Notes under the pieces: model-generated
Database searches by the model: none
Told to the model about the DNA's origin: nothing
The model's input: only the letters and a program-made list of their open reading frames with translations
Assembly (NCBI GenBank): GCA_964346665.1
Contig: CAYFVC010000067.1
Span: forward strand, 987 to 64,986
Length of the DNA: 64,000 nt
Source: an uncultured archaeon
GTDB taxonomy: Archaea > Aenigmatarchaeota > Aenigmatarchaeia > QMZP01 > QMZT01
Direction of reading: 5' to 3'
Part shown: piece by piece, positions 1 to 64,000 of the stretch
Layout of the letters: every line of letters begins with the position of its first letter
Position numbering within the stretch: position 1 is the first letter of the stretch
Translations under genes and position numbers: made by a program

Positions 1-71
1 ACGAGGTTTTCAGGAGTTCTCATAATTAAATATATGACCAGGATTGAATTTATTACCTTGTTTCGCTAGAT

Positions 72-377
72 TCACGAAACCTCAATCTGGTCGCCCGGGA
101 AACCGAGCTTCACAAGTATTTCCTTTATCTTTCTCCTGTGGTCTCCTTGAAGTTCGATCACACCATTCTTCATCGTCCCGCCGCACGCAAGCCTAGTTTT
201 CAATTCCTTCAAGATTCCTTTGTAATCCACGTCCCTGCTCATCCCTTCGATTATAGTCACTCTTTTGCCGAATCTCTTTTTAGTGGAGGAAACCTTTATC
301 TTCACCTCCTCCTTTGCGATGGTTTCGCATGCGCAGATGTCTTTCGGAAGACCGCAGTTTGGACAAATCTCCGTCAT
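72..377 (-). CDS. Translation initiation factor SUI1/aIF1 homolog
   Basis: The 101-aa ORF has SUI1-like length and sequence (CPNCGLP...C zinc knuckle at the N-terminus, [16 protein letters not shown] core). Its position directly after rpl29 is typical of archaeal operons. Confidence 0.8.
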
Positions 378-444
378 CTTTTGATCCCACTCTCCTTTAT
401 TTCAAAAATCGAACATCCAGATTTCGTAAAATCTAAAGCCCCTT

Positions 445-651
445 TCATTCTCCCCTTTTCTCACTCTTAATAGTTTTTATCCTGGCAATCGTCCTTCGAA
501 TTTCTTTCAGCCTGCCAGGAGAGGTTACACTTGCCCCTATATGCACGTTGGCTTTTTCCTTAGAAAGTTCCAAATTGAGTTCTTTCGTTTGCTTTTCGAG
601 TTCCTTTTCATCCATCTTTCTCAATTCTTTCATTCTCAATATCGCCATCAA
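445..651 (-). CDS. rpl29: 50S ribosomal protein L29 (uL29)
   Basis: The 68-aa coiled-coil basic protein (MKELRKMDEKELEKQTKELNLEL) has the uL29 signature. It follows rps3 in the conserved operon order. Confidence 0.8.
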   Translation of the reverse strand: MMAILRMKELRKMDEKELEKQTKELNLELSKEKANVHIGASVTSPGRLKEIRRTIARIKTIKSEKRGE

Positions 652-657
652 AACAAC

Positions 658-1293
658 CTATTTCTTTTTATTTTTGGATTTCTCCTTTTTATCCTTTTCC
701 TTTTCCAAGTCCTCCGCTATCAGGGGCATGGATTTCATTATCCTGACCTGAACGCCTATTTTCCCTGGCTTCGTGTCAGCCTCATCGAATCCGTAGTCAA
801 CCAGCTCTTTCGCAGGCTGGCCGCAGTGTTTCAGATACCCATATGTGAATTTCCCTCTCCTCCCTTTCGAGCCTCCGAGCTTCCCGGAGATAATGATCTC
901 CGTTCCTATCGCCCCAGCATCCATCACCCTTTTCAACATTATGTTCCCGATCTTTTTGTAGTTGTACCCTCTTTTTAACGCTGATGTTATCTTTTTCGCA
1001 ACGATTTTTGCATCCAAGTCGGGGTTTTCGATTGATTTGACATCAACTTGAGGATTTTCGAGTTTGAATTTCTCCTTAAGACTGTCAGTCATCTCATTTA
1101 TCTTCCTTCCACCCGCGCCTATTATCCTTCCGGGTCTGTCTGTGTGTATTATGATCTTAACGCCCAAAGGCGTTCTTTCGAGCTCGATTTTCGAATAGCT
1201 TTCCTCAGGGAAATAACCCCTTATGAATTCCTCTATCTTTGTCTTCCTTATTGCGTAGTCCACGAAAAAGCTTTTTATCAACATCAAAATCAC
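658..1293 (-). CDS. rps3: 30S ribosomal protein S3 (uS3)
   Basis: It has a KH domain motif (GRIIGAGGRKINE), a uS3 C-terminal domain and a lysine-rich tail. It lies between rpl22 and rpl29. Confidence 0.9.
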   Translation of the reverse strand: MILMLIKSFFVDYAIRKTKIEEFIRGYFPEESYSKIELERTPLGVKIIIHTDRPGRIIGAGGRKINEMTDSLKEKFKLENPQVDVKSIENPDLDAKIVAKKITSALKRGYNYKKIGNIMLKRVMDAGAIGTEIIISGKLGGSKGRRGKFTYGYLKHCGQPAKELVDYGFDEADTKPGKIGVQVRIMKSMPLIAEDLEKEKDKKEKSKNKKK

Positions 1294-1673
1294 TTTTGCT
1301 GTAAAACAACCTGTATGTTCGTCATCTTCCTCCTTGTCCTCCTCATTTTCAACCTTCTGGGTCTCATGAAAGTAAAGCCCTTGTGAGCGGAAGCAAATAT
1401 CACCAACCTGCTCGTGTCCAAGCCCTTGAATTCCGCGTTCGCTTCCGCGGATTTTATAACATTCAATATTCCCTTACAAGAGTTCGTATAATACTTCCCC
1501 TCCAGGCTCCTTTTCTGATTAATCAGATCTTCCAAAAGTCTTTTGCCCTTTGTAAGATTCTTTCCGCTTATCATTCTGCAAACAACGGTTGAGCTCTTAG
1601 TGGATATTCTTAATGCTCTACCATACGCCATAGCTGACTTCTTCGGATTAAGGTTAAGCGCGTAGTTTGTCAT
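1290..1673 (-). CDS. rpl22: 50S ribosomal protein L22 (uL22)
   Basis: The 127-aa protein has the uL22 beta-hairpin region. Its position between rps19 and rps3 is conserved, and the ATGA-type overlap with rps3 suggests translational coupling. Confidence 0.85.
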   Translation of the reverse strand: MTNYALNLNPKKSAMAYGRALRISTKSSTVVCRMISGKNLTKGKRLLEDLINQKRSLEGKYYTNSCKGILNVIKSAEANAEFKGLDTSRLVIFASAHKGFTFMRPRRLKMRRTRRKMTNIQVVLQQK

Positions 1674-1677
1674 AACA

Positions 1678-2073
1678 TCACTTCAACGGGACGAATTTAG
1701 AAGACCTTGTTGCCCCGAAACCAGGGGCTGAATGCTTCACGCCCTTTCTCGTCATCACGAATTCCCCCAGCCTGTATCCGAGCATTTCAGGTTTGATCTC
1801 AAAGGAAACGTATTCCTTTCCGTTGTGAACCCCTATCTTAACTCCAACCATTTCAGGGAGTATTATCATCTCCCTACACCTTGTCCTGTGGAATTTCTTG
1901 GGGTCTTTCCTTACCTTTTCGAGCAACTTTTTCTGTCTTTCGGTCAGCCCGCGTTTCAACGCTCTCCTCTGCCTGGATTTCAAGAGAAGGCTGAATTCCT
2001 CCAAATTCATTTCCTTTACTTCTTCCAAAGATTTTCCTCGGAATGCGAATTTCGCCATATATATCACCATCAC
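1678..2073 (-). CDS. rps19: 30S ribosomal protein S19 (uS19)
   Basis: It carries the uS19 core ([13 protein letters not shown] and nearby residues). The true start is probably an internal Met (MAKFAFRG). It follows rpl2. Confidence 0.9.
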
Positions 2074-2741
2074 GTTTTCCCTTTCTTCTTCCCTGTCCTC
2101 CTAGCTCCCCATGACCCAACCTTCGCTCCAGGAGGAGCGTGTTTGCTCACGGTCATGGGCTTACCAGGTTTTGTAGGACCTCCGAATGGGTGGTCGATCG
2201 CGTTCATAGCAACGCCCGAGGTCCTGGGGTAAAGTTTCCCCTTCTTATGCATAACAATCCATTTCTTTCCCGCCTTAACAAATGGTTTCTCCCTGAACCC
2301 CTCTCCTGCAGGCATTCCCAAGCTTGCCCTGCATTCGGGATTCAAATCCTTTGTCTTCTTCGAAGGTAGTTGTATAACACATTTCCCTTTTGTTTTGGAA
2401 ACAAGTATCGCGAATGAGCCAGGGGCATTGCATAACCTCGGGCCTGAATTCGGGAATGTTTCGATTCCGAAGATTTGGGCTCCAACAGGGATTTTCGAAA
2501 GCGGTGAAACGAAATCCGCCCTGTCCCCCACTTTCAATCCTTTGGGAGCTATAAGGTAGTCTTGCGAACCATCCGAATACCTGACCCTTGCAGCAGGCGA
2601 ATTCCTTCCTGAATCGTTTATGATATCTATAACTTCACCATCCATGTTCTTGTAAGTGATTTCGATCGTTTTCCCCCTTTTCGGGACTCTGTAAGTGGGA
2701 GAACCTCTTCCTCTCCTTTGCGAAATTATCCTCTTTCCCAT
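2070..2741 (-). CDS. rpl2: 50S ribosomal protein L2 (uL2)
   Basis: uL2 motifs are present (GGGxxKPR-like region with the conserved His, [11 protein letters not shown], and a C-terminal basic tail). Confidence 0.9.
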
Positions 2742-2742
2742 A

Positions 2743-3060
2743 TTATATCATCCCCAATTTCGAAGCGATGTCAGCGGCTGAAAAATCCGGATGTATTTTT
2801 ACGAACGCCTTTTTTTGACCACGTGTCGTTATCTCCGTTCGCACCCATTCAACTTTCACTTCAAACTCCTTCTCAACAGCCCCCTTTATTTCATCCTTAT
2901 CCGCCTTTTTATCAACTATGAACACCAGTTTATTCTCGAGTTCAACCATGTTCATTGATTTTTCAGTTAAATGGGGATACACAAGGATATCCCATGCGTT
3001 TTTCCCACCTTTCACTTCTTCTTCAACGAGCTTGTCTTTACTTTCCTTTTTCTCTGCCAT
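2743..3060 (-). CDS. rpl23: 50S ribosomal protein L23 (uL23)
   Basis: The 105-aa ORF has a uL23 fold signature (VFIVDKKADKDEIKGAVEKEFEVKV). It lies between rpl4 and rpl2. Confidence 0.85.
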   Translation of the reverse strand: MAEKKESKDKLVEEEVKGGKNAWDILVYPHLTEKSMNMVELENKLVFIVDKKADKDEIKGAVEKEFEVKVEWVRTEITTRGQKKAFVKIHPDFSAADIASKLGMI

Positions 3061-3850
3061 TTAAATCCATCTCCTTTATAGCTGACTTCGTGAATATCGC
3101 GAATCTCCCCGGATGCGTTCCGGGCGCTAACAAACTCACGTCCAATTCCTTCACTAGGGAAACATCAATTCCAGGCACGTTCTCCAAAGCTCTACGAACG
3201 CCCTCGTCCTTTTCTATTACCACCAAAGGACCCCTCTTAGTTCGGTATCTCCTCCCCCTTACCTTCCCTTTACCTGACCTCACCTTCTTCTTTTCACATC
3301 TTTTCATTTCCTCTCCCAAGCCAAATTTCTCAAGTATTTTAATCACTTCTGAGGTCTTGTTGATTTTCTGGAACCCATCCTCGAGCACGATGGGGACGTG
3401 CTTCGCCTTCGAAATCCTATGACCCCTTTTCAGAACCATATCCTTGTCAAGGGTCGCAGCCAACGCGGATTTCAAGGCCTTCATTCGTTCCTTCTTGTTT
3501 ATTTTCAAAGTCCATTTCTTCCAGGACTTTGGGGGGTGCGCCTTCCTTCCTTTCACAGCTTGAGGAACAACCCTTGCGGTCAGATTGAGAAAACCATGAC
3601 CATGAATCCTTCTCATACGGGCGAGCTCCCTGTTCATCTGCGAGTCCCTTCGACTCCTTCTCCCGTGGTAATGAGCGGAGCTCCTGTGACCCGCTAAAGG
3701 ATCGCTTCCGTATACCTGCCTCAGTTTGCTGACCTCCGCAAGCACCGCCCTTTGTATGAGATCTTTTCGAACTTTTTCCATGAAAGCTTGGGGTAAGGAA
3801 ATCCTTCCCTTCTCCTTCCCGTTCAAATCGAATACAGGCAACGTATGCAT
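3038..3850 (-). CDS. rpl4: 50S ribosomal protein L4 (uL4)
   Basis: It shows uL4 (L1e-type archaeal) features. The start is probably the internal Met (MHTLPVFDLNG), so the tool ORF is trimmed at its 5' end. No rpl3 lies upstream. Confidence 0.85.
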   Translation of the reverse strand: MHTLPVFDLNGKEKGRISLPQAFMEKVRKDLIQRAVLAEVSKLRQVYGSDPLAGHRSSAHYHGRRSRRDSQMNRELARMRRIHGHGFLNLTARVVPQAVKGRKAHPPKSWKKWTLKINKKERMKALKSALAATLDKDMVLKRGHRISKAKHVPIVLEDGFQKINKTSEVIKILEKFGLGEEMKRCEKKKVRSGKGKVRGRRYRTKRGPLVVIEKDEGVRRALENVPGIDVSLVKELDVSLLAPGTHPGRFAIFTKSAIKEMDLNGREKGK

Positions 3851-3867
3851 ACACAAACCTCGCAAAT

Positions 3868-3900
3868 GACAATATTTATGTTAGGTTAATTTATAAATAT
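3868..3900 (+). promoter_or_regulatory. A/T-rich TATA-like element (aatatttatg...ttaatttataaatat) upstream of the small ORF at 3905
   Basis: It was read directly from the sequence. The consensus used is archaeal BRE/TATA-like TTTATAAA. Confidence 0.25.
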
Positions 3901-3904
3901 ATAT

Positions 3905-4132
3905 ATGGCAATCAAAAGAGACGAGGTCCACCCGGTTGAGATCAACAAAAAGCTGACCTTGATAATTTCTTTAGTATTTCTGATAGCAGTCCTTTTGCTG
4001 ATCTACCTGATCACTTACTCATTCGTTAATCTCGACCCGTTCATAACCCTCATACTGGTAATAGTTCTGATGATAGTTGTTGTGGTGGGGATATTCGCAC
4101 TGGACGTCTCAACATTCAGGGAAGTTCACTAA
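3905..4132 (+). CDS. Small membrane protein (2 predicted TM helices), hypothetical
   Basis: The 75-aa ORF is mostly hydrophobic (LTLIISLVFLIAVLLLIYLI; ILVIVLMIVVVVGIFAL). An A/T-rich TATA-like element lies just upstream. Confidence 0.35.
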   Translation: MAIKRDEVHPVEINKKLTLIISLVFLIAVLLLIYLITYSFVNLDPFITLILVIVLMIVVVVGIFALDVSTFREVH

Positions 4133-4136
4133 TTCC

Positions 4137-4862
4137 CTATTCCAACATCTCCAGAAATTCTTTCTCCATGAAATGGAGCTTTCCAGGGATTACAATCACA
4201 GCCGGGGGAGATAAATCCATCCCGATCAAATCCTCTACCTTTCCGTAAACGATCCTTTCGTGATCTGATCCGAGTTTCGAACAAAGGACAGCATGTTTCA
4301 AGATTTTATTCTTCTTTCTCCTCTCCATACCCTTCAGGATTTCGAGCGCTTCTTTCGTCCCCATTTCCCTGTCGAGAAGGAGCAAGGTGTGCAAACCTTT
4401 CGAAAGGTTTTCCTTGATTACATCGTAAAACCCTAGACTTTTGTAACCCTTTCTCGGGGTTATTATAGTCGCGGTTCTCCCGAATTTGTATATCTGTAAT
4501 CCTGTCCTAGCAATGGTAGTGTATATCGAAGAGGAATGAACGATTTCTATGGGTATGTTCGCTTTCTTTGCGTCAATAATCAAATGAATATGCGTGGTCG
4601 CCACAAGCGGATCGCCCGGGACGAGGAGAACGATATCTTTCGACCTCGCCTCCTTCAGGATTTTGTCCGATCCCTCCTCCACATCTTTCCTCTCGAGGAC
4701 TTTTACCTTCTTACTGATCAGTTTCTCCAGGTTTTTCAAATCCCCTCCCCAGTATGCCGTGTACAATTCGCAGTAAACAGAATCCGATTGCTTGCAAACT
4801 TCGATGCCGCGGAGCGAGATGTCCTTCTCGTTCCACACTCCTAGTCCGACAAGGTAGAACAT
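4137..4862 (-). CDS. dphB: Diphthine synthase (tetrapyrrole-methylase fold)
   Basis: The MFYLVGLGV N-terminus and the GDPLVATTH motif are characteristic of class III SAM methyltransferases and of DphB. The 241-aa length is typical. Confidence 0.85.
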   Translation of the reverse strand: MFYLVGLGVWNEKDISLRGIEVCKQSDSVYCELYTAYWGGDLKNLEKLISKKVKVLERKDVEEGSDKILKEARSKDIVLLVPGDPLVATTHIHLIIDAKKANIPIEIVHSSSIYTTIARTGLQIYKFGRTATIITPRKGYKSLGFYDVIKENLSKGLHTLLLLDREMGTKEALEILKGMERRKKNKILKHAVLCSKLGSDHERIVYGKVEDLIGMDLSPPAVIVIPGKLHFMEKEFLEMLE

Positions 4863-4930
4863 AAGTAGATTTTCGTTAAAGATTTAAATAATATTTATTA
4901 CGAAGAGTTACAAAATTTAATATGGGTTAA

Positions 4931-5956
<1,026 letters not shown>

Positions 5957-6005
5957 GCTTTTCGTAATAAACTTTTTATAACAACTAACGAAATTTTAAT
6001 AACTT

Positions 6006-6998
6006 ATGAAAGTAGAAGAATGGTTCGTTAAAAACAGGTTCAAATACAAGAGTTTTTCCCACATCAAAAGATTGGTTAAATTTAAAAATAAGCAAAAAGA
6101 GACGATAAGCGTTCTAATTCCCACTTTAAACGAGGAAAAGACAATAGGAAGGGTGGTGAGGATCCTAAAATCCGGTTTGATGGACAGACACGGGCTCATC
6201 GATGAGATAATAGTTATTGATTCTCACAGCACGGACAAAACTAGAGAAATAGCGGAAGAAGCAGGAGCGACAGTTTACATTGACAGCCAAATTTTGAAAA
6301 AACGGGGAAATTGGAGGGGCAAGGGAGAAGCCCTTTGGAAGGGATTGTACATTTCGAACGGTAGTATTGTATGCTGGGTCGATGCCGACATAAGAAACAT
6401 TCATTCGAGGTTTGTTTACGGCCTTGTAGGACCCTTGCTCACCCATCCGAAAATAAGATTTGTCAAACCGTACTACAAGAGACCGTTAAAGGTAGGGGAC
6501 AAACTCCAGCCCCTGGGGGGCGGGAGGGTCACCGAACTCCTGATAAGACCAATGCTCAACATGTATTTCCCGAGACTTTCCGGTTTTACACAACCGCTTA
6601 GCGGAGAGGCTGCCGCAAGGAGGACAGCCTTGGAAAAAATACCGTATTTCACAGGATACGGTGTTGAGACAGGTATGATGATAGATACCGTGAAAAAGTT
6701 CGGCCTTAATTCAATAGCCCAGGTAGATCTGGTAAGGAGGGTGCACAGAAATCAGGAGTTGTCTGGTCTCAGCAACATGGCCTTCGGAATTTTACAGGTT
6801 CTAGTTAAGAGAGCCAACACTTTGGGTAAGCTGATACTTGTTAAAAAGATAAAAAACAAATATAGGATTATAGAGAGGCGTGATGGTGAGTATCACCTGA
6901 AACACAAAATAATAACCGAAAGGGAAAGGCCGCCAATGATCACCCTGCAAGAATACAGAAAAAAGTTTAAAAAATATCCAAAGTGGCTTTACGTATGA
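6006..6998 (+). CDS. GT81-family glycosyl-3-phosphoglycerate synthase-like glycosyltransferase (GpgS/MpgS-like)
   Basis: It has a GT-A fold start (ISVLIPTLNEE), a DxD-like VDAD motif and a GKGEAL motif typical of retaining GpgS-type enzymes. The adjacent phosphatase supports the call. Confidence 0.6.
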   Translation: MKVEEWFVKNRFKYKSFSHIKRLVKFKNKQKETISVLIPTLNEEKTIGRVVRILKSGLMDRHGLIDEIIVIDSHSTDKTREIAEEAGATVYIDSQILKKRGNWRGKGEALWKGLYISNGSIVCWVDADIRNIHSRFVYGLVGPLLTHPKIRFVKPYYKRPLKVGDKLQPLGGGRVTELLIRPMLNMYFPRLSGFTQPLSGEAAARRTALEKIPYFTGYGVETGMMIDTVKKFGLNSIAQVDLVRRVHRNQELSGLSNMAFGILQVLVKRANTLGKLILVKKIKNKYRIIERRDGEYHLKHKIITERERPPMITLQEYRKKFKKYPKWLYV

Positions 6999-7798
6999 AA
7001 TTCGTAATCTTCACAGACCTTGACGGAACCTTACTTGACCCTAAGACTTATTCTTTCCAGAAAGCTTTGCCAACCCTGAAATTGATAAAAAAATTAAAAA
7101 TACCCCTTATTTTTTGCACGAGTAAGACGCGAGCTGAAACCGAACTTTACAGAAAGAAAATCGAAAACAAAGACCCGTTTATAGTCGAGAATGGTGGCGC
7201 AATATTTATACCAAGAAACTACTTTGATTTCGAAATAAAATACGATCAGATCGATGGCGAATACTTTGTGATAAAACTAGGAGTGGAATACGAAAAATTG
7301 AGAAAGGTATTGGAATCTATAAAAAACAAAGGTATCGAAATAACCGGTTTCGGGGACATGAACCCAAAGGAAATCCATGAACACTGCGGCCTTCCATTAG
7401 AGCAGGCAGAGCTAGCGAAACAGAGGGAATTCGATGAGGCTTTCAAGCCCGTTAATGAAGAGGACGAGAAAGAGATTTCGAGAATCATAAAGCAAAAAGG
7501 ATTGAACTTCGTTAAAGGAGGGACTTGTTTTCATATCACGGGAAAGAACGACAAGGGGAAGGCCGTGAAAATCCTGACAGATTTATACAGGGAGAAATAT
7601 AAAAAAATTATAACGTGCGGACTTGGTGACTCGGAAAACGATTTCGAAATGTTAGAGGTTGTTGACAAGGCATACATAATTCAAAAACCGGACGGTTCAT
7701 TCATTTCTGAAAGGTTCGAAAGGGTTGATGGTGTTGGTCCTATAGGGTGGAACAAAGCGATATCGAAGTTATTCAAATTTATAGAAAAGAAGATATAA
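6983..7798 (+). CDS. HAD-IIB phosphatase, mannosyl/glucosyl-3-phosphoglycerate phosphatase-like
   Basis: It has a HAD motif I (FTDLDGTLL) and a C-terminal GDSEND motif. The size and the 16-nt overlap with the upstream GT81 gene point to an operon partner. Confidence 0.65.
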   Translation: MALRMKFVIFTDLDGTLLDPKTYSFQKALPTLKLIKKLKIPLIFCTSKTRAETELYRKKIENKDPFIVENGGAIFIPRNYFDFEIKYDQIDGEYFVIKLGVEYEKLRKVLESIKNKGIEITGFGDMNPKEIHEHCGLPLEQAELAKQREFDEAFKPVNEEDEKEISRIIKQKGLNFVKGGTCFHITGKNDKGKAVKILTDLYREKYKKIITCGLGDSENDFEMLEVVDKAYIIQKPDGSFISERFERVDGVGPIGWNKAISKLFKFIEKKI

Positions 7799-7805
7799 TC
7801 TTATT

Positions 7806-9278
7806 ATGAATTATGAGGGTGAAATTGGAGGCGTGGTGGAGAGAAACAACGAAAGGGTTTTGCTTATCGATGCCGAAAAACCTATGGGTGATTCAAAGAA
7901 ATACAACAATAGATATGTGTGTTTAGTGAAAATAAACGAAAATATTTACAAAAAACTTGAAAAACTGTATATAAAAAATGCAATCGAAGGGGTAAGGAAG
8001 ATCGATGGGAAGAAAAATTTTTTAACAAGGATTCAAAAGATTTTGGATTCCAAGTTTGAGCTCATGGCAGACAAGGACTTCTTCTTCTTTTTGTCTCCAG
8101 GGTTTTTGAACAGATTCAAGAATTTTCGTATGGTTAAGAAAGGAGCTAAATGTTTAAATGAAGTAGGAGAGAAAGATGTGAGAAGAATCGAGGGATTGAA
8201 ATCAAAAGATCCTAGAAAGGTTGAAAAAACAATCGAAATGCTAGGAGAGATACGATCGGAATTGTCGGAAGTGAAGAAATGGAAATGGATTTTGAAGAAA
8301 TCCAACGTTAGAATTGCCCTTATATTCCCTTTTTACAACGAACCGAGCGTGATCGAAAACGTAAGGGATGTCTGGGATTTGATAGAAGAGGGGATAGTCG
8401 AGGAAATAATTATCGCGGATGGATGGTCTGATAACCCATCAGCGGATGTCATCAAACGAAGGCTGGATGCTCCCCTTACCGTTGTAAAAAACCCCGGAAC
8501 AGGCAAAGGAGAGGCCTTGGAATCCGCTGTAAAATACGCCTTCCATCGAAAGTTTGATCTCGTGGTTTGTCTTGATTCAGATATAATACCACCCTTACAT
8601 AGGGTAAATGATATTCCGCCCCTGCCTTTGGACATAACATGCAACTTCTTCGCCAGAAATTTTATATCCATGTTTGTTAGGATGTTAAAAAAACATGGTA
8701 AAACAAAGGCTTTGAGAACGTACTATAAGGCGAGTTATATGAGAATACAGAAAAGGGGAGATATATTAATACCTCTAAGGTTCGGAGGAACTACGATTTA
8801 CGTGAAAAAATTGTACAAGATGCTGAAATTTAAATCGATTGATGAATTTCTATATCCTTTATCAGGGGAATACGCATTCAACCCTGAATTTCTTCTCAAG
8901 GAATTGTCTGTTTCGAGGGATCTTTTCGAACTCTTTGGAAGGAAATATCATGGTTCAGGCCTACCATCTGGTTTTACAATTGAGAATTTTTGGAATATCC
9001 TGATGGAAATAAAAGGATTGAATGTCGCTTTTTGCAACATGTTTATCCACCATCATACCCCAAGGAAGGAAAAGGTTAAAGACCCTCTAGCTTATGCAAA
9101 GCAGAGAGGAACCGTTACCATGGGAGCTTTTGGAGCAATCTTGCAATCCTTGCCTAGAGAAGAGGCAAAAAAATACGTTCGACATTTTGATTTTGATTTA
9201 TTCAGGCTCCCCAGACCAAAACTAAGGTTAGAGATTGATGGAAAAGGTGTAAAAAATATCAAGTTCATGAAGAATTGA
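7806..9278 (+). CDS. Two-domain protein: unknown N-terminal domain plus divergent GT81-like glycosyltransferase domain
   Basis: The central region (IALIFPFYNEPSVIE...GTGKGEALESAV...CLDSDII) parallels the upstream GT81 protein, including the GKGEAL motif. The N-terminal 170 aa and the C-terminal region are unassigned. Confidence 0.5.
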   Translation: MNYEGEIGGVVERNNERVLLIDAEKPMGDSKKYNNRYVCLVKINENIYKKLEKLYIKNAIEGVRKIDGKKNFLTRIQKILDSKFELMADKDFFFFLSPGFLNRFKNFRMVKKGAKCLNEVGEKDVRRIEGLKSKDPRKVEKTIEMLGEIRSELSEVKKWKWILKKSNVRIALIFPFYNEPSVIENVRDVWDLIEEGIVEEIIIADGWSDNPSADVIKRRLDAPLTVVKNPGTGKGEALESAVKYAFHRKFDLVVCLDSDIIPPLHRVNDIPPLPLDITCNFFARNFISMFVRMLKKHGKTKALRTYYKASYMRIQKRGDILIPLRFGGTTIYVKKLYKMLKFKSIDEFLYPLSGEYAFNPEFLLKELSVSRDLFELFGRKYHGSGLPSGFTIENFWNILMEIKGLNVAFCNMFIHHHTPRKEKVKDPLAYAKQRGTVTMGAFGAILQSLPREEAKKYVRHFDFDLFRLPRPKLRLEIDGKGVKNIKFMKN

Positions 9279-9308
9279 ACTTTTTTAACCAGTATTCTAA
9301 TTTTAGTT

Positions 9309-10010
9309 ATGAAAGCCGTGATACTAGCGGGCGGGAAGGGAGAAAGACTTCGACCTCTCACCCACAAAACCCCGAAGCCATTGCTCACTATAAAGGACAG
9401 GACGATCCTCGAGTACGTGATAGAATATCTTAAGAAACACGGCATCCGAGATATCATATTGACAATAGGGTACAAGGAGGATCAAATAAAAGAATTCTTC
9501 GGGAACGGGAAGAAATTCGGCGTGAAGATCGAATACTCCGTGGAGGAAAAACCCCTGGGAACAGCAGGCTGTTTAGTTCCGATAAAGAACAAACTGAAAG
9601 AAACCTTCATTCTGATAGGTGGGGACAACCTCACTAAACTGAATCTGAAAAAATTCATGGAGTTCCACAAGAAGAAAAAGGGAATCCTCACCGCTGCCCT
9701 GTTCGAATTCGAGGAGAAATCGAAATGGGGGATTTACAACCTGAAAAAGGACAAGTCCGTTCACGAATTCAAAGAAAAGCCAGTTTTCAAGCATACTGCT
9801 GGAACCATGATATTCTGTCTGGAGCCCGAGATTTTCGAGCACATCCCAAAAAAACCGAAAGGAGTCGTGAATCTCACAGACCACATAATTCCCGATCTGC
9901 TCAAGAAGGGAGTGAAAATATTCGGGTTCAAATTCAGCGATTTCTGGGAGGATATAGGAAACCACGACGATTACAAAAGGGTTAATAAGATTAAGGACAC
10001 TCTTTGCTAA
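9309..10010 (+). CDS. Sugar-phosphate nucleotidyltransferase (NDP-sugar pyrophosphorylase family)
   Basis: The N-terminus (MKAVILAGGKGERLRPLT) matches the G-x-G-x-R-L signature of NTP_transferase enzymes. Confidence 0.7.
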   Translation: MKAVILAGGKGERLRPLTHKTPKPLLTIKDRTILEYVIEYLKKHGIRDIILTIGYKEDQIKEFFGNGKKFGVKIEYSVEEKPLGTAGCLVPIKNKLKETFILIGGDNLTKLNLKKFMEFHKKKKGILTAALFEFEEKSKWGIYNLKKDKSVHEFKEKPVFKHTAGTMIFCLEPEIFEHIPKKPKGVVNLTDHIIPDLLKKGVKIFGFKFSDFWEDIGNHDDYKRVNKIKDTLC

Positions 10011-10928
10011 TTATCTTTTTCTCAATTGTTTTGCAGCATCTTCCGGAGAAACCTCGTTGACATTCAAGCCGAAAAACTCAAGGCCTGCGTGCGTAACAAG
10101 TCTTGGGTAAAAACTGATATGGAAATGGGAGAAATCTGATTTAGGGAAGTTGTGATAAACCATGTTATACGAAATCTTTGGGAACAGTTTTTTGATACTC
10201 TTAAAAACACCGTGAATTATTGTTGCCAAATCCTTCATTCCCTCTTCTTTCATCTCGGAAATTTCTGAGAAGTGTCTCTTTGGGAAGAAGGAAAGCTCGA
10301 AAGGCCAGACAGAAACATAAGGAGCGAAACATATCCAGTTCCTGTTAACATCAACCACCCTTTTTCGCGATTCTATTTCTTTTTTGATCATTAAACAGTA
10401 ACCGCATTTTCCTTCCTTCTTGAAATAACGTTCAGAATCTTCCATTTCATTTGCGATAAGCTTTGGAAAAAAGGGAGAGGCAAGAATCTGCAAATGAGAG
10501 TGGTGGATGGATTCCCCTCCCCCCTCTCCCCTGTTCTTGAATATGATGACATATTTCACACCATTCTTTTTCATTAAGTCTCCAGAATGCTTTTTCAGGG
10601 TTTTGAGAACAAGGAAAATTTGATCAACTTTCATTTGGTCATAATCCTCGGTATGCTTGGGGGTTTCCACCAAAATGTTATGGATACTAGATGATGTCAA
10701 CTTAACAGGAAACTTGTTTCGAAAAATCCTGATTTTCCAGTTTTTTTCATCCGGGTACACGAATAGACTCGGAGGTGTTAATTTTTCATTCCCTGGACAG
10801 AAAAAACACACATGCTTTGGTTTTTTCACCCCCTCCCTTCTACTTATCGATGCCCCGGGTCTCTTTGAACGCTTGGTTGCTATTATGACCTCTCTACCAA
10901 GAATATCCCTTCTTATCTCGTTGCTCAT
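10011..10928 (-). CDS. Galactose-1-phosphate uridylyltransferase-family (GalT/HIT-like) nucleotidyltransferase
   Basis: It has a CFFCPGNE zinc motif and HHSHLQ histidine-triad-like active-site residues, both typical of the GalT family. It is convergent with the sugar cluster. Confidence 0.7.
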   Translation of the reverse strand: MSNEIRRDILGREVIIATKRSKRPGASISRREGVKKPKHVCFFCPGNEKLTPPSLFVYPDEKNWKIRIFRNKFPVKLTSSSIHNILVETPKHTEDYDQMKVDQIFLVLKTLKKHSGDLMKKNGVKYVIIFKNRGEGGGESIHHSHLQILASPFFPKLIANEMEDSERYFKKEGKCGYCLMIKKEIESRKRVVDVNRNWICFAPYVSVWPFELSFFPKRHFSEISEMKEEGMKDLATIIHGVFKSIKKLFPKISYNMVYHNFPKSDFSHFHISFYPRLVTHAGLEFFGLNVNEVSPEDAAKQLRKR

Positions 10929-10949
10929 TCAATCTAATTAACTATTACT

Positions 10950-10970
10950 CCAGTTTTTTTATAAAAGATT
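10950..10970 (+). promoter_or_regulatory. TATA-like element (cagtttttttataaaag) upstream of PQQ paralog 1
   Basis: This is a sequence-only observation. Confidence 0.2.
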
Positions 10971-11027
10971 TGCAAAGGGCAATCAGCATGGAAGACCACT
11001 TTTTAAATTTTAAATCAATTTTTCACT

Positions 11028-12320
11028 ATGAATCCCGAAAAACACGATTTGTTCATGGCAACCGTTGGCTCTGATTTCGAGCTAGGTGACTTCGCCAAAA
11101 AAACTGAGGGGAAGAAGGCGTACAGAATATGGCATATTAAAGAGGGAGGAGGGAGCATAGACTCGGCTCCTGTTATGTACGAGGGCAAACTTTTCGTAGC
11201 CTCCCTCGACAATTACCTTTACGCGATAAACCCTGAGACGGGGAAGTTGATCTGGAAGTTCAGAGCGGATTCCCCTTTCATTGATAATTATCCTGCATAC
11301 TGGAAAGGAAGGCTTTACATTGGAAACTACGACCAAAACTTTTACTGTATAGATGCAAAGACCGGAAAAGAAATTTGGAGATTCCGGACGGGAGACAATA
11401 TATTCGGATCATGCGCTTTGGTTGTGGGCGGCAATGTTATATTCACTTCCAAAGACTTCTACGTATACTGTCTGGATTGCAAGACGGGTAAAATGATATG
11501 GGCATTCAGAACAGGCGGGTGGAGCGCTTCGACGCCCACACTCGCTGAAAACAAGGTTTTTGTCGGTTCTTCAGATGGAAACTTTTACTGCCTTGACCCA
11601 GAAACCGGAAAAGAAATCTGGCGCTTTAAAACTTCAGGAAACATATTTTCCCAGAACAGGTTCGCTGTGAATGATGGAATTATATACTTCGGCTCGGACG
11701 ATTCGAATGTCTACGGAGTGGGTATTTCTGACGGTAAAGAGAAGTTCAGGTTCAGGACTGGAGGATTCGTAAATGTAGTCCCCAGGGTTCATAACAACGT
11801 TGTTTACATTCATGCCAACGACAGACACCTATACGCAGTTGACATTAAAACGCGAAAAGAAATCTGGAGATTCAAGACAGGACACGATGAGGGCGGAACC
11901 GAAGCAATGATGCATGATAATAAACTGTATTTCGGTTCTTCTGACGATAACCTTTACTGTTTGGATCCGAATACTGGAAAAGAAATCTGGCGCTTTAAAA
12001 CAAGCGGGCCCGTATGGACACCACCACTTATAAAGAACGATCGAATTTATTTCGGTTCCTTTGATTGCCACCTGTATTGCATCACAACGGAAGGTAAGCT
12101 CCTTTGGAGGTTCCAAACCTCAACACTAAACCAGACCAAATACGAATACGAGGAGGAAACGATTTTCGAGTTCAAGCCTCCTAAAGTCGAGGAAACAAAA
12201 GACGAGGAAAAGGATATTTATGAGGTGAAAACAGAGGTGATGCACGGCGACACATATAAAGCTAAAAGCGAATATCAAATGGAAATACACTATCAATCAA
12301 AAGGTGGGGAGTATAAATGA
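11028..12320 (+). CDS. PQQ-repeat beta-propeller protein, paralog 1 of 4
   Basis: It has about 8 repeats of the form LY(A/C)(I/L)D..TGKE(I/L)W(R/K)F(K/R)T. There is no signal peptide. The N-terminal head (FMATVGSDFELGDFAKKT) and the acidic Tyr-rich tail are conserved among the paralogs. Confidence 0.75.
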   Translation: MNPEKHDLFMATVGSDFELGDFAKKTEGKKAYRIWHIKEGGGSIDSAPVMYEGKLFVASLDNYLYAINPETGKLIWKFRADSPFIDNYPAYWKGRLYIGNYDQNFYCIDAKTGKEIWRFRTGDNIFGSCALVVGGNVIFTSKDFYVYCLDCKTGKMIWAFRTGGWSASTPTLAENKVFVGSSDGNFYCLDPETGKEIWRFKTSGNIFSQNRFAVNDGIIYFGSDDSNVYGVGISDGKEKFRFRTGGFVNVVPRVHNNVVYIHANDRHLYAVDIKTRKEIWRFKTGHDEGGTEAMMHDNKLYFGSSDDNLYCLDPNTGKEIWRFKTSGPVWTPPLIKNDRIYFGSFDCHLYCITTEGKLLWRFQTSTLNQTKYEYEEETIFEFKPPKVEETKDEEKDIYEVKTEVMHGDTYKAKSEYQMEIHYQSKGGEYK

Positions 12321-13579
12321 GCGTTCAGTTCGAGAAGGATTTTGACATAGAGATGACCGATCTGACCAAGAAGAAAAAAGGCAAGAGGTTCAGCATCCTG
12401 TGGACACACCTGCCCGGTGGCGGAAGTATCGCTTCAATCCCACTGGTCCACAACGATGTGATATACTTCGGATGTGATGATTTCTACGTTTACGCGGTTT
12501 CGCTCGAAGGTAAAGAGATATGGAAATTCAAAACGAACGGCTGCATCCCAAATGCAACTCCTCTTATAAAAGATAATATTCTCTACATAGGCTCTTATGA
12601 CGGATACTTACACGCTATAAACATAAAAACAGGAAAACTCGTTTGGAAGTTCAAAACGGGTGATAAGATATGCTTTTCTGCATCTATTCATAAAAACGTC
12701 ATCTACTTCGGTTCAAGGGACGGTTATGTTTATGCTGTTGACACGAAAGGAGAAGAATTATGGAGGTTCAAGACAGGGGATTTTGTGAGATCCGTTCCAA
12801 CCGTTCACAACAACAAGATTTTCGTTGGCTCTTACGATTGCAATCTTTACGCGTTGGACTTCAACGGTAAGGAGATTTGGAGGTTCAAAACAGGAGGAGT
12901 TATAATAAATATCGAACCGTTTTGCATAGAAAAGAACAAAATTTACTTTGGCTCTTATGACAACAACCTTTATGCAGTGGACACGGAAACGGGAAAAGAA
13001 CTATGGAGGTTCAAGGCGAGCTGGGGCGTGAACGGCGTCCCTACCCTGCATAAGGGAAGATTGTATTTCGGCTCCGAGGATGGGAATTTTTATTCGATTG
13101 ATCTGAAAGGGAATGAGGTATGGCGTTTCAAGGCGGGAGGAGGGATAGGGACCAGTCACACAGCAATTCATAAGAACACGGCTTATTTCGGTTCTGAAGA
13201 TGGGAATCTTTATGCCTTAGACATGAATACAGGGAAGGAGAAATGGAGGTTCAAAACGTTCGGACCAACATGGGCCGGCTCTATTTTATACAAAGGGATA
13301 ATATATCTCGGTTCCTGGGATTGCCACATGTACGCTATAGATCCAGAAAAGGGCAAGGAAATGTGGAGGTTCGTCACCTCCACACTGAACCAGTCCGATG
13401 AAATTCTGGAAGAGGAAACCCCTATCGAATTCGCGGAAAGGAAGGAAGAGAAAGAAGTAATAGAGGAAGACAAATACACCGTAAAGAGAACAGTCGAGAT
13501 TTCAGGGGATGTTTACACCACAAGAAGCGAATACGCTTTCAAATCAGAATACGATAAGAAGGAGAAACATTACGAATAA
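12317..13579 (+). CDS. PQQ-repeat beta-propeller protein, paralog 2 of 4
   Basis: It has the same repeat architecture as paralog 1. Its ATG overlaps the stop of the upstream paralog (ATGA), suggesting translational coupling. Confidence 0.75.
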   Translation: MSVQFEKDFDIEMTDLTKKKKGKRFSILWTHLPGGGSIASIPLVHNDVIYFGCDDFYVYAVSLEGKEIWKFKTNGCIPNATPLIKDNILYIGSYDGYLHAINIKTGKLVWKFKTGDKICFSASIHKNVIYFGSRDGYVYAVDTKGEELWRFKTGDFVRSVPTVHNNKIFVGSYDCNLYALDFNGKEIWRFKTGGVIINIEPFCIEKNKIYFGSYDNNLYAVDTETGKELWRFKASWGVNGVPTLHKGRLYFGSEDGNFYSIDLKGNEVWRFKAGGGIGTSHTAIHKNTAYFGSEDGNLYALDMNTGKEKWRFKTFGPTWAGSILYKGIIYLGSWDCHMYAIDPEKGKEMWRFVTSTLNQSDEILEEETPIEFAERKEEKEVIEEDKYTVKRTVEISGDVYTTRSEYAFKSEYDKKEKHYE

Positions 13580-13612
13580 CGAACTTATTAATTTTTCAGA
13601 CAAATTTTCACT

Positions 13613-14899
13613 ATGAAATACGAAAAAGAAAGCTTTTTCACCGCAACCGTAGGAAGCGAGATGGGATTCGAGCTTGGAGATTTCGTGAAGAAGACGAAGA
13701 CAGGGAAAGCCTTCCGTATATGGCACATAAAGGAAGGCGGGGGTTGTGTTGAATGCACTCCGGTTATCATAGACAACATCCTGTATTTCACTTCCCACGA
13801 CCACAATCTCTACGCTTACGAGTTGCCTTCAAGAAAACTACTATGGAAGTTCAGAACGGGTGCCCTGCTCAGTCAGACTACACCTGTATTTTGGAATGAT
13901 TACGTATACATTTGTTGTTATGATAATAATCTATACTGCATACATGCTAGAACAGGCAAGGAGTTATGGAGATTCCGAACCGGAGATCGATTGTATTCAA
14001 CCGCATCGGTTGGAGAAGGCATTGTTTACTTCTCCTCAAAAGACCAGTACGTATACGCAATAAACGCAGAGACTGGTAAAGAACTCTGGAAGTTCAGAAC
14101 TGGCGGCTGGACAGGCTCAAAACCAACCTTGCACGAAGGAAGAGTCTTTGTTGGCTCTTTCGACGGAAATTTGTACTGCCTAGATGTCAAAACAGGAAAA
14201 GAATTGTGGAGGTTCAGAACAGAAGGCAATATATACAATTCTGATGATTTCGCCGTAAAAGATGGAATAGTGTATTTCGGAAGCGATGACCAGAACCTTT
14301 ACGCCGTTAGCACGGATAGTGGCAAGGAGATCTGGAGATTCAGAACAGGAGGGATTGTAAACAGCGCAGCCACTATAAGTGACAACGTCATATACTTCGG
14401 TTCGCAGGACAGGAACCTCTACGCCTTGGACATGAACGGCAAGGAGTTATGGAGATTCCAGACAGGAGACAAAGTGGCATCAAAGCCTATTGTTTATAAG
14501 GGAGTCATATATTTCGGTTCAACAGACTACAACCTTTACGCTGTCACAAAAGAAGGGAAACTTTTCTGGAAATTCAGAACCGAGAATGAGATCTGGAGTA
14601 CACCTAACCTGAAGGAAGGAATAGTTTATTTCGGTTCATACGATTGCCATCTTTATGCAGTAGACGCAAAAATAGGAAAAGAACTTTTCAGATTTAAGAC
14701 CAGCAGTTCAAAGGTTAGCGAATATGAAATCGAGCAGGAAACAATATTCGAATTCAAACCACCAGAAGTCAAAGAAGAAAAGGAAGAAAAGGAAGATAGG
14801 TATGAAGTGAAAACTCAGGCCACACACGAGAGCACGTACGACACGAAAAGCGAATACGTTTTCAAGAGTGAGTACAAACAAGAGTCGGAATACAAATAA
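13613..14899 (+). CDS. PQQ-repeat beta-propeller protein, paralog 3 of 4
   Basis: It is highly similar to paralog 1 and has the same upstream sequence (ttttcactATG). It ends in an SEYKQESEYK tail. Confidence 0.75.
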   Translation: MKYEKESFFTATVGSEMGFELGDFVKKTKTGKAFRIWHIKEGGGCVECTPVIIDNILYFTSHDHNLYAYELPSRKLLWKFRTGALLSQTTPVFWNDYVYICCYDNNLYCIHARTGKELWRFRTGDRLYSTASVGEGIVYFSSKDQYVYAINAETGKELWKFRTGGWTGSKPTLHEGRVFVGSFDGNLYCLDVKTGKELWRFRTEGNIYNSDDFAVKDGIVYFGSDDQNLYAVSTDSGKEIWRFRTGGIVNSAATISDNVIYFGSQDRNLYALDMNGKELWRFQTGDKVASKPIVYKGVIYFGSTDYNLYAVTKEGKLFWKFRTENEIWSTPNLKEGIVYFGSYDCHLYAVDAKIGKELFRFKTSSSKVSEYEIEQETIFEFKPPEVKEEKEEKEDRYEVKTQATHESTYDTKSEYVFKSEYKQESEYK

Positions 14900-14931
14900 A
14901 GAGATTTTAAATTTTAACACAAGTGTTGATT

Positions 14932-16218
14932 ATGAACTTCGAAAGAAAAGACCTTTTCATGACAACCCTTGATCCCAAAATGGGATTTGAACTGGGAGAT
15001 TTCGTGAAGAAAAAACATGGAGGGAAGGTTTTCAAATCATTTTATTACAGGGGCGAGGGCGGAAATATAGACGCAAGTATCAGGGAATTCAACAATAAGA
15101 TCCTGGTGGCGTCTCTTGACAGAAGGCTCTATAAACTAGATCCAAAAACAGGCAAGAAGATATGGGAATTCAAAGCAGGAGGGTATTTTGGAACAGGTGG
15201 ACCGGAAGTTCATAATTCAAGGGTTTATATAGGTAACTACGATCACAATTTCTACTGCATAGATTTCAATACGGGAAAGGAAATCTGGCGCTTCAAGACA
15301 GGGGATGTGATTTCCTCTTCTCCGTTGCTTGTAAAGGACATGGTCATCTTCCCTTCGCATGATTACTTCGTTTATGCCCTTGATATCAAAACGAGCAAGA
15401 TGTTATGGGCTTTCCGAACAGGCGGTTGGACAAATTTCAGCCCTGTTTCTGATGGGGAGAACATATTCATCGCATCCTCAGATGGGAACCTCTATTGTTT
15501 GGATTTCGAGGGAAGGGAGAAATGGAGGTTCACCACAGGAGGGAACATGTTCACCAAGGAGCAGGCCCCAATAGTGGATGGGGTGATATACTTCGGCTCG
15601 GATGACTGTTTTATTTACGGATTGGATATCAAGACAGGGAGAGAGGTCTGGAGATTCAAGACGGGTGGGATGGTAAATAGGCCTCCTGTTATATCGGATG
15701 GAAAAATGTACATACTTTCGCATGACGGATATTTTTACTGCATAGACATGGAAACGCGAAAAGAGCTCTGGAGGTTCAAGACATCTTCAGATGAAGGTGG
15801 AACTAAAGCCCTCATATTAAAAGACAGGATAATATTCTGTTCAGCTGATTACAACGTTTACTGCCTTGACAAGAATGGAAAACTTCTGTGGAAATTCCGA
15901 ACAGGCGGACACATATGGAGCACGCCTTTGTTCTACAAAGGAAAGCTGTATGTGGGTTCATACGATTGTCGCCTTTACTGCATGGATATCGAAGGCAACG
16001 TGGAATGGAGATTCGAAACCTCGAACCTGAATCAAGCACTCTGCATAATCGAAAATGGAACTACAATGGAATTCAAGCCCCCGGAAATCACAGGGGAAAA
16101 AGAGGAGAGAGAAGAAAAATACGAAACCAAAACACAGACGGGAGGCGAAGACGCCTACAAGGTTCAAAGCGAGTACGTGTTCAAATCAGAATACAAGCAG
16201 GAATCCGAGTATAAGTAA
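14932..16218 (+). CDS. PQQ-repeat beta-propeller protein, paralog 4 of 4
   Basis: It has the same architecture. The start is probably MNFERKDLFMTT (the tool ORF begins 9 nt earlier). It ends in SEYKQESEYK. Confidence 0.7.
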   Translation: MNFERKDLFMTTLDPKMGFELGDFVKKKHGGKVFKSFYYRGEGGNIDASIREFNNKILVASLDRRLYKLDPKTGKKIWEFKAGGYFGTGGPEVHNSRVYIGNYDHNFYCIDFNTGKEIWRFKTGDVISSSPLLVKDMVIFPSHDYFVYALDIKTSKMLWAFRTGGWTNFSPVSDGENIFIASSDGNLYCLDFEGREKWRFTTGGNMFTKEQAPIVDGVIYFGSDDCFIYGLDIKTGREVWRFKTGGMVNRPPVISDGKMYILSHDGYFYCIDMETRKELWRFKTSSDEGGTKALILKDRIIFCSADYNVYCLDKNGKLLWKFRTGGHIWSTPLFYKGKLYVGSYDCRLYCMDIEGNVEWRFETSNLNQALCIIENGTTMEFKPPEITGEKEEREEKYETKTQTGGEDAYKVQSEYVFKSEYKQESEYK

Positions 16219-16241
16219 TTCCAGACCACTTCTCGAATTGA

Positions 16242-17429
16242 TTATTTTTTGAAAACGATTTTGATGGTATCCCCGTCTTTCAATTCGTGATCCTTGCTGA
16301 TCTTCTGCTTGGTCTTTGCATCTATCCCACACACCATGTTTTCGGCGATATCGGAGTGAACCTTTTCCGCGAGATTTTTGGCGGTGCTTCCTTTCTTGAG
16401 TAAAATCGCATCGGGGAGAACTTGGTTTTTTTTATTTGAGAAGTGTGTTTCACTTTCCACAGGGTAGACCACTATGTAATTCAAGAGTTCGAAAACCGCT
16501 TTGTTAAGGGATTGCTGAATACCTGTTAGCCCGAATTTTTCCAGGACATTTTCCTTTATGAAATTCAGGGCTTCTATTTGCTTTTCATTCATTTTGCTTT
16601 CATCTTTTATTTTGAATTCGCCATCACCCGGGGTGTATTCTATTATCCCTCCCTTCGCAGCCCTCCTAAGGGCAAGCTCGCTTTCAGCAGAACATGGTAC
16701 GCACTCAATTCTGGATTTCTTGACCTTCTCATAGATTTCTTTCGAAACAGGAACATCTATCTTGTTCGCTGCGATCAGGATTGGTTTGTTACTTTCCCTC
16801 AAAACTTCAACAAACTCCAAAAGCTTTCCCTCATCAGCGTTCACATTCAGTTTCGTCTTTTCAATCGCTCCCTTCACGAATTCCTCTGTTATACCCAAAC
16901 CTGTTAACTGTTTTGTGATCAGGGCGTCCAAACCTATTTTCGCGGTCTCGATTTTTTTCCTTATCTGGTCCCAGTTCTTTGTCAGAATCCCCAGTATCCA
17001 GAAGTCGATCTCCTTGACAAAGAATTTTATGTCCTCTAGAGGATCTTGACTTCCAGGGGAAACAGGATTCCCGTCTTTGTCTGTCCCTCCTGAAATATCA
17101 ACCACGTGTATCAAAGCGTTTGCCTCCATTATGTCAGAGAGGAATTGGTTTCCCAGACCCCTCCCCTTGTGGGCATCAGGGACAAGACCAGCCACGTCTA
17201 TTATTTTTACCGGGATCAGCCTTGTCCCATCCTCGCATTTCGAATTCTGTGGATCGCATTTAACATTCAATTTCTTGCAAGGGCATTCATTTGTGACATA
17301 TCCTACCCCCACATTCGGTTTTATCGTGGTAAAAATACGATTAGAAATCTCCACGTCAACCAGGGTCGCTGCATTGAAAAATGTCGACTTCCCGGTGTTG
17401 CTCTTCCCTGTCAATGCTATCAGCATCAA
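16242..17429 (-). CDS. OBG/YchF-like GTPase with C-terminal TGS domain (archaeal Ygr210-type)
   Basis: It has a P-loop (GKSNTGKST), G3 (DVAG) and G4-like motifs, a Cys-rich insertion, and a C-terminal beta-grasp TGS-like domain (DGDTIKIVFKK). Confidence 0.75.
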   Translation of the reverse strand: MMLIALTGKSNTGKSTFFNAATLVDVEISNRIFTTIKPNVGVGYVTNECPCKKLNVKCDPQNSKCEDGTRLIPVKIIDVAGLVPDAHKGRGLGNQFLSDIMEANALIHVVDISGGTDKDGNPVSPGSQDPLEDIKFFVKEIDFWILGILTKNWDQIRKKIETAKIGLDALITKQLTGLGITEEFVKGAIEKTKLNVNADEGKLLEFVEVLRESNKPILIAANKIDVPVSKEIYEKVKKSRIECVPCSAESELALRRAAKGGIIEYTPGDGEFKIKDESKMNEKQIEALNFIKENVLEKFGLTGIQQSLNKAVFELLNYIVVYPVESETHFSNKKNQVLPDAILLKKGSTAKNLAEKVHSDIAENMVCGIDAKTKQKISKDHELKDGDTIKIVFKK

Positions 17430-18940
17430 CTCACCTTCCCTTCAATCTTCTTGAAAAGAATCTTCGCTTTTCCTATCTTATGGTTTTCAAGCGGTTTCTT
17501 GAGATCCTCCCATTTAAGATCCTTTGAATTCAGTTGTTTCTCTAGCTTTTTCGAAAATTCCGGCAGGATGGGTTTCAGAAGTATTGCGAGGTCCTTCACT
17601 ATGTTGGCTGAAAATGCAAGAACCCCACTGCATTTTTCCTGTTCCTTCTTGATCAGTACCCAGGGCTGGTTTTCCTGGAAATACCGGTTTCCGATATCCC
17701 CTATCTCAAGTACCCCTTTGATAGCGTCACGGAAGTTGTAATCAAGATAGCATTTACGAATGTTTTCAATCTTCTTTTCGATTTCTTTCGAAAGTTTCTT
17801 CTCCCATTCACCCTTCGCTACCCCTCCAACCCTCGATTCTGAATACCTGTTTATGAAGCTGAGCGTTCGATAGCAGAAGTTTGAGATGTTCGCGACGAGC
17901 TCGTTGTTCACCCTCTCAACGAGATCCTTTGTTGAGAAGTCCCCGTCCTCTCCCATAGGAATTTCCTTGGCGAAGAAATACCTAACATGATCTGCTTCAT
18001 ACCTTTTAACGATCTCAGCAGGATCTATATGAGTCCCAAGAGATTTGCTTATCTTCTGACCGTTTACAGTAAGGTAACCATGAACAAGTATTGTCCTTGG
18101 AGGCTTTATCCCAGCTGAGATGAGCATTGCAGGCCAGATCACTGAATGGAACCAGTTTATCCCCTTCCCAATAACATGCGCATCCGCCGGCCAGAATTCC
18201 TTGAACTTCTTGCCATCAGGATAATCCAAGGCAGACACGTAGTTTATTAACGCATCAAACCAGACATAGATTTTGTGTTTCTTGTCAACAGGGATATCTA
18301 TTCCCCAGTTGAGGCCCTTCCTGCTAACACACAAGTCTTTCAACTCATCGGATTTTATTCTTGAAAGCATTTCGTTTCTCCTCTTCTTCGGAATTACGAA
18401 GGTCGGAGATTCCAGAAGCTTGATTATCTGATCCTTGTATTTACTAAGCCTGAAAAAGTAAGCCTCCTCTTTGAGAGACTTGGGAGGTTTTTGGTGTTCA
18501 GGACATTTCCCATCAACCAAATCCTTTTCGGTTAGATAACTTTCACAACCCTCACAGTACAGGCCTTGATAAAATCCCTTATATATGTCCCCCTTATCCA
18601 AAACCTTCTTGAATATATTCTGAGAAATCTTTATGTGGCTTTCCTCTGTGGTTCTTATGAAATGGTCATTCGATATACTAAGAATCCCAGTAAGTTCCTT
18701 GAAATACTTCACGTTTCTATCCACAAATTTTTTAGTTGGGATACCTGCCTCTTTCGCTGCCTGAGAATTCTTTTGAGCATTTTCATCAGTTCCTGTTAAG
18801 AAAAAAACCTTCTCACCCCTCAACCTCCGAAACCTAGCTATAATATCGGCTATCACTTTCTCATAAGCATGCCCTATATGTGGCTTTGCATTCACGTAGT
18901 CTATCGCTGTCGTAACGTAGAACTTCATTTTCACCACCAT
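17426..18940 (-). CDS. metG: Methionyl-tRNA synthetase
   Basis: It has the HIGH motif (PHIGHAYE), KMSKS as KISKS, and a zinc knuckle (CEGCESY...CPEH). It is a class I aaRS with MetRS-specific signatures. Confidence 0.9.
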   Translation of the reverse strand: MVVKMKFYVTTAIDYVNAKPHIGHAYEKVIADIIARFRRLRGEKVFFLTGTDENAQKNSQAAKEAGIPTKKFVDRNVKYFKELTGILSISNDHFIRTTEESHIKISQNIFKKVLDKGDIYKGFYQGLYCEGCESYLTEKDLVDGKCPEHQKPPKSLKEEAYFFRLSKYKDQIIKLLESPTFVIPKKRRNEMLSRIKSDELKDLCVSRKGLNWGIDIPVDKKHKIYVWFDALINYVSALDYPDGKKFKEFWPADAHVIGKGINWFHSVIWPAMLISAGIKPPRTILVHGYLTVNGQKISKSLGTHIDPAEIVKRYEADHVRYFFAKEIPMGEDGDFSTKDLVERVNNELVANISNFCYRTLSFINRYSESRVGGVAKGEWEKKLSKEIEKKIENIRKCYLDYNFRDAIKGVLEIGDIGNRYFQENQPWVLIKKEQEKCSGVLAFSANIVKDLAILLKPILPEFSKKLEKQLNSKDLKWEDLKKPLENHKIGKAKILFKKIEGKVS

Positions 18941-19049
18941 AAAAAGAAGTTCGCATTTCTAATTTAAATAAATGAATATGATCAGGGGTTATAATTATTA
19001 ATTTAGAAAACAATAAATAGCTGGCTGTGAAAATAACAAAAGTGAGGAA

Positions 19050-20606
19050 ATGCTCGAAGCACTGCAAAAAATGATAAAGGAATCGAGGAAGGCGAAGGAA
19101 TGGATCAGCGAGGCGAAGGAACAGATACGCGTGGTTTCGCATTACGATGCGGACGGGATATGTTCCGCTTCTATTATGGTGAAAACTCTGCTCCGCTGGG
19201 AAAAGGATTTCCATTTAACGTTAGTTAAACAGCTGAGTGAAAAAGTTCTGGAATCCCTCGCCGAGGAGAAGCATTCGCTAGTTATATTCCTTGATATGGG
19301 ATCGGGCCAGCTCGAGGGGATAAAGAAACATCTCAATTCCTCTAAGGTTATAATATGCGACCACCACCAGCCTGGGGGAGAACCCAACGAAAATATAGTT
19401 CACATAAACTCCGTTGTGATAGGGATAGAGAACAACATATCGGGTTCGGGAGTGACCTACATACTTTCGCGTACAATCGACCCGAAAAACATAGACCTCA
19501 GCCAACTCGCAATAATAGGGGCGATAGGTGATTCGCAGATAGACGCGATCGGCCCTGACTGGGGTGTGAGCGGCCTTAACAAGGAAATACTTAAAGATTC
19601 CGAAGGCCAGGGAAAAATAAGGGTTTCTAAGGGGTTGAGACTTTGGGGGAGATACACACGTCCTCTCCACAAAGCCCTCGAATATTCAATAGACCCGTAC
19701 ATCCCAGGAATTACCGGATCGGAATCCGCGAGTGTTCAATTCCTCCAGGACCTTAAAATACCCGTTAAAGAAAACGAAAAATGGAGGACTATCGCGGACT
19801 TGAGCCCAGAGGAACAGAAGAAACTCGCTGATGGTATAATCAAGGAAAGGATACGAGCGGATCACGAAAACCCTGAATACATTTTCGGTGATGTTTACGA
19901 TCTCCTAGACAAGGAAGGAGAATTTCGCGATGCTAACGAATTCGCCACAATGCTTAACGCCTGCGGGAAAATGGATAAAGCAGAACTAGGGGTTTCCCTG
20001 TGCCTTAATGGAGAGAAGGCGTTTGATAAGGTTAAAGGTATTCTGGAGAACTACCGAAAAGAGATAGGGAAAGGAGTGAGCTGGATACAATCGAACATTG
20101 AAAACCCGGATATAGTCAAGCGAATGAACGGGATTTACGTCCTGGCGGGAGCGAACATATCAGAACATTTAATTTCGAACGTCATATCGATTATTAACCA
20201 TTCTGGTTTGTTACCTGAAAAACCCTTGTTTGGTTTCGCTGACTCTGAGGACGGGTTGAAGATATCCGCACGAGCGAATGATTCCCTCGTGGAAAAAGGG
20301 GTGAAACTAAACGAGATAATGAGCGAAGTTTCTGGAAAACTAGGAGGCGAGGGAGGAGGACACATGGGTGCAGCGGCGGCTATGGTTCCAAAGGAAAAAC
20401 AGAATGAATTTATAAATATGACAGAACAAATACTTACAAATACCGGAGGTAAGCATGGGAATGAAGAGCAGACCAAGGCTGAGAGAAGAGAAGGAGGAAA
20501 AGAAAGAGGCGAAACTAGAGAAAGAAGCGACTCCAGAGGAGAAGGAAGAGAAGGTTCTAGTGAAAAAGTGGAAAGGAAAGGACTGGTTCAATATTTTGGC
20601 TCCTAG
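19050..20606 (+). CDS. RecJ-like DHH/DHHA1 phosphoesterase (archaeal RecJ/GAN-type nuclease)
   Basis: It has a DHH motif (HYDADGICS...CDHH) and a DHHA1 motif (GGGHxxAAG as GGEGGGHMGAAAAM). Its low-complexity R/E/G-rich C-terminus overlaps rps3ae. Confidence 0.75.
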   Translation: MLEALQKMIKESRKAKEWISEAKEQIRVVSHYDADGICSASIMVKTLLRWEKDFHLTLVKQLSEKVLESLAEEKHSLVIFLDMGSGQLEGIKKHLNSSKVIICDHHQPGGEPNENIVHINSVVIGIENNISGSGVTYILSRTIDPKNIDLSQLAIIGAIGDSQIDAIGPDWGVSGLNKEILKDSEGQGKIRVSKGLRLWGRYTRPLHKALEYSIDPYIPGITGSESASVQFLQDLKIPVKENEKWRTIADLSPEEQKKLADGIIKERIRADHENPEYIFGDVYDLLDKEGEFRDANEFATMLNACGKMDKAELGVSLCLNGEKAFDKVKGILENYRKEIGKGVSWIQSNIENPDIVKRMNGIYVLAGANISEHLISNVISIINHSGLLPEKPLFGFADSEDGLKISARANDSLVEKGVKLNEIMSEVSGKLGGEGGGHMGAAAAMVPKEKQNEFINMTEQILTNTGGKHGNEEQTKAERREGGKERGETRERSDSRGEGREGSSEKVERKGLVQYFGS

Positions 20607-21288
20607 GGAATTGGGAGCGAAACTTCTCGGTCAGACTCCTACAACCGATCCCAAATCTCTTGTCGGAAGGAACATGGAGGTAGGAGTTCCGGATATAACT
20701 GGCGATAGATCCAAATATTACATGAAGGTGAACGTGAGGATAAACAAAATTGAAGGTAAAACGTGCCTAACCTCTTTTAACGGTTTTGAGTGCGCCCGCG
20801 AACATTTGCTGAGGATGGTGAGGAAAAGAAATCAGAAGGTAGAAAATGTTTTTGATGTTGTCACGAAGGACGGGTGGCTTTTGAGGATAAAGCCTTGGAC
20901 AATCCTTAACGGAAAGCCCGCAGCGAGTGTAGAGAGCAAGATGAGGATGTTCACGATGAACTTCTTTAACGAGTTCGCAAAGAAAAACAACACGAGTGAT
21001 TTGATAAGAAAGGTGATTTCAACAGAAATCCAGATGAGGATAAAGAAAGAGGGGAGCAAGATTTATCCGGTCCGCTTCTCCGAGGTCGCGAGGATAAAGG
21101 TTTTGCGATCACCGGAATTCAAGGTGGCCAAACCTAAACCCGAAGAGAAACCCAAGGAGAAGAAGGAAGCAAAACCCGAGAAAAAAGAAAAACCCAAAGA
21201 AGAAAAACCAGAGACAAAGAAAAAGGAACCTGTGAAGGAAACAAAGAAGGAAAAGAAAAAAGAGACGAAACCGAAGAAGAAAAAATAA
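20455..21288 (+). CDS. rps3ae: 30S ribosomal protein S3Ae (eS1) with K/E-rich N- and C-terminal extensions
   Basis: It has the eS1 core (KKWKGKDWFNILAP...MKVNVRINK). The C-terminal tail is about 80 aa and lysine-rich (KPKEEKPKEKKE...). The true start may be the internal GTG near 20560. Confidence 0.8.
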   Translation: MGMKSRPRLREEKEEKKEAKLEKEATPEEKEEKVLVKKWKGKDWFNILAPRELGAKLLGQTPTTDPKSLVGRNMEVGVPDITGDRSKYYMKVNVRINKIEGKTCLTSFNGFECAREHLLRMVRKRNQKVENVFDVVTKDGWLLRIKPWTILNGKPAASVESKMRMFTMNFFNEFAKKNNTSDLIRKVISTEIQMRIKKEGSKIYPVRFSEVARIKVLRSPEFKVAKPKPEEKPKEKKEAKPEKKEKPKEEKPETKKKEPVKETKKEKKKETKPKKKK

Positions 21289-21306
21289 TTTATTATTTTT
21301 AAATCA
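21289..21306 (+). terminator. Oligo-T/A-T tract (tttattatttttaaatc) immediately after rps3ae stop
   Basis: It is a T-rich run typical of archaeal intrinsic termination and was read directly from the sequence. Confidence 0.25.
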
Positions 21307-21328
21307 AACACGGATAGAAACTAATATT

Positions 21329-21970
21329 ATGGTCGAATTTCATAAGAACAAGTTGTATCAAGATGACTGGACTGTGGGCAAGGCGAGCGGTGAGATAAAG
21401 GAAGGTCTGGACCTGCTCAGGAAGGTAGATTCAAAGATAATTGTTTTTCAGGGTTCTTCAAAGATTAAACCAGGAAGCAAACATTACGAGCATGCAAAGA
21501 AACTCGCTTTTGAATTGGGAAAGAAGGATTATGTAATAATGACCGGTGGAGGGCCTGGGGTAATGCACGCCGCGAATTCAGGTGCCACAGAAGCGAAAGT
21601 TAGGTCAATAGGTTGTAGAGCTGAACTGCTTAAAAGGGAAAGGGTTACTGATGATATATACACTGATACTTTGGATTTCCATTTCTTCTTCGCGAGAAGG
21701 TTCATAATGTTGATAAAGACAGAGGCAATGATATTCTATCCAGGAGGTTTCGGGACGCTTAACGAATTGCTTGAGAACGCAATGCTCATGCAGAATGAAA
21801 TCGTTGATTGCATCCCCCTGATCTGCGTTGGGAAATCGTATTGGAATGGTTTATTCAAATGGCTGAAATCAAGAGCTCTGAAAAACAAGTATATGAGTGA
21901 AATCGACTTCAATCTAATACACGTGATGGATGAAATCCCGAAAATTATAAAATTTGTCGATTCTTTATGA
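21329..21970 (+). CDS. LOG-family protein (TIGR00730 Rossmann-fold nucleotide-binding; cytokinin riboside 5'-monophosphate phosphoribohydrolase-like)
   Basis: It has the GGGPGVM and PGGFGTLNEL motifs, which are diagnostic of the LOG/YvdD family. Confidence 0.8.
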   Translation: MVEFHKNKLYQDDWTVGKASGEIKEGLDLLRKVDSKIIVFQGSSKIKPGSKHYEHAKKLAFELGKKDYVIMTGGGPGVMHAANSGATEAKVRSIGCRAELLKRERVTDDIYTDTLDFHFFFARRFIMLIKTEAMIFYPGGFGTLNELLENAMLMQNEIVDCIPLICVGKSYWNGLFKWLKSRALKNKYMSEIDFNLIHVMDEIPKIIKFVDSL

Positions 21971-22755
21971 AAAACCAAATTCTGAAAAAGGGAGTGGTTC
22001 TGGTTGACAAGCCCAAAGGAATCACGAGCTTTGACGTTGTTGAAATGGTGTGTGAGACCTTAGGCATTAAAAAGGCCGGACACACAGGGACGCTCGACCC
22101 TAACGTCACGGGGTTGATGCTTCTCGCCCTCGAAGAATCCCGAAAGGCTATGCCCATCCTTATGGGGATGGACAAAGAATACGAAGGGAAAATGTTATTA
22201 CACGGAGAAGTGGAAAAGGGAAGGATAGAAAAGACATTCAAAAAATTCACCGGCGAGATCGTCCAGAAACCCCCTGTCAAATCAAGGGTCGCTCGCGTGG
22301 AGAGAAAAAGAAAGGTTTACTTTCTGGATATTCTCAGGATAAATGGAAGAGAAATCGAGTTCAGAGTTAAGTGTGAAGCAGGGACTTATGTGCGAAAACT
22401 GGTTCATGATATTGGAGAGGAACTAGGGTGTGGCGCACACATGACGGGTTTGAAAAGAACGAAGATCGGACCCTTCGAATTGAAGGAATCGGTTCCACTT
22501 TCGAAACTATCAGAAAAAAATGTAATCCCTCTCGAAAGAATTCTCGAAAGGATCAAGCTGAAAAAGATAACCGTTAAAGAGCAAGCGATACCCAAAATAA
22601 GGAACGGCTCACCTGTCTTTCCGGAGTGGATTGTAAAACGAGAGAAAGCGAAGGAAAATGAAATCGTGGGGATTTTCGACAAAGGTGGGGAGATAATAGC
22701 CCTGGGGAAACCCTTAGGCAAGAAAGTAAAAACGGACAGGGTTTTCAACTTCTGA
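21967..22755 (+). CDS. cbf5: tRNA pseudouridine synthase TruB/Cbf5 with C-terminal PUA-like domain
   Basis: It has the TruB catalytic motif (GHTGTLDP with the catalytic Asp), and its C-terminal region resembles a PUA domain. The 4-nt overlap with the LOG gene suggests coupling. Confidence 0.8.
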   Translation: MKNQILKKGVVLVDKPKGITSFDVVEMVCETLGIKKAGHTGTLDPNVTGLMLLALEESRKAMPILMGMDKEYEGKMLLHGEVEKGRIEKTFKKFTGEIVQKPPVKSRVARVERKRKVYFLDILRINGREIEFRVKCEAGTYVRKLVHDIGEELGCGAHMTGLKRTKIGPFELKESVPLSKLSEKNVIPLERILERIKLKKITVKEQAIPKIRNGSPVFPEWIVKREKAKENEIVGIFDKGGEIIALGKPLGKKVKTDRVFNF

Positions 22756-22835
22756 GAACTTAAAGATAAAAACCCGAAATCATATTGAATAATATTAACC
22801 GAAACAGAACTACGTTCTGTTTCATTCGAAATCTT

Positions 22836-22947
22836 GCCTCGGTAGCTCAGTGGTAATTTCGTAGGAAGCAGATTACATCTGCTTCGATCGCTAGGGAGCG
22901 TTCGCTTGGTAAGCGAAAGGTCGCGAGTTCAATCCTCGCCCGAGGCT
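22836..22947 (+). tRNA. tRNA-Thr(GGU) with a ~37-nt intron in the D-loop (non-canonical position)
   Basis: The acceptor stem is 7 bp (gcctcgg/ccgaggc). The D-stem is gctc/gagc. The anticodon arm ttcgc-ttGGTaa-gcgaa is uninterrupted. The T-arm is gcgag-ttcaatc-ctcgc and the discriminator is t. About 37 extra nt lie between the D-stem halves and contain a perfect 9-bp hairpin (gaagcagat-tac-atctgcttc). Confidence 0.7.
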
Positions 22948-23003
22948 TTTGCTTTTTCTCATTACACAAAAACAATTTAAATAAAACACGCGTATAAGAT
23001 AAC

Positions 23004-23096
23004 ATGCCTTGCGGAAGGAAAAGAAAGAGAAAGAAGATGAAGAAGCATAAACTAAAGAAGAGAAGGAAGAAGATGAGGCACAGGAGAAAGAAATAA
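23004..23096 (+). CDS. rpl41e: Ribosomal protein L41e (eL41)-like micro-ORF (30 aa)
   Basis: The ORF (MPCGRKRKRKKMKKHKLKKRRKKMRHRRKK) is extremely basic. Its pattern KKxMxxxLKxRRKxMRxR parallels eL41 (KKRMRRLKRKRRKMRQR). It is too short to appear in the ORF track. Confidence 0.45.
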   Translation: MPCGRKRKRKKMKKHKLKKRRKKMRHRRKK

Positions 23097-23156
23097 CAGT
23101 AATAACTACTTTTAAGGGGTTAAAATATATTTAAATACTCAAATGAAGATTTAAAC

Positions 23157-23954
23157 ATGGCATATAGACCGGATCTTATACTCCTAGTAGACTTCGATGA
23201 AGGGAAATATAGTAAAGGAAGAAAGAATCCACTCTCTGTAAACCAGATTCCTCTAATGCGTTTTCGCGGTTTGTCTTATTTAGGAAAAAATTTGATGAGT
23301 TTTGATGGTAGTCCTGAATACGATAAAAATCAAATAAGGCATGTTATTAAAGCATTTGCCAAATTCCCTGTCAAAATAAAATGTTACGGGGGATCGAAAA
23401 AATGTAGTGGAGTTGCTGAAAAAATTGTCATTCCTTGGGAAATGGTTCACAAACATGATGAACAGGTGGGACCCGAATTAAGAAAACAATTTTACGTTGA
23501 TCAAAGTCAGTTTTGCTGTATAAACTGTTACAATGATAAGAAATATAGAGAAGTTGAGAATGATAAATTAGCTGGTCTCACGGCCCTGCCGATAAGTTTC
23601 GGCATTGCTGTTGCTGGTAAAAAGAGATTTGGAACTAATTTGGATAGAACAGAACTTCACAGAAAATTGAAAAAAATAGCATACCAGTTAATCTCCCAAG
23701 ATACCGGAGAGATAATTGACCCTTATGAAATGAAAGAGCTTTCAAGAATTAGCAAAAAAGGTGCCAAGGAAATAGTTAATAAACTTCTTGGAATTCAAAG
23801 ACCTCCAAAAGAACCAGAACAGGGGGAACTTTTCGATTTGGAACGGAAAAAAGTTAAACGTAAAGAAATTGAATATAAAGAAAGACCTATATTTATATTG
23901 AAAAGAGCACCTCAAAAGAATAAAGGACAACTCATGATTGAAACTAACCTTTAA
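23157..23954 (+). CDS. Hypothetical protein (Cys-containing, AT-rich gene next to tRNA-Thr)
   Basis: The 265-aa ORF carries CYGGSKKC and CCINC cysteine clusters and lies in a region of lower GC. No recognisable family was found. Confidence 0.4.
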   Translation: MAYRPDLILLVDFDEGKYSKGRKNPLSVNQIPLMRFRGLSYLGKNLMSFDGSPEYDKNQIRHVIKAFAKFPVKIKCYGGSKKCSGVAEKIVIPWEMVHKHDEQVGPELRKQFYVDQSQFCCINCYNDKKYREVENDKLAGLTALPISFGIAVAGKKRFGTNLDRTELHRKLKKIAYQLISQDTGEIIDPYEMKELSRISKKGAKEIVNKLLGIQRPPKEPEQGELFDLERKKVKRKEIEYKERPIFILKRAPQKNKGQLMIETNL

Positions 23955-23980
23955 AAACCTCGCATTACAAACTTTATTAA

Positions 23981-24244
23981 ATGAAAGAGTTTAGTGACTT
24001 GAACACCTCTAGGATTTCTTTGGGGGTCCATACCATCACAGGAATAATAGCAGGATATCTTTCGATTTTCTTGGAGAGGGCGCTTTATTCCTTGGGTCTC
24101 GCCATCCTGATACTGATAATAACGGGATACGTAATAGAGTTCGTTTTGAAGAAGAAAGGAATAAAGTGGTGGATGACGAATGGCGGAATCCTTTACATTC
24201 TCGTCTGGCTTGTGAGCTGGGTTTTCTTTTTCAATCTGCCTTGA
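23981..24244 (+). CDS. Small 3-TM membrane protein, hypothetical (upstream partner of get3)
   Basis: The 87-aa ORF has three hydrophobic helices. It ends 12 nt before the get3 start. Confidence 0.45.
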   Translation: MKEFSDLNTSRISLGVHTITGIIAGYLSIFLERALYSLGLAILILIITGYVIEFVLKKKGIKWWMTNGGILYILVWLVSWVFFFNLP

Positions 24245-24256
24245 TCGAGGTGAATT

Positions 24257-25204
24257 ATGCTGGGTTTAAAAAGCAAGGAAACGCAATTTTGCCTGTTTGC
24301 AGGCAAAGGGGGAGTTGGAAAAACAAGCATGGCAGCAGCTGCCGCTTTGCATTTCGCGAGCAAGGGAAAGAAAACCCTGATAATATCAACCGACCCAGCC
24401 CATTCATTATCAGATTCTTTTGAAACGAAAATAGGAGGAGAAATCCGAAAACTACGAAAGAATTTGTTTGCGGTTGAAATCGATCCCAAGAAGGCAATGG
24501 CTGAATACAAGGAGAGGATCACACCACAGATAGAGAAGGTGGATTTTCTGAAAGGACTGGGTTTGGAGGATACGTTAGATTTCGCTGGGAGCACACCTGG
24601 AATAGATGAGATGGCTGCATTTGATAAGTTTTTGCAATACATGCAATCAAAGGATTACGACGTGATAATTTTTGATACGGCTCCAACAGGGCATACACTC
24701 CGCTTCCTTTCGTTGCCCGATGTCTTGGATTCGTGGGTCGGGAAGATGATAAGCATACGTTTGAAATTCTCCGGTTTTATCAACACTTTCAAGAAATTCC
24801 TGCCTTTCGGAGAGCCGGAAAAGGAAGAAAAGAAACTCGGGACAGAGCAGCTCGATGAGATAAAGGAAAGGATAGAGAAGGCAAGGAAGATTATGAGTAA
24901 TAAAGAGAAAACGCATTTCAACCTCGTTATGATACCTGAAGCGATGAGCATATACGAATCCGAACGTTCGATTTCGATATTGAATGAATACGGGATACCA
25001 ATAAAGACGATCGTTGTGAACCAGTTAATACCCGAAAACAGAAAATGCCCGTTCTGCACGGAGAAGAGAAAGCTCCAGAAGGAAAGGCTGGAAGAAATAA
25101 GAAAGAAATTCAAGGGTTATAAGATCCTTCGAATCCCGATGCACAAGGAAGAAGTTAAGGGGTTTGACATGCTCGAGAAAGTGGGGAAAGAATTATATCC
25201 TTAG
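24257..25204 (+). CDS. get3: ArsA/Get3-family ATPase (archaeal Get3-like, CxxC zinc motif)
   Basis: It has a deviant Walker A (GKGGVGKTS) and an A-loop/switch region. The CPFC motif near the C-terminus is characteristic of Get3-type rather than ArsA pump ATPases. Confidence 0.8.
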   Translation: MLGLKSKETQFCLFAGKGGVGKTSMAAAAALHFASKGKKTLIISTDPAHSLSDSFETKIGGEIRKLRKNLFAVEIDPKKAMAEYKERITPQIEKVDFLKGLGLEDTLDFAGSTPGIDEMAAFDKFLQYMQSKDYDVIIFDTAPTGHTLRFLSLPDVLDSWVGKMISIRLKFSGFINTFKKFLPFGEPEKEEKKLGTEQLDEIKERIEKARKIMSNKEKTHFNLVMIPEAMSIYESERSISILNEYGIPIKTIVVNQLIPENRKCPFCTEKRKLQKERLEEIRKKFKGYKILRIPMHKEEVKGFDMLEKVGKELYP

Positions 25205-25207
25205 GGA

Positions 25208-26458
25208 TCATGTTCCTTCTTCCCAGCCTGATAAATACTTCTCTTGATCTTCCGTGAGCTTATCGATTTTTATCCCCATTGACTCGAGTTTCAACTTCGC
25301 TATCCGAGAATCGATCTCCTTTGGGAGTTTGTATACCTTAGGTTCGAATTTCCCCTTGTTCTTGAGAATATATACTGCCGCTAATGCTTGGTTAGCGAAA
25401 GACAGGTCCATCACTTCGCTCGGATGTCCCTCCGCTGCGGCGAGGTTCACGAGCCTTCCCTCAGCAATAAGGTATATCTTTCTCCCGTCCCTTAGCATGT
25501 ATTCCTCCACATTGTCTCTTATTTTTTTCTTGCCCTTTGAAACCGTTTCTAGTTCTGGCAGGTTTATCTCCACATCAAAGTGGCCTGAGTTCGCGATTAT
25601 CGCCCCAGATTTCATGGAAGCAATATGTTTTCGAGTGATCACGTTCTTGTCCCCCGTTGCTGTAACGAAAATGTCCCCCATTCTAGACGCCTCAGACATC
25701 GGCATAACAGAAAAACCATCCATCACCGCCTCTAACGCCTTCAATGGGTCAACTTCCGTTACTATCACGTTTGCTCCCATACCTTTCGCACGCATCGCTA
25801 TCCCTCTTGCACACCACCCGTAACCAGCAACCACGAAGTTCTTCCCAGCAAGAAGGACGGATGTCGCCCTTAGTATACCATCGATAGTGGATTGTCCTGT
25901 TCCATACCTGTTGTCGAAGAGATATTTAGTGTACGCATCATTAATCGCTATTATGGGGTATTTTAAAGCGGAATCCCTCTCCATTGCCCGGAAGCGGATA
26001 ACACCAGTCGTTGTCTCTTCCGTGCCAGCAATTATATTCTTCAACAAATCTTCCCTTCTTCCGTGAACCCTCGTGACCAAATCCCCACCGTCATCCATCG
26101 TTATGTCAGGGTTGAAATCGAGAACGCTGTCAATACACCAGTAGTAATCCTCTTTTTTCACCCCTCTCCAGGCGAAGACGTTTATCCCTTCCTTGACAAG
26201 GGCAGCTGCCACATCGTCCTGCGTGCTCAAGGGGTTCGAACCGCATAAAGCGACTTTCGCTCCCCCTTCCTTCAAGGTTTTAACAAGAACAGCGGTTTCC
26301 TTCGTCACGTGCAAGCAGCACGAGACCGTTACGCCTTTCAAAGGCTTTTCCTTTTGAAATCTTTCTCGTATATTCATTAGAACGGGCATGTGATCTTCAG
26401 CCCAGCGGATTTTCATCTCTCCCTCTTTCGCCAATTTCAAATTCTTGACCTTGCTCAT
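25208..26458 (-). CDS. ahcY: Adenosylhomocysteinase (S-adenosyl-L-homocysteine hydrolase)
   Basis: It has an NAD-binding motif ([10 protein letters not shown]) and the conserved HFDVEI and DDGGDL motifs of SAHH. Confidence 0.9.
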
Positions 26459-26516
26459 TCGAACACCTTTGAAAATGAATTTTTACATTTTAGTTTGGTA
26501 ATATAAATATATAACT

Positions 26517-27533
26517 ATGTTAAAGCAAACGAAAGAAATGCTAGAGGCGTTGAAAACCCCAGAATCATACGATTCGCCTGTTAAGGAAATAAGCTTAATT
26601 CAAACGCACATTTCCTGGGTCTTTCTGACAGGAGACTTCGTTTACAAGATAAAGAAGCCAGTGGATTTCGGGTTTCTCGATTTCACCACACTCGAAAAGC
26701 GGATGAAGTTCTGCAAAAAAGAGCTCGAAATCAACCGGATGTTTTCTCCGGAGATGTACATTGATGTTCTCCCCGTGAACAAATTCGACCACATGATCAA
26801 GATAAACGGGCCGGGGGAAACGATAGACTACGCAATAAAGATGAAGCAGCTTCCCCAGGAAAACCTCATGAACAGGCTGTTGGAGAAGAACCTGATTGAA
26901 ACAAAGACCATTGACAAGATCATTGATATTATTATCGATTTCTACTCAAAGACCCAGACATATACAGACCCACATTCCATAGGCTCTCTTGAAACCGTTA
27001 AATTCAACTGGAAGGAGAACTTTAGACAGACCCGCCCTTTCATCGGGGAAACGATCGACCAGAAAACATTCGATACGATCGAAAGGAAAGTTTCTGAATT
27101 CATGGAGAAAAATAGCGAGCTATTCAGCAAGCGCCTTCGCGAGGGGAAAGTCAAGTGGTGTCACGGGGATTTGCACTCAGGGAACATTTTCGTTGTGAAC
27201 GAAAAGATATACATATTCGATGCGATCGAGTTCAACGAGCGCTTCGCTTGTTCGGACGTTGCAAGCGATATAGCATTCTTCTTGATGGATCTCGATTTCC
27301 ATCACAGGAAATTCCTTTCCGATTATTTTCTGAAAAGATACGTAGAGAAAACCGGGGACAGCGAAGTAACAAAATTCCTTGATTTCTACAAGTGTTACCG
27401 GGCGTTTGTGAGGGGGGAGGTGACAGGATTCAAAATTAACGATCCCAATGTGCCTGATTTCGAAAAGAAGGAGGCGAAAAACACCGCCAAGATGTACTTT
27501 CAGCTCGCCCTCGAATACGCGAAGAATTTCTAA
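26517..27533 (+). CDS. Protein-kinase-like phosphotransferase (APH/choline-kinase fold family)
   Basis: It has a catalytic-loop motif (HGDLHSGNIF) followed by a D-x-x-E-F-N-like metal-binding segment (IFDAIEFNERF). Both are hallmarks of APH-family kinases. Confidence 0.55.
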   Translation: MLKQTKEMLEALKTPESYDSPVKEISLIQTHISWVFLTGDFVYKIKKPVDFGFLDFTTLEKRMKFCKKELEINRMFSPEMYIDVLPVNKFDHMIKINGPGETIDYAIKMKQLPQENLMNRLLEKNLIETKTIDKIIDIIIDFYSKTQTYTDPHSIGSLETVKFNWKENFRQTRPFIGETIDQKTFDTIERKVSEFMEKNSELFSKRLREGKVKWCHGDLHSGNIFVVNEKIYIFDAIEFNERFACSDVASDIAFFLMDLDFHHRKFLSDYFLKRYVEKTGDSEVTKFLDFYKCYRAFVRGEVTGFKINDPNVPDFEKKEAKNTAKMYFQLALEYAKNF

Positions 27534-27850
27534 GTTTTCTTTTTCTTCTTGAGCATCCCATTCATGGACTCTTCTCCGTAAAGGGTTTGCTCATAGAGTT
27601 CAGGGTATTTCTCAAGAATTTCGATACCGTTGAGGTTCGGATCGCTTATCTCCCACACGTAAGAATTCTTCTTTTTGTCAAAGTTTTTTCTTACAAACCC
27701 GGTTTTTTCCAGAACCACCATGTTGGGGACGAGGGTTTCGAGGTTTCTTGGAGATTTGTCTGCGACGTGGTTTATGATCTCGTTCGTGGTCACAGGCCTG
27801 TTCTGTTTCTCCAAAAGTTCCTTCAGCAGGTTGAAAGTTATTATCGGCAT
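27530..27850 (-). CDS. Hypothetical small protein (possible winged-helix)
   Basis: The 106-aa ORF has a 4-nt overlap with the convergent kinase gene end and a C-terminal poly-Lys tail. The family assignment is weak. Confidence 0.3.
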   Translation of the reverse strand: MPIITFNLLKELLEKQNRPVTTNEIINHVADKSPRNLETLVPNMVVLEKTGFVRKNFDKKKNSYVWEISDPNLNGIEILEKYPELYEQTLYGEESMNGMLKKKKKT

Positions 27851-27852
27851 GT

Positions 27853-28185
27853 TCAGACCGCCTTTATGAATTTACACTCTGGATCGACTTCCACGAAGTG
27901 TTTCGCTCTCCCCTCCCTGAATTCTCTGCACTGGTTTTCAGGAATATTGTCAACATTTTCCCTCGGCGAGTGAGCGACATCGCAAACCCAGTCTTCCACA
28001 TCCCAGTTCGGATTGTCGTCCGAGAGGCAGGGACCGTTCGAAAGATCTTCACCGGCTGACAACTTAGTTTCACATAACTCTCTGCACATCTCTACTTCTA
28101 TATCCTCATCCTCTGGAAATACATATACATCTACACAACCAGAAACTAGTATAATTCCCACCAAAAATATGAGAATCCACCTCAA
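27853..28185 (-). CDS. Small secreted Cys-rich protein (lipobox-like LVSGC signal)
   Basis: It has an N-terminal signal peptide followed by eight Cys and an acidic region. It is adjacent to the preceding ORF. Confidence 0.4.
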   Translation of the reverse strand: MRWILIFLVGIILVSGCVDVYVFPEDEDIEVEMCRELCETKLSAGEDLSNGPCLSDDNPNWDVEDWVCDVAHSPRENVDNIPENQCREFREGRAKHFVEVDPECKFIKAV

Positions 28186-28234
28186 ACAATCACCCCATTC
28201 AAACTTGGTTCTTTGATTTAAAAATTATCAATGT

Positions 28235-28951
28235 TTATACAATCTTGAAGTAAACCCTACGGTTGTTCTTTCCCTTGTTCTCCGCCTTGAGGAATTCGAT
28301 TTTCCCTATCTCTTTCGTGGATTTCACATGAGTCCCACCATCAGCTTGTATGTCAAATCCTTCGATCTCCACTATCCTGAGTTCCTTTATGCTCGGGGGG
28401 AGAACGTTTGCGAGTTTGGTGATGTTCTCTATTTTCATCGCCTCTTCCCTCGGGAGGAAATACATTTTCACGTTCAGGTCTTTTCCCACGATCTCGTTCG
28501 CCTTTGCGAAATACTCGGACATCTTCTCCCTGTCGAAGTCCTCCAGGCTGAAGTCTATCCTTGATTTGTTGAGATCAAGCTGGTTTCCCGTTATCATCGC
28601 ACCAGAATCCTTGTGAAAAACCTCTGAAATTATGTGAGCCGCCGTGTGCATTCTCATAAGTATATATCTCCTCTCCCAGTCTATCGTTCCCTTTACCACA
28701 TCGCCTTCTTTCAAGCCTTCTTTCGAAACTTCATGCGATATTTTCCCTGAGAACTTCCCGACATAAACCACCGGGTACTCCACACCATCCTTCACGAATT
28801 TCCCTCTATCGTGTGGCTGCCCTCCAGAATTCGGATAGAAGGCGGTTTTATCGAGCACGACGAAGAATTTATTCTCCCCGCCTTTCGTTACACTAACGAC
28901 ATTCGCCTCGAACCCCTTCAAATACGAATCATCCATGTAAAGCGCATTCAT
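28235..28951 (-). CDS. alaX: AlaX-type alanyl-tRNA editing (trans-editing deacylase) domain protein
   Basis: It has HxxxH (HTAAHI) and a C-terminal GGTHV motif typical of the AlaRS editing domain / AlaX-M. The 238-aa length fits. Confidence 0.8.
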   Translation of the reverse strand: MNALYMDDSYLKGFEANVVSVTKGGENKFFVVLDKTAFYPNSGGQPHDRGKFVKDGVEYPVVYVGKFSGKISHEVSKEGLKEGDVVKGTIDWERRYILMRMHTAAHIISEVFHKDSGAMITGNQLDLNKSRIDFSLEDFDREKMSEYFAKANEIVGKDLNVKMYFLPREEAMKIENITKLANVLPPSIKELRIVEIEGFDIQADGGTHVKSTKEIGKIEFLKAENKGKNNRRVYFKIV

Positions 28952-28953
28952 AA

Positions 28954-29049
28954 TAGCGGGAGGTGGAGACTCACCTCCCGAAGAAGGTTTTGAACCACCG
29001 ACCTCTGGGTTATGGGCCCAGCGAGCACTCCAGGCTGCTCCATCCCGCT
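28954..29049 (-). tRNA. Initiator tRNA-Met(CAU) with ~21-nt intron in the T-loop region
   Basis: On the minus strand the gene reads agcggga-tg-gagc-agcctggagt-gctc-g-ctggg-ccCATaa-cccag-aggtc-ggtgg-ttcaaa[21 nt]t-ccacc-tcccgct-a. A1:U72 and three G:C pairs in the anticodon stem are initiator features. The extra 21 nt sit inside the T-loop. Confidence 0.7.
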
Positions 29050-29115
29050 ATGCAGTGTATTTCGTGGGAATGTTATAAATAGTTTGTATTTTAATATTTA
29101 ATTACTATCTAAGGG

Positions 29116-29415
29116 GTGTCTTGTTTGGAGGAAGATGAAGTTCTAATAACAGACATATTCAAGAAGGTAACACAGGAATTGGGGAATCTCGAGATGGAGA
29201 GGAAGATCCTTGCGGACTTGATCAAGGACCTCAGAAAAAAGATAAAATCCCTTGACCGAAGGGAAGCGAGACTGCGTTCCCAAATAATGGAACTTGTTAA
29301 GAATGAAACACAGCTCAGCAAGAGAAAGGTCAGGCTGGAAAAGAGACTCGAAAAAACGAGAAAGAAATTGAAAAAAATCTCCGAGGCCAAGAAGTCGCTT
29401 TCCGAAGCGTTTTAA
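29116..29415 (+). CDS. Hypothetical coiled-coil protein
   Basis: The 99-aa ORF has heptad-like charged repeats (LRKKIKSLDRREARLRSQIMEL). No family was recognised. Confidence 0.35.
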   Translation: MSCLEEDEVLITDIFKKVTQELGNLEMERKILADLIKDLRKKIKSLDRREARLRSQIMELVKNETQLSKRKVRLEKRLEKTRKKLKKISEAKKSLSEAF

Positions 29416-29909
29416 AATCTCTCCCAGCGGATCACGTCTTCCATCTTTTTCTTGTCATGGGGTTCGGGGTTCTTTTCGAAATAACCCAGTGGTATGAAGC
29501 AAACGATTTCGTAGTCTTCCGGTATTTCTAGGACCTCTCTTGCATGATCAACATCCTTCCCAAGAGCGGCAACGTAACAAGATCCTATTCCGAGGGATTT
29601 CGCGGAAAGCATTATATTTTCGGAAGCTAGACAACAATCTTCCACGTATCTCTTTACACTTTTGTCACCGCAAACAACTATGCAGGCCGCAGCATCCTTA
29701 ATGAAACTCCCGTATTCCATGTGTTCTGAAATTTTGGCCAGTTTTTCTTTATCGGTCACCACTATGAACTTCCAAGGTTGGATGTTTCTCGCTGAAGGGG
29801 AAAGCCTGGCACAATCTATTATCTCCTCAAGTATTCGTTTTTCTATCGCTTTGTCGGAGAATTCCCTCACACTCCTCCTTTCCTTCAAAATCCGGATAAA
29901 CTCGTTCAT
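29412..29909 (-). CDS. Nitroreductase-family protein
   Basis: The RRSVREF N-terminal motif, the 165-aa size and the conserved (SARN)QPW segment are typical of the NADH oxidase / nitroreductase fold. Confidence 0.75.
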   Translation of the reverse strand: MNEFIRILKERRSVREFSDKAIEKRILEEIIDCARLSPSARNIQPWKFIVVTDKEKLAKISEHMEYGSFIKDAAACIVVCGDKSVKRYVEDCCLASENIMLSAKSLGIGSCYVAALGKDVDHAREVLEIPEDYEIVCFIPLGYFEKNPEPHDKKKMEDVIRWERF

Positions 29910-30412
29910 CTTCTTACCTTGGGTTCCTTGGGTTCGAACCTGTCGTAGAAAATTCCGATCATGTAGCCCAATACCAAGAAGAACACCGCATTCAATGGGG
30001 TGAGCATTATGAAACTTGTCTGGATGAGGAATACCCCGCCTATCACTCCCTGGTATGCGAGTTCACCGAGTGCTATCGCCACCAAAAGCAGTACCGACAG
30101 GAATAAACCCTTCCTTTTTGAATTCTTTCCGATCAGTTCGCTGTATATCAGTGAAAATATAAAGGCAAAGACCAATCCCGCTATGATTCCCCCTACTATG
30201 GATCCTGGTATGGCGAATATCATACCTATATCGGCAAGCTGCTCCATACTTATTGGGATGTTGACGTTCGAAGGGATACTCGCTCTTATGATTTCTATTA
30301 TCTGCTCCCTGTAGAAGACGTAAGACATTACGGTAACAATGCCTTGGAGGATCCCGTATACAATTCCGGACACTGCTCCTGTTTTAAGAAACCTTCCCCA
30401 CTCCATAACCAT
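29906..30412 (-). CDS. Hypothetical membrane protein (4 predicted TM helices)
   Basis: Its hydrophobic segments are rich in Gly/Ile. It has a 4-nt overlap with the nitroreductase gene. Confidence 0.4.
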   Translation of the reverse strand: MVMEWGRFLKTGAVSGIVYGILQGIVTVMSYVFYREQIIEIIRASIPSNVNIPISMEQLADIGMIFAIPGSIVGGIIAGLVFAFIFSLIYSELIGKNSKRKGLFLSVLLLVAIALGELAYQGVIGGVFLIQTSFIMLTPLNAVFFLVLGYMIGIFYDRFEPKEPKVRR

Positions 30413-30460
30413 AATATATATTTTTCATATATTTATTGGTTCGCATTTATAGAATAAAAT

Positions 30461-30637
30461 ATGGACAGAAAGGGTTTATTTCCTTTGTGGTTCACCGCGA
30501 TCTTGGGATTCCTGTTCCTAGTCGTCGGGGCGTATCTAGCGATAGCGATGTTCACGATCCCTTTCGCTTTCTGGACAGGGATAGTCTTGATACTAATAGG
30601 AATTGGGATGATAATAATAACTATGGTTCTCGGTTAA
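30461..30637 (+). CDS. Hypothetical small membrane protein (58 aa)
   Basis: The ATG at 30461 gives MDRKGLFPLWFTAILGFLFLVVGAYLAIAMF..., two hydrophobic helices. It is too short for the ORF track. Confidence 0.3.
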   Translation: MDRKGLFPLWFTAILGFLFLVVGAYLAIAMFTIPFAFWTGIVLILIGIGMIIITMVLG

Positions 30638-31605
30638 AATGGGTATTGATTGTATTTAACATAGTGATTGAACAAGACAATACTCTCAACATCAAAAATC
30701 ACGTCAGAGAATTTCGTCCTTATGTCAATAATAAGATCCTGTAGTTTTTTCTGGTCCTCTATCTCGTAAATGATTTCAAAATTCCACTTACCGACCGTTT
30801 CGATGTAAAAGATAATGTTTAGGTGAGCCTGACAATAAGAAAAAAGTTCTTTTTTACCCTCCCCAGTCAGGTTATGCGTGTTGAGAAATAGCTGGTAGCT
30901 TTCGTATCCGAATTGCTGGCAATTAATCTGGGTTCCATATCCCTGAATGATCTCCTTTTTCTTCAATTTTTTCAAGCGAGAAGTTACCGTTGAGAATGGC
31001 TTCTTTACCCTTTTAGATATTTCAAGAGCAGATAAGCGAGCGTTGTTTGATATTTCTCTCAGAATGAGATTATCGAGCGTATCTAATTTTTCCGATTCGA
31101 TGTATTTCCCGAATCTTGGTGCTTTTTTCACAATAACCTTTCTTTCAATCAAATAATCACGAGGGAACTGGACAAGCTCCACCCTTATAGCAACGGTGAA
31201 GTCTTTCAACACATTGTTATACTTTGTGGAAATCTCGCCAAATATCTCGTTAAAGTGAACCACATTCTTCGCCATTATCGCAAAGGCGAGATCGAACTTC
31301 CCCCCGAATTCCGCTATCCAGTAAACATGATCATGTTGCTTTAATTCTTCGATAATATTTTTCTTCTCTTCTTTCGTAACGTTTTGAAACCGGGCATATA
31401 CAGCATATCCTGTGTAACCGATCTTCCCGAAATTGAGAAACGTCATGTAACCTGAGATTATACCCTGCCTTTCAAGCCGTTTCAAACGGTAGAACGTACC
31501 TTCCTGGCTCAGGCCCACTTTCTTCCCTAGGACAGACGTCCCCAATCGCGCATTAAGGTCTATTTCATACAGGATTTTCCTGTCCTTCACGTCCAGTTTA
31601 TCCAT
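30634..31605 (-). CDS. Tandem (duplicated) Lrp/AsnC-family transcriptional regulator
   Basis: It has two successive HTH-plus-RAM units (KILYEIDLNARLG...ERQGIISGY and LILREISNNARLS...KKKEIIQGY). Confidence 0.65.
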   Translation of the reverse strand: MDKLDVKDRKILYEIDLNARLGTSVLGKKVGLSQEGTFYRLKRLERQGIISGYMTFLNFGKIGYTGYAVYARFQNVTKEEKKNIIEELKQHDHVYWIAEFGGKFDLAFAIMAKNVVHFNEIFGEISTKYNNVLKDFTVAIRVELVQFPRDYLIERKVIVKKAPRFGKYIESEKLDTLDNLILREISNNARLSALEISKRVKKPFSTVTSRLKKLKKKEIIQGYGTQINCQQFGYESYQLFLNTHNLTGEGKKELFSYCQAHLNIIFYIETVGKWNFEIIYEIEDQKKLQDLIIDIRTKFSDVIFDVESIVLFNHYVKYNQYPF

Positions 31606-31722
31606 ATTTTATATATTATCTATTTTATTTAAATATTTTGTTAATTTATTTAAAATTTTTAACAATATTTTATATAATATGGAAACCACTATAAAGTAAT
31701 AAAAATTGATTAAAATAAGGAA

Positions 31723-32130
31723 GTGGTGAATACGAGTTATCGAGGAAAATGTTATTCAATGAATGATGCCACATTAGAAAAAATGTATAGAGGATTGGAA
31801 GAAAAAATAAGACGCATCAAAGTACATGATAAAATTCCTATCATGTTATCCCTCGTAAAAGATTTAATGGAACTTGCTCCAGAACAGAGGGAAGAGGTCA
31901 GGGAAAGGTTAAAGGAAGTAAAAACAGGTAATTACACTCCTCAGAAAAAAGATAGATTTTACATAGGTGTAAGACGTGATGTGGCAGAATCAGTTGGTGA
32001 TCAAGATTTACGTAATTTTCTATTAAATTACAGGCCGGTTCAGCATATTGTTGATCCCGTATTCGAAAAAGTACAGAAACTTAGAAGGTCGAACAATTTA
32101 CCTCTACCAGATCAGTGGTACGATGTTTAA
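31723..32130 (+). CDS. Hypothetical protein (first gene of a two-gene overlapping operon)
   Basis: The 135-aa ORF matches no family. Its stop overlaps the downstream ATG by 8 nt. Confidence 0.4.
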   Translation: MVNTSYRGKCYSMNDATLEKMYRGLEEKIRRIKVHDKIPIMLSLVKDLMELAPEQREEVRERLKEVKTGNYTPQKKDRFYIGVRRDVAESVGDQDLRNFLLNYRPVQHIVDPVFEKVQKLRRSNNLPLPDQWYDV

Positions 32131-33169
32131 TGAAACGAAAAGAGATATAGTGGAAAATATTTTACTGGACAGATTTGAACAGGTTCAACCATATAGCCCA
32201 AATTATAGTGAGGTGATAGGAAAATACAAAGATGGCAGTTTCGGGGTGAGCAACTTGGCTTTTGCCCTTTATTCCAACGGCCTCGGTCCAAGGGGGAGGA
32301 GTTCGAAACATCCGTACGGACTTGTTTTCGAGGATAGTGAAACGCTTTTCTCTATTGGATATTATCGTAAAGAGAATGATCCAGAAGATTCTGATGGCTA
32401 TCTGTTCGTTGTGGCCCCGAGAGGAAAGAATATCGGAGAAAAGATAGGAGAAATTTTTGATGAAGTCAAAGGTAAAGATATTCCTTGCAAGGGAGTGTAT
32501 GCACGATTTTTAAAATTGGATCAATACTTAGAGTTACTAAATACAGGGTTCTTGCCGATTGAGGAATCGCCTTGGCATTCTGAATCACCGAAAGAAGATG
32601 AGACTTATTCCCATTCAATTGTAAATATCAAAAACCATATTCCCATAAAAACAAGATACGCGAAGAACAGGTTTAAAAACTTTTTAAAAAGGAGCGGGTT
32701 TCAATACGAACTGGAAAAACTTGCAAACAAAGAAGATGCAAGACAGGTGATTGATTCTCATTTCGATATGCTGCAGAAAAAAGGGAAAGCTATAGGCTCG
32801 ACACCTGAAGATCATTACAACTCCTTGAGTTCAGACCTTTTAAATCTAGAATCCGTTAATGCTTACGTTGGATATTTGCAAGAAGATCCTGTTTCTGTAT
32901 TTGTTGGGGAGATGCTTTCCCCGAATAGATTTGGATTGTACACTCCATTTACGTTGAGGGATCCGGATAAAATTTCGTGTGTAGATACATGTTCTGATTA
33001 TACTGGGTTTACAGCAATGCCCACTTATGCATATGTTCGGTTATCTGAGAAATTGAAAGAAAGAGGGATTAGTGAAGTTCATTTAGGTGGCTCTGAACTG
33101 CCTGATCTTGATAGATTTAAAAGACAATTAGGTGGAAGAGAAGATCCGTCCTACTGGGCAGTCAAATGA
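32123..33169 (+). CDS. Hypothetical protein (weak resemblance to acyl/aminoacyl-transferase DUF2156-like folds)
   Basis: The start is at MFNETK, which is internal to the tool ORF. The similarity claim rests only on a short HLGGSE...FKxxLG segment and is weak. Confidence 0.4.
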   Translation: MFNETKRDIVENILLDRFEQVQPYSPNYSEVIGKYKDGSFGVSNLAFALYSNGLGPRGRSSKHPYGLVFEDSETLFSIGYYRKENDPEDSDGYLFVVAPRGKNIGEKIGEIFDEVKGKDIPCKGVYARFLKLDQYLELLNTGFLPIEESPWHSESPKEDETYSHSIVNIKNHIPIKTRYAKNRFKNFLKRSGFQYELEKLANKEDARQVIDSHFDMLQKKGKAIGSTPEDHYNSLSSDLLNLESVNAYVGYLQEDPVSVFVGEMLSPNRFGLYTPFTLRDPDKISCVDTCSDYTGFTAMPTYAYVRLSEKLKERGISEVHLGGSELPDLDRFKRQLGGREDPSYWAVK

Positions 33170-33170
33170 T

Positions 33171-33920
33171 TTATTCCTCCACCCTCGGAGCTAAAATGAA
33201 CGATAGGTTTATCTTGTCTATGTCCTTGAACACAATCCTCATTGGATAGTCATTCGCGAATTCGAGCGCTACCTTGTTCGCGAACTTCGCTGCCTTTATC
33301 ATCTTCTTGAGGTATTCGAGAGGGTATCTCGCCCTTACCGGTTCCATAGCCTCGAGCTTCGCAAGACCTTCCTCCCCTTTTTTCAATTCGAGTTGCGAGG
33401 AGGAGATATCGCCTTTCGCCCACAGCTTGAAGAGTTCAGGGTTCGTTTCGAAAACGACGGAATCATCAACTATGTCCGCATCCGATATTCCCTCTTCCAA
33501 AACATTCGAATCCATTTCCACTTTACCTTTAAATTCGAGCTGATCTAGCGGGGGCTTTTCAGTCGAAATGTTCAACAGCGGGATCTCGAATTTTCGAGTT
33601 CCTTTCCCCTGCATTGTGAATTGCAAGACGTTCGATCCATCCTCCTTGCTCAGTATGACCTTCTCCCCTGCCTTTATCCTCTTCACCACCGCTACGAGGT
33701 TCGCAAGGTTTAGACCGAGCAGGTTCTCCCCGGTGACCTTGAAATCGTCAAAAGCAGACGCTAAAAGTTGAAAGTCAACAACGGCTATCATGCTCCTGTC
33801 TGGAGAAAGCAAGGACAAACCATTTGAATCAACCTTGAAAACTCCCTCATCTATAATCTCCGATATTATTGGTATGGAATTCTTCAACAGATCCGCGTTA
33901 TTCAGAGTTATTTTGAACAT
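33171..33920 (-). CDS. pcn: DNA polymerase sliding clamp (PCNA)
   Basis: The N-terminus (MFKITLNNADLLKNSIPIISEIIDEGVFKV) and the ~250-aa two-domain length are typical of archaeal PCNA. The start is taken at the internal Met. Confidence 0.85.
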   Translation of the reverse strand: MFKITLNNADLLKNSIPIISEIIDEGVFKVDSNGLSLLSPDRSMIAVVDFQLLASAFDDFKVTGENLLGLNLANLVAVVKRIKAGEKVILSKEDGSNVLQFTMQGKGTRKFEIPLLNISTEKPPLDQLEFKGKVEMDSNVLEEGISDADIVDDSVVFETNPELFKLWAKGDISSSQLELKKGEEGLAKLEAMEPVRARYPLEYLKKMIKAAKFANKVALEFANDYPMRIVFKDIDKINLSFILAPRVEE

Positions 33921-34011
33921 AGTACGCAATCTGAAACCGTCTTTGACGGTTTCAACGTGCTCTATCACCTCCTAGGATATACTTATTGAAACATTAGGAT
34001 TTTAATATTTA

Positions 34012-34344
34012 TCATTCCTTTTCGAGTTCGCTGACCTTTTTGTAAAGTTCGAAATCCATCCCTTCCATATCCTGAAGGACTTCCCCTTGTATTTCAAACC
34101 CATCCTCGCTGGGTATGACCCTTCCGAATACCCGAACCCTTTTGTTAACTTCGGTAGCGAAAGGCTCAGCGAAGACAATGTTGATCTTCCCCGTCCCGTC
34201 ATCAAGAACGACCACGTTCTCCTTTTTATCAATCACCATCCCTAGCAAACGAACACGAACATCATCCTTCCCGATCTCCGCTATTTTCTTTTCGTATGCA
34301 GGCAGCCTTCTCGGGGAAACGAATCCTTCAAGAGTTTCTGGCAT
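34012..34344 (-). CDS. OB-fold nucleic-acid-binding protein (RPA-associated/anticodon-binding-like), hypothetical
   Basis: The 110-aa ORF has a VRVRLLGMVIDKKENVVVLDDGTGKINIVF...VRVFGRV pattern typical of OB folds. It is adjacent to PCNA. Confidence 0.4.
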   Translation of the reverse strand: MPETLEGFVSPRRLPAYEKKIAEIGKDDVRVRLLGMVIDKKENVVVLDDGTGKINIVFAEPFATEVNKRVRVFGRVIPSEDGFEIQGEVLQDMEGMDFELYKKVSELEKE

Positions 34345-34383
34345 TATTGAATTTTATATATAAAATTTATAAGCTTGAGGTCA

Positions 34384-35745
34384 TCAGACCAGAATTACCT
34401 CTTGCTGGACCTTGCAGTTTTCCGGGTCCTCATAATAATTGATCCTGTATACCACCTTCTCCCCTAACGTGTCTGGGTCAACCTCTATCGAATACGCTCC
34501 TCCATCGATCGGTTCTCCATAACCGCACAGAAATTCCGAAACAGAATAAGTCTTGCTTCCTTCCCCGTATACGTATATCACGTTTTCACACCCTCCAGGA
34601 CCTGTTGTTTTCAAATGATCAATCCCGAACCTTTCGAGGTTCTCATAAACTACCCTTATTTCACCTCCTTCACATACGTTCGATCTGTCTCTGAGAAGGT
34701 AACTTCCCAAGTAAAACCTGAGTTCTGATCTTTCAGGAGAATTCCCTGGATTCACGTAATTCCCCATCCCTTCCAATTTTTTCCAGCAGTTCTTGAAATC
34801 CCTCTTTTCAAGGCAGTCTATAAGCCTGACCTTGTTCATCACTAGGAAATTCGGATTCAAAATATGGTCGAAATTTTCTTGTATTTTTTCGCAGCTCCCG
34901 TCCACGTCATTCTCTAGGTTTTCGAATATTTCACCCCAGAGATACCCTTCCCCAAGCTGGTAGATGATTTCGCTTATGAAATGCCCTGTTAGCAGACCTT
35001 GGAAGAGGAAATGATCGAGCAGTATTGAAAGGAAAGGATCCCCGTTTTCAGCATACAAAGAAGCGAGAATACTTGAGGTTTTGAGAAGGTTCAGGGATTT
35101 GCTAGCGATAGTTCCGCTAGGTATTAACGTCCCCCCAAGGTTTTCGAACTCTTTCTCGTATTCATTTATCTTTCCAAACCAAATACCTGTTCCAAGATAA
35201 GAGCAAATCCCCGAGTTGTAAATCGATTCCTTATCAAAATCCTTCACGGTTAAAAAGTCATTATTGAGTTTCGTTTTCTGTTTTTCAAGGCTGAGCAGAC
35301 TGGTTTCGATTACCGGTATTATCTTCAAAGTCCCCTCGTACCTCTCTTCCCCCAGGGATTCGTTTGAGAACTTTGTGTAGAAATAGAAAGTCATTTCGCA
35401 ATCACTCGGTTTTTCGAGTGTTATGATCGGTTCCAGATCGAAGTAACACAGGTAAAGGTTTTCCGTCCTGTTACATTCGTTAGCATACGTTTCCACTCGC
35501 TTCCCCCCACACATAAGGTCGAGGTCCGCTTCAAGGTTTTCGATATCACTCCTTATAGTAACCGATAACTGATTATCTAACAAATGGCAATCGAAATCAG
35601 AATTCAGTATCTGACAATATATCTCGTTTTCTGAAACCTCGATGACCTTGAATTCCTCCGAGTTCGCAATAACGCTGAACAAAAGGAAGAACGCGATCAC
35701 CAACACCACTCCGTAATATTTTTTCATCCTAACCACACGGTACAC
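34384..35745 (-). CDS. Secreted hypothetical protein (signal peptide, Cys-rich)
   Basis: It has an N-terminal hydrophobic signal (YYGVVLVIAFFLLFSVIANS), is 453 aa long and carries many Cys. Confidence 0.4.
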   Translation of the reverse strand: MYRVVRMKKYYGVVLVIAFFLLFSVIANSEEFKVIEVSENEIYCQILNSDFDCHLLDNQLSVTIRSDIENLEADLDLMCGGKRVETYANECNRTENLYLCYFDLEPIITLEKPSDCEMTFYFYTKFSNESLGEERYEGTLKIIPVIETSLLSLEKQKTKLNNDFLTVKDFDKESIYNSGICSYLGTGIWFGKINEYEKEFENLGGTLIPSGTIASKSLNLLKTSSILASLYAENGDPFLSILLDHFLFQGLLTGHFISEIIYQLGEGYLWGEIFENLENDVDGSCEKIQENFDHILNPNFLVMNKVRLIDCLEKRDFKNCWKKLEGMGNYVNPGNSPERSELRFYLGSYLLRDRSNVCEGGEIRVVYENLERFGIDHLKTTGPGGCENVIYVYGEGSKTYSVSEFLCGYGEPIDGGAYSIEVDPDTLGEKVVYRINYYEDPENCKVQQEVILV

Positions 35746-37531
35746 TCACACTCTGCTCCCCCTCGCTCACAACCTCAATACCACATTCGCCTAATGCGAT
35801 TTCAATTTTGTATATCTCGCTGGGTTTTATAGATTCCGAAATCCCCTCGACAAATGGGAGGTAAATATAAATTTCATTTTCATCCCCGGTCGAAAGATAT
35901 ACAGTTTCAACATAACCAACGGTTTCACTCGTTTGATTGTTCACTATCGCTCCAAACACATCATAAACCCCTGGTTTGAGGATCATTTTAGTTTCTCCTA
36001 TGAAACCTTCCGAACCTATATTGTAAAGCATTATGTTGTCCCCGTCTTCCGGTTTAATGTAAACGAGAACGAAGTAGTCTTCGGAGAAAAGGTTTATCGA
36101 CCTGGGTTGGCCGGAAACCGAATAATCTTTATAAGTTCCCCCTGCTTTCGGATCTCCGGGTTTCACAGGAACTCCGTAAAAATGAACTGGTATCTCCTTC
36201 CCTCCACCCTCTAGGACAACGGAATAACCCTCAAGATTGCTAGCTTTCAAAAGTTTTCTATGCTCCCTGTACCCTTCCTTATGAATCGAAATCTCCCCTA
36301 TCATGCATGGTATTCCTGAATTCAACAATCCTAGGTAATCAGTCTCCCCTAGCGAGCAACCCCCGAACGTGACCAGCGCTTTGCTTACAGGAAGACCTTT
36401 CGAATCCCTTACGTTCACGCTTGCTAGGCACCCGCTTTCCATCACGCATTTTTCATGATAAGATGTTTTCTCCCCTTTCCTGAAACCACATCCAGGCTCA
36501 TTCTCATCAATGTTCACCATTATCGCGAAATTGAACAACTGATCAAACACATCGTCCTCGATCATCACAATTATAGGATATCGAAACGAATAACGAACAT
36601 CCATAGTTTCGATACAGGTGGAGGAGAACGAAATGACGGGTTTCGGGTAGAATACAACAGGATTAGGCTCAATATCGAAGTTGTTTCCTAAGTTCCAGTC
36701 TTCTGGGTAAACAAATGATACTTGAAGGTCTGAATCCGCGACCCCTAGCAAATAAAACGGATTCTCGGGAAGATCTAAAACATCCCTGTTGAAAACAGTG
36801 TGACTAGCTGTATACTTCACAAGGTTTTCGAGAGAATTCCGAACTTCGCTTTCGGTTTTGAATAACGTATTCCTACAACCTGTTCTCAGATCTATTGTTG
36901 GAAGCCATTCCTCCTCGGGGTTTGAATAAAGTATGGTGTTTAGCGTGGCGGACTCGAGAAATTTAGAATTATTATTCCTGTTTGTTATATCTTCCGAGAC
37001 CTCGATTATTTCCTTAAGCTTCGAAGGTATAAGGATGCTGTATGGTTGGGGGATGCTAGAATTCTCCACGAATGTCGGCATATTCACATCGATCTTTACC
37101 CCGTTATCCTGTATGCTAACGAAAACGTCGAGGTTTCCCAGATCGATAGAAACACCCTTCCCGAAAAATTCCATCTCTGGCTTGAAAACCACTTTAATTC
37201 TTTCCTCCAAATCCTTTTCAAGAATTTTCTCTATTTTTGGTATTTCTGTCCTGTCACAATCCCCCCATATCCCTATTTCCTTCACCCCGTATCTCACCGT
37301 GTTTTCCGAGTTTGAAATTCCCCCTGTTCTGTATATTTCCCTCAGTTCTTTCTTTCCGGAGTCCCTTATCGAGTTGAGGATGGAGTCCTTTATCAGTTTC
37401 TTTTCCTCTCCTAACCCTGTCACAATAGGTCGATCCTCCTCTGCAACGAACCCCCCGAAGGAAACGAGGATAACGACAACCGCGATCACTATGAAGGCAA
37501 AAACAGCTATAAACTCAACCTGACCTTTCAT
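35729..37531 (-). CDS. Large class III signal peptide (type IV pilin-like) protein
   Basis: The N-terminus MKGQVEFIAVFAFIVIAVVVILV matches the archaeal prepilin KG|Q cleavage context followed by a hydrophobic helix. The protein is 600 aa long. Confidence 0.5.
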   Translation of the reverse strand: MKGQVEFIAVFAFIVIAVVVILVSFGGFVAEEDRPIVTGLGEEKKLIKDSILNSIRDSGKKELREIYRTGGISNSENTVRYGVKEIGIWGDCDRTEIPKIEKILEKDLEERIKVVFKPEMEFFGKGVSIDLGNLDVFVSIQDNGVKIDVNMPTFVENSSIPQPYSILIPSKLKEIIEVSEDITNRNNNSKFLESATLNTILYSNPEEEWLPTIDLRTGCRNTLFKTESEVRNSLENLVKYTASHTVFNRDVLDLPENPFYLLGVADSDLQVSFVYPEDWNLGNNFDIEPNPVVFYPKPVISFSSTCIETMDVRYSFRYPIIVMIEDDVFDQLFNFAIMVNIDENEPGCGFRKGEKTSYHEKCVMESGCLASVNVRDSKGLPVSKALVTFGGCSLGETDYLGLLNSGIPCMIGEISIHKEGYREHRKLLKASNLEGYSVVLEGGGKEIPVHFYGVPVKPGDPKAGGTYKDYSVSGQPRSINLFSEDYFVLVYIKPEDGDNIMLYNIGSEGFIGETKMILKPGVYDVFGAIVNNQTSETVGYVETVYLSTGDENEIYIYLPFVEGISESIKPSEIYKIEIALGECGIEVVSEGEQSVSVPCG

Positions 37532-37562
37532 ATTAAATATATTTCGTTTCTAAATAATTAAG

Positions 37563-40400
37563 ATGAAGTTGAAATTCCTGTTGCTCATTCTTGCAGTTCT
37601 GATTGTTTTGCCGTTTTTTGTTTTTGGCCAAGGCGAACAAGCAATAACTGATGAATTGGGTATAATGGGTGTTCACAAGACTGAGGCAGAAAATATCATA
37701 AAAAGTCTAGAGGACGCAGAAGAAATAAAGATAAGGGTTTACATAAGCAAAGATAACTTTGATGATGAACAATCATTTAGGAACTTTTCTCGGTCAAAAT
37801 ATCGGGATTACGAATTGGATTTAAAAGGAACTCCACTTTATAACATTCTTATTTTTTACGCCCATGTTTACGAGGGTAATCTAAAAAAACCGTACCTGGG
37901 TTACGTATATTCTGAGAGATGTGGAGCTATGAATGATATGGTAAAGGAACTTAGAGTGGGTTATTTAAGTCAAGAGCAAGAGCTTTCAGGAGATGAACTT
38001 CTGGGAATAGTAAAAGAAGTTTCTGACGGTATAAAAAGGATAGTTTTCACTCATAGTTATGACTGCATAATCAACATTTGCGAATATGAAATTAGATATA
38101 ATGAAGCCGATTGTGAAGAGTTTGACCCCTCAAGGCCAGAAGATGTATACACATGTATAAGATGGAATAATGAAATAGGATGTTATTACGCTAAGGGGAT
38201 CGATGAGGAATTAAAATCCCAGGTTTCGCGAGAGGAAGACATGGAGATATTGGAGGACAAAACTGTTTACCTCATAGATGACAATAACTGGAAAGATATC
38301 CTAAGTCTCTATCCTTTGACAACATATCATTACGTAAGCAAGGATATCGTAAAAATCACGGAAATAGAGGAGATGAAAGCAAGAAAAAATAGCATCAGAT
38401 ACAGCCCAACCCTTTTATACCATAGGGAGGGGGATAATTTGGATCTGGATTCGACCCTCATATTCCTCAAGCAGTTCAGACCAAGCGAAGTTGTCATAGT
38501 CCATAACGACATTCCAAAGAAACTCAATCTCGCTCTGGAAAAATACGAATTAAAACACCTCTCCGTGGAAGATTACCATGAACTGTGGAATAAAAAAGGC
38601 TACGAATACATCGTTGTTTCGGAAAATGACTACAAGACAGGACTGCTGGCTTCTGTTTTTGCTTCCTATCTTAATGCCCCACTGGTGTTCGAAAATTCTA
38701 AAGAATTCGATGAATACGACTTCGAGGACAAAAAAGTTTACTATGTTCACCCTCATTCCAAGAACAGCGAAACCTATTCCTCCATATTAGAAAAAACATC
38801 AGCCGATAATATCACATCCTATGATATTCCTACGCTGCAGAAGATATACGTTGAATACACGAACACGGACAAAATAATACTTGTCAACCCAAACGATATA
38901 AAGGATGAATACTGCGAGCATTTTGAGTACAAAACAGAATTCGGAAAGATTAAAGACAATTACTGCAGGGATTCCCTGGTTTCCCCCCTACTTGCAACTT
39001 TAAAGAATGAGCTTATCGTTTTCACGGATGTTGAACCTCTGGAAAAGGGGGTTGAAATAGGAAGGGAATCGAAAAGGTTTGGAAATTGCACTTCATACGT
39101 AATGGACAGATACTCAAATCCCGAAAAGCAGGAGTTTGAGAACGAGATTGAAACCAAATCAGCAACAGTTAAACAGGATATTCAAGAGGCAATAGAAAAC
39201 ACATGCTGCCCTTATGTTGAGATCAATTACCTCACGATAATTTCAAGCCCAAAAATGATACCATTAAGCGGTTTTTGGAGCTGTTTTTATAATCTGGGTG
39301 AATTCAGATCAAGCCTTGATTTAAAATACTCTCCTGAAAGCGCAAACGGCTGGATTTTCGGAATATCCATTTCCGACACTTCAAGTTACATGAATAGGGA
39401 TGCGAGCTTTTATAAACACGGTTTATCCTATTTACCTAGTCAATCTGATGTGAGAATGTTTCAGAAAATAGGCCTGATAGCATACGATTTACCGGATGAA
39501 CAAAAGTACGTACCTGATCTGGCGAATCAGCTTGATGTTCAAGGCTACAATGTATCTTGTTTTGTTGGCAATGAATCAATCGCCATAAACAACTGTAAGG
39601 AGGGAAGGGCAAGAGGCTCGTTCCTCGGCGAAAACGATATAATACTTTATGATGATCACGGGCGCACGTATTCCTGGAAAGGTATAGATTCGGATGAAAT
39701 ACCTGAACTTCATTCTCCCATAGCGATAGCTGCCGCCTGTTTTACCATGGACTACTACAAATCAGAAAGAGATGAACTCTTCGGTTCCAACTTCATTAGG
39801 ATGGGAGGTCTGGGTTATTATGGAGGCGTCTCGTTTATGATTGCTAGTGATATGGGGAAAGAACTGATTTATAATATTTTTGAAGGATACGATCTAGGAA
39901 ACACCCTTAAGGCGGCCCGAAGAAAAATACAAGATGCTGGAGACAGGTATATACTTCTCGGAGACCCGACGATCAAACCAGCCTTAATCGGCGAAGTGAA
40001 AATCGCAGAAATGAAGGAAGAGGCCGAACGCAAAGGTTATAAGTGCATTGCAGTGGCCGGAAGGAAGAAATGTTACAGAACAGATTTTTTCAAAATTAAA
40101 TGTGGTGAGGACGATTTTGGCGACCCCGAGATTAAATGCATAGATTTGTCCAAAAAATATTCTATAAAGCGCGAGTTCGGTGGTGATTATTATGTTGTAT
40201 TTGGAAAAAACAGATTCCAAAAATCAGATGAAAGATCAATAACCTGCGGAGATTTCTACTACGAGGGACCCTTCTTGGCAACTCCGGACGGAGATGCATG
40301 GTTGGGTGAAGTTACTTGCAAGGTAGAAGAAAACATGTGCCTTGATGAACCGAAAATAGTGAATATAGGAGGAACGCTTAAAAAGAAACTGGTAACATGA
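37563..40400 (+). CDS. Large secreted protein with putative clan CD (gingipain/clostripain-like) cysteine peptidase His-Cys dyad
   Basis: It has a signal peptide. About 33 residues separate YDDHGRT from AIAAACF, which is the His-Gly...Ala-Cys spacing of C25/C11/C13 peptidases. The protein is Cys-rich. Confidence 0.4.
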   Translation: MKLKFLLLILAVLIVLPFFVFGQGEQAITDELGIMGVHKTEAENIIKSLEDAEEIKIRVYISKDNFDDEQSFRNFSRSKYRDYELDLKGTPLYNILIFYAHVYEGNLKKPYLGYVYSERCGAMNDMVKELRVGYLSQEQELSGDELLGIVKEVSDGIKRIVFTHSYDCIINICEYEIRYNEADCEEFDPSRPEDVYTCIRWNNEIGCYYAKGIDEELKSQVSREEDMEILEDKTVYLIDDNNWKDILSLYPLTTYHYVSKDIVKITEIEEMKARKNSIRYSPTLLYHREGDNLDLDSTLIFLKQFRPSEVVIVHNDIPKKLNLALEKYELKHLSVEDYHELWNKKGYEYIVVSENDYKTGLLASVFASYLNAPLVFENSKEFDEYDFEDKKVYYVHPHSKNSETYSSILEKTSADNITSYDIPTLQKIYVEYTNTDKIILVNPNDIKDEYCEHFEYKTEFGKIKDNYCRDSLVSPLLATLKNELIVFTDVEPLEKGVEIGRESKRFGNCTSYVMDRYSNPEKQEFENEIETKSATVKQDIQEAIENTCCPYVEINYLTIISSPKMIPLSGFWSCFYNLGEFRSSLDLKYSPESANGWIFGISISDTSSYMNRDASFYKHGLSYLPSQSDVRMFQKIGLIAYDLPDEQKYVPDLANQLDVQGYNVSCFVGNESIAINNCKEGRARGSFLGENDIILYDDHGRTYSWKGIDSDEIPELHSPIAIAAACFTMDYYKSERDELFGSNFIRMGGLGYYGGVSFMIASDMGKELIYNIFEGYDLGNTLKAARRKIQDAGDRYILLGDPTIKPALIGEVKIAEMKEEAERKGYKCIAVAGRKKCYRTDFFKIKCGEDDFGDPEIKCIDLSKKYSIKREFGGDYYVVFGKNRFQKSDERSITCGDFYYEGPFLATPDGDAWLGEVTCKVEENMCLDEPKIVNIGGTLKKKLVT

Positions 40401-41266
40401 AACGAAGTCTAACGCTCTTGGGTTTCGCAGTTTTCCTTTTGTTAGCTTTGCCTGTCTATTCACTCGAGATAGTGAACTTCGAGGATACAGAAGGCAAAAC
40501 CTTTTACCCTGAGGATTTCGTTGATCTCGGGACGGTTTTGATCAACGATGAGAATAACACACTCAACCTTTTCGTTGAGCAGTATGTTTTAAGGCCCGGA
40601 ATAGACCCTATGCCGTTGTATGAAGAATTTACCATAAAACCTGATGGCGACGTTATGATTTCTGATATGAGTTTCATAGTCTCTGAATATCTATTCCCTG
40701 GAAAATACACGCATATGGTAAGGGTTCGCAAATCAGGGGAAATCGTGGCGGAGAAAACAACTAAATTCTACGTGACTGGAACGAAGGAGAAGTTGAGCGA
40801 TTTCGAAATACTAATTTGCGCGGATCATGGATGCAAGGACCTGAGACCGGTTTTAATTCTTGGGGAAACAGCATACATACGGGTGGAATGTCTAGAAAAC
40901 CCTGAAATTTCAGGCTATGTTGTCCACGATGGCGATACCACGACCCTGAGTTTCGATGAAGGGCTCGCGAGTTTCAAAGCAGTTTCGGAGGGAACATACA
41001 TAGCGAATGTGATATTCTCGAAAGACGGCTTCTTCACAGAGAATATCGAGAGAGACATAACATTCGTAAAGGAGGGGCCAAAAGTAATCTATTATTTCTG
41101 TAGCGATGTGAAGGACGGGGTCTGCGAGGATTGCCCTGATGGGGATGATCCTGACTGCGGGAAAATAACCTTTGGTTACGAATACGCGATTGTCTTGGTA
41201 GTCATTCTCGTTATCTTTTTCCTGATAGGCTTGTTTTTCTTTAGAAAGAGCGCTATGAGGGTTTAA
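40397..41266 (+). CDS. Surface protein with signal peptide and C-terminal TM anchor
   Basis: It has an N-terminal signal and a C-terminal hydrophobic helix (IVLVVILVIFFLIGLFFF) followed by a basic tail. It overlaps the upstream gene by 4 nt. Confidence 0.45.
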   Translation: MKRSLTLLGFAVFLLLALPVYSLEIVNFEDTEGKTFYPEDFVDLGTVLINDENNTLNLFVEQYVLRPGIDPMPLYEEFTIKPDGDVMISDMSFIVSEYLFPGKYTHMVRVRKSGEIVAEKTTKFYVTGTKEKLSDFEILICADHGCKDLRPVLILGETAYIRVECLENPEISGYVVHDGDTTTLSFDEGLASFKAVSEGTYIANVIFSKDGFFTENIERDITFVKEGPKVIYYFCSDVKDGVCEDCPDGDDPDCGKITFGYEYAIVLVVILVIFFLIGLFFFRKSAMRV

Positions 41267-41297
41267 TATATATTCCACTCGGGGTAAATTAAATTAT

Positions 41298-42719
41298 ATG
41301 AAATGGCTTTTTCCTTTCGTGATCACGTTTCTGTTGCTTGTTCCTCTGGGAAGTTCACTGGAAGGCGGAACGATCCTCTCGGTTGAGCCCGGGACAGGGT
41401 ATAAGTGTGTGTACGTAAGCCTCCCCCAGGATCTCGGTATGAGCTATGTTGACAGAACTTTGGAAACGGTCATAGAGGTGGACAAAGGGGAAAGCCCATG
41501 GACGGACACGACGTACAGCAAGGTCGTTATGGAGCCTGGGGTTTTGAACAAGAACCCTGTTTGCTTCTACTATTCGGAAAAGGAAGAGGGGGATTTTTCT
41601 TTTTACAGTATAAGCCTGTCCTCGCGTGATATCGGAGTTTCGAGTTCGATTTCAGGAGGGTTGTGCGTTTCTGGTTACGAGGATGTTGATACAGGGGTGG
41701 ATATGGAGAACGAAACGGATATATGTAAACTTCTGAACGAGAACGCTGACATAATAGACCTCAGCTTCAAGGAGGAGGTTACGCAGGCGAAGCCAGGGGA
41801 AATCGTTACCAAAACGTTATACATAACCTCTTATGCGAACCTCAGGATACGGCTTTCCATCGCAACGAACCTTCAGAACGATTTCGGAGAGCCGGTTGTG
41901 ACGACTTCTCCTTCAAACCCGACCGCTATGAAAACGTTCAAGGTTAAGGCTCCCGAAAGGGAGGGGGAATTCGAGATGATAGTGAACGCGCAGGCCGAGG
42001 GTTGCGAAATACAGGCGTGCAAAAAACAAAAGAAGGGAACGATATCAGTCACAACAAAAGAAAAGGAAGGTTTCACGGCTTCGGTTATACCGGAAAACAT
42101 AAACCTGAAAGAGGCAGGGGAAACCATCTTTAGGGTGGTCATTTCGAATTACGATGAATCACAGGATTTCCTCATAGAGGCGAGTTCAAGTCCTTCGATG
42201 AATATAGAGCCTGAATCAAAAACCGTTAACTTAGGCGAAAACGAGGAGAAGACAACCGTTTTCAAGGCATTCCCAGGAGAGGAGGATTTGTACAAGATAG
42301 AATTCAAGATAACTTCCGAAAAATCCGAGAAGTTACTGACTTCTCATATCTCGATAGGCGAGCTTCTTACCGATGCGTTCAGGTATTCGGAAGCAAGCGA
42401 AAAGGTTTCGACCCCTGACATAAGGGAAGAGATAAGGAACGCTAGGATCGAATACGAAGAGAAGTACAAAACAACCTCGTACGGCGAGGATGTGAATGAG
42501 TATGAGAATTTCATAGACACGATTGACGAGCTGAAGAAGACTTCTGAGAGCGGAGGGAACGGGAAAGACGAAAAAGAGCCTAAAGAGGAGGGGTTCAACT
42601 GGCTGTTTCTTGTGATACCCGTTATTGTGATAGTAGTTATTATCCTTCTTTTTATTGCTTATAAGAGGTCGAAGGTTGCGAGTTCAGGATACCAAGGTTA
42701 CGAATATTCTAGGATTTAA
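41298..42719 (+). CDS. Surface protein with signal peptide and C-terminal TM anchor
   Basis: It has an N-terminal signal and a C-terminal TM (WLFLVIPVIVIVVIILLFIAY) plus a KRSK tail. The acidic ectodomain is 473 aa. Confidence 0.45.
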   Translation: MKWLFPFVITFLLLVPLGSSLEGGTILSVEPGTGYKCVYVSLPQDLGMSYVDRTLETVIEVDKGESPWTDTTYSKVVMEPGVLNKNPVCFYYSEKEEGDFSFYSISLSSRDIGVSSSISGGLCVSGYEDVDTGVDMENETDICKLLNENADIIDLSFKEEVTQAKPGEIVTKTLYITSYANLRIRLSIATNLQNDFGEPVVTTSPSNPTAMKTFKVKAPEREGEFEMIVNAQAEGCEIQACKKQKKGTISVTTKEKEGFTASVIPENINLKEAGETIFRVVISNYDESQDFLIEASSSPSMNIEPESKTVNLGENEEKTTVFKAFPGEEDLYKIEFKITSEKSEKLLTSHISIGELLTDAFRYSEASEKVSTPDIREEIRNARIEYEEKYKTTSYGEDVNEYENFIDTIDELKKTSESGGNGKDEKEPKEEGFNWLFLVIPVIVIVVIILLFIAYKRSKVASSGYQGYEYSRI

Positions 42720-42775
42720 CAAATATTTAAATATAAATATGAAATTAATAGAAATTCAGAGACCGGGAGGTAAGT

Positions 42776-43072
42776 ATGAAAGCAGTGTTTTTCATCCCTG
42801 CGGAAAATTTTTCCAAAGTTAAAAACACCGTCTATGAGGACGATTTGGTGTCAAGGCAGACAATCAATTTCAGGGAAGCGCGGGCGCTAGGTTTCGAAAA
42901 GGACGGGTATTACCTCGAAATAGACGGCTCCGGCGAAGCTGTGAAGAAGACGAAAGAATTAATCGGGGACATGGGAAAGGAAGTTGATAAGAAGGAGAAA
43001 GAAGAGATTCTGAAAAAGATTTCAGAACAAGAGGAATCAGCTGCGCAGGGATTTGGCACAATTTTCGGATGA
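42776..43072 (+). CDS. Hypothetical protein
   Basis: The 98-aa ORF has an acidic C-terminus and no recognised motif. Confidence 0.3.
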   Translation: MKAVFFIPAENFSKVKNTVYEDDLVSRQTINFREARALGFEKDGYYLEIDGSGEAVKKTKELIGDMGKEVDKKEKEEILKKISEQEESAAQGFGTIFG

Positions 43073-43147
43073 CAACTTAGAATGAAAGTAAAGGTCATCA
43101 GCAGATATCTGTTGGCATAGACGAAGTCTATGTCTTTCGAAAGGTAT

Positions 43148-43385
43148 GCGTCGGTAGTCTAGTCTGGTGCTCGCCCCGCGAGAAGCGAATGGGCACTAGG
43201 ACACAGGCTTGCCAAATCGAAACCTCCAGCGGGTTTCGATGCATCCAGCAACCATAATGCAAAAAGCCTGTAACCCGGGTTCAAATCACATTTACGGGCT
43301 GGTAAAATACGTGAACATTTTTCGGCCAGCCGACTTTTGAGGAAGCCGGCTGCTCCCGTAAAAGGTGGCTATCCCGGCCGACGCA
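43148..43385 (+). tRNA. tRNA-Gly(GCC) interrupted by three introns (D-loop ~29 nt, canonical 37/38 ~50 nt, T-loop ~86 nt)
   Basis: The exons assemble a 73-nt cloverleaf. The acceptor gcgtcgg pairs with ccgacgc, and the discriminator is a. The D-stem is gtct/ggac, with the D-loop split by a 29-nt insert. The anticodon arm is caggc-ttGCCa[50 nt]a-gcctg. The T-stem ccggg/cccgg flanks ttcaaat plus an 86-nt insert. Each insert contains its own perfect hairpin. Confidence 0.65.
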
Positions 43386-43426
43386 TACAAATTAATTATT
43401 TATTATTGAAACGCGAAATAATAAAC

Positions 43427-43927
43427 ATGAAACTTTTCAAAAAGAAATCCGAGGAAATCAAGGAACTACAACCGGAAAAACTACCAAAACTAACAGAAGA
43501 GGAAAAGGAATTCGAACCTCCGGCCAAACTACCTGAAATAAAGAAAGTCCAACCACCTCCACCAAGGCCAGCGGTTTCTAGATCACCACCGATTTTCATA
43601 AAGGTTGACAAGTACAGTGATATCATAAAAAACATTCGGGATCTCAAATCACACATTCTCAACCTAAGGGATGCTCTCGATGTTCTCGATGATATGCAGA
43701 AAGAGATTATGAACGGGATAGACCTTGCACACAAAACCCTTGATGAGCTGAACATGATAATATCGAATCTGGATTCCTTTTTCATGAGACCTCAGGGAAT
43801 CGAACATCACATGGAAGAGGAAATACCAGAACCCGGAAGGATGAGTCCTGATGAGGTCGAGGGCTACATGACAGATGTCCAAACCCAGCTCCAGAAGTTG
43901 CGGTCTCAACTTAAGGCTATACAATAA
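43427..43927 (+). CDS. Hypothetical coiled-coil protein with Pro-rich linker
   Basis: The start is at MKLFKKK (43427). The tool ORF starts inside the tRNA gene and is considered over-extended. It has a PPPPRP linker followed by a coiled-coil C-terminal half. Confidence 0.4.
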   Translation: MKLFKKKSEEIKELQPEKLPKLTEEEKEFEPPAKLPEIKKVQPPPPRPAVSRSPPIFIKVDKYSDIIKNIRDLKSHILNLRDALDVLDDMQKEIMNGIDLAHKTLDELNMIISNLDSFFMRPQGIEHHMEEEIPEPGRMSPDEVEGYMTDVQTQLQKLRSQLKAIQ

Positions 43928-43962
43928 ATATAATAACCTTGTTTTTCATATATTTCTAATAT

Positions 43963-44194
43963 GCGGGGGTAGCCAAGAAACCCTTTTGCGCAAGTAAACG
44001 CACAAAAGCGTTTACGGAAAATACGCTGACGCAGGGGTTTGGCACTGGTCAAAGGCGATAGGCTCAAGACCTATTCACTTAGTGTGTTCCTGGGTTCGAA
44101 CACCGCTTTTTCAATAAAAGCGGTGGAGCAAAATGGAGCCAACGTCGCTCACATTGTTCGCTCCTGGCTTCCATCGGAATTCCCAGCCCCCGCA
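43963..44194 (+). tRNA. tRNA-Leu(CAA) with two non-canonical introns (D-loop ~65 nt, T-loop ~80 nt)
   Basis: The acceptor gcggggg pairs with cccccgc, and the discriminator is a. The D-stem gcc...ggc is separated by an over-long insert. The anticodon arm atagg-ctCAAga-cctat is intact. A 15-nt variable arm fits a class II Leu tRNA. The T-stem ctggg/cccag encloses ttcgaa plus an 80-nt insert that forms its own hairpins. Confidence 0.65.
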
Positions 44195-44235
44195 TGGCCA
44201 AAAAATTTTTAAATATAACATGTATAGGATAAATC

Positions 44236-44505
44236 ATGGCTGAGGAAAAGAAGCCTGAGGAAAAGAAACTTGTGGGGAAGATAACGCATTATTTCACAAA
44301 TATAGGAGTCGCTGTAATAGAACTGGAAGACACCCTTAAGACAGGAGATGAAATCTCGATAGAGGGAGCGACTACGAACTTCACGCAGAAGATCGAGTCG
44401 ATGCAGATCGAACACAAGAACGTGGATGAAGCGAAAAAAGGGGACTCGATAGGATTGAAGGTCGTAGACAGGGTAAGGGAAGGAGATCAGGTTTTCAAGG
44501 TCTAA
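44236..44505 (+). CDS. Small standalone beta-barrel protein (translation-factor domain-2-like), hypothetical
   Basis: The 89-aa ORF has a Gly-punctuated pattern (GKITHYF...GDEISIEG...GDSIGLKV...GDQV) resembling an EF-Tu domain 2 type barrel. Confidence 0.35.
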   Translation: MAEEKKPEEKKLVGKITHYFTNIGVAVIELEDTLKTGDEISIEGATTNFTQKIESMQIEHKNVDEAKKGDSIGLKVVDRVREGDQVFKV

Positions 44506-44558
44506 AAGCGAGCGAAACGTTGAAAGTATTTAAACTTTCCCTATTTTTAATAGTTAAT

Positions 44559-46622
44559 ATGCCTTACACCCTGATAATAGCTGAAAAACCGAGTGCTTCC
44601 CAGAGGATAGCTTATGCGTTAACAGATGAAAAAGTAGAAAAGGTAGGGAAGCAAGCTTATTATTTCAAGTTCAAACATTCCGGTAAGGATTTCATCGTAG
44701 TTCCTGCTGTCGGGCATTTATTCGTTCTCGACCAGAAAGAGGCGAACACGAAATGGACGTATCCTGTTTTCGATCTCCAGTGGAAACCCACATTCGAAAA
44801 CAAGAACAACCTGTGGGCGAAGAAGTATTACAAAAACATAGCAAAGCTCGCGAAGAACGCGGATGAATTCGTATCAGCGTGCGACTACGATATCGAAGGT
44901 TCGACAATAGCTTACAACATACTCAGGTTTATTTGTAACGTTAACGATGGGAAGAGGATGAAGTTTTCAACCCTTACAAAAAACGATATTCTGGATTCTT
45001 ACGCCAACGCTTCTCCGCGTCTCGATTTCCCGCAGATAGAGGCGGGGTTGACAAGGCATACCCTCGATTTCTTGTGGGGCATTAATCTTTCTCGCGCTCT
45101 CACACTCGCCCTCGAGAAAGCGAAAGGCTACTGGACTTTATCTATTGGAAGGGTCCAGGGCCCGACATTGAAAATCCTTGCGGAAAGGGAGAAGGAGATA
45201 GGGAGGTTCGTTCCGGAGCTTTTCTGGATACTTGAAATTCACGGGTTGGTAAACGGGGAGGAGATAACAGCAACGCATGAAACAGACAAGTTCTGGGAGA
45301 AGGAGCAAGCTGAAGGCATCCTTGGTAAGTGCAAAGGCAAGGAAGCTAAAGTGGATTCTGTGGAAAAGCGAATGGTCGAGCAACATCAGCCCTTCCCCTT
45401 CGATCTCACCACCCTGCAAAGAGAAGCGTTCCGAAACTTCGGTTATTCCCCGAAAATGACGCTGGATATCGCCCAGTCCCTATATGAGCAAGCCCTTATT
45501 TCGTACCCGAGAACCTCGAGCCAAAAGCTCCCCCAAAAACTCGGTCTGAAAAACATAATAGAAAAACTGTCAAAACAGAGAACTTACTCAAACCTCTGCG
45601 AAAAATTACTGGAAAAGGGGAAATTCTTTCCCAAGGAAGGGAAGAAGGACGACCCAGCACACCCGAGCATTTTCCCCACAGGTCAGCTCCCGAAGAAACT
45701 AAACCCCTACCAATCGAAAGTCTACGATTTAATCGTAAGGAGATTCCTTTCGACATTCGCGAACCCCGCAGTTAGGGAGCACATAATATCGGTAATAGAT
45801 GTGAACGGCGAAAAGTTCAAGGCTTTCGGGATGAGAACGGTCAAACCGGAATGGATGGAGTTTTACGGGAAATATGCGAAATTCAAGGAGCAGATTCTTC
45901 CCGAAATGAAGAAAGGGGATTCCATCGAAAACCCGGAAGTTCGAATGGACGAGAAGGAGACCTCCCCTCCAAACCGCTATTCACAGGCATCAGTTCTCAA
46001 GGTGATGGAGGAGAAAAACCTCGGAACGAAGGCTACTCGAGCGCAAATCCTCCACACGCTTTATGAAAGAGAATACATAAGAGACAAATCAATAAGGGTC
46101 ACTAGCCTGGGATCAGCGGTTATCGAAGCTCTCGAAAAACATTGCCCTGATATAATATCAGAGGAACTCACGAGGAATTTCGAGAAGGAAATGGAGATAA
46201 TACAGGAGGGGGAGAAAAAGAGAGAGGAGATAATAGAGGATGCTAAGAAAGAGCTCGAAAAAATCCTCCAGAAATTCAAGGAGCACGAAATGCACATAGG
46301 TTCCGAATTGAAGGAGGGTGTCAAAGAATTCCAGGAGATTTCACACTACATTGGAGTCTGTCCGAAATGTAAGGGTGAATTGAGAATACTCCATTCACAC
46401 ACGACACACAAACGTTTCGTTGGTTGCTCGAACTACCCGAAATGCAAGCACGGCTACCCGCTTCCGCAGAAAGGGAAGATAACGGTCCTGGACGAGAAAT
46501 GCGAGAAGTGCGGACTGAACATAATCCAGGTCAAGCAGTTCAAACGAAGACCCTGGAAGTTGTGCGTGCAGTGCGGGTTCGTGGTTAAGAAGAAGAAAAA
46601 GGAAGAAACTAAAAAATCCTGA
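44559..46622 (+). CDS. topA: DNA topoisomerase I (type IA) with C-terminal zinc ribbons
   Basis: It has a Toprim start (MPYTLIIAEKPS) and the active-site Tyr region (ISYPRTSS). There are C-terminal C4 zinc ribbons (CPKCKG...C..C and CEKCG...CVQCG). The start is at the internal Met. Confidence 0.85.
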   Translation: MPYTLIIAEKPSASQRIAYALTDEKVEKVGKQAYYFKFKHSGKDFIVVPAVGHLFVLDQKEANTKWTYPVFDLQWKPTFENKNNLWAKKYYKNIAKLAKNADEFVSACDYDIEGSTIAYNILRFICNVNDGKRMKFSTLTKNDILDSYANASPRLDFPQIEAGLTRHTLDFLWGINLSRALTLALEKAKGYWTLSIGRVQGPTLKILAEREKEIGRFVPELFWILEIHGLVNGEEITATHETDKFWEKEQAEGILGKCKGKEAKVDSVEKRMVEQHQPFPFDLTTLQREAFRNFGYSPKMTLDIAQSLYEQALISYPRTSSQKLPQKLGLKNIIEKLSKQRTYSNLCEKLLEKGKFFPKEGKKDDPAHPSIFPTGQLPKKLNPYQSKVYDLIVRRFLSTFANPAVREHIISVIDVNGEKFKAFGMRTVKPEWMEFYGKYAKFKEQILPEMKKGDSIENPEVRMDEKETSPPNRYSQASVLKVMEEKNLGTKATRAQILHTLYEREYIRDKSIRVTSLGSAVIEALEKHCPDIISEELTRNFEKEMEIIQEGEKKREEIIEDAKKELEKILQKFKEHEMHIGSELKEGVKEFQEISHYIGVCPKCKGELRILHSHTTHKRFVGCSNYPKCKHGYPLPQKGKITVLDEKCEKCGLNIIQVKQFKRRPWKLCVQCGFVVKKKKKEETKKS

Positions 46623-47292
46623 ACCCGCTCGGCTTGACACCTTCGTTCACTATTTCGAACTTCGCGAACTTCCCCTCAGGGATCGAGCGGTGTTTCACGA
46701 TCGTTGCCTTTCGTTCACTCATTTTTCCGGTGTGCTCGATAAAAACGATCGATTTAGACCAGTATTTGATTGAATCTCCTCCTATAATCTGGTTTTCTCC
46801 TGTATCCCAGTTTTTGAAGGTATGAGCCGTTATTATAACTGGTATGTTCTTCCTTCTTGCAAGACTGGAAAGGATTGAAAGCTGGATCGAAAGCTCCTTG
46901 TTCGCCTCAAGTGTTTCCTTCGTGGGGTCAGCACATTTCAGCCTGTAGAGCGCAACGGAAGAATCAAGTATGAGCATATCGAAATTCTGGTTTTCTAGGT
47001 TCTTTATAACAACGCCCTGTTCCTCGAATGTTTTCGGCTCTATCAGAACTATGTTTTTGAACACATCCGTATCATCCATGGATATTTGTTTTACCCGTTC
47101 GGGCGAAAGCCCGCCTTCCGTGTCTATGTAAACAACACGTCCTCCCTTCCGTATGCATTCGAGCATCGCTAGGACACACAAATTGGTTTTTCCGACCCCA
47201 GGAGGACCGTAAAAGTTCGTTATCGCCCCTTTCTCAATTCCTCCAGTGAGCGAGTGTAGGGGTTCGGGAAGGAGGAGTTTTTCAGAGTTCAT
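46609..47292 (-). CDS. radB: RadB (archaeal RecA/RadA paralog)
   Basis: It has Walker A (GPPGVGKT) and Walker B (ILDS) motifs. The 227-aa length lacks the N-terminal HhH domain of RadA. Confidence 0.8.
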   Translation of the reverse strand: MNSEKLLLPEPLHSLTGGIEKGAITNFYGPPGVGKTNLCVLAMLECIRKGGRVVYIDTEGGLSPERVKQISMDDTDVFKNIVLIEPKTFEEQGVVIKNLENQNFDMLILDSSVALYRLKCADPTKETLEANKELSIQLSILSSLARRKNIPVIITAHTFKNWDTGENQIIGGDSIKYWSKSIVFIEHTGKMSERKATIVKHRSIPEGKFAKFEIVNEGVKPSGFRIF

Positions 47293-47332
47293 AATGATTC
47301 TATAAAACGGATAATTAAATATTTAGCAGGTT

Positions 47333-47352
47333 GACGTTCGCTTTCGAACGTC
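47333..47352 (+). repeat. Perfect 8-bp inverted repeat hairpin (gacgttcg-cttt-cgaacgtc) followed by a T-run
   Basis: It was read directly from the sequence and lies in a 380-nt non-coding gap. Confidence 0.5.
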
Positions 47353-47673
47353 TTTTGCTAGTTACGCTGGGAGAGGGATTTTCTCACCGCTTAGATTGGT
47401 GTTTCGAACCCCCAAGCCCAGATGGGCACACGCTATTAAGGAGCCTTAAAGGCTTATTCCAAGCGTGCTCCTTAGCCGTTCGGACATCCCAGCGTGATAT
47501 AATATTCTATTGGGGTTATTTTTAAGTTTATTCAACACGTTTTAGCCTTGATTTGCAATTAGAACACATTCCCGTCGAAACATCGTAGTGTTCGCTACAC
47601 ACGATCGCCCCGCAGAATACGCAAGAGTGCGGATGCTTTGTGGGTTTCCCGCATATTGAACATAAACCCGAGA

Positions 47674-50600
47674 TCATTTCCCCCCCCTCCTAGCTTCCGC
47701 TCTCCTCTCCAGCAAAAGGTATACAAGTATGCTAACCAAGGCTATCGAGAGGAAGACTATCATTATCTCGTTTATAGGAATCCTCTCCATCTCTGGTGTG
47801 ATCTTTCGTTTCGTAAGGTTGGTGTACTTTATTATATCCCTGCAGTTTTCGAGCGCACTTTCTGTCAACTCCCTCGCTCTATCAATATTATCCTCGCCGA
47901 GTTCCCTTTCAGCCTCGAGGATGAGTTCTGTCAGATCCAAGCATTCAGGATTGTCTTGAAACAAATCCTTCGCGAGACTTATCCTGTCCTGTATTTTTGT
48001 TCTCCCGTAAATCGGTCTCAGGTAGATTGTGCTTGACTGGTTGAAACTCGGGTTTCTCACAATTCCCGTTACCTTTATCTCATAAGTTTCCTTCGTTAGC
48101 TCATATGTTGTTATGGTCAGGGTGGTGTTCACCTTATCCCCGATACCGAGCTGGCTAACGTATACCCTGCTGAGATCAAGTGAAACCTCATCACTCTCGT
48201 TAACGTAAGCAGTTATGTTCACGCCGTTAAGCGTAACCTCCCCCGTGTTTTCCAAGGTCACGTTTGCGGACGTTTCGTTATAAGATCCTATCCTTTCCAT
48301 TGGGGAGACTGTTATGGTCAGCGAGGCGACCCTCGCTTGAGAAGGGACCATCCTGGTTCTTGTCTCAGTAATTATTTGAATTTCGGGTTCCTGTTCAACA
48401 AGGCTCACGTTAAGGGATATGTTGTTGCTTGTTGTGCTAAACTCGGAATCGTTAACGGTGAAAACGACATATTCCAACCCGTACCAGTCCGTATCTGGTG
48501 TGAGGGTGACGACCCCCTTTCCTGTCCAGTTCGCAGGAGTCAAATTCACAGGACCGGTCTGCCCATCTATCAGAACAGTTATGTGAGAAAGCGCTGTGTA
48601 ATTAATTGTCAGATTGTTATCATCGTTAGAAACATTATTCTCATTGTCAGGATCACGGAAGTTGTAGGAGAGGATTATGTTCTTGTTGTTTGAGTTCATG
48701 TTCCAGCTTTGATTTTGTATGGGGTAGATTTGTTCAGGGGGCCTGTTCTTGTTTAATATGGTTACTCCCCATGTATCATAGTCCGTTAAGTACGAATCGG
48801 TGACCTCGAGCCTGATTGTCCAGCTCCCTGATTCATCGAAATCTGGGGTGTATTGCCAAGAGTTGTCCCCTTGACAGTAATCCACATTGTCTATCTGTGT
48901 TCCATCTCTAAACCATGTGCAGAAGAGGTCGTCTCCGTCAGGATCCGTGACGCTTATCGCGAAAAGAACGGTTTCATTTTCGTAAAAAGTATCGCTAGGG
49001 ATCACCCCACCTATATCAGCAGAGGGTGGTTTGTTTATCGATAATACCTTGAAATCGACAAGTTGCCACCCTGTAGCGTTGTATGGTTGTGTGAAATTCC
49101 CGCTGTCCGTTACGGTCACGTTTATGGTGTAGTTTCCTACTTCACCACTTGTAAAAACACTCGTTCGGTTCACCACACCCGTTGTGTTGTTGACATCGAA
49201 TATCGAGCAGTTCGAATCCATATCCACTCTTGAACAATTAATGAATGTTATGTTGTAATAGAATGGAATATCATTCTCCTCATCGGTTGCGGTCAAACTT
49301 AGGTCCATGAAGAAAGTTGAGTTTTCAAAGCCGGTCGTATTCGTGAAGCTGAATTCAGGGGCATCGTTAACGGCATGTATAGTCAGGTTGAATTCCTCCC
49401 AGTCTATTGAATTGTTGCTGTCAACAACGCTTATGTTCAAGACGTATGTGAAATTGTGCGAATTGTTTGCCCAGGAATCATCGGAGGCCGTGAAATTAAT
49501 AACCCCTGTGGTTGAGTTTATGGTGAACAAAGAAGGTCCTGAAATAAACGTTAGGTTATAAGTTAGGGTTTCCCCGTATGGCGTTTCCGAATCTACGTCC
49601 GTCGTGTTCTCTCCCATGTTGCAAAAGTATTCGTTATCCTCGTATGTGTAATTCACGCACGAAAAATTCAGAACGGGCGGGTCGTTTAAGTTGTAAACGG
49701 TGAAATTCACAAGGATGAAATCCTCCCTGCTCCACGTGTCGTTAACGATTATCTTAACCGTGTAGTTCCCAACCTGTGAATTGTTCACAGAGGTGTAATT
49801 CATTACCCCCATTGCAGGACCGGGAGGCCAAAGGCTATTATCAGTGTCTATTGGGAATAAGGTATCGTTAAGTAGCGAACCGTTGTAATAGGTTTCCGTT
49901 ATAAACGTTAGGTTATCGGTTGCGTTGTCACGGTCCGTTGCGTTTATGGAGAGGAATAAGGACTGTCCCTGCGTAGTGAACTGAGGTGAGACGGAGGTCG
50001 TTATGTTAGGCTTGTAGTCCGGGATGACGGTGAAGTTGAACTCCACCCAGTCTGTGAGATTCCCTCCATCCTTAACGGATACGTTTAACGTGTAATTCCC
50101 CGAATCTTTTCTCAAAGGGTTGGTATAGTTTATAACCCCTGTCTGGTTGTTTATTTCGAAAATCGAGCAGTTCGTATCGCTTTCATTGAATGTCTTGTTA
50201 CAATAAGTGAAATTAATTTCGAAGGTTATAGTCCCGTTCACTGGATCGTTGTACGGAACGTAAGAGGGGAAATCATCCGGGTCTGTTGTGTTTTCCCCTA
50301 CATCGCAGTAGTATTCAAGCCCCTGGACAGAGTAATTATTACAAAGGAAGTTGAGGTTTGGAGGATCATTTATGTTCGTAACGGTGAAATTCACAAGTAT
50401 TGAATACGTACCGTTCTCCTTGCCGTCGTAAACCGAGACGTTTATCGTGTAATTCCCGACTTGACTGTTTCCGACAGGAGTGTAGTTCATGGTTGCATTC
50501 CCTAGACTCGTCCCGTTATCTAGATAAAGGGTCTCATTCAGGGCTATGGGGAAAAGGCTCGAATTGTAATAAACGGACAAATTCCTGTAAAGGGTTGTTG

Positions 50601-51858
50601 TATTGAAAACCAACGTCCCGTTGTCTATGTCACTCGCGTTTACAACTAACGTACGGCTCTGGTTCTGCGACCAGAACTGATTGGAAACGGGATCGATAAC
50701 CGGAGGGTCGTTTATGTCGATAACGCTGAAATTCAAGACCTGCGAATCCGTCTCGTTGGAAAGCCACGTGTATGGAGGGGTGGAGGTTCCTGTCAGGTTG
50801 TCTCCAGGGTCGGTAACGGTGTAATTTATGGTGTAGTTTCCAACATCCAAATTTGTGAAGATGCTTGTTCTATTTATTTCGCCTGTCGTGTTGTCTATCG
50901 TGAACAAATTTGAACAGTCCGTTACGTTCGTGTGCTCTGGGTTGAATGGCCTGTAACATTCTAGAAAAGTGATGTTGAAAAAGAAAGGCCCGCTAGGGGT
51001 TTCCTCATCCGTCGCGTCAATATCTTGGTAGAATGAAGAGTTCTGGTAGGAATCGGAAGGAAGGTTTTGAAGGCTTGGCTTATCATTGACCGCATTCACT
51101 ATGAAGGTTTTGTTGGCGACTGCTCCCTCTCCTATTGGGTCCTGTACAGTAAGCGATACCTCGAACTCACCGCAATCAGTATCGCTAGTAATGTCAACTG
51201 TGACACTTCCTGTTGCCGAATCCATACTGAAACCATTGAATTCGGTTCCAGCAACATAACTGTAGGTGAGGTTGTTTTCATCGATATCATCTATATCATA
51301 ACAATCCACGCTGAAATCGTAGTTACATGTAGTATCTTCATAGCATGTTTTGTCTGAAAGGGGAACATATATTCCGGCCGGGGTGTTCAACACCGTTATG
51401 TTATCTGTTGCATTCAGCACATCAAAATTCTGAGAGGACCCGTCACAAGTAACATTCCAATAATAAACCCCCCTTGAATCAAATGATTTGTTATGCTCGT
51501 AAAGCAGAGAAGATGAATTGAACCACATAACTACTGGAGAAGTCCAACTCCCTGAAAGGTTAAAACTTATGTTACATTCAATCCCTGACCCATTTATCGA
51601 TTCCCCAGAGGTTAGATTTGTGTAGTTCGCGAAAAAGTTTGGGAGGGTTGTAGAACTTGGACCACCTCCTTGGGGACTTCCCTCGGCATAAACCTTGTAA
51701 GAGCCTCCTTGGGAATCAGCCGAATCCCACAGAGCAAGGCTCGCGTTCTCCCCTGTCACGGATATGAAAAACCCTGTGAACACCAAGGGATAGGAAATAA
51801 AAATCGCCAAAGTTGCCAATACTATCAAAGCTATCCAGACGCCTGAATACCCTCTCAT
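47674..51858 (-). CDS. Giant cell-surface adhesin-like protein (signal peptide, repeated cadherin/Ig-like modules, C-terminal TM anchor)
   Basis: The 1394-aa ORF has an N-terminal hydrophobic signal and dozens of N-x-S/T sequons. VNDKP/INDPP modules recur about every 100 aa. The C-terminal TM is IMIVFLSIALVSILVYLLL, followed by a basic tail. Confidence 0.6.
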   Translation of the reverse strand: MRGYSGVWIALIVLATLAIFISYPLVFTGFFISVTGENASLALWDSADSQGGSYKVYAEGSPQGGGPSSTTLPNFFANYTNLTSGESINGSGIECNISFNLSGSWTSPVVMWFNSSSLLYEHNKSFDSRGVYYWNVTCDGSSQNFDVLNATDNITVLNTPAGIYVPLSDKTCYEDTTCNYDFSVDCYDIDDIDENNLTYSYVAGTEFNGFSMDSATGSVTVDITSDTDCGEFEVSLTVQDPIGEGAVANKTFIVNAVNDKPSLQNLPSDSYQNSSFYQDIDATDEETPSGPFFFNITFLECYRPFNPEHTNVTDCSNLFTIDNTTGEINRTSIFTNLDVGNYTINYTVTDPGDNLTGTSTPPYTWLSNETDSQVLNFSVIDINDPPVIDPVSNQFWSQNQSRTLVVNASDIDNGTLVFNTTTLYRNLSVYYNSSLFPIALNETLYLDNGTSLGNATMNYTPVGNSQVGNYTINVSVYDGKENGTYSILVNFTVTNINDPPNLNFLCNNYSVQGLEYYCDVGENTTDPDDFPSYVPYNDPVNGTITFEINFTYCNKTFNESDTNCSIFEINNQTGVINYTNPLRKDSGNYTLNVSVKDGGNLTDWVEFNFTVIPDYKPNITTSVSPQFTTQGQSLFLSINATDRDNATDNLTFITETYYNGSLLNDTLFPIDTDNSLWPPGPAMGVMNYTSVNNSQVGNYTVKIIVNDTWSREDFILVNFTVYNLNDPPVLNFSCVNYTYEDNEYFCNMGENTTDVDSETPYGETLTYNLTFISGPSLFTINSTTGVINFTASDDSWANNSHNFTYVLNISVVDSNNSIDWEEFNLTIHAVNDAPEFSFTNTTGFENSTFFMDLSLTATDEENDIPFYYNITFINCSRVDMDSNCSIFDVNNTTGVVNRTSVFTSGEVGNYTINVTVTDSGNFTQPYNATGWQLVDFKVLSINKPPSADIGGVIPSDTFYENETVLFAISVTDPDGDDLFCTWFRDGTQIDNVDYCQGDNSWQYTPDFDESGSWTIRLEVTDSYLTDYDTWGVTILNKNRPPEQIYPIQNQSWNMNSNNKNIILSYNFRDPDNENNVSNDDNNLTINYTALSHITVLIDGQTGPVNLTPANWTGKGVVTLTPDTDWYGLEYVVFTVNDSEFSTTSNNISLNVSLVEQEPEIQIITETRTRMVPSQARVASLTITVSPMERIGSYNETSANVTLENTGEVTLNGVNITAYVNESDEVSLDLSRVYVSQLGIGDKVNTTLTITTYELTKETYEIKVTGIVRNPSFNQSSTIYLRPIYGRTKIQDRISLAKDLFQDNPECLDLTELILEAERELGEDNIDRARELTESALENCRDIIKYTNLTKRKITPEMERIPINEIMIVFLSIALVSILVYLLLERRAEARRGGK

Positions 51859-51974
51859 AAAGCGTACCCTCTAAGTAATTATATGTTTTTGAACAATTAA
51901 ATAAAGAAAACTTTTCCTCAATAAAAAGTTTTATCAATTTCAAAATTTATATTGGTCGGGACCAATAATTTATT

Positions 51975-52967
51975 ATGGTCGAAGCTGAGGGCATAGATGA
52001 ACGGGTTATTGATTCGTATAAGGACAAACTTGAATCTATAAGGAAGGAGATAGCAAAAGTCGTTGTTGGGCAGGAAGAGGTTGTAGACGGTCTTCTTACA
52101 GGTCTGGTATGTAACGGACACGTACTTGTAGAAGGTGTTCCGGGAATAGCGAAAACCCTTCTAATACGTGCGCTTGCAAGGGTTACGGGATGTGATTTCA
52201 AGAGAATACAGTTCACAGTCGATTTGCTTCCCACAGACATAACCGGTATAACTGCGTACCACAAGGAAAAGGGATTTTACGTTGTGAAAGGACCGATATT
52301 CACGAATTTCGTCCTAGCCGACGAAATAAATCGAGCGCCACCCAAGACCCAGTCCGCACTTCTGGAGGCGATGGGTGAGAGACAGGTTACAATCGGAAAG
52401 CAAACGTTCGGTGTCCCCGACCCCTTTTTCGTGATGGCAACACAGAACCCCATAGAGGCCGCAGGAACGTATCCCTTACCAGAAGCCCAGGTAGACAGGT
52501 TTCTCCTAAAAGTTTATATGTTTTACCCTGACAGCAGTGAAGAGATGAAAATACTCAAACGGAACATACAACTTTACAAATTCGAGAATTTTGGATTGAA
52601 ATCGGTTATCACGCCACAGGATATCACTAAGATGCAGACGGACGTGAAGAATATATACATGAGCAAGAAAGTCGAACAGTATTGCGTTAACCTCGTTGAT
52701 GCCACTAGGAACTCAAAGAAGTACAAGATCAAACTGGGGAAGTACGTGGAATGGGGCTCCTCTCCGAGAGCTTCGATCGGTCTGTTCATAACCTCGAAGG
52801 CGAGGGCTTTCATCCATGGAAAAAATTTCGTGATACCCGATTTCGTGAAGGAAGTCGCCCTTCCCATTCTTAGACACAGGATAATCCTTAACTACGAGGG
52901 TCTCGCTGAAGGGATAAAAACGGACGACATAGTAAGGGAGATCCTCGCAAAGGTCCCCATCCCGTAA
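51975..52967 (+). CDS. MoxR-family AAA+ ATPase
   Basis: It has Walker A (GVPGIAKT), Walker B and sensor motifs, and the 330-aa MoxR-typical size. Confidence 0.85.
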   Translation: MVEAEGIDERVIDSYKDKLESIRKEIAKVVVGQEEVVDGLLTGLVCNGHVLVEGVPGIAKTLLIRALARVTGCDFKRIQFTVDLLPTDITGITAYHKEKGFYVVKGPIFTNFVLADEINRAPPKTQSALLEAMGERQVTIGKQTFGVPDPFFVMATQNPIEAAGTYPLPEAQVDRFLLKVYMFYPDSSEEMKILKRNIQLYKFENFGLKSVITPQDITKMQTDVKNIYMSKKVEQYCVNLVDATRNSKKYKIKLGKYVEWGSSPRASIGLFITSKARAFIHGKNFVIPDFVKEVALPILRHRIILNYEGLAEGIKTDDIVREILAKVPIP

Positions 52968-53072
52968 GCCTTTTACCCAAAAGGCTTAATCGAAAACCAG
53001 TAGCTAACACTTACTTTTTGATAAACCACAAGTGGTTATTCAAATTTAACTAACTAGAACCAAATATAATTT

Positions 53073-53981
53073 ATGAAAGCCAAAAAGCTTAGGGTTGACG
53101 TTGTTTCTCTGATCAAGAAAATCGAGATAATACTCAGAATGCTGGTCGACACGCAGCTCATAAGCAGATACAGAAGTGTTTTCAAGGGGAAGGGTCTGGA
53201 ATTCGAGGACTACAGGGCTTACACTACTCAAGATGATGCGAGCAGGATTGACTGGAAGGCGAGCACGCGCTCGAATCAGATACTTGTAAAGCTATTCAAG
53301 GAGGAAAGAGAACTGGATGTCTACATACTCGTGGATACCTCCTCTTCGATGATTTTCGGCTCAACCGAAAAGCTGAAAATGGAATATGCAGCGGAGGTAG
53401 CGGCAGCATTCGCTTTTCTCGTAATCGAGGCAGGGGACAAGGCAGGACTGCTGATGTTCAATGACAAGGTCGTTAAGATCATACCCACATCAGTAGGTAA
53501 AAAACACTTCCAGATAATCCTCAATTCCATTGTGAACCCTAATTTGTACGGAGGCGGATATGATCTCCAAAAGGCCCTGAATTTCGTTATGAAGGTCTCT
53601 AAGAAGAAGGGTCTTATGATAATCATTTCGGATTTCATAGGCCTGAAACAGGGATGGGAGAAAGCTCTCAGACTGGCCTCGGTTAAATTCGACGTGATCG
53701 GGGTCATGATTAGGGACCCAAGAGACGAGTACATGCCTGAGGAGGATGCAGGACAATTCATTATTCAAGACCCTTACTCCGAATCCTCGCTCCTGATAGA
53801 CCCGAAAAAAATAATTGAAGAATACAGAGAACACGTGAAAAGGGAGGAGGATATGTTGCACAAGGCATTCCTCGAAAGCAATGCAGATTTAGTAAAGCTT
53901 TCCACAAAAGAACCATTTATCAAGCCGTTCGTAGAATACTTTATAATGAGGAAGACACGAATAACCAGATACGGAATTTAA
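53073..53981 (+). CDS. DUF58-domain protein (MoxR partner, VWA-like fold)
   Basis: Its location downstream of MoxR and its size are typical. The conserved DxSxS-like VDTSSSM motif is present. Confidence 0.75.
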   Translation: MKAKKLRVDVVSLIKKIEIILRMLVDTQLISRYRSVFKGKGLEFEDYRAYTTQDDASRIDWKASTRSNQILVKLFKEERELDVYILVDTSSSMIFGSTEKLKMEYAAEVAAAFAFLVIEAGDKAGLLMFNDKVVKIIPTSVGKKHFQIILNSIVNPNLYGGGYDLQKALNFVMKVSKKKGLMIIISDFIGLKQGWEKALRLASVKFDVIGVMIRDPRDEYMPEEDAGQFIIQDPYSESSLLIDPKKIIEEYREHVKREEDMLHKAFLESNADLVKLSTKEPFIKPFVEYFIMRKTRITRYGI

Positions 53982-53997
53982 TGAGGAGGGCACGTAC

Positions 53998-54936
53998 ATG
54001 GAGATAACATTCACGAACCCATTGTACCTATGGTTTCTCATAGTCATACCACTGATGGTTCTCGCTCACTTCATAAGTCTCAAATTCACCATGAGGAAAG
54101 CCCTCAAATTCGCGAATTTCCCTGCAATAGAATATGTAACAGGGAAGAGAATCCTTTCCAAGAACTACCTGCTCCTTCTAATAAGACTGGTTACGCTATT
54201 CCTGCTAATACTCGCTGTTTCCGGCGTTACCTTTTGGTATGAAGGGGAGACGAGCGAGATGGATTATATGTTAGCGATAGACTCCTCGGGTAGCATGCTG
54301 GCGAAGGATTTTGAACCGAACAGGCTGGAATCAGCAAAAAAATCCGCTTTATCATTCGTCCACTCTCTTCCAGAACACACAGAAGTCGGGGTTTTATCTT
54401 TTGCGGGCGTGAGCTTCATAAGACAAAGGCCAACGAACGATTTTTCGAAGGTTACGAAAGCAATAGAGAATATCTCGATAGAACTGGTTGGAGGGACTGC
54501 AATAGGCTCCGCCGTCATATCCTCGGTAAACCTTTTCAAAAACCCGGAAAAGGCGAAGGTTGTGGTTCTCCTCACTGACGGGCAGAACAATGTCGGGCCT
54601 AGTGTGGATGAAGCTGTAAGGTACGCGAACGAGAACCACATCACAATACATACGATCGGGATAGGAACGGAAGAGGGAGGGGGGTTCGCTGAAATGGACC
54701 TGACGTTCGTCTCGAAACTTGATTCGGAAACCCTCCAGATAATAGCGAATGAAACGAAGGGGAAGTATTATGAGGCGAGGAACGAGAGCGAACTTTCAGA
54801 GGTATATGAGGATATCGCGCTGGCGAGCTTTCAGAAGCTTTCCTTGAAACTTTCTTTGGTATTCCTCATAATTGCTTTAATTCTGCTCTTCACCGAGTGG
54901 GGCATGATCAACACAAAATACAGAACGCTCCCCTGA
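53998..54936 (+). CDS. Membrane-anchored von Willebrand factor A domain protein (BatA-like)
   Basis: It has two N-terminal TM helices, a VWA MIDAS motif (DSSGSM) and a C-terminal TM. Confidence 0.75.
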   Translation: MEITFTNPLYLWFLIVIPLMVLAHFISLKFTMRKALKFANFPAIEYVTGKRILSKNYLLLLIRLVTLFLLILAVSGVTFWYEGETSEMDYMLAIDSSGSMLAKDFEPNRLESAKKSALSFVHSLPEHTEVGVLSFAGVSFIRQRPTNDFSKVTKAIENISIELVGGTAIGSAVISSVNLFKNPEKAKVVVLLTDGQNNVGPSVDEAVRYANENHITIHTIGIGTEEGGGFAEMDLTFVSKLDSETLQIIANETKGKYYEARNESELSEVYEDIALASFQKLSLKLSLVFLIIALILLFTEWGMINTKYRTLP

Positions 54937-54998
54937 AACTTTTCCTCAACCAAAAGTTTCATCAAAACAGGAGCTTCGTTCGATCGCTTCCCTGATGT

Positions 54999-57473
54999 CT
55001 ATCCCACTTCGCTCATTATCTTGTTATACATTCTTATGATACGTATGGTTTCGTTGTACAACCCCTTCTTCACTTCCGGATGGATATCATCATAAACTTC
55101 CCTTATCTTGGTATAAATCTTCTCCGCCTCATCTATTTTGTGGTCCGCTAACACCTTTTCCCCTTCCGCTATCAAATCTTCAAGGGTTTTAACGTTCGTT
55201 GTATCCCTCTCCGTCATTCTGTATCTTTTCACTTTCCTTTCAGGCGGAGGTTTCGGAAGTTTAACCTCTTCCTTTTTGATCTCTACCTTTTTCAACTCCT
55301 TTTCCGCCTTCTTTTCCAAGGCTTCATACATTCTAATACCTGTCAACCTTTCGACAATTATTATCGCGTTCTTGATCGCAGCAGACAGATCGGATATGGA
55401 TGGCTCCACGTGTTTGTATTCTATTTCCGTCATCTTAACGGAGAATTCCGCTATCCTGTTGGCAATATCACTCTTGACTTTTCTCCTCCTCACAACCTCG
55501 ATCAATTCTATGTACGTGAATTTCTTGCGAATGTTGAACATTTTGACGAAGAACCCTATCATAACCGCTGAGAATTCCGAGATTATGGTTCGTATTCTCT
55601 TCTTCCCTATTTCCAGTTGTATGAGGTGGAGTTTCCTGAGGGTCAATACACCGAGTAGCTGAAGGTCCGTGTAGGGCGGTGGCCTGATCTTCCTCCTGTA
55701 AACCACAAGCATAAGCGTGTACATTCTGTAAATGAATATCGAACCCGCTCCCAGGATGATCACGATTAGCAAGAACAACACGAAGAACAGTCCACAATCC
55801 TGCGGACACGCCAGCAATTCGCCCTCTTCGCACATCCCGTTACCGCAAACCGGTGGCATCACTTCAGGACACGGAGGACACGGCCCACCGCAGTCTATAT
55901 TCTCTTCACATAACCGAGTCCCCAACTTCGTTATGTGGCAGTTCTTAATCCCGTCGTCACACGTAGAACACGGAGGACACGGCCCTCCACAGTCTATCCA
56001 TATTTCACACATCCCATCATGACAATTCACTACCCCGTCCTCACAGCTCGGTATCGGGACGTAAATGCATGACCTCATCTCCTCGGGTTTATTGAATTCG
56101 GTTCCACAGTTGTTAAGGTCCACGCATTCCCTTGTCTGTATTTCGTAAACAGGACATACAGACCATTCAGAGCATCTCCAGTTCTCCACACAAGCAGGCG
56201 GAGCTCCAACGGGTGGTGCTTTTTTGGAGGGCTCCGGTACGTCTATAACCTTCAGCTCCCACTCATGCGAATCCGTCAATTCCCCGTCAGAGATTATAAC
56301 GGTTACGTTGTGAGTCCCAGCTGATGCGTAGCTCGCGTAATATGTATATTCATCCTCTGTTTCTCCTGTTAATAACCTGCTATCAAAATACCACTGAGTC
56401 GAAGGAATCGTCCCGTCCAGATCGAACTTAGTTATGTTGAAGTACTGGCTTTCTCCCTCGTATATCTCTATCGAATAGTTAAACGGATACCATGAGGTTA
56501 TGTTCGGGGCGTGGTTCACAAAAATAACGGAGAAGCTTATGATTTCCTTATCCCAGAGCTCCCCATCCGTGACCGATATGTTTATCCAGTACGTCCCATT
56601 CAGGGTTTCGTTAACGTAGAACTCAATCAATCCTGTCGAAGAGTTTATATCGAAGAACGTGGAATTGTCGAAAAACGTTAGGTTAGACCATTCCGGCTTG
56701 ACATCCACATCCGTGGCATTAACATCATACGTGTAGTTCTCGTATATTATAGCCGTCTGCGAGCCTATCGTATCAAGAACAGGGGGATCGTTCACGTCTA
56801 TTATCTCGAAATCCACGTTCTGCCAGTCTAGTAACCCGTGCTCATCCATAACCCATATCAGGACTGTATGGTTCCCCACATCCTGCTGGTCAGGTATGAA
56901 GGATATAAGACCCGTTTCGTTGTCTATCTGGAACAGGGGGGTATTGTCCCCGAAGGTCAAAGTGTCGTTATTGGGATCAGTGGCGTTCACGTCATATATA
57001 AAAACGTCGCTCTGGTTTATAACGAAGTCGGGTATGAAATCAAGGACAGGAGGCAGATTCTCTTCTTCAATAGTCAGCTTCATTATCTCTGAATCGCTCA
57101 ATATTCCGCAATTCGAAACCACAGAGATATTTATGTAATGAATCCCATCGTCCCCTTCTTGCGGAGTGAAGGAAATCAAACCCGTTTCATTATTTATATC
57201 GAATAAATTCGTATCATCATAGAACGTGACATTCTCATCATTTGAGACGGTGGTATTGACATCATAGCTATAAGGTACGCCAACGGTGGCGTTCTGGTCT
57301 TCAATCGGGATTATTATAGGGCTGTTATCTATACATAACCCAACGAATCCGACAGCCGTTGCTTTCAAAGTTATTTCCTTGTATCTTATGTAATAAACAG
57401 ATATCTGCAACAAAGTCACGATTATTAATATAACTATTAGTATTGCAATAACCCTGTTAGAGACCTCTCTCAT
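54999..57473 (-). CDS. Large membrane-anchored surface protein with cadherin-like repeats, Cys-rich module and ~250-aa cytoplasmic tail
   Basis: It has a signal anchor. Repeated VNDPP/VNHAP modules occur together with sequons. A CGGPCPPC x2 Cys-rich stalk precedes the TM (LFFVLFLLIVIILGAGSIF), and a charged cytoplasmic domain follows. Confidence 0.5.
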   Translation of the reverse strand: MREVSNRVIAILIVILIIVTLLQISVYYIRYKEITLKATAVGFVGLCIDNSPIIIPIEDQNATVGVPYSYDVNTTVSNDENVTFYDDTNLFDINNETGLISFTPQEGDDGIHYINISVVSNCGILSDSEIMKLTIEEENLPPVLDFIPDFVINQSDVFIYDVNATDPNNDTLTFGDNTPLFQIDNETGLISFIPDQQDVGNHTVLIWVMDEHGLLDWQNVDFEIIDVNDPPVLDTIGSQTAIIYENYTYDVNATDVDVKPEWSNLTFFDNSTFFDINSSTGLIEFYVNETLNGTYWINISVTDGELWDKEIISFSVIFVNHAPNITSWYPFNYSIEIYEGESQYFNITKFDLDGTIPSTQWYFDSRLLTGETEDEYTYYASYASAGTHNVTVIISDGELTDSHEWELKVIDVPEPSKKAPPVGAPPACVENWRCSEWSVCPVYEIQTRECVDLNNCGTEFNKPEEMRSCIYVPIPSCEDGVVNCHDGMCEIWIDCGGPCPPCSTCDDGIKNCHITKLGTRLCEENIDCGGPCPPCPEVMPPVCGNGMCEEGELLACPQDCGLFFVLFLLIVIILGAGSIFIYRMYTLMLVVYRRKIRPPPYTDLQLLGVLTLRKLHLIQLEIGKKRIRTIISEFSAVMIGFFVKMFNIRKKFTYIELIEVVRRRKVKSDIANRIAEFSVKMTEIEYKHVEPSISDLSAAIKNAIIIVERLTGIRMYEALEKKAEKELKKVEIKKEEVKLPKPPPERKVKRYRMTERDTTNVKTLEDLIAEGEKVLADHKIDEAEKIYTKIREVYDDIHPEVKKGLYNETIRIIRMYNKIMSEVG

Positions 57474-57511
57474 AACTACAATTTAAAATTAACCGCGAAA
57501 GGTTAAATTGT

Positions 57512-58702
57512 TTACATGAGCTTTTTCTGTTTGAATTTCTCCCTTTTTTTCATGTAAAACATGAACAAAACAACCAATATCACGATAACGATAACTGCTA
57601 TTATAATCAGAGTTTCAATTCCGATAAAAAATCCGGGTCTCAATTTCACTTCCAGATCAACTTCTCCTGTGTCATTTTTATCTAGGTAACGGAGGACAAC
57701 GAAACCCTTGTATTCACCTACGGGAACGCCTTCCGTTGTATCCCAGTAGTTAGTTACGGTTGGCGTGGCGAATGCCCACACCTTTACATTCTGGCTTTTG
57801 TCAGAGGCGATCGTTTTGCCTTCCATATCCCTGATTGACAGTTCAACGTAAACATCCTTTATTTCCTGATTCCAATAACTTTGTATTTTAGTCAGGATTT
57901 TCCCGACCGTTCCATTGATAATTGGCTCTGCAGAGACGTTAATTATTTCAATGAGTGGAGCCCCTAGATTGAATTTTCTTTCCAGATTTGCAGTTTCTCC
58001 GTCATAGAAAACAGTAACCTTAGCCTGGTACAAACCGAGATCAACATTCGAGAACCAGGTTGCACGTAATTTTTCGCTTTTCGTTGTTTCAATCGGTTTC
58101 CCATCCGTCTGGAGGATAATGATAGTTTTGTTTTCTATATCAAGTATCTCTATCTCACCTTTCGCTCGGGTTATGTTTTCTTTACCAAGGTTGGATACGG
58201 TTATATCGAAAATGACCGTGTCGTTCACGTTCGGATTCTCTATACCCAATTCTATCTCAGCATATTTCCCAGGATAAGGGACCTTAACTATAACCCTCGT
58301 CCCCACCCTTATCCTTGCAACAACAGCCCCTCCCTCAGCAGGGTCCACATACTCCCTTGCCCAGATAATGCTCTCGTGCTCACCGGGCCTTTCAAATTCA
58401 CCAGGAAGTTTAATCCTGAATCTGTAAAGTTCTGACTGGTATGGACCAAAAACGACGTAATCCGGCGTGAGCAAGGTAATGTAGTCTTCCAGTTCACCGG
58501 TCACATAAACATCAAGCTCTTGTGTTCCACCTCCTGTATTAAATATTCGCCCTTCAAATTCCAGTTCCTCATTAGGGACGAAATCCATGGTTATCTTTGC
58601 AGGAGCTATGCCAAGGGCTGATACAGAAGAAGTTAAAAAAAATAAAGAAAAAAATAAAAAAATAAACACAACTATTCTTTTCATGAAAACACCAGTTATC
58701 AC
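57512..58702 (-). CDS. Signal-peptide plus C-terminal-TM surface protein, paralog A
   Basis: It shares its architecture and blocks (ALGIAPAKITMDF; ELEDYITL; RIKLPGEFERPGEHE; VKVPYPGKYAEIELGIENPN) with the ORF at 62116-63357. Confidence 0.45.
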   Translation of the reverse strand: MITGVFMKRIVVFIFLFFSLFFLTSSVSALGIAPAKITMDFVPNEELEFEGRIFNTGGGTQELDVYVTGELEDYITLLTPDYVVFGPYQSELYRFRIKLPGEFERPGEHESIIWAREYVDPAEGGAVVARIRVGTRVIVKVPYPGKYAEIELGIENPNVNDTVIFDITVSNLGKENITRAKGEIEILDIENKTIIILQTDGKPIETTKSEKLRATWFSNVDLGLYQAKVTVFYDGETANLERKFNLGAPLIEIINVSAEPIINGTVGKILTKIQSYWNQEIKDVYVELSIRDMEGKTIASDKSQNVKVWAFATPTVTNYWDTTEGVPVGEYKGFVVLRYLDKNDTGEVDLEVKLRPGFFIGIETLIIIAVIVIVILVVLFMFYMKKREKFKQKKLM

Positions 58703-58724
58703 TTGTTACGAGTTTAAGATTGTA

Positions 58725-59408
58725 TTATGCGGATGATATAGCGCCTATGTTTATTATCTCTCCTTTGGGTCCTACCGCATCGCTGGGTATTGAAAGTCTG
58801 AAGTGAATCCTTAACTTATCTATCTCTGGAGTGTCTCGGTAATCCAAGTCAGAACATACTACTGTTTCCGATACATTCAAGGCTGTCCAAGAGCCTTCCC
58901 CGTAGCCAGATCCATAATCTGCGGAACAAGATCCTGTTTGCCCTGATACATTACCACTCTTGCCTTTGAAGTATGCACCAGCACCAGAATGTATCCATGA
59001 AGATGCCTCGGTGTCAGCACTTATGTTGAGTGATACGTTGACATTACCTTCATTCTCTACCACGAACGGGAAGGCGCATAAAGCCTCTGTACCGTCACAA
59101 CCAGCTACATTCGTTCCGTTAGCCTCTGAACCGTCATCGAAAGCACAAAGTCCACCACAGTTGTTCTGTGATTGCGTGTCTAGTATTCTCCCTGCACCGG
59201 CAAGAATCGAGTCACCGAAGTCGGTTACGTTCCTCACCATATCTATAGCCACAGCACCCGTGATTGAAACGTTCGCTGTTCCGTATTCGAGCGGAGCTCT
59301 CCCTGTCACCGTTATCCTTAGGTTAGCGAGAGTGAACACACCAACCCCTGATACCAATATCGCTATTACCAACAAACTCGCTATCAGATTATTTGATATT
59401 TCAGCCAT
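58725..59408 (-). CDS. Pilin-like / signal-anchored secreted protein (Gly/Ser/Cys-rich)
   Basis: It has an N-terminal hydrophobic helix (LIASLLVIAILVSGVGVF) after a short polar head. The mature part is Gly/Asn/Ser-rich with 6 Cys. Confidence 0.4.
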   Translation of the reverse strand: MAEISNNLIASLLVIAILVSGVGVFTLANLRITVTGRAPLEYGTANVSITGAVAIDMVRNVTDFGDSILAGAGRILDTQSQNNCGGLCAFDDGSEANGTNVAGCDGTEALCAFPFVVENEGNVNVSLNISADTEASSWIHSGAGAYFKGKSGNVSGQTGSCSADYGSGYGEGSWTALNVSETVVCSDLDYRDTPEIDKLRIHFRLSIPSDAVGPKGEIINIGAISSA

Positions 59409-59441
59409 ATTCCTCCCTTAGTATATTTTATATTTGAATAA

Positions 59442-59675
59442 TTATTCCTCAGGCAATATGTTAACTCCTATGTAACCCGTGGTTGACATCGAGCCAGGTC
59501 CCGGCAATATGGTCAATTTTATTTCCCCTTGCTGGGTTGTTTGCGGGCCTTTAGCCGGTATGGTCACAAAATTTATGCTGTTAAGCAAAGCAAACGTTCC
59601 GAATACCGAAACCAAGAGTAACACGATTGCCAATATAAAGAGTATGTTATTAGATTTTACCATACTAACACCCAA
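59442..59675 (-). CDS. Small pilin-like protein (class III-like signal peptide)
   Basis: The 77-aa ORF has MVKSNNILFILAIVLLLVSVFG: a short charged head, then a hydrophobic helix, then a short polar domain. Confidence 0.4.
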   Translation of the reverse strand: MGVSMVKSNNILFILAIVLLLVSVFGTFALLNSINFVTIPAKGPQTTQQGEIKLTILPGPGSMSTTGYIGVNILPEE

Positions 59676-59729
59676 CCCTTATAGATTATTATTTGTTCAA
59701 ACATATTTAAATCTATATTGTCATTAATA

Positions 59730-61601
59730 TCAACTCGTTTTTATTTCAAGATTGATTTTGTTCCCTATCATTCCCTTCTTCTCTATTATCAACCTGTTCA
59801 AACCCCTGCCGATTTTTAATGTTTTATTCAGGTCGATATTTTCATAATCCAGCACTATTTTGAGTGGATAAGCTTCCCCCAGACCGTAGAAGAAACTCGG
59901 TTTTATGTTGGATAAGAACTCGCCCTTTTCAATCGAGCTAATCCTGTTGTTTATGGTTCTCCAGTTCCCCTTTGAAAAAACGAGGAAAACCACAGAATTG
60001 GAGAATCTCTGGTCCGTTCCGATCCCGTAAGTGTTAGAGCCTTTCTCCGTGAATATGGAAAGGGGATTCATTTGCGAAAATACGACGGATTTGAGCACAT
60101 TATTGGAATACGAAGCAAGGTAATAATGATTAGGTGTTGAGTATTCATTTGTAGTTAAGCCTGAGAATGTTGTCTCCCCTGTCCCGGGGATGTAAATTCT
60201 ATCAGATGTGCTGTTCAGGACGAGTTTAACCTGTAGGGTTAGGAGAACTATCGCTATTTTCTTGGAATCATAACCCTTCCCGCCGAATGAATCAGTTGTT
60301 GTTACGCTTATGGACCAGAGACCCTCCGCATCTCCGGGGATTGTGTAATTGTATTCGTAAATATACCCGTTCGTTATCTCCGATATGTTAGTCATGAGTT
60401 CGTTGTTCACAATAGTTGAACCTAGGTTGTCCTTTACGAGCACGGTGGAATTGCTTATGTATTCCCTTCCTAAGATATGCGTAACCTCTGCCCTTATCCT
60501 AACGATTCTTCCGGGCTTGAAAATGTCTTTTTCGGAGAGACCCAAATCATATGTTTTTATTTCGACAACAGGTGTGGAAATTCTTTCAAGGCGGATGATC
60601 ACAAGCTTATTGGTAGTCACGTTTACAGATGTTTTATTCGAGAGAAACCCGAATCTCGTTGCATTTATGGTGTAGTTGTTGTAGAAAAACTGCCCGGAGA
60701 AATTCTGATGGAATTCGGTGATATTCTGTCTCTCTATATAGCCAGAAGCACCCGTTACTTCGAAAAACACGGTTACGTTGTCCTTGTCCTTTCCCGTGAC
60801 ATTTGCCTGGTCCAACGGCGAACCTTCCTCTGTGAGAACCCTTACATCAAGATACCATTTCACATGAACAGCTCCGGCATCAATTTCTATCCCCGATTTA
60901 TCTAGGCTCACATTCAAGAAAATCGTATCACCGGATGAGAAATGGTAGATATTGGCTGACGTGCTGTTTATTATCGAGTCTCTGAAGAAGTTGGCTGATG
61001 ACTGGTATAAGTAAATGGCATAGCTGTTGAAGGATTCGAGAACGTTTCTGAAAAGAGTGTTGTACCGTGAATTTGAATAGAATGCAATACCGATATCGCT
61101 GTTCTTCATAGAATTGTGACCTATCGAGTTGTTGGAGGAGTTGTCTAAGTAGATGTCGTTATTCACGCTTTCCATGAAATTAACACTTACGTTGTTGTAC
61201 CACGAGTCAATCATTTCCACCCCATGGTAATTGTGGGTGAAGTTGTTGCTGAATATCACATTGTCAAAACTGGAATCCAGATAAACCCCGTACCACCAGT
61301 CTGTTATGTTGCAATTCTTTATCGTGATGTTATCATTCCCATTCCAATAGACCCCATATGTACTTGAAGAGTAAACGCCGTCTATTTTATACCCGTTACA
61401 ATCGAGGGTTACGTTATCCGCTGTTATGTTCATGCAGGTTGTATTAGGGCTGTTCAGGATATCCTGGGTGAGATTGTAGATCTCCCCTGCTGTGTCCAAG
61501 ACTGAGCAGTTGTCTATGTTGGCTGCGGATACGGTTTGAGCGCTTCCTAAGAAAACCGTCAATATGGTTATGAATATAAAGAACTTCCCAAACCTAAGCA
61601 T
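59730..61601 (-). CDS. Secreted right-handed parallel beta-helix repeat protein
   Basis: It has a signal peptide (FIFITILTVFLGSAQTVSA). About 20-residue repeats rich in N/S/D/I (NITIKNCNITDWWYGVYLDSS...) are typical of PbH1 beta-helix repeats, and it carries many sequons. Confidence 0.55.
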   Translation of the reverse strand: MLRFGKFFIFITILTVFLGSAQTVSAANIDNCSVLDTAGEIYNLTQDILNSPNTTCMNITADNVTLDCNGYKIDGVYSSSTYGVYWNGNDNITIKNCNITDWWYGVYLDSSFDNVIFSNNFTHNYHGVEMIDSWYNNVSVNFMESVNNDIYLDNSSNNSIGHNSMKNSDIGIAFYSNSRYNTLFRNVLESFNSYAIYLYQSSANFFRDSIINSTSANIYHFSSGDTIFLNVSLDKSGIEIDAGAVHVKWYLDVRVLTEEGSPLDQANVTGKDKDNVTVFFEVTGASGYIERQNITEFHQNFSGQFFYNNYTINATRFGFLSNKTSVNVTTNKLVIIRLERISTPVVEIKTYDLGLSEKDIFKPGRIVRIRAEVTHILGREYISNSTVLVKDNLGSTIVNNELMTNISEITNGYIYEYNYTIPGDAEGLWSISVTTTDSFGGKGYDSKKIAIVLLTLQVKLVLNSTSDRIYIPGTGETTFSGLTTNEYSTPNHYYLASYSNNVLKSVVFSQMNPLSIFTEKGSNTYGIGTDQRFSNSVVFLVFSKGNWRTINNRISSIEKGEFLSNIKPSFFYGLGEAYPLKIVLDYENIDLNKTLKIGRGLNRLIIEKKGMIGNKINLEIKTS

Positions 61602-61672
61602 ATTTTATAATTGTCTCGAGCCTAATAAAAACAAGAATACCAATTTAAAGATTCGTTCTAAAAATAGATTGA

Positions 61673-62119
61673 ATGGACAGGAGAGTTTACATTCTGCCAA
61701 TAATGAGCGTTATTTTAATCGTAATTTTAGCCATGAGACCGGATATAACTGGGTTCATGGTTGCCAGACCTTCAGGACCACTCGAGAACCAAATTTTCGC
61801 AAACATCAGCATGAGCATAAACGAGGACGGGTTCATACCCGAGGATTCGCTCGTAACGGTTTACCTTGATGATCGAAGCTCTTCCATGGGTTTCAAGGAG
61901 TTCATCGACAAAACAGGAACTGGTTATAACCGAATGAAAGGCGAGATACCGGATATAGATTACGAAGGATACGGATTCGGAGGGACATACACCTATGCGA
62001 TAGACATCTCTGAATTCGATCTCAACACAATCCTAGAACCAGGAGAACACAACCTGATAGTTGAAGTGAGTTACGAGAACTACGTGATCTCTCACACCTC
62101 CCAGACCATCGAAGTTTAA
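61673..62119 (+). CDS. Signal-anchored hypothetical protein
   Basis: It has an N-terminal TM (YILPIMSVILIVILAM) and is 148 aa long. Confidence 0.35.
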   Translation: MDRRVYILPIMSVILIVILAMRPDITGFMVARPSGPLENQIFANISMSINEDGFIPEDSLVTVYLDDRSSSMGFKEFIDKTGTGYNRMKGEIPDIDYEGYGFGGTYTYAIDISEFDLNTILEPGEHNLIVEVSYENYVISHTSQTIEV

Positions 62120-63357
62120 AAAGTGGTTTGTCTACTTCCTTTCCCTCTCCTCCTGAAGTAGAAGAACCACCCCACGTTTATCATTATCAGTATTATTACA
62201 ATGGGGACGAGCACGTCCACCCCAGGGCCTCTTTCCCCCTTAGTAGTTATCGCCCTCGCGGTGACCCCGACTATTTCGGTTGTTATGCTCTCAAGCTCTA
62301 TGTAGGCTTTGAGCATTTTCTCCGTTGTTTTTCCAGCGTAGTGGAGGATAAGTCTTCCTTCATACGTCCCCTTCTCAACGCCTTCCGTGTCCCAGTACGC
62401 GTAAAGAGTGGATCTCTTCAAGGCCTCCACATCGACAGAGGCGGATTTGAAACTCGCTACCTGATCGCCTTCCAGATCGTTTATGATCATCTCCGCGTAA
62501 ACACTCGAAATCTTCTGGTTCCATTTGTTCTCCACATTTATCTCAAACTTCGCTATTCCACCGAGGACAAAACTCCTCACCTTGATGTCAATGACCTCTA
62601 TTCGAAGCGTGCCCACGCCGAAATTCTTCCCAATGCTAGCGACTTTCTCGTCATAGTTCACGGTCACGACTGCATGATACATCCCTGGGTTCACATTCGC
62701 TTTCCACGGGACGATGATCTCCCCTGTTTTCTTTGAATCCACTGCTATTTCCTCACTTTCGATTATAGATATCCTCTCGTTTGTCGGCCCTAGTATGTCG
62801 ATTGTTGCGGAGGCCTTGTATATGTTCTCTGTCCCAAGGTTGTATATCTTGACGAAGAATGTAACGGTCTCGTTCGGCTCTGCCTCATGGATAACCAAAT
62901 CCAAATCCGCGTACTTCCCTGGATAAGGAACCCTTACCCTTAACTGGTGGATTACAGCGGTAGTTGCCATAACAATCTGTTCCCCTTCCTCCGCCTCTGA
63001 TGGCATTTCCATAACCACTATCTTTGCCCAGTGGTCCCCGGGCTTCTCGATTTTTTCAGGGAGTTTGACTTTGTAAGTGAAGGGTTTTGAATCGTCCGTT
63101 TCGCTGAACTCCACTATGTTCTTTTCCGCCGTTATGTAATCTTTAAGATCGTCCTCAGCGTATATTAACGCTCTGAACTCCTTGTGTTCATTGTTGATTA
63201 TCGTGAACGTAACGGTTTTTTCGAGACTTGGCTCGAAATCCACCGTCGTCCTGCCCGGCGTCACACCGATCGCACTAACATTTACCGGGACCAGACACAA
63301 AGCTAACAAAATCGTTAGCAACGCTACCAAACCCTTAAACCTGTTCTGCATTGACAT
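62116..63357 (-). CDS. Signal-peptide plus C-terminal-TM surface protein, paralog B
   Basis: It is a paralog of 57512-58702: AIGVTPGRTTVDF; DLKDYITAEKNIVEF; KVKLPEKIEKPGDHW; VRVPYPGKYADLDLVIHEAEPN; C-terminal TM plus RRRGKG tail. Confidence 0.45.
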   Translation of the reverse strand: MSMQNRFKGLVALLTILLALCLVPVNVSAIGVTPGRTTVDFEPSLEKTVTFTIINNEHKEFRALIYAEDDLKDYITAEKNIVEFSETDDSKPFTYKVKLPEKIEKPGDHWAKIVVMEMPSEAEEGEQIVMATTAVIHQLRVRVPYPGKYADLDLVIHEAEPNETVTFFVKIYNLGTENIYKASATIDILGPTNERISIIESEEIAVDSKKTGEIIVPWKANVNPGMYHAVVTVNYDEKVASIGKNFGVGTLRIEVIDIKVRSFVLGGIAKFEINVENKWNQKISSVYAEMIINDLEGDQVASFKSASVDVEALKRSTLYAYWDTEGVEKGTYEGRLILHYAGKTTEKMLKAYIELESITTEIVGVTARAITTKGERGPGVDVLVPIVIILIMINVGWFFYFRRRGKGSRQTTF

Positions 63358-63823
63358 CCTCGTTCCTTTCTATTTCTAGAGACTCATTTACCCCGAGCAA
63401 AAACGATCCGGTTATCCGGTGGAGGAGGAGAACAACATTACCCTCGTTCTTCACCTCGTTTTCCTTCCTAGCGATGATCACGCTCGACCCTATCGTTAGC
63501 TTCCGGACCTCGCTTACTATCCCTGCTGATACAACCTTCCAATAATACGTCCCGAAATCCAGATTTCGCTCGAATCTGTAAGAATTCCCCGTAACCTCCC
63601 TGGTTAAAGGCGTTGTGAAATCCGGGTCGTCGTCCAGGAAAATCACAAATTCCCTCTGCATTCCACCCCAAGCGAACTTGGGCTTCCTTTCGGTGGTGTA
63701 CAACCCGTTTTCAGGCGAAACAAGCGGGATTGTCACGAGGTTTATGAATACGAATGAAAGTACACCAATCACTAACAGATTCAAAACTGCGATCGATATT
63801 TTGGCTTTATACATGGTACTCAC
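63335..63823 (-). CDS. Signal-anchored hypothetical protein
   Basis: It has an N-terminal TM (ISIAVLNLLVIGVLSFVFINLV). The tool start is GTG, and an ATG (MYKAK) lies 3 codons downstream. Confidence 0.35.
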   Translation of the reverse strand: MSTMYKAKISIAVLNLLVIGVLSFVFINLVTIPLVSPENGLYTTERKPKFAWGGMQREFVIFLDDDPDFTTPLTREVTGNSYRFERNLDFGTYYWKVVSAGIVSEVRKLTIGSSVIIARKENEVKNEGNVVLLLHRITGSFLLGVNESLEIERNEDVNAEQV

Positions 63824-64000
63824 CTGTGAACATTATAGTGGAGTTTTTTGGTCCAGGAGGTTCGCCCAAAGGAACCTCTATGTAAATATCAATCTCCGCA
63901 GAGCTGTTCCCTGAGGTGTAATTCATGTAGTCTATAAAGGTTACGTTTTGATCAACCTGAGGAACATTAGCAGGGGAAGTCTGTGAACCGCTCCAGTTGA
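63811..64000 (-). CDS. Partial CDS (3' end of a gene continuing beyond the window), probably secreted/glycosylated
   Basis: An open frame on the minus strand runs to the window edge, ends in TAA near 63811 and has N-x-S/T sequons. Confidence 0.25.

Follow-up and report, generated by a model that had tools for sequence, protein, structure and literature searches.

Positions 11,028 to 16,218 of the 64,000-nucleotide stretch of archaeal DNA analysed here (the window) carry four consecutive genes, g1 to g4, whose products resemble each other from a conserved N-terminal head to a tyrosine-rich C-terminal tail. What kind of proteins are these, why do their genes stand side by side, and what might the shared ends be for? 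The original prediction took them for a tandem quartet of paralogous PQQ-repeat beta-propellers and suggested a heteromeric scaffold. As described below, they belong to a family of soluble, leaderless proteins that is real, heavily multiplied and undescribed, and what is new in it is the head and the Tyr-hexad tail on a known propeller fold.

The four open reading frames all lie on the plus strand (Table 1), and the proteins are 45-53% identical in pairwise comparison. The start of g2 overlaps the stop of g1 in ATGA and TTTTCACTATG precedes both g1 and g3, as had been noted. The ORF caller begins g4 at a GTG (14923), which gives 431 aa; the ATG at 14932 is the more likely start, because its product is identical to the NCBI-derived database protein P0009 and a TATA-like box lies 14-29 nt upstream of it.

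Table 1. Features of the g1-g4 locus; positions are counted from the first nucleotide of the window
Feature	Position	Strand	Remarks
g1	11028..12320	+	430 aa; head, eight-bladed PQQ-like propeller, Tyr tail
g2	12317..13579	+	420-aa paralogue; head most divergent of the four
g3	13613..14899	+	428-aa paralogue; used for AlphaFold2 modelling
g4	14932..16218	+	428-aa paralogue, counted from ATG 14932
Head, g1	11028-11171	+	equivalent of g3 head
Head, g2	12317-12460	+	equivalent of g3 head
Head, g3	13613..13756	+	residues 1-48; AlphaFold2
Head, g4	14932-15075	+	equivalent of g3 head
Proximal tail, g1	12117-12218	+	equivalent of g3 proximal tail
Proximal tail, g2	13376-13474	+	equivalent of g3 proximal tail
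Proximal tail, g3	14699..14800	+	strands 370-376 and 379-381 (YEIEQETIFEFKPP), then acidic linker
Proximal tail, g4	16018-16119	+	equivalent of g3 proximal tail
Tyr array, g1	12219..12317	+	Y398, 410, 416, 422, 429
Tyr array, g2	13475..13576	+	Y387, 400, 406, 412, 419
Tyr array, g3	14801..14896	+	Y397, Y409, Y415, Y421, Y427 in YEVKTQATHESTYDTKSEYVFKSEYKQESEYK; ends Tyr-Lys-COOH
Tyr array, g4	16120..16215	+	Y397, 409, 415, 421, 427
TATA-like box, g1	10999..11015	+	A/T-rich CTTTTTAAATTTTAAAT, 13-29 nt upstream of g1 ATG
Shine-Dalgarno-like	12303..12311	+	GGTGGGGAG, within g1 end, 5 nt upstream of g2 ATG
TATA-like, g3	13584..13596	+	CTTATTAATTTTT, upstream of g3
TATA-like, g4	14903..14918	+	GATTTTAAATTTTAAC, upstream of g4 ATG 14932

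The tandem arrangement, and nothing further, speaks for an assembly artefact or a very recent duplication, an objection that the original prediction had itself raised. This explanation is almost certainly wrong. The codon-aligned DNA identity between copies is 52-60%, without high-identity blocks, and for every copy other assemblies contain closer orthologues. The closest relative of g1 (locus L004, in the Aenigmatarchaeota MAG CAVSBQ) is 73% identical and that of g2 (L014) 77%; the values are 63% for g3 (L002 and L003) and 65-70% for the closest orthologues of g4. Since each paralogue is closer to a foreign orthologue (63-77%) than to its partners in the window (≤52%), an assembly artefact is ruled out as the origin of the array, and the quartet consists of anciently diverged paralogues.

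Each protein contains eight PQQ-type blades, by repeat analysis of the sequence and, for g3, in the structure prediction as well, in agreement with the earlier estimate of about eight. The blade period is 39-42 aa and the mean blade-to-blade identity within the four proteins is 36-44%. Pfam PQQ_2 matches all four (E 1e-48 to 1e-81; 164-272 bits against a cut-off of 27.6), as does Beta-prop_ACSF4 (214-257 bits against 133), and these matches cover the propeller portion only. The AlphaFold2 model of g3, based on a 99-sequence alignment, has a mean pLDDT of 87 and eight four-stranded blades; a second model, of a member whose tail is of another subtype (P0073), agrees with it, and the ring exceeds pLDDT 90 in the models. 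The closest solved folds are BamB, YxaL, tetrathionate hydrolase and designed eight-blade propellers. Across the family, sequence entropy peaks in strand A, the loops flanking it and the C-D turn, and it is low in the framework and the tail. Family-wide conservation falls on framework positions and on one invariant Cys of blade 8, which usually has an adjacent His.

Such a fold might belong to an enzyme, either a PQQ-dependent dehydrogenase or a cofactor-less hydrolase like tetrathionate hydrolase, given the Pfam PQQ and PQQ_2 matches, the structural similarity to the latter enzyme (TM about 0.65) and the invariant blade-8 Cys. An enzymatic role is nevertheless highly improbable. All scores fall far below the PQQ-dehydrogenase cut-offs. 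Quinoprotein active sites are built by long insertions into the propeller, and the propeller region of ~330 aa found here appears to be free of them. Apart from the Cys, family-wide conservation is that of a framework, and high copy number together with variable putative binding segments is atypical of a metabolic enzyme.

The two ends of the proteins are conserved in all four, as had been claimed, but the boundaries of both have to be redrawn. Part of the proposed ~45-aa head, RIWHIKEGGGS, is better read as a strand of the propeller: its W-x-F/GG pattern is that of a blade D strand and the model places it just before blade 1, and thus it appears to be the closure ('velcro') strand. In the g3 model, head residues 1-19 are of low confidence, a short strand spans residues 25-27, and residues 34-41 (RIWHIKEG) form the strand directly before blade 1, followed by GGC. 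The two proximal-tail strands of g3 would pair with the head strand. Across the proteins, the head strand and one or two proximal-tail strands, which flank the closure strand in sequence order, would form a clasp. No Pfam model matched the heads or the tails of g1-g4, even at E up to 10, and the tails matched nothing in the PDB.

Of the acidic Ser-Glu-Tyr tail, only the last ~32 residues make up the distinctive Tyr array. It is built of S-[E/D]-Y-x-x-x hexads and holds five Tyr in each protein, with a spacing of 12-6-6-6 in g3 and g4, 12-6-6-7 in g1 and 13-6-6-7 in g2. In g3 it is predicted to be disordered (pLDDT <50 at residues 392-423 and 426-428). Conservation of the five Tyr in 99 homologues reaches 96-99%, equal to that of the structural Trp of the blades, and therefore the pattern is not due to chance. 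The last 16 aa are the same in g3 and g4 while their codons differ, which points to selection at the protein level. All four proteins end in Tyr-X-COOH (EYK, HYE, EYK and EYK, from g1 to g4), as do most family members without a C-terminal extension, including ones shorter by one hexad; other subtypes end in ...DSDEEEF or carry a ~30-aa extension. The divergent end of the g1 array, SKGGEYK, doubles as coding sequence for the ribosome-binding site of g2.

The original prediction had suggested that the Tyr-rich acidic repeats could be sites of phosphorylation or metal binding. One explanation of the tail is that it serves mainly as a modification substrate, and that function would be switched when its S-E-Y units are phosphorylated on Tyr or Ser, sulfated or cross-linked. 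The invariant Tyr are indeed flanked by Ser and acidic residues in a segment predicted to be disordered and accessible, and the regular hexad spacing would suit a processive enzyme. However, the surroundings of the arrays show no conserved modifying gene, be it for a kinase, a sulfotransferase, a radical-SAM protein or another enzyme, and the kinase-propeller fusions among the matches sit in bacterial contexts. As the main role of the tail, modification is rather unlikely.

Head and tail together define a family, as the original prediction supposed. Searched against 1.84 billion representative proteins, the tail profile retrieved 107 clusters only, and nearly all inspected matches were members of this propeller family or fragments of them. 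Head and tail are strongly retained in 12 further database homologues (13 with g4's own entry), and the tail is weakly retained in ~80 of 120. The family-defining elements are the head strand [ED]-L-x-D-F-x-x-K-K, the closure strand, GG[S/N/C], eight blades, the blade-8 D-C-[H/R] and the five-Tyr C-terminal array; each of g1-g4 carries all of them, and they recur in 99 aligned homologues. The genome collection searched held 540 relatives. Nearly all of the 77 retained loci with a taxon name come from Candidatus Aenigmatarchaeota (DPANN archaea), to which the family is almost confined. There are at least 19 copies per genome (about 26 kb), in same-strand arrays that range from a single gene to 10 or more; genome size in this group is roughly 1 Mb, and the contigs of one assembly include one of 1.1 Mb. 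Neither viral nor mobile-element copies of the family were found, and none of g1-g4 matched a family among the PADLOC-DB anti-phage defence models at E ≤ 0.001.

The quartet probably comprises three transcription units: g1-g2, g3 and g4. By general archaeal promoter geometry, the box upstream of g1 would be the promoter of a leaderless g1-g2 transcript, within which g2 may be translationally coupled to g1 via the Shine-Dalgarno-like sequence; the TATA-like sequences upstream of g3 and g4 are candidates for promoters of their own. In related arrays, neighbouring genes overlap by ~52 nt and contain an internal ribosome-binding site. These features bear on the heteromeric scaffold of the original prediction, here taken as a single defined hetero-oligomer of g1-g4 in which the tails would bind adjacent propellers. 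Adjacency on one strand, the apparent coupling of g1 and g2, the maintenance of four distinct orthologue lineages across genomes, and the ~52-nt overlaps, which fit equimolar co-expression, would all be expected of it. The apparent promoters of g3 and g4 would not, and the neighbourhoods of related genomes tell against it. Most of these genomes have a single family gene at the syntenic site beside the GTPase and MetRS genes. In L003 the order is g1-g3-g4 with g2 apart, and in L014 a reverse-strand gene is inserted inside the cluster. Array size varies from one gene to 10 or more, with at least 19 copies per genome. Varying copy number and gene order thus argue against a fixed four-subunit complex, which is unlikely; the quartet is probably a local cluster of an expanding family.

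What, then, might the individual members do? We tentatively favour, at somewhat less than an even chance, a role as non-enzymatic binding modules that present a variable face to ligands and dock on a shared partner by the invariant tail. By the usual geometry of beta-propellers, these variable parts would lie at the top face and central channel, where each paralogue may bind a ligand of its own. Strand A and these loops are highly variable in many propellers, and their variability here supports ligand diversity only weakly. The invariant Tyr tail would act as a multivalent array of short linear motifs, docking all members on one shared partner or machine, or on other family members. The AlphaFold2 models are of monomers and by their nature cannot show docking; it is the conservation pattern alone that suggests a shared partner, and no conserved gene beside the family loci points to one. 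Outside the binding-module account, the blade-8 Cys, with its usual His, could be a catalytic or metal site. Modification of the tail is compatible with docking.

Alternatively, the family may be an exported or host-directed repertoire, delivered to the cell surface, to vesicles or into the host, for which the conserved termini would serve as a targeting signal of a non-classical kind. Tandem expansion specific to one lineage of small-genome DPANN archaea, combining variable putative binding segments with invariant termini, is effector-like, and extracellular vesicles of haloarchaea are enriched in leaderless PQQ-type propellers (PMC10927574). On the other hand, g1-g4 lack signal peptides, as predicted, and their N-termini are not hydrophobic; nor do they have a TM-like segment (maximum Kyte-Doolittle 19-residue mean 0.9-1.1). 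Signal peptide, TM segment and lipobox are absent from 165 family genes, no secretion-system gene is conserved nearby, mobile copies were not found, and the tail profile matched nothing outside this family. Export is therefore a doubtful reading. The same degree of doubt attaches to a related proposal, that the Tyr-hexad tail and the conserved acidic N-terminus are a targeting or docking signal that hands diversified propeller 'receptors' to one machine. That machine could be a route for export or cell-to-cell transfer at the contact of DPANN cell and host, a vesicle or coat assembly, or else a proteasome or AAA unfoldase engaged via Tyr-X-COOH.

The tiny genomes of DPANN archaea go with dependence on hosts, and how the two interact is mostly obscure. 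A family with at least 19 genes, long tandem arrays and a strictly conserved, unmatched motif is likely important to the biology of the phylum. Its tail is a precise sequence signature for finding members and can be used directly in peptide pull-downs, for antibodies and in metaproteomic searches. Automatic annotation labels members 'BamB' or 'PQQ-binding-like', and for an archaeon the former label misleads. If the proposal of a targeting or docking signal is true, a signal of a new type would mark these proteins out as an effector or adaptor repertoire, the first that can be recognised in Aenigmatarchaeota. If they are merely generic scaffolds, they still form a well-defined lineage-specific family of use as a taxonomic and evolutionary marker.

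Among known systems, BamB and YxaL (PQQ_2, PF13360; Beta-prop_ACSF4, PF13570) share with g1-g4 the eight four-stranded blades and the Trp-docking repeat (Foldseek E 1e-19 to 1e-21), and both groups are probably non-catalytic protein-binding scaffolds. In contrast, BamB occurs in diderm bacteria as a periplasmic lipoprotein and YxaL is a secreted protein, whereas g1-g4 are archaeal and leaderless, with a head strand and a Tyr-hexad tail unmatched in Pfam, the PDB and 1.84 billion representatives. Identity with BamB was rejected on the equivalog cut-offs (TIGR03300, 135-163 against 285 bits; PRK11138, 87-123 against 423), on the archaeal host and on N-termini that are not hydrophobic and carry no lipoprotein signal. 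The host is judged to be an archaeon by the longer Rfam tRNA match, by the Aenigmatarchaeota orthologues and by synteny. Also rejected were PQQ alcohol dehydrogenase (TIGR03075, 98-129 bits against 480), the membrane-bound PQQ-dependent dehydrogenases of the glucose/quinate/shikimate family (TIGR03074, 37-73 against 833) and AfsK/PknB-type Ser/Thr kinases with a PQQ propeller (NF053615, 133-172 against 1300); g1-g4 have no kinase domain, and the kinase-propeller fusions among the matches are bacterial.

The best structural matches are the designed propellers Cake8, Scone and Tako8 (PDB 6tjg, 7awz, 6g6n; identity up to 35-39%), because the natural blades are highly regular and near the repeat consensus. 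Unlike g1-g4, these designs are artificial, without head, tail or biological role. The haloarchaeal PQQ beta-propeller repeat proteins HVO_1020 and Hlac_2402 are enriched in extracellular vesicles and have been proposed to be coat-like (PMC10927574). They too are archaeal PQQ-type propellers; the tail profile matches nothing beyond the Aenigmatarchaeota-type family. The archaeal PAN and Cdc48 dock on the proteasome by the C-terminal HbYX motif (hydrophobic-Tyr-any residue). The termini of g1-g4 and of most extension-less members differ from it in having Glu, His or Gln before the Tyr, and other subtypes end differently, but a penultimate Tyr and a free C-terminus are common to both. Cdc20/Cdh1 combine a WD40 propeller with a C-box and a C-terminal IR tail. 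Their propeller class and motif are different and there is no homology, so the likeness would be functional only: a ligand-binding propeller flanked at both termini by short disordered motifs, through which it docks on a common machine, in paralogues that share the docking motif and differ in the binding face.

The four genes g1 to g4 are consecutive same-strand paralogues, as the original prediction had it: the ORF list (see the table below) and protein identities of 45–53%, alignable from end to end, agree on this. Pfam covers only the propeller, with PQQ_2, Beta-prop_ACSF4, and PQQ. The first ~45 and the last ~65 residues give no Pfam match at E values up to 10, and an NCBIfam scan of the full-length proteins gives none restricted to the head or tail ends. 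A hydrophobic leader is absent from all four, again as foreseen, the highest 19-residue Kyte-Doolittle mean being about 1.0. The propeller fold of the family is ordinary. What appears to be undescribed in the searchable literature is the combination of a head strand with a tyrosine-hexad tail, a distribution nearly restricted to Aenigmatarchaeota, and the extent of tandem amplification.

Positions of the features discussed, in the window or in related loci of other genomes (L numbers)
Feature	Location	Strand	Length	Remark
g1	window 11028-12320	+	430 aa	ORF list
g2	window 12317-13579	+	420 aa	ORF list
g3	window 13613-14899	+	428 aa	ORF list
g4	window 14923-16218	+	431 aa from GTG	ORF list
g3 blade-8 C345-H346	window 14645-14650			
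g3 and g4 tail codons	window 14699-14896, 16018-16215			codons differ
Obg-like GTPase (YGR210-like G4 + TGS domains) and MetRS	window 16242-18940	-		convergent to family gene
tRNA, Rfam match	window 22836-22947		112 nt	
tRNA-Thr(GGU), ARAGORN	window 22881-22947			
ORF without Pfam match	window 34384-35745	-		
ORF without Pfam match	window 35729-37531	-		
ORF without Pfam match	window 37563-40400	+		
ORF without Pfam match	window 41298-42719	+		
Cadherin/Rib-like ORF	window 47674-51858	-	1394 aa	candidate surface protein
He_PIG Ig-like ORF	window 54999-57473	-	824 aa	candidate surface protein
Right-handed beta-helix/NosD ORF	window 59730-61601	-	623 aa	candidate surface protein
ORF without Pfam match	window 62116-63357	-		
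Array with ~52-nt overlaps	L015 9923-15253			
Array with ~52-nt overlaps	L022 7254-19313			
Array with ~52-nt overlaps	L026 4455-17648			
Array with ~52-nt overlaps	L050 535-13937			
aRF1-like ORF	L036 11360-14095		911 aa	apparent intein-like segment

Recent duplication and assembly artefact are both ruled out. Codon-aligned DNA identity among the four genes is 52–60%, without blocks of high identity, and their closer relatives lie in other assemblies. For each gene the best paralogue inside the window is at most 52% identical. The closest relatives elsewhere are 73% identical for g1 (locus L004), 77% for g2 (L014), 63% for g3 (L002 and L003), and 65–70% for g4 (L003, L014, and the database protein P0005). 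Four matching orthologue groups are also recovered by neighbour joining. These groups span assemblies, and the duplications are therefore older than the divergence of the organisms. In g3 and g4 the same 16 residues (SEYVFKSEYKQESEYK) close the protein and are encoded by different codons. Gene conversion is rejected as the cause because of the many synonymous differences; an identical peptide with different codons points to selection on the peptide, without recent copying.

Judged from the sequence alone, the four genes probably form three transcription units. The ATGs of g1, g3, and g4 are preceded, at 13–29 nt, by TATA-like A/T boxes, a spacing that fits leaderless transcripts, and none is present upstream of g2. 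Instead, g2 has a Shine-Dalgarno-like sequence, GGTGGGGAG, within the end of g1, together with the ATGA overlap between the two genes that had been noticed earlier. The tail of g1 ends in ...SKGGEYK rather than ...KQESEYK because the same stretch holds this Shine-Dalgarno-like sequence; the ending recurs in the g1-type homologues P0011, P0012, and P0015. The sequence TTTTCACTATG indeed precedes both g1 and g3, and g2 and g3 share one reading frame. The ATG at 14932 (428 aa) is a more likely start for g4 than the GTG at 14923, since the version from this ATG has the same sequence as the NCBI-derived protein P0009 and an A/T-rich TATA-like box is placed 14–29 nt upstream of it. Of the four proteins, g4 (as P0009) is the only one with an exact counterpart in a collection of 15 billion proteins.

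An AlphaFold2 model of g3, built with 99 homologues (mean pLDDT 87, pTM 0.81), has eight four-stranded blades with pLDDT >90. The blade period is 39–42 aa and blade-to-blade identity 36–44%. Because the natural blades are so regular, the best PDB matches are the designed consensus propellers Cake8, Scone, and Tako8, with YxaL, BamB, and tetrathionate hydrolase ranking behind. Strand 34–41 (RIWHIKEG) stands immediately before blade 1 and carries the W-x-F/GG pattern of a blade D strand; from this pattern and position we infer that it is the closure (‘velcro’) strand completing blade 8. A short head strand (25–27, within GDFVKK) and two tail strands (370–376 and 379–381, within YEIEQETIFEFKPP) are read as a small putative clasp beside the closure. 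Residues 1–19, 392–423, and 426–428 have low confidence. The model of P0073, a database protein with a different tail subtype, agrees: it has the head strand, a single proximal strand in the tail, and disorder from residue 387 to the end. Thus, the head proposed at the outset can be divided, part of it belonging to the propeller. The tail likewise is not one unit: its proximal part holds the putative clasp strands, and what is distinctive is an acidic linker followed by the tyrosine array.

The array consists of five tyrosines over ~32 residues (tail peptide: YDTKSEYVFKSEYKQESEYK). They are spaced 12-6-6-6 in g3 and g4, 12-6-6-7 in g1, and 13-6-6-7 in g2, and all four proteins end in Tyr-X-COOH. 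A PqqA-like Glu-x-x-x-Tyr cross-link motif is rejected, the residue four before each tyrosine being Ser, Thr, or Lys. Blade 8 reads D-C-[H/R]-[L/M]-Y, with equivalents in all four genes, where the other blades read D-G/N-N-L-Y; the Cys is invariant in the 99 homologues and could be structural, as the blade adjoins the closure, or could form a functional or metal site.

Head and tail mark a family. When head and tail HMMs built from the four window proteins are run on the 120 best database matches, both are strongly kept in 13 (12 besides the entry of g4 itself) and the tail is kept, weakly, in about 80; the bacterial BamB-like proteins and kinase fusions among these matches have neither. The five tail tyrosines are 96–99% conserved in the 99-sequence alignment, equal to the structural Trp of the blades. 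Finally, a tail profile from 30 sequences matches 107 of 1.84 billion representative proteins at E ≤ 1e-3. Of these, 19 were inspected: apart from two or three that resemble chimeric or misassembled ORFs, they are full-length members or fragments with upstream propeller blades. Nothing among PDB sequences matches the tail.

Three tail subtypes occur: the window type ends in ...SEYK, the second in ...KQKSDYD plus an extension of ~30 aa, and the third reads ...YKSRITYQVSTQY..KGKYQVDSDEEEF. Members without the extension mostly end in Tyr-X-COOH, even if one hexad shorter. In Aenigmatarchaeota arrays of the ~455-aa subtype, neighbouring genes overlap by about 52 nt. There the extension (e.g. WVMFEDVMEGEELCLLDSKV...) is an other-frame reading of the start region of the next gene, whose ribosome-binding site GGAGG reads as ‘EGE’ and whose N-terminus MDFGFEGFE reads as ‘W(T/I)SD(L/S)K..L’. 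The extension may thus be conserved as a by-product of dual coding.

Homologues that carry a name are Candidatus Aenigmatarchaeota. When one genome per species is scanned, 540 relatives are found, of which the best 80 were kept and 77 loci examined. Nearly all loci with a taxon name are MAGs of Aenigmatarchaeota, a phylum in the kingdom Nanobdellati/DPANN, and many further loci bear just the label ‘uncultured archaeon’; one contig is labelled Micrarchaeota, and one Methanomicrobiales match is a different and much larger protein. The 165 family genes at the 77 loci form same-strand runs of between 1 and 10 genes, and at least one array runs on past the 10-kb flank. Copies per genome reach 19, which, with MAGs and the best 80 of 540 matches as the source, is a lower bound. 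All 165 genes lack transmembrane-like and signal-like segments, and IMG/VR contains no viral relative.

In at least 10 Aenigmatarchaeota MAGs the propeller gene is followed, as in the window, by MetRS and an Obg-like GTPase of the YGR210 type, both convergent to it. With the named homologues, this makes an Aenigmatarchaeota genome the most likely source of the window. This synteny probably does not reflect functional linkage, because the two genes are convergent and housekeeping. No functional partner is found among the recurrent neighbours at the 77 loci, which are all truncated family members at the locus edge or housekeeping genes (Obg-like GTPase, MetRS, ribosomal proteins, FEN1, KaiC-like protein, aRF1, ThrRS, MscS, K+/H+ antiporter). 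In the window, the neighbouring genes give no hint of function either; they encode GAPDH, two GT2 glycosyltransferases, a HAD hydrolase, an NTP-transferase, a GalT-like protein, the Obg-like GTPase, MetRS, and a RecJ/GAN-like protein. Further along the window, the tRNA matched by Rfam exceeds the ARAGORN call by 45 nt, suggesting an intron or a 5' extension. Three large ORFs with weak adhesin-type domains are candidate surface proteins of the symbiont, and five long ORFs (413–945 aa) lack any Pfam match at E ≤ 1e-5. In L036, an aRF1-like ORF beside a propeller array has, by eye, an apparent inserted intein-like segment with Cys at the upstream junction and His-Asn-Ser at the downstream junction.

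Several identities can be set aside. BamB is rejected on scores under the cut-off, the missing lipoprotein signal, and the archaeal host, and a PQQ dehydrogenase on 98–129 bits against a cut-off of 480. A kinase fusion is rejected as well, there being no kinase domain in g1 to g4. The kinase-propeller fusions among the homologues are bacterial, in bacterial gene contexts (PBP, FtsW, PP2C, FHA), and are therefore uninformative on the archaeal family. PADLOC gives no match to known defence systems.

Sequence entropy across the family peaks in strand A, the loops flanking it, and the C-D turn. The general geometry of beta-propellers would place these segments along the central channel and on its entrance face. 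Fixed elements are the framework, the tyrosines of the tail, and the D-C-(H) motif of blade 8, whose Cys is 100% conserved. We tentatively read the proteins as non-enzymatic binding modules, in which the variable segments would give each paralogue its own ligand, and the invariant, disordered, multivalent tyrosine tail would dock all paralogues on one shared partner or on one another. Modification of the S-E-Y repeat units of the tail, which is plausible, would be compatible with such docking. The quartet had been proposed to be a heteromeric scaffold, but a fixed assembly of four subunits is unlikely, and less likely than binding modules: most related genomes have a single gene at the syntenic site, gene order varies among genomes, and array size varies widely. 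A targeting role for the conserved termini, as the signal of a diversified repertoire of effectors or adaptors, is similarly improbable; if true, it would suit the lifestyle of DPANN archaea.

The family is robust and well delimited, with a striking conserved motif, and is probably of biological importance. Public annotation calls its members ‘PQQ-binding-like beta-propeller repeat protein’ or ‘BamB’. The literature on Aenigmarchaeota and DPANN propellers yielded no description of it, and a search with the tail peptides no match; the PQQ propellers mentioned in DPANN literature are secreted giant proteins or six-bladed quinoproteins. The Tyr-X-COOH end of g1 to g4 is reminiscent of the HbYX proteasome-docking motif but misses its hydrophobic residue. 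For the effector or adaptor reading, a loose precedent is found in haloarchaeal extracellular vesicles, which contain leaderless PQQ-type propellers (PMC10927574).

Follow-up and report, generated by a model that had tools for sequence, protein, structure and literature searches.

Archaeal tRNA introns outside the canonical site recur at certain positions, and 20/21 and 59/60 are listed among these (PMC4090602). For Aeropyrum pernix tRNA-Thr(UGU), Hirata et al. (2011) have shown in vivo splicing of a D-loop BHB intron, which purified EndA alone can also remove (PMC3241643). The tRNA-Glu(UUC) gene of Methanopyrus kandleri has an intron at 20b/21, and the extra loop (L3) of DPANN EndAs goes with more tRNA gene disruption (PMC5829648). 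Fujishima et al. (2011) reported non-canonical tRNA introns, including introns at 59/60, in the DPANN archaeon ARMAN-2 / Ca. Micrarchaeum (PMC3239211). In the Thermoproteales, there is evidence that introns have transposed among tRNAs, according to the summary of Fujishima et al. (2010) that is given in PMC4090602.

Here, we analysed a tRNA gene in a stretch of DNA of 64 kb, which is called the window below. Judging from the sequence, the locus is very probably a functional tRNA-Thr(GGU) gene of a Candidatus Aenigmarchaeota archaeon, with one archaeal-type intron at position 20/21 of the D-loop that is predicted to be spliced. A D-loop BHB intron is of a kind that is already well described and is ordinary for archaea; the family of this intron is found at differing sites in close relatives.

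The neighbouring genes in the window encode a DHH-CID RecJ-like protein, ribosomal protein S3Ae, a LOG-family protein, Cbf5, an ArsA/Get3-like ATPase and S-adenosylhomocysteine hydrolase. The Cbf5 gene ends 80 nt upstream of the tRNA gene. The nearest Cbf5 proteins in the public collection and the genome contigs with the same synteny are named Candidatus Aenigmarchaeota. Look-ups of the exact protein sequences of the window Cbf5 and of P0021 gave no contig. Based on the S3Ae, Cbf5 and RecJ-like genes and on these Cbf5 relatives, the host is a Candidatus Aenigmarchaeota (DPANN) archaeon, and thus archaeal intron biology applies to it. A phmmer search found no EndA in the 64-kb window or in the fetched loci, which is a weak test as the query was an approximate Methanocaldococcus EndA sequence; no RtcB gene was identified in the 64-kb window.

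Two open reading frames lie downstream of the tRNA. The first (23004-23096, + strand) has 30 codons (MPCGRKRKRKKMKKHKLKKRRKKMRHRRKK) with a TTTAAATA box ahead of it, and it is kept downstream of the tRNA in the relatives L001, L002, L003, L006, L065 and L066. It gave no Pfam or NCBIfam match, and we take it to resemble an eL41-type ribosomal peptide. The second (23157-23954, + strand, 265 aa) is located between this small basic ORF and the ArsA-like gene and has no Pfam or NCBIfam family. In the syntenic relatives its slot holds a gene of 214-227 aa in L002 and L065 and none in L001 and L066.

The tRNA gene at 22836-22947 (+ strand) is full length and is the sole tRNA in the 64-kb window. Its 112-nt pre-tRNA comprises a 72-nt tRNA and a 40-nt intron, and the layout is GCCTCGG-TA-GCTC-[47 nt]-GAGC-G-TTCGC-TTGGTAA-GCGAA-AGGTC-GCGAG-TTCAATC-CTCGC-CCGAGGC-T. 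The Rfam tRNA model RF00005 matched exactly these coordinates over its full length (model 1-71) with 60 bits, where the gathering score is 29; the E-value over the whole window is 1.8e-10. The model puts an insertion of 41 nt into the D-loop. The four stems consist entirely of Watson-Crick pairs, and the fold of the pre-tRNA was compared with shuffles (z = -3.84). Besides tRNA, Rfam at E <= 1 gave no credible RNA family in 22700-23100. The features of the locus, in the order of their coordinates, are as follows.

22801-22823, + strand: related 10-bp leader hairpin GAAACAGAAC-TAC-GTTCTGTTTC, perfectly paired, 12 nt upstream of the tRNA
22836-22947, + strand: pre-tRNA-Thr(GGU) gene, including the discriminator U, without encoded CCA (Rfam RF00005 and sequence)
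22836-22854, + strand: exon 1, with the acceptor 5' strand, U8 and A9, the D-stem 5' strand GCUC (22845-22848) and D-loop AGUGGU (BHB cut derived by hand, after the second nucleotide of the 5' bulge; spliced product accepted by ARAGORN)
22849-22852, + strand: 5' strand of the BHB central helix, AGUG, in the exon (A14 G15 U16 G17), pairing with 22889-22892
22853-22855, + strand: 5' bulge GUA (G18 U19 A20), 3 nt directly 3' of the central-helix strand, with predicted cleavage 22854/22855
22855-22894, + strand: intron of 40 nt at tRNA position 20/21, AAUUUCGUAG-GAAGCAGAU-UAC-AUCUGCUUC-GAUCGCUAG (predicted from BHB geometry)
22856-22858, + strand: 5' strand of the inner helix h, AUU (A21 U22 U23), pairing with GAU at 22886-22888 (G51 A52 U53); 3 bp, 100% of cells paired
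22865-22885, + strand: conserved intron hairpin GAAGCAGAT-TAC-ATCTGCTTC, 9 bp, loop UAC, perfectly paired
22889-22892, + strand: 3' strand of the BHB central helix, CGCU, in the intron (C54 G55 C56 U57; alignment of 11 family members)
22893-22895, + strand: 3' bulge AGG (A58 G59 G60), 3 nt between the central helix and the D-stem, with predicted cleavage 22894/22895
22895-22947, + strand: exon 2, with G (position 21), the D-stem 3' strand GAGC (22896-22899), anticodon arm, variable loop, T-arm, acceptor 3' strand and discriminator U (sequence and in-silico splicing)
22908-22910, + strand: anticodon GGT (Thr; reads ACC/ACU; from the sequence and ARAGORN on the spliced product)
22947-22957, + strand: T-runs (TTTT, then TTTTT) directly after the tRNA gene, also present in the orthologues; probably an archaeal oligo-T terminator

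An earlier sequence-only reading of this DNA had recognized a tRNA-Thr(GGU) with canonical arms, and the full-length Rfam match at 60 bits and the perfect stems confirm it. The 47 nt that it saw between the D-stem halves gctc and gagc can be read directly in the window sequence, and the perfect 9-bp hairpin that it described inside them was found at 22865-22885. In shuffles of the window, 0.02 matches to the hairpin pattern are expected.

We numbered the precursor from G1 = 22836. The outer helix of the BHB is then the D-stem GCUC/GAGC (precursor 10-13 with 61-64, 4 bp), and the central helix is made of the pairs A-U, G-C, U-G and G-C, with 95.5% of cells paired over the 11 family members. The two bulges have 3 nt each and lie on opposite strands, immediately 3' of the respective strand of the 4-bp central helix, and helices of at least 2 bp flank the motif on both sides (the outer D-stem with 4 bp and the inner helix with 3 bp). 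Distally, there is a 6-nt 5' bulge, and the intron is closed by the 9-bp hairpin. In its predicted fold the insert is a strict 3-4-3 hBHBh' motif, the substrate type of the archaeal splicing endonuclease. Compensatory changes were found in the inner helix, from A-U to G-C (A21-U53) in L001 and from U-A to C-G in L055. The middle nucleotide of the 3' bulge is G or C among the orthologues; this variability fits the expectation for intron sequence.

Other structures were considered for the precursor. ViennaRNA at 37 C gave the shifted register U16-U19/G55-A58 a probability of about 0.8 versus about 0.12 for the BHB central helix, and the full BHB-cloverleaf has -40.2 versus -46.8 kcal/mol for the minimum-free-energy fold. 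We rejected this register, which is shifted by two bases, as the processing substrate because it offers no bulges of 3 nt and because 6 of 11 relatives cannot form its 16-58 pair. A K-turn or C/D-box in the flanks of the hairpin was rejected by inspection; the bases facing 'GA' are its Watson-Crick partners, and there is no tandem sheared G.A. A self-splicing group I or group II intron was rejected as well, as the insert has only 40 nt and Rfam matches only tRNA at E <= 1.

The cut sites were placed after the second base of each bulge, which gives the 40-nt intron 22855-22894. When this rule was applied to the T-loop intron of the orthologue L003, it removed exactly the 39 nt that separate L003 from the intron-less L004. 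The strict cut rule is thereby validated, because L003 minus its intron reproduces the L004 gene exactly. For the window, ARAGORN accepted the spliced product as a 72-nt tRNA-Thr(ggt) across the junction, with the caveat that G rather than A stands at position 21, and the minimum-free-energy fold of this product is the cloverleaf. The sequence-only reading had proposed a check of the gene with ARAGORN, and this check succeeded for the gene spliced in silico and failed for the native gene. In default mode, the single call in the window was a spurious truncated 67-nt gene at 22881-22947, because introns beyond the anticodon loop are not handled. That reading had also expected that removal of about 37 nt would restore a normal D-loop; the restoration was obtained (a 7-nt D-loop and a cloverleaf), but the intron defined by the structure has 40 nt.

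The base at position 21 bears on the exact cut sites. The strict cuts produce the D-loop AGUGGUG with G at position 21 (22895) in the window, L001 and L066, whereas A is found there in the Rfam consensus, the intron-less orthologues, L006 and 8 of the 11 family members. Either the mature tRNA of the clade formed by the window, L001 and L066 has G21, or the two cuts are both displaced by 1 nt in the 3' direction. In the latter case, cuts after A 22855 and after G 22895 would leave the canonical D-loop AGUGGUA as in L004. This would agree with the conservation of A21 in the Rfam consensus, and also with the window D-arm DNA, which is that of L004 with 40 nt (ATTTCG...CTAGG) inserted and zero substitutions. 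However, no BHB-like pairing exists in that register, where one of the four central pairs would form. In addition, the shifted cuts would generate G21 in the family member L042, for which the strict rule gives A21, and it is the strict rule that was validated on L003 versus L004. Spliced in this shifted way, the intron is an unlikely case.

With the strict cuts, which we prefer, processing may be pictured as follows. In the precursor, the D-stem would serve as the outer helix while AGUG of the D-loop pairs with CGCU of the intron. EndA would cut after the second base of each bulge, at 22854/22855 and 22894/22895, and an RtcB-type ligase would join the exons and probably circularise the 40-nt intron. 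RNase P would trim the 5' leader, and CCA would be added.

It may be asked whether the mature tRNA retains the insert, which would then form an additional arm in an expanded D-loop. The stable hairpin would be consistent with this, and nothing else is. The exact 3-4-3 BHB geometry and the covariation would have no purpose in such a molecule, and orthologues function without the insert. To our knowledge, there is no cytosolic tRNA with a 47-nt D-loop. We consider that an extra arm is hardly credible, and we return to the intron.

The sequence-only reading had suggested a comparison with the orthologous tRNA-Thr genes of relatives. We found that the same slot carries a D-loop intron, no intron or a T-loop intron. 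The syntenic slot is S3Ae-Cbf5-tRNA-small ORF, and the intron-less orthologues L002 (= L005) and L004 sit there. A D-loop intron only is present in L001 (a complete 846-kb genome, CP070809.1) and in L066/L067. The orthologue L006 (3331-3496) has two introns, one in the D-loop, with A at position 21, and a canonical one of roughly 50 nt at 37/38; its hairpin shows a compensatory change from A-U to G-C (GAAGCAGGU/ACCUGCUUC), and Rfam missed this tRNA gene completely. L003 (3370-3480) and L065 (about 2030-2145) have no D-loop intron and carry a T-loop intron at 59/60 instead. That of L003 is a strict BHB intron of 39 nt with a hairpin identical to that of the window, and the hairpin of L065 has one mismatch. 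ARAGORN mis-calls these T-loop-intron orthologues too. Thus, one orthologous gene exists in four states (D-loop; D-loop plus canonical; T-loop; none) among relatives with Cbf5 70-97% identical. At the more distant Cbf5 loci (L007-L009 and L068-L072), synteny is lost and there is no tRNA.

These orthologues also bear on the question of whether the gene is a decaying pseudogene, with a 40-nt insertion that is never removed and a transcript that is non-functional. ARAGORN in default mode finds no normal gene, and strict splicing leaves G rather than A at position 21, as might be expected of such a copy. However, the four stems are perfect and relaxed constraint is not seen. The exons of L001 and L066 are 100% identical to those of the window, while the intron and the flanks have diverged. 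Among the window, L001 and L066, the intron varies at 5 of 10 positions 5' of the hairpin, 3 of 3 in its loop and 3 of 9 positions 3' of it. The BHB helices have been kept by compensatory changes, and in each syntenic relative this slot contains the one Thr(GGU) gene that was seen. A pseudogene is very improbable, because a decayed copy would not keep identical exons and compensated helices.

To describe the covariation, we aligned 11 D-loop introns, four from Thr tRNAs and seven from other tRNAs. Over these introns, the BHB structure is 98.6% paired, and four pairs have double (compensatory) changes; in slid-register controls, pairing fell to 23-44% in all cases. The seven T-loop introns are 98.1% paired, with five pairs changed on both sides. 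Beyond the hairpin, the D-loop introns of Thr and Ala tRNAs share AAUUUCG-NNN-hairpin-NN-UCGCU. The L055 intron keeps CGCU despite a mismatch to its own AGGG D-loop. The intron 3' flank would pair with a universally conserved loop sequence, namely AGYG for the D-loop introns and UUCA for those in the T-loop. The strict BHB fold, the cloverleaf restored on removal, the compensatory changes and the intron-less syntenic orthologues all uphold the earlier claim that the insert is a D-loop intron. That reading had called the D-loop a non-canonical intron position, which is correct, yet 20/21 is among the listed recurrent archaeal sites (PMC4090602).

The hairpin of the intron is found in other places as well. 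Its stem is identical in the window, L001, L066 and L003 and has compensatory changes in L006, L023 and L035. In the 5' leader of the window gene, the related hairpin at 22801-22823 is set apart from the intron stem by paired changes and shares its TAC loop. This leader hairpin is kept in L002, L003, L004 and L066, and L001, L065 and L006 lack it through a clean indel.

We scanned the metagenome collection for the exact stem GAAGCAGAT-NNN-ATCTGCTTC and obtained 53 loci with 55 copies. D-loop 20/21 introns account for 8 copies, including those in tRNA-Ala GGC/UGC/CGC, tRNA-Arg CCU and the spacer tRNA-Ala of rRNA operons. T-loop 59/60 introns account for 10, among them introns of Thr CGU, Ser GCU and Ala CGC tRNAs; a single relaxed case comes in addition. 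In L045, a 38-nt strict-BHB mini-intron (2236-2273) with an identical hairpin lies within the 23S rRNA (1057-4290), and its removal restores the conserved 23S segment CCAUCCUUCAAAGAAAGCG. One copy is located elsewhere in 23S rRNA (L062), and three non-intronic copies are in the spacer from tRNA-Ala to 23S (L023, L029, L059). About 30 copies are unrelated, mostly bacterial terminator-like hairpins, which by a rough estimate is about as many as 18 fixed bases would give by chance in so large a collection. A scan of viral contigs gave one match, inside a long perfect palindrome, and it was rejected as unrelated.

Several tRNAs of the metagenome set (Ala GGC/UGC/CGC and Arg CCU, in L031, L035, L041, L060 and L061) have D-loop 20/21 and T-loop 59/60 introns together, and in such two-intron tRNAs the GAAGCAGAU hairpin is sometimes in one intron only. 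ARAGORN took the GAAGCA of the hairpin as a fake acceptor strand in these genes. The multi-intron tRNAs were classed by pattern and by eye, as automatic two-step BHB splicing was partly successful. The 23S rRNAs of the host contigs have identities as little as 75-79%. As in a transposing intron family, alike introns occur in non-orthologous Thr, Ala, Ser and Arg tRNAs, at differing sites, and in 23S rRNA, in a set that was chosen by exact stem.

These copies raise the possibility that the hairpin is first of all a small palindromic element of the DNA, or one that is otherwise autonomous, and that it inserts in or near stable-RNA genes. The D-loop copy would then survive only because its flanks chance to form, or have evolved to form, a BHB through which the cell can splice it out. 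This reading addresses where the intron came from and does not conflict with splicing. The 9-bp stem is found in D-loop introns, T-loop introns, the 23S BHB mini-intron and the non-intronic tRNA-Ala/23S spacers, and the related hairpin in the leader of the window gene behaves as a clean indel. Moreover, L003 and L004 (Cbf5 97% identical) differ by the intron despite 90 nt of identical upstream sequence and a tRNA that is the same apart from one D-loop base. However, no transposase, target-site duplication or terminal repeat is evident, and the stem changes in L006, L023 and L035 are compensatory, which points to the RNA level. The invariance of the stem in the metagenome set is also partly ascertainment, because this set was selected by exact stem. 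A palindromic element of this kind is possible, and we think it rather doubtful.

A further reading may be suggested. The window intron may belong to a family of portable mini-introns that Aenigmarchaeota-like DPANN archaea carry and that has the sequence-conserved 9-bp hairpin GAAGCAGAU/AUCUGCUUC at its core. Recent movement or exchange would have taken such introns from one universally conserved tRNA loop to the other (D-loop 20/21 and T-loop 59/60); members are also seen in other tRNAs and 23S rRNA. The hairpin would be the mobile or selected module. We put this forward tentatively, as an idea with somewhat less than an even chance. If it is true, the hairpin could be, for example, the handle of some factor or of a reverse-splicing route, and the long-standing question of archaeal BHB intron gain would become testable in one clade. 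The four intron states at one gene, together with the hairpin in other tRNAs and 23S rRNA, form a compact natural system for the gain, loss and movement of protein-spliced archaeal introns. There is also a consequence for annotation. Standard tRNA finders miss or mis-call D-loop-intron genes, as with the false 67-nt gene from ARAGORN here, and DPANN genomes therefore appear to lack tRNAs.

The closest described systems resemble this locus in different respects. Like the window gene, the Aeropyrum pernix pre-tRNA-Thr2(UGU) is a threonine tRNA with a D-loop BHB intron in which the D-arm context forms the motif (PMC3241643). However, its host is crenarchaeal, with an (alpha-beta)2 EndA that has a Crenarchaea-specific loop, its anticodon and intron sequence differ, and the conserved GAAGCAGAU hairpin is not reported for its intron. 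The Methanopyrus kandleri pre-tRNA-Glu(UUC) shares the insertion point in the D-loop just before position 21 (PMC5829648). Its intron is a relaxed HBh' and occurs alongside a canonical intron, whereas that of the window is a strict hBHBh' and the sole intron, although the orthologue L006 also has one at 37/38.

ARMAN-2 / Ca. Micrarchaeum is likewise a DPANN host with introns at non-canonical sites, and its 59/60 is the site used in the sister-lineage orthologues L003 and L065; it belongs to another phylum than the window organism, and the ARMAN-2 EndA is epsilon-2. The transposing introns of the Thermoproteales, as they are summarised in PMC4090602, are like the window family in that near-identical introns occur in different tRNA species and positions. 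The Thermoproteales are of another superphylum, and the module of the window family is a short hairpin that is found also in 23S rRNA, in spacers and in the leader.

Follow-up and report, generated by a model that had tools for sequence, protein, structure and literature searches.

Predicted BHB introns in all tRNA genes of a 64-kb stretch of a Candidatus Aenigmatarchaeota genome

Why is every tRNA gene in this 64-kb stretch of archaeal DNA (the window, meaning the whole stretch that was analysed) interrupted, also at positions other than the canonical 37/38, and is this a property of one locus or of a lineage? The earlier note on this DNA had counted four tRNA genes, all of them intron-containing. 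All are indeed interrupted, but the true count is five, a tRNA-Ser(GGA) gene outside the range that it covered (22836-44194) having been overlooked. The nine introns, one to three per gene, lie at 59/60 (four), in the D loop (three) and at 37/38 (two). Those previously placed in the D loop of Thr, the T loop of iMet, the D and T loops of Leu, and the D loop, 37/38 and T loop of Gly are all present. The genes and their introns are the following:

22836-22947, + strand: tRNA-Thr(GGU) gene, 112 nt, one intron; Rfam tRNA match of 60 bits with a 41-nt D-loop insert, ARAGORN on the spliced form
22855-22894, + strand: Thr D-loop intron, 40 nt, position 20/21, strict hBHBh′ (H 4 bp, h 4, h′ 3)
28954-29049, - strand: initiator tRNA-Met(CAU) gene, 96 nt, one intron; weak Rfam match of 26 bits, ARAGORN on the spliced form
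28968-28988, - strand: iMet T-loop intron, 21 nt, position 59/60, strict hBHBh′ (H 4, h 5, h′ 6)
43148-43385, + strand: tRNA-Gly(GCC) gene, 238 nt, three introns; ARAGORN on the spliced form
43168-43196, + strand: Gly D-loop intron, 29 nt, position 19/20 (or 20/21, with an identical product), relaxed BHB (H 4 bp including two G-U, h 0, h′ 1)
43215-43264, + strand: Gly canonical 37/38 intron, 50 nt, strict hBHBh′
43286-43371, + strand: Gly T-loop intron, 86 nt, position 59/60, relaxed hBH (H 3/4, h 5, h′ 1)
43963-44194, + strand: tRNA-Leu(CAA) gene, 232 nt, two introns; ARAGORN on the spliced form
43978-44045, + strand: Leu D-loop intron, 68 nt, position 15/16, relaxed HBh′ (H 4, h 0, h′ 7)
44101-44180, + strand: Leu T-loop intron, 80 nt, position 59/60, relaxed hBH, with a module of about 75 nt inside it (44101-44172)
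47365-47493, - strand: tRNA-Ser(GGA) gene, 129 nt, two introns
47435-47456, - strand: Ser canonical 37/38 intron, 22 nt, relaxed (H 3/4, h 6, h′ 0)
47379-47402, - strand: Ser T-loop intron, 24 nt, position 59/60, relaxed (H 3/4, h 5, h′ 4)

On the unspliced window ARAGORN and Rfam detect only tRNA-Thr among the five genes, apart from the weak iMet match. Once the introns are removed in silico, full cloverleaves are obtained and ARAGORN assigns all five (Thr, Met, Gly, Leu and Ser). The genes are neither split nor permuted: all five are collinear, and a distance of 96-238 nt separates the 5′ from the 3′ acceptor strand. We consider it highly probable (roughly 90%) that the insertions are archaeal BHB tRNA introns in a genome of Candidatus Aenigmatarchaeota (DPANN), and that their high load results from rapid gain and loss.

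The junctions provide the first line of evidence. Three or four of the four central pairs of a BHB (a 4-bp central helix with two 3-nt bulges) form at all nine junctions, in the register of the mature tRNA. Three junctions are strict hBHBh′ (Thr, iMet and Gly 37/38) and the other six are relaxed, which bears out the relaxed BHB recognition that had been proposed from the sequence. Added up over all nine junctions, the BHB score comes to 53, compared with 20.2 ± 3.9 for shuffled introns (maximum of 35 in 2000 shuffles). Taken individually, several junctions are weak: out of 2000 shuffles, the observed score is attained by 977 at Ser 37/38, which alone is indistinguishable from shuffled introns, by 296 at the Gly T-loop, 149 at the Gly D-loop and 127 at the Leu T-loop junction, and by none at the Ser T-loop junction. 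The Ser 37/38 intron is assigned from the spliced cloverleaf and from the presence of 37/38 introns in all Ser orthologs. At the level of the clade, 95 of the 100 central-helix cells of 25 distinct 59/60 junctions pair in register, as against 17-58 when the register is shifted, and position 57 covaries with its partner (A57-U in 14 cases, G57-C in 8, G57-U in 2 and one mismatch).

The rule that cleavage follows the second bulge base is confirmed by the intronless orthologs, and the register of the Leu D-loop intron was set by the intron-free D-arm of its ortholog in L007. In the case of Thr, the strict BHB predicts G21 in the spliced product, while intronless orthologs have A21. An A at position 21 is near-universal in tRNAs. 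Other Thr splice registers that restore A21 were rejected, as none of them forms a BHB; in L092, which has an intron at the same Thr position, A21 is obtained only because the third bulge base is A. Also rejected was a nested intron inside the Gly T-loop intron, where an internal 62-nt strict BHB is present but its removal gives no better outer junction. The idea that the introns carry C/D-box guide RNAs was discarded too, inspection of the window introns having found no C box (RUGAUGA).

The sequences and the comparison with relatives show the following arrangement. Each pre-tRNA keeps its cloverleaf arms, with the introns protruding as stems from the D loop, the anticodon loop or the T loop. 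Four exon or intron bases pair across each junction to form the central helix, placing the splice sites after the second base of the two 3-nt bulges. By analogy with the known pathway, the splicing endonuclease EndA would cut both bulges and the ligase RtcB would join the exons. The 59/60 position behaves as a hot spot, likely because the near-invariant T-loop sequence UUCRAAU gives one strand of the central helix, so that an intron with a 3′ end of the form YGRA-NN can likely make a valid junction in any tRNA. In a different DPANN archaeon, the organism's own EndA cuts a 59/60 hBH intron in vitro (PMC3239211).

Which enzyme might cut these junctions? Because six of the nine are relaxed and lie at non-canonical sites, the endonuclease must have broad specificity. 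The earlier note had pointed to a heteromeric or epsilon-type enzyme, read here as either (alpha-beta)2 or a three-unit epsilon2 EndA. The window has relaxed motifs (hBH and HBh′) away from the canonical site, which is consistent with this view, since such junctions were classically cut by these two types only (PMC5829648, PMC3239211), and so is the EndA of about 445 aa, matched over three stretches, of a Micrarchaeota relative (L013). The inference is not a necessary one, however, as alpha4 enzymes with an L3 insert are reported from several DPANN lineages whose tRNAs are heavily disrupted (PMC5829648). Our searches gave no EndA attributable to Aenigmarchaeota, and we place this reading slightly under even odds. 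An alpha4-type homotetramer, to which the DPANN L3 insert would give broad specificity, likewise falls a little short of an even chance. It has precedents in Woesearchaeota, Pacearchaeota and Nanohaloarchaea (PMC5829648), and many DPANN-labelled single-unit EndAs of 170-210 aa are found in databases, but none of them could be linked to Aenigmarchaeota. Pfam found neither EndA nor RtcB in the 64-kb window, and none was found in the Aenigmarchaeota loci examined. Searches of all window and locus ORFs by phmmer and hmmsearch, with a M. jannaschii-like EndA and a DPANN EndA profile, matched only the L013 protein, and database searches returned enzymes of Methanococcales, of DPANN 'Nanoarchaeota/Woesearchaeota' and of the two-unit euryarchaeal type, none labelled Aenigmarchaeota. 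Kaneta et al. 2018 concluded that, for EndA specificity, the type of subunit counts least (PMC5829648).

How far do the introns extend beyond this locus? Judged by its proteins, the source organism is a member of Candidatus Aenigmatarchaeota: the relatives of topA and Cbf5 are in MAGs of this phylum, in agreement with the DPANN part of the previous description of the housekeeping proteins as euryarchaeal/DPANN-like. Of 37 orthologs of the Thr, iMet, Gly, Leu and Ser genes in 11 related genomes, 33 contain introns. Relatives also have tRNA genes with four introns, and introns of up to 170 nt, compared with a maximum of 86 nt in the window. Window introns recur in the independent assemblies L001, L003, L007 and L089. 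The Thr D-loop intron is found again in L089, and L092 has the same position occupied, while the intron is absent from L090 and L091; the iMet T-loop intron is also present in L001, L003 and L089, the Gly D-loop intron has a homolog in L007, and the Gly 37/38 intron is 96% identical to an intron of L003. Spliced Gly, Leu and iMet orthologs are recognised as tRNAs by ARAGORN in 21 of 21 cases. In MAG JAZGEG01 (L091) both Thr and iMet are intronless, and so is Gly in L005 and L006. Without its intron the window iMet matches its intronless counterpart in L091 at 100% identity, and the window Gly without its introns differs from the intronless Gly of L005 and L006 by one D-loop base.

The claim of a genome-wide incidence of 100%, for which 65 kb of the source genome could be used, is right in that a high load extends beyond the locus in related genomes, but the load is not uniform in the clade, given the intronless genes of L091, L005 and L006. 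The proposal that the introns are a strong phylogenetic marker does not hold. Intron presence and position vary among genomes with 80-88% TopA identity, and multi-intron tRNAs are also found in the unrelated Thermoproteales and in ARMAN-2. Because close relatives differ in this way, the heavy intron load is a tendency of the clade and not a stable marker. The relatives show very rapid gain, loss and sharing of introns between genes, and the high load is very probably the outcome of this turnover, orthologous genes of close relatives carrying different introns.

Two window introns, Leu 59/60 and Gly 37/38, belong to sequence families that are found in other tRNAs and at other positions. The module in the Leu 59/60 intron, of about 75 nt, consists of a hairpin followed by AAATGGAGCC...CCTGGCTTCC and shares 88-95% identity with modules from the T-loop introns of Gly(GCC), Gly(CCC), Lys, His and Ser and from D-loop introns of Leu. 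In L046 and L052 the family of the Gly 37/38 intron is represented at Leu position 59/60, with 83% identity over 36 nt between the window intron and the L046 copy. Similar introns therefore sit at differing positions and in differing tRNA species, as in the transposed intron families of Thermoproteales. The module of about 75 nt was also found inverted and at non-tRNA sites. A metagenome scan for the intron module returned 70 stretches where about 50 are expected by chance, 12 of them being true homologs by the sequence between and around the anchors. A copy of an intron-type module also lies outside the tRNA genes of the window:

52966-53006, + strand: non-tRNA copy of an intron-type module (AAGCCTTTTACCCAAAAGGCTTAATCGAAAACCAGTAGCT), immediately 3′ of the stop codon of a MoxR-like gene

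This copy resembles, at 90-95% identity, parts of the Thr, Gly(CCC) and Ser introns of L090, L028, L007, L003, L004 and L092. The occurrence of the module of about 75 nt in inverted orientation and outside tRNA genes suggests mobility at the DNA level. We tentatively propose, as a possibility that we rate somewhat below one in two, that a small non-autonomous mobile DNA element (about 75 nt, with the hairpin and the two sequence blocks) builds and spreads the tRNA introns of this clade, supplying the intron-side half of the BHB and using the T loop as a universal landing site.

Could the tRNA genes instead be pseudogenes, broken by small MITE-like or REP-like repeats, with functional copies elsewhere? 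The modules do occur outside tRNA genes and in both orientations, and several introns contain runs of four to five T, which are possible archaeal terminators. Against this, the exons are intact and match those of intronless orthologs, each insertion lies in BHB register with covariation, spliceable structures are kept in all syntenic orthologs of the 11 genomes, and second copies are absent from about 410 kb of clade DNA, which makes decay of these genes very improbable. An origin of the insertions as group I or group II introns that splice themselves, or as errors of assembly, is scarcely credible, for although group I introns are known in DPANN rRNA genes (PMC6125680), insertions of 21-86 nt are too short for a ribozyme core, no Rfam intron family was matched at E values up to 10, and identical insertions reappear in independent assemblies.

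Predicted BHB introns under rapid gain and loss are the preferred reading. Intron-riddled tRNAs of this sort are already known, and what is new is the lineage. Our literature search found no account of tRNA introns in Aenigmarchaeota, nor any archaeal tRNA interrupted four times, the documented maximum being three introns. Standard annotation found one of the five window tRNA genes and almost none in the related contigs. In consequence, Aenigmarchaeota genomes look tRNA-poor, and inferences on completeness or auxotrophy go wrong unless intron-aware searches are used. The mechanism of archaeal tRNA intron gain and loss is still described as unknown in the review literature (PMC4090602). The many close MAGs that have differing intron sets at orthologous genes, together with recognisable modules, offer a natural experiment on this process. 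If the proposal of a mobile module is true, it would be the first sequence-defined vehicle of archaeal tRNA intron gain, and it would account for genes with four introns, above the documented three.

Among known systems, ARMAN-2 (Candidatus Micrarchaeum, with an epsilon2 EndA; Fujishima et al. 2011, PMC3239211) is also a DPANN archaeon in which introns break up many tRNAs at non-canonical positions. It too has relaxed hBH introns at 59/60, several introns per gene and genes that escape standard tRNA finders. It differs in belonging to another phylum and in an incidence of 56%, compared with 5/5 here and 33/37 in the clade sample; introns are also longer here, reaching 86 nt in the window and 170 nt in its relatives. 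Thermoproteales (Sugahara 2008; Fujishima 2010; reviewed in PMC4090602) share the occurrence of related introns across positions and tRNAs and a rapid, lineage-specific gain, but they are TACK hyperthermophiles with an (alpha-beta)2 EndA that carries a Crenarchaea-specific loop, whereas the Aenigmarchaeota clade has a defined module of about 75 nt, inverted and at non-tRNA sites, and up to four introns per gene in relatives. The alpha4 EndAs with L3 (Kaneta et al. 2018, PMC5829648) come from the same superphylum, and in them broad specificity is likewise associated with disrupted tRNAs; that study predicts hidden disrupted tRNAs in DPANN genomes (PMC5829648), and Aenigmarchaeota were outside its sampling. 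The introns described here would widen the link of broad-specificity splicing with tRNA disruption to a further DPANN phylum.

Reading the intergenic DNA, together with a scan for bulge-helix-bulge (BHB) geometry (four central pairs joining x-5..x-2 with y-5..y-2, and each 3-nt bulge cut 3' of its second base), recovered all the introns listed in an earlier note on this DNA. A second scan, of both strands, sought T-arms (TTCRA with a stem of 5 bp) that continue into a 7-bp acceptor stem, insertions allowed; among GC-rich candidates it gave exactly five tRNA genes.

tRNA genes and introns of the window
22836-22947 (+), tRNA-Thr(GGU): intron 22855-22894 (40 nt, position 20/21)
28954-29049 (-), tRNA-iMet(CAU): intron 28968-28988 (21 nt, 59/60)
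43148-43385 (+), tRNA-Gly(GCC): introns 43168-43196 (29 nt, D-loop), 43215-43264 (50 nt, 37/38) and 43286-43371 (86 nt, 59/60)
43963-44194 (+), tRNA-Leu(CAA): introns 43978-44045 (68 nt, 15/16) and 44101-44180 (80 nt, 59/60)
47365-47493 (-), tRNA-Ser(GGA): introns 47435-47456 (22 nt, 37/38) and 47379-47402 (24 nt, 59/60)

These nine introns comprise four at 59/60, three in D-loops and two at the canonical site. The statement that all four tRNA genes of the window carry introns thus holds as a generalisation (5/5) and errs in its count, the Ser gene, beyond the range then considered, having been overlooked. On the unspliced window ARAGORN reports the Thr gene alone, truncated; Rfam at the gathering threshold finds one tRNA (22836-22947, 60 bits, D-loop insertion of 41 nt), to which a permissive scan adds just one partial, sub-threshold initiator-like match at 28980-29045 (-). 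Once spliced in silico, the Thr, iMet, Gly and Leu genes are all called by ARAGORN as full cloverleaf tRNAs (4/4).

Do the junctions exceed what chance would offer? Scoring central pairs plus inner helix, the nine introns sum to 53, against 20.2 ± 3.9 (maximum 35) in 2000 shuffles of the introns with exons fixed. The Thr, iMet, Gly 37/38, Leu D-loop and Ser T-loop junctions are individually strong against the shuffles, and those of the Gly D-loop, Gly T-loop, Leu T-loop and Ser 37/38 are, taken singly, weak relaxed motifs. By our own criteria, three are strict (hBHBh'), one near-strict, one HBh', three hBH and one poor. In minimum-energy folds of the pre-tRNAs the tRNA arms are retained, with the introns projecting as stems. 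Across the clade, 25 distinct 59/60 junctions pair in register at 95 of 100 central-helix cells, versus 17-58 with the register shifted, and base 57 and its partner covary (A-U 14, G-C 8, G-U 2, mismatch 1). Intronless orthologs confirm cleavage after the second bulge base, and in the Gly genes of two related loci (L004, L007) UUCAAAU is obtained solely with that cut. For the Thr intron (region 22855-22895), a strict BHB places G at mature position 21, as in the related locus L089; the near-universal A21 is given by the intronless Thr genes of L090 (a 1.1-Mb Aenigmarchaeota contig) and L091 (MAG JAZGEG01), and by L092, with an intron at the same site. In several window introns (44101-44125, 43330-43340) the sense strand has four or five consecutive T, as with GCTTTTTCAA in the Leu T-loop intron and, in that of Gly, CATTTTTCGG; many relatives show this too. 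Archaeal transcription usually terminates at oligo-T, so read-through of such pre-tRNAs needs explanation.

The comparison with relatives used their syntenic Gly, Leu, Ser, iMet and Thr genes, each placed on the mature window sequences by spliced alignment. No window intron is common to all orthologs, and most recur in one or more independent assemblies: L089 has the Thr intron, L001, L003 and L089 have that of iMet, L007 has the Gly D-loop intron, and L003 and L004 have the one at Gly 37/38. The Gly genes of L005 and L006 lack introns and differ by one base from the spliced window Gly; the iMet gene of L091, also without an intron, matches the spliced window iMet exactly; Thr is intronless in L090 and L091. 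After splicing, each of the 21 Gly, Leu and iMet orthologs is recognised as a tRNA, and in 122 kb of contigs from relatives Rfam at gathering threshold picks up just 2 tRNAs. At least one intron is present in 33 of 37 genes (five orthologous genes, 11 genomes of the clade), with 0, 1, 2 or 3 in Gly, 1 to 4 in Leu and 0, 1 or 3 in Thr. Content varies sharply among close relatives. The high load is thus a property of the clade, but a labile one; the earlier idea of a genome-wide property survives as a clade-wide load and not as a fixed state, and the introns, proposed as a strong phylogenetic marker, do not make a clean one.

Four BHB introns occur in the Leu genes of L002 (9335-9679), L003 (9429-9663) and L046 (1894-2203), at D-loop, anticodon-stem 31/32, variable-arm and T-loop sites, and in tRNA-Gly(CCC) of L028 (532-240); the documented maximum in the searchable literature is three per gene. 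The Leu introns of L002 and L003 are each missing from one ortholog or more, and their removal leaves sequences called tRNA-Leu; the L046 and L028 genes, each with two D-loop introns, were parsed by eye only.

Some introns belong to families that recur at other sites. The window Leu 59/60 intron holds a ~75-nt module (a hairpin with compensatory changes at five pairs, then AAATGGAGCC, about 22 nt and CCTGGCTTCC), with homologs of 88-95% identity in T-loop introns of Gly(GCC), Gly(CCC), Lys(CUU), His(GUG) and Ser and in the Leu D-loop intron of three genomes. It is inverted in the Ser T-loop introns of L028 and L035, and lies at two non-tRNA sites, in L037 and in L057, where a 40-nt direct repeat flanks it. 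The window Gly 37/38 family recurs at Leu 59/60 in L046 and L052. Another module, with AAKCGAAAAC after a hairpin, has 17 of 20 copies inside tRNA genes and lies also at 52966-53006 of the window, directly 3' of a protein-coding gene. The inverted and non-tRNA copies suggest that modules may move at the DNA level.

Other elements adjoin tRNA genes in relatives. The iMet gene of L090 (16812-17504 (-)) has a 22-nt HBh' intron at 7/8 in place of the T-loop intron; directly upstream, a 194-aa LAGLIDADG_3 homing-endonuclease ORF sits between a promoter plus first 12 nt of iMet and the real gene, and another partial copy of the iMet 5' end lies nearby. In L091 (13925-14581 (-)) the iMet gene has no intron; after it come a 148-aa ORF and then a displaced, degenerate iMet 3' fragment retaining the 21-nt 59/60 intron, as if an integrated element had replaced the intron-bearing gene end. 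L006 (8922-9600) carries after tRNA-Leu a ~190-codon ORF, which L005 lacks, and then a diverged tRNA 3'-end duplicate, GGCGATTCGAATCCCTATCCCCGCA; this arrangement is an att-like signature of a predicted integrated element. In L028 (632-533 (-)), some 100 nt upstream of the complete tRNA-Gly(CCC) gene, there is a partial duplicate of its 5' end, made up of GCGCCGATAGCCCAG and a hairpin module of intron-like type.

Housekeeping proteins had been described as euryarchaeal/DPANN-like, and a DPANN source is borne out: relatives of TopA (44520-46622; 71-88% identity, synteny conserved) come from MAGs titled Candidatus Aenigmatarchaeota or 'uncultured archaeon', those of Cbf5 (21967-22755; 75-85%) are labelled Candidatus Aenigmarchaeota, and Candidatus Aenigmatarchaeota belongs to Nanobdellati (DPANN). 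Pfam annotation gives ribosomal proteins, PCNA, MetRS and others, and confirms the class I GAPDH and RadB-like protein reported before. A 30-codon Lys/Arg-rich ORF downstream of tRNA-Thr (23004-23096 (+), MPCGRKRKRKKMKKHKLKKRRKKMRHRRKK), in the same place in L089 and L090, looks like an eL41-type tiny ribosomal protein. Four tandem paralogs at 11028-16218 (+) encode PQQ/BamB-like beta-propeller proteins of 420-431 aa. Immediately upstream of tRNA-Ser, a ~180-nt non-coding stretch (47494-47673) with no Rfam match is 79.5% identical in L001, 73% in L003 and 68% in L035, and may represent a long leader or a small RNA not yet recognised.

Which enzyme processes these transcripts? Relaxed motifs at non-canonical sites mean that a broad-specificity endonuclease is needed. 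Pfam annotation of the window gave neither the splicing endonuclease EndA nor the ligase RtcB, and searches of window, fetched loci and databases returned no Aenigmarchaeota EndA. A heteromeric or epsilon2 enzyme, as first proposed, is not a forced conclusion, because in several DPANN lineages alpha4 enzymes with an L3 insert also accompany strong tRNA disruption (PMC5829648). The Micrarchaeota locus L013 encodes, about 3 kb from topA, a ~445-aa epsilon2-like EndA (6229-7566 (-); three EndA-like stretches matched), and a second, weakly EndA-like ORF at 18298-18795 (-).

The closest precedents are ARMAN-2, whose epsilon2 enzyme cleaves a 59/60 hBH intron in vitro (PMC3239211), and Thermoproteales, whose 'intron transposition' pattern matches the spread of modules and intron families described here (PMC4090602). 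Beyond precedent are the density (9 introns in 5 window genes), the dominance of 59/60 among intron positions, the four-intron Leu and Gly(CCC) genes of relatives and a sequence-defined intron module common to tRNA introns and non-tRNA sites.

Follow-up and report, generated by a model that had tools for sequence, protein, structure and literature searches.

Archaeal tRNAs mature by RNase Z cleavage after the discriminator of a CCA-less precursor, by endonuclease cutting in the bulges of the bulge-helix-bulge (BHB) motif at an intron, by ligation of the exons, and by addition of CCA. In mitochondria, excision of tRNAs from a polycistronic transcript reportedly leaves mRNAs that start at or next to their AUG, an organization known as tRNA punctuation (Ojala, Montoya and Attardi 1981). 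Mitochondrial punctuation is genome-wide and organellar, whereas the case described here concerns a single archaeal locus in a genome with ordinary promoters elsewhere.

Within the Archaea, TK0306 of Thermococcus kodakarensis has a 5' leader of 159 nt that contains the tRNA-Lys gene TKt3, and the two are apparently transcribed together (PMC4247193). In Nanoarchaeum equitans, the C/D-box RNA sRNA8 lies downstream of tRNA-Val in a dicistron and receives its 5' end when RNase Z cleaves the precursor (PMC3491384). Endonucleases of broad specificity and an increased disruption of tRNA genes are known from DPANN lineages (PMC5829648), and position 59/60 has been catalogued as a non-canonical intron position, alongside 20/21 and 53/54 (PMC4090602).

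The locus analyzed here lies in a 64-kb window (the term is used for the whole stretch of DNA analyzed), and it combines features of these systems. As with TKt3 and TK0306, an archaeal tRNA and a downstream protein gene would share one primary transcript. The leader in T. kodakarensis is long, whereas here the tRNA and the alaX ATG are just 2 nt apart, so that processing at the tRNA 3' end would by itself set the start of a leaderless mRNA. As with the N. equitans dicistron, the setting is a DPANN genome and the gene directly downstream of the tRNA shows no promoter of its own; the downstream product is a small RNA in N. equitans, whereas here it is an mRNA. The intron resembles the non-canonical BHB introns of Thermoproteales, Nanoarchaeota and ARMAN/DPANN, both in its hBHBh' geometry outside the anticodon loop and in the presence of multiple introns in orthologues. 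Unlike those known cases, it interrupts an initiator tRNA that is physically fused to the start of an mRNA, in an Aenigmarchaeota-like host, and the literature searched held no description of tRNA introns specifically in Aenigmarchaeota. Our joint reading is that the initiator tRNA-Met (iMet) gene is functional, carries a BHB intron at position 59/60, and shares a transcription unit with alaX 2 nt downstream, and we put the probability of this reading at roughly 0.75.

Results

Anatomy and identity of the initiator tRNA gene

The tRNA gene is composed of the following parts.

28954 to 29049, minus strand: initiator tRNA-Met gene without encoded CCA; A1 is at 29049 and the discriminator A73 at 28954
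28989 to 29049, minus strand: 5' exon, tRNA positions 1-59, with the anticodon CAT at 29016..29014
28968 to 28988, minus strand: predicted BHB intron of 21 nt at position 59/60, ACCTTCTTCGGGAGGTGAGTC
28954 to 28967, minus strand: 3' exon, comprising U60, the T-stem 3' strand CCACC, the acceptor 3' strand TCCCGCT, and the discriminator A

The pre-tRNA is 96 nt long and reads, on the minus strand from 29049 to 28954, AGCGGGATGGAGCAGCCTGGAGTGCTCGCTGGGCCCATAACCCAGAGGTCGGTGGTTCAAA-ACCTTCTTCGGGAGGTGAGTC-TCCACCTCCCGCTA, followed by TT and then by ATGAATGCGCTTTACATGGAT. When the 21 nt were removed, ARAGORN recognized the spliced 75-mer as a clean tRNA-Met(CAU), with an acceptor stem of 7 bp, a D stem of 4 bp, an anticodon stem of 5 bp, a T stem of 5 bp, and the loop TTCAAAT. 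The sequence and the ARAGORN drawing display the marks of an initiator, namely, A1:U72, A11:U24, G29G30G31 paired with C39C40C41, and the anticodon CAU. A preliminary description of this DNA had pointed to A1:U72, the GGG/CCC anticodon stem and CAU as initiator hallmarks on the minus strand; all three can be read in the sequence, and ARAGORN agrees. Even unspliced, the 96 nt adopt a cloverleaf as their minimum free energy structure, with one additional hairpin in the T-loop (-43.3 kcal/mol, z = -2.55), and 3 of 200 shuffled sequences folded as well.

Related loci, cited below by our own numbers, were gathered via AlaX homologues and by a metagenome scan with a 27-nt string that covers the anticodon arm and variable loop. 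This string is identical in the archaeal and eukaryotic initiator genes recovered. Most of the matches in the scan were eukaryotic initiator tRNAs, which confirmed the initiator identity, and about a dozen usable archaeal loci of the clade were recovered. A permissive Rfam search of the 64-kb window gave no other tRNA-Met-like match.

The exons were identical at 75/75 positions to those of L085 and L141 and at 74/75 to those of L081. For the same three loci, the introns were 86 to 90% identical to that of the window and the alaX DNA was 73 to 83% identical, while the 66 nt upstream of the tRNA showed 59 to 62% identity in L081 and L085 and 83% in L141. Given exons that are conserved at 74 to 75 of 75 positions next to alaX DNA at 73 to 83%, and the retrieval of initiator genes by the 27-nt string, we conclude on these sequence grounds that 29049..28954 is a real initiator tRNA-Met gene, beyond chance resemblance.

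The gene was missed by ARAGORN with or without its intron mode, also at a lowered score threshold, and by Rfam at the gathering threshold. In E-value mode, Rfam returned a partial tRNA match at the locus that scored 26.2 bits, below the cut-off of 29, and whose alignment failed in the T-arm. The sole tRNA called in the 64-kb window by ARAGORN and by Rfam at the gathering threshold was at 22881-22947.

The T-loop intron

The insert folds into the elements expected of a BHB intron. A UGAG close to the insert's 3' end provides partners for U54U55C56A57 (UUCA), giving 4 of 4 pairs, and this central helix adjoins the T stem GGUGG/CCACC. The bulges, of 3 nt each, lie on opposite strands (A58 A59|A and U C|U60), and an inner helix of 5 bp (CCUUC/GGAGG) with the loop UUCG lies within the intron. 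Cutting after the second base of each bulge takes out exactly 21 nt and leaves the T-loop UUCAAAU. As folded here, the geometry at 59/60 is that of the canonical 37/38 site moved to the structurally equivalent place in the T-arm. The interruption of the T-loop by 21 nt between GGTGG and CCACC had been noted before; the sequence bears this out base for base, and excision yields a standard tRNA-Met.

An insert at exactly 59/60 was present in 10 loci and came in three unrelated sequences, each with 3 to 4 of the 4 central-helix pairs.

Insert of 19-21 nt: window, L081, L085, L141, L127, L184
Insert of 34-35 nt: L094, L145, L186
Insert of 11 nt: L138

In L103 the T-loop is uninterrupted and has the sequence TTCAAAT that splicing is predicted to yield. 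The T-arm intron of L083, read by hand, is located at 53/54, where it forms the BHB CGGU:GCCG with the bulges GG|A and AA|U. The hairpin is preserved through changes in the intron sequence, appearing as CCTTC/GGAGG, CTTCC/GGAGG, CTTCC/GGGGG and CCTC/GAGG. In close relatives, each iMet orthologue has between 1 and 3 introns, and at least six different positions are occupied among them. The hairpin of one intron is common to tRNA-Thr and tRNA-iMet and recurs at different positions, which resembles the intron transposition described for Thermoproteales. The conservation of exons, hairpin and site, together with the intron-free L103, argues for a real intron, with a spliced BHB on a tRNA under strong purifying selection, and we infer that the predicted 59/60 intron is removed by splicing.

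The alaX gene, its start codon and the host

Downstream of the tRNA, the following genes were assigned.

28235 to 28951, minus strand: alaX, encoding an AlaX-M-type alanyl-tRNA trans-editing protein of 238 aa (from the ORF, Pfam and PDB matches)
27853 to 28185, minus strand: downstream gene of 110 aa with a signal-peptide/lipobox-like N terminus, preceded by the Shine-Dalgarno (SD) motif GGGGTGAT; Pfam gave no match to it
27530 to 27850, minus strand: next downstream gene, of 106 aa, with weak winged-helix-like matches

The presence of an AlaX-type trans-editing gene next to the tRNA, as originally proposed, is supported by Pfam matches above the cut-offs to tRNA_SAD (1.6e-14) and to the AlaRS editing region (1.5e-13), and by PDB matches to the AlaRS editing domain 2ZZE (1e-34) and to Pyrococcus horikoshii AlaX-M 2E1B (2.3e-25), which align from residue 3; the trans-editing activity itself is a prediction. 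The protein has the same domain content and length class as AlaX-M of P. horikoshii, PH0108 (2E1B). Of the zinc motifs, HTAAH is present, and the second is ADGGTH, with an Asp that is invariant in the subfamily, in contrast to ACGGTH, with a Cys, in the AlaRS homologues 2ZZE and 2ZTG. The closest AlaX homologues (91 to 73% identity) are named Candidatus Aenigmarchaeota, and the next tier consists of Woesearchaeota and other DPANN. The assembly collection searched contained no exact copy of the AlaX of the window. From the names of these best matches, the host is assigned as an Aenigmarchaeota-like DPANN archaeon.

An in-frame stop lies in the tRNA anticodon loop; the first start codon that follows it is the alaX ATG at 28951, and the next ATG is at 28936. 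The tRNA 3' end had been said to lie 3 nt from the alaX start and 18 nt from the next Met, and the coordinate differences (28954-28951 and 28954-28936) bear this out. The homologues all begin M-x-(x)-A-L-Y-M/L. Met6 was considered as the start and rejected, since all homologues retain the A-L-Y in front of it, which aligns to solved structures; the homologue N termini and the structures aligned from residue 3 thus identify Met1 as the start. An in-frame start upstream, within the tRNA, was likewise sought, and none exists before the anticodon-loop stop is reached. Public gene calls that use ATT or longer extensions are regarded as artifacts.

Promoter and terminator signals around the junction

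Two short elements frame the tRNA gene.

29073 to 29079, minus strand: TATA-like box TTTATAA, centred about 27 nt upstream of tRNA nucleotide 1
28952 to 28953, minus strand: spacer TT between the discriminator and the alaX ATG, the expected first bases of the alaX mRNA after the predicted RNase Z cleavage

The iMet gene starts in the context T at -1 and A at +1, and equivalent A/T boxes stand at the same distance before iMet in L081, L085, L141 and L184. The TTTATAA box is likely to be the promoter of the tRNA and of alaX as well. An A/T-only run of at least 7 nt was found between -45 and -18 in 37 of the 57 genes of the window, compared with 16% at random positions, and there is none in the 60 nt before the alaX ATG, which are tRNA sequence. 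No T5 run separates the tRNA from alaX, whereas T-runs (CTTTTGCTTTTTCTC) come directly after the tRNA-Thr gene at 22836-22947. On the minus strand past alaX, the first T5 run is found at 28220..28224, inside ATAATTTTTAAAT, 11 nt after the alaX stop codon; it is a possible end of the tRNA-alaX unit, a possible TATA box of the next gene, or both.

An SD was recognized in only 8 of 56 genes of the window, and in most genes an A/T box precedes the ATG by about 25-40 nt. Together, the scarcity of SDs and the frequency of A/T boxes suggest that the organism mainly uses leaderless or very short-leader mRNAs.

Conservation of the tRNA-alaX junction

The order from tRNA to alaX is kept in about 10 related lineages, the AlaX proteins of which are 73-91% identical. 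The junctions, and the loci in which the two genes stand apart, are as follows.

Identical 2-nt junction: L081/L082 (AlaX 91%), L085/L120 (73%), and L184 (about 87%, with a three-intron iMet)
2-nt junction, deduced from a translated extension: P0006
Spacer of 20-29 nt with a clear SD and without a promoter-sized gap: L141 (GAGGTGG), L094/L145 (GGGGTGAT), L186 (GAGGTGAT)
Spacer of 20 nt with only a weaker G-rich match, AGGGGTTGG: L127
Spacer of about 135 nt with a relic: L083/L084/L136
alaX without the tRNA: L185 (AlaX 80%), L187 (70%)
iMet followed by other genes of the window's cluster: L138, L103

In L083/L084/L136, an intact iMet gene is followed by T-runs and then by a relic in front of alaX. 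The relic consists of the A/T box TTTAAATTTAA, AGCGGG, and a T-arm with an intron remnant, AAACCTTCTCAGGAGGTGAT, and it has suffered an internal deletion. By its layout, it is an old tRNA copy that has decayed and of which the promoter end has been retained before alaX. Retention of that end is expected if alaX depends on the tRNA promoter.

Where alaX stands without the tRNA, it has an A/T box of its own, which is placed in L185 at a spacing typical of leaderless genes and is accompanied in L187 by an added SD. L138 lacks alaX, and its iMet gene is directly followed by a homologue of the window gene at 27853..28185. In L103, iMet is followed by a T-run and then by a homologue of the window gene at 27530..27850, which has its own A/T box. 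The linkage of tRNA and alaX has been lost in L185, L138 and L103. A scan of genome contigs with an AlaX alignment gave, among the matches listed, 80 distant alaX loci (identity of at most 68%, mostly Chloroflexota and Bathyarchaeia), and in 0/80 of these did an anticodon-arm regex find iMet within 3 kb of alaX; these loci are of use as negatives only. Since the linkage is gained and lost among relatives and is absent from distant alaX loci, it looks like clade-specific and evolutionarily labile promoter sharing in a compact genome and not like a universal coupling. The evidence gathered gives no indication that iMet and AlaX are functionally linked in any specific way.

Discussion

A single tRNA-alaX transcript is the simplest reading of a locus that has no promoter or terminator signals between its two genes and a conserved gene order. 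The initial proposal of probable co-transcription draws support from these observations and from the L083-type relic with its TATA box. Transcription would be driven by the TATA box about 27 nt upstream, start at or just before tRNA nucleotide 1, and read through from the tRNA into alaX, there being no terminator and no room for a second promoter. RNase Z would cut after the discriminator A73, freeing the pre-tRNA and an mRNA that begins 5'-UU-AUG and is effectively leaderless. The splicing endonuclease would cut both 3-nt bulges (A58A59|A and UC|U60), RNA ligase would join the exons, and CCA would be added. Most first genes of this genome look leaderless, and a 5'-UUAUG mRNA would be in keeping with that. 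From the DNA we infer each of the steps, namely, the start of transcription, the read-through, the cleavage by RNase Z, the splicing, and translation without a leader. Counting against this model, alaX runs with its own A/T box and without the tRNA in L185 and L187. In addition, a promoter of tRNA strength would over-produce alaX mRNA unless that mRNA were unstable.

The more specific proposal is that, in a clade of Aenigmarchaeota, RNase Z cutting after iMet, and not transcription initiation, produces the mature 5' end of the alaX mRNA. The locus would then be a single-locus archaeal form of tRNA punctuation, in which a leaderless 5'-P-UUAUG mRNA is functional, AlaX synthesis is tied to iMet transcription, and relatives swap this form with the SD-led one through gain or loss of a 20-29-nt spacer. 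We consider the odds of this proposal to be even.

The two genes might instead be merely adjacent and independently expressed, with tRNA transcription ending near the tRNA 3' end and an alaX promoter placed inside the tRNA gene or its intron. Archaeal promoters inside genes and operons are known (for example, PMC2710873), and the loci L185 and L187 indicate that alaX can run from an A/T box of its own. However, the ATG is preceded by 60 nt of G+C-rich tRNA sequence that contain no A/T run of at least 7 nt, and no oligo-T run lies between the genes. With a 2-nt spacer, a TATA box about 27 nt upstream would fall in the intron or T stem, at GGGAGGTGAGTCTCCACC, which bears no resemblance to one, and the exon sequence is under tRNA constraint; independent expression is thus unlikely in our view. 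A different kind of separation would result if the tRNA were a decaying pseudogene, kept only as the promoter and leader of alaX, with a functional iMet elsewhere. Exactly such a fate has befallen the old copy in the L083/L084/L136 lineage, and a gene called neither by ARAGORN nor by Rfam at its gathering threshold could invite the same suspicion. The copy in the window nevertheless has its cloverleaf, initiator marks and BHB geometry all intact, its exons are identical at 74-75 of 75 positions across relatives in which neighbouring DNA is 59-83% identical, and its intron changes preserve the hairpin, while the true relic in L083 is very different and internally deleted. We regard decay as very improbable.

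Still harder to credit, indeed barely tenable, is the idea that the 21-nt insert stays unspliced in a tRNA with an expanded T-loop, or that the cloverleaf is a chance resemblance. The fold statistics taken by themselves would leave room for it, the z-score of -2.55 being modest and 3 of 200 shuffles being as good. Against it stand the exact BHB geometry, equivalent to the canonical 37/38 site, the unrelated inserts at the same phosphodiester bond in relatives, the relative without an insert, and the listing of 59/60 as an intron site (PMC4090602). A last alternative accepts co-transcription but has alaX translated by way of an SD-like motif in the intron, GGAGGUGA, or controlled by the order of splicing and 3' processing, and so not as a leaderless mRNA. 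The motif GGAGGTGA does occur in the intron of all loci with a 2-nt spacer (window, L081, L085 and L184), the other intron family (L094, L145 and L186) has an SD in its longer spacer instead, and the L083 relic retains AGGAGGTGAT. Yet the motif ends 19 nt short of the ATG, a distance too great for an ordinary SD, and it makes up the hairpin's 3' strand in the intron. Any CCUUC/GGAGG helix would be expected to have a purine-rich strand, and the sample comprises about 10 lineages. In L141 and L127 the motif occurs together with a spacer, with a clear spacer SD only in L141. Translation or control of this kind therefore appears quite remote, and we retain the shared transcription unit with a spliced initiator tRNA as the preferred reading.

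The arrangement had been called unusual in the preliminary description, and this holds for the combination more than for its elements. Introns at 59/60, the disruption of tRNA genes in DPANN, and tRNA-mRNA and tRNA-sRNA co-transcripts were already known. With respect to intron type, tRNA disruption in the host group and tRNA-linked co-transcription, the locus is an example of known phenomena. The literature searched contained no description of the exact combination, in which an iMet gene with a 59/60 intron lies 2 nt from a leaderless-type alaX and is conserved in an Aenigmarchaeota clade.

There are consequences for annotation. Neither ARAGORN nor default Rfam sees the initiator tRNA of this DPANN lineage, and such genomes will be scored as being without tRNA-iMet. 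Gene callers translate through the tRNA, and the extra N-terminal residues of public AlaX entries of 263-275 aa are translated tRNA. For the biology of the group, the introns extend to Aenigmarchaeota the rapid intron turnover known from Thermoproteales. The junctions of related lineages, which range from 2 nt through 20-29 nt with an SD to a relic promoter and a promoter of alaX's own, form a small natural experiment on archaeal promoter sharing and on leaderless versus SD-led initiation. If the leaderless alaX mRNA is indeed generated by RNase Z, the locus would be a clean archaeal example of tRNA processing that defines the 5' end of an mRNA.

Putative promoters and leaders around the initiator tRNA gene

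An A/T-only run of at least 7 nt lies at −45 to −18 from the start codon in 37 of the 57 ORFs of the window, compared with 16% of random positions, and a Shine-Dalgarno (SD) motif is present at only 8 of 56. The combination indicates that the mRNAs of this region would be mostly leaderless or short-leader, with SD motifs on internal operon genes. In the interval 29049-29079 (minus strand), a TATA box precedes the initiator tRNA-Met (iMet) gene; the center of the box lies about 27 nt upstream of the first tRNA nucleotide, and positions −1 and +1 are T and A. Given this spacing, the primary transcript may begin at the mature 5′ end of the tRNA, which would make the tRNA leaderless, as in Nanoarchaeum equitans. 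Divergent from iMet, across a gap of 67 nt, is a small ORF with weak Pfam matches; in relatives, homologous reverse-strand ORFs of 96 to 101 amino acids are found upstream.

29116-29415, plus strand: 99-amino-acid lysine/glutamate-rich coiled-coil ORF

Between an intact iMet gene and alaX, three related loci, L083, L084, and L136, contain a pseudo-tRNA relic that retains an A/T box, AGCGGG, and an intron remnant, AAACCTTCTCAGGAGGTGAT, but has lost internal sequence to a deletion. In all three, the upstream intact iMet has a T-run terminator of its own.

L083, approximately 3905-4000 (also in L084 and L136): pseudo-tRNA relic

AlaX zinc motif and public gene calls

The second zinc-binding motif of the window AlaX (28235-28951, residues 203 to 208) reads A-D-G-G-T-H, differing from the A-C-G-G-T-H of the solved AlaRS homologs 2ZZE and 2ZTG. 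Each of the 18 relatives in the alignment has this Asp, and among the matches listed QADGGTHV is found in hundreds of genomes. Several public AlaX entries (P0003, P0006, and P0010, of 263 to 275 amino acids, and P0022) carry either an upstream extension that is a translated tRNA gene, for example ...LAGPITQRSVVQN..., or an ATT start; these are annotation artifacts, which arose because the tRNA was undetected.

Probable intron turnover and possible movement

A second intron-bearing tRNA gene lies elsewhere in the window.

22836-22947, plus strand: tRNA-Thr(GGU) with a D-loop bulge-helix-bulge intron

The intron is about 39 nt, with a central helix of UGGU:GCUA, and the mature tRNA, read by hand, is 73 nt. 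The full 112 nt give a 60-bit Rfam match; the ARAGORN call, a 67-nt gene starting inside the intron, is wrong. The A/T box lies about 35 nt upstream, unlike the 27-nt spacing of iMet.

Orthologous iMet genes each contain one to three introns, at six or more positions overall.

Intron positions in iMet genes of related loci
Acceptor/position-7 region: L103
D-loop, ~14/15: L127, L184
D-loop, ~20/21: L083, L094, L145, L186, L138
Canonical 37/38: L184
53/54: L083
59/60: most iMet genes

Such differences in number and position imply that intron turnover would be rapid among close relatives. Moreover, the tRNA-Thr D-loop intron and the iMet 59/60 T-loop introns of three related genomes share the same hairpin, GAAGCAGAT-N3-ATCTGCT(T)C, for which the chance expectation of matches is none.

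Occurrences of the shared hairpin
Window 22865-22885: tRNA-Thr D-loop intron
L094 867-885: iMet T-loop (59/60) intron
L145 2318-2338: iMet T-loop (59/60) intron
L186 2428-2446: iMet T-loop (59/60) intron

This sharing suggests that one intron family may move between tRNAs and between positions, like the movement already described in the Thermoproteales.
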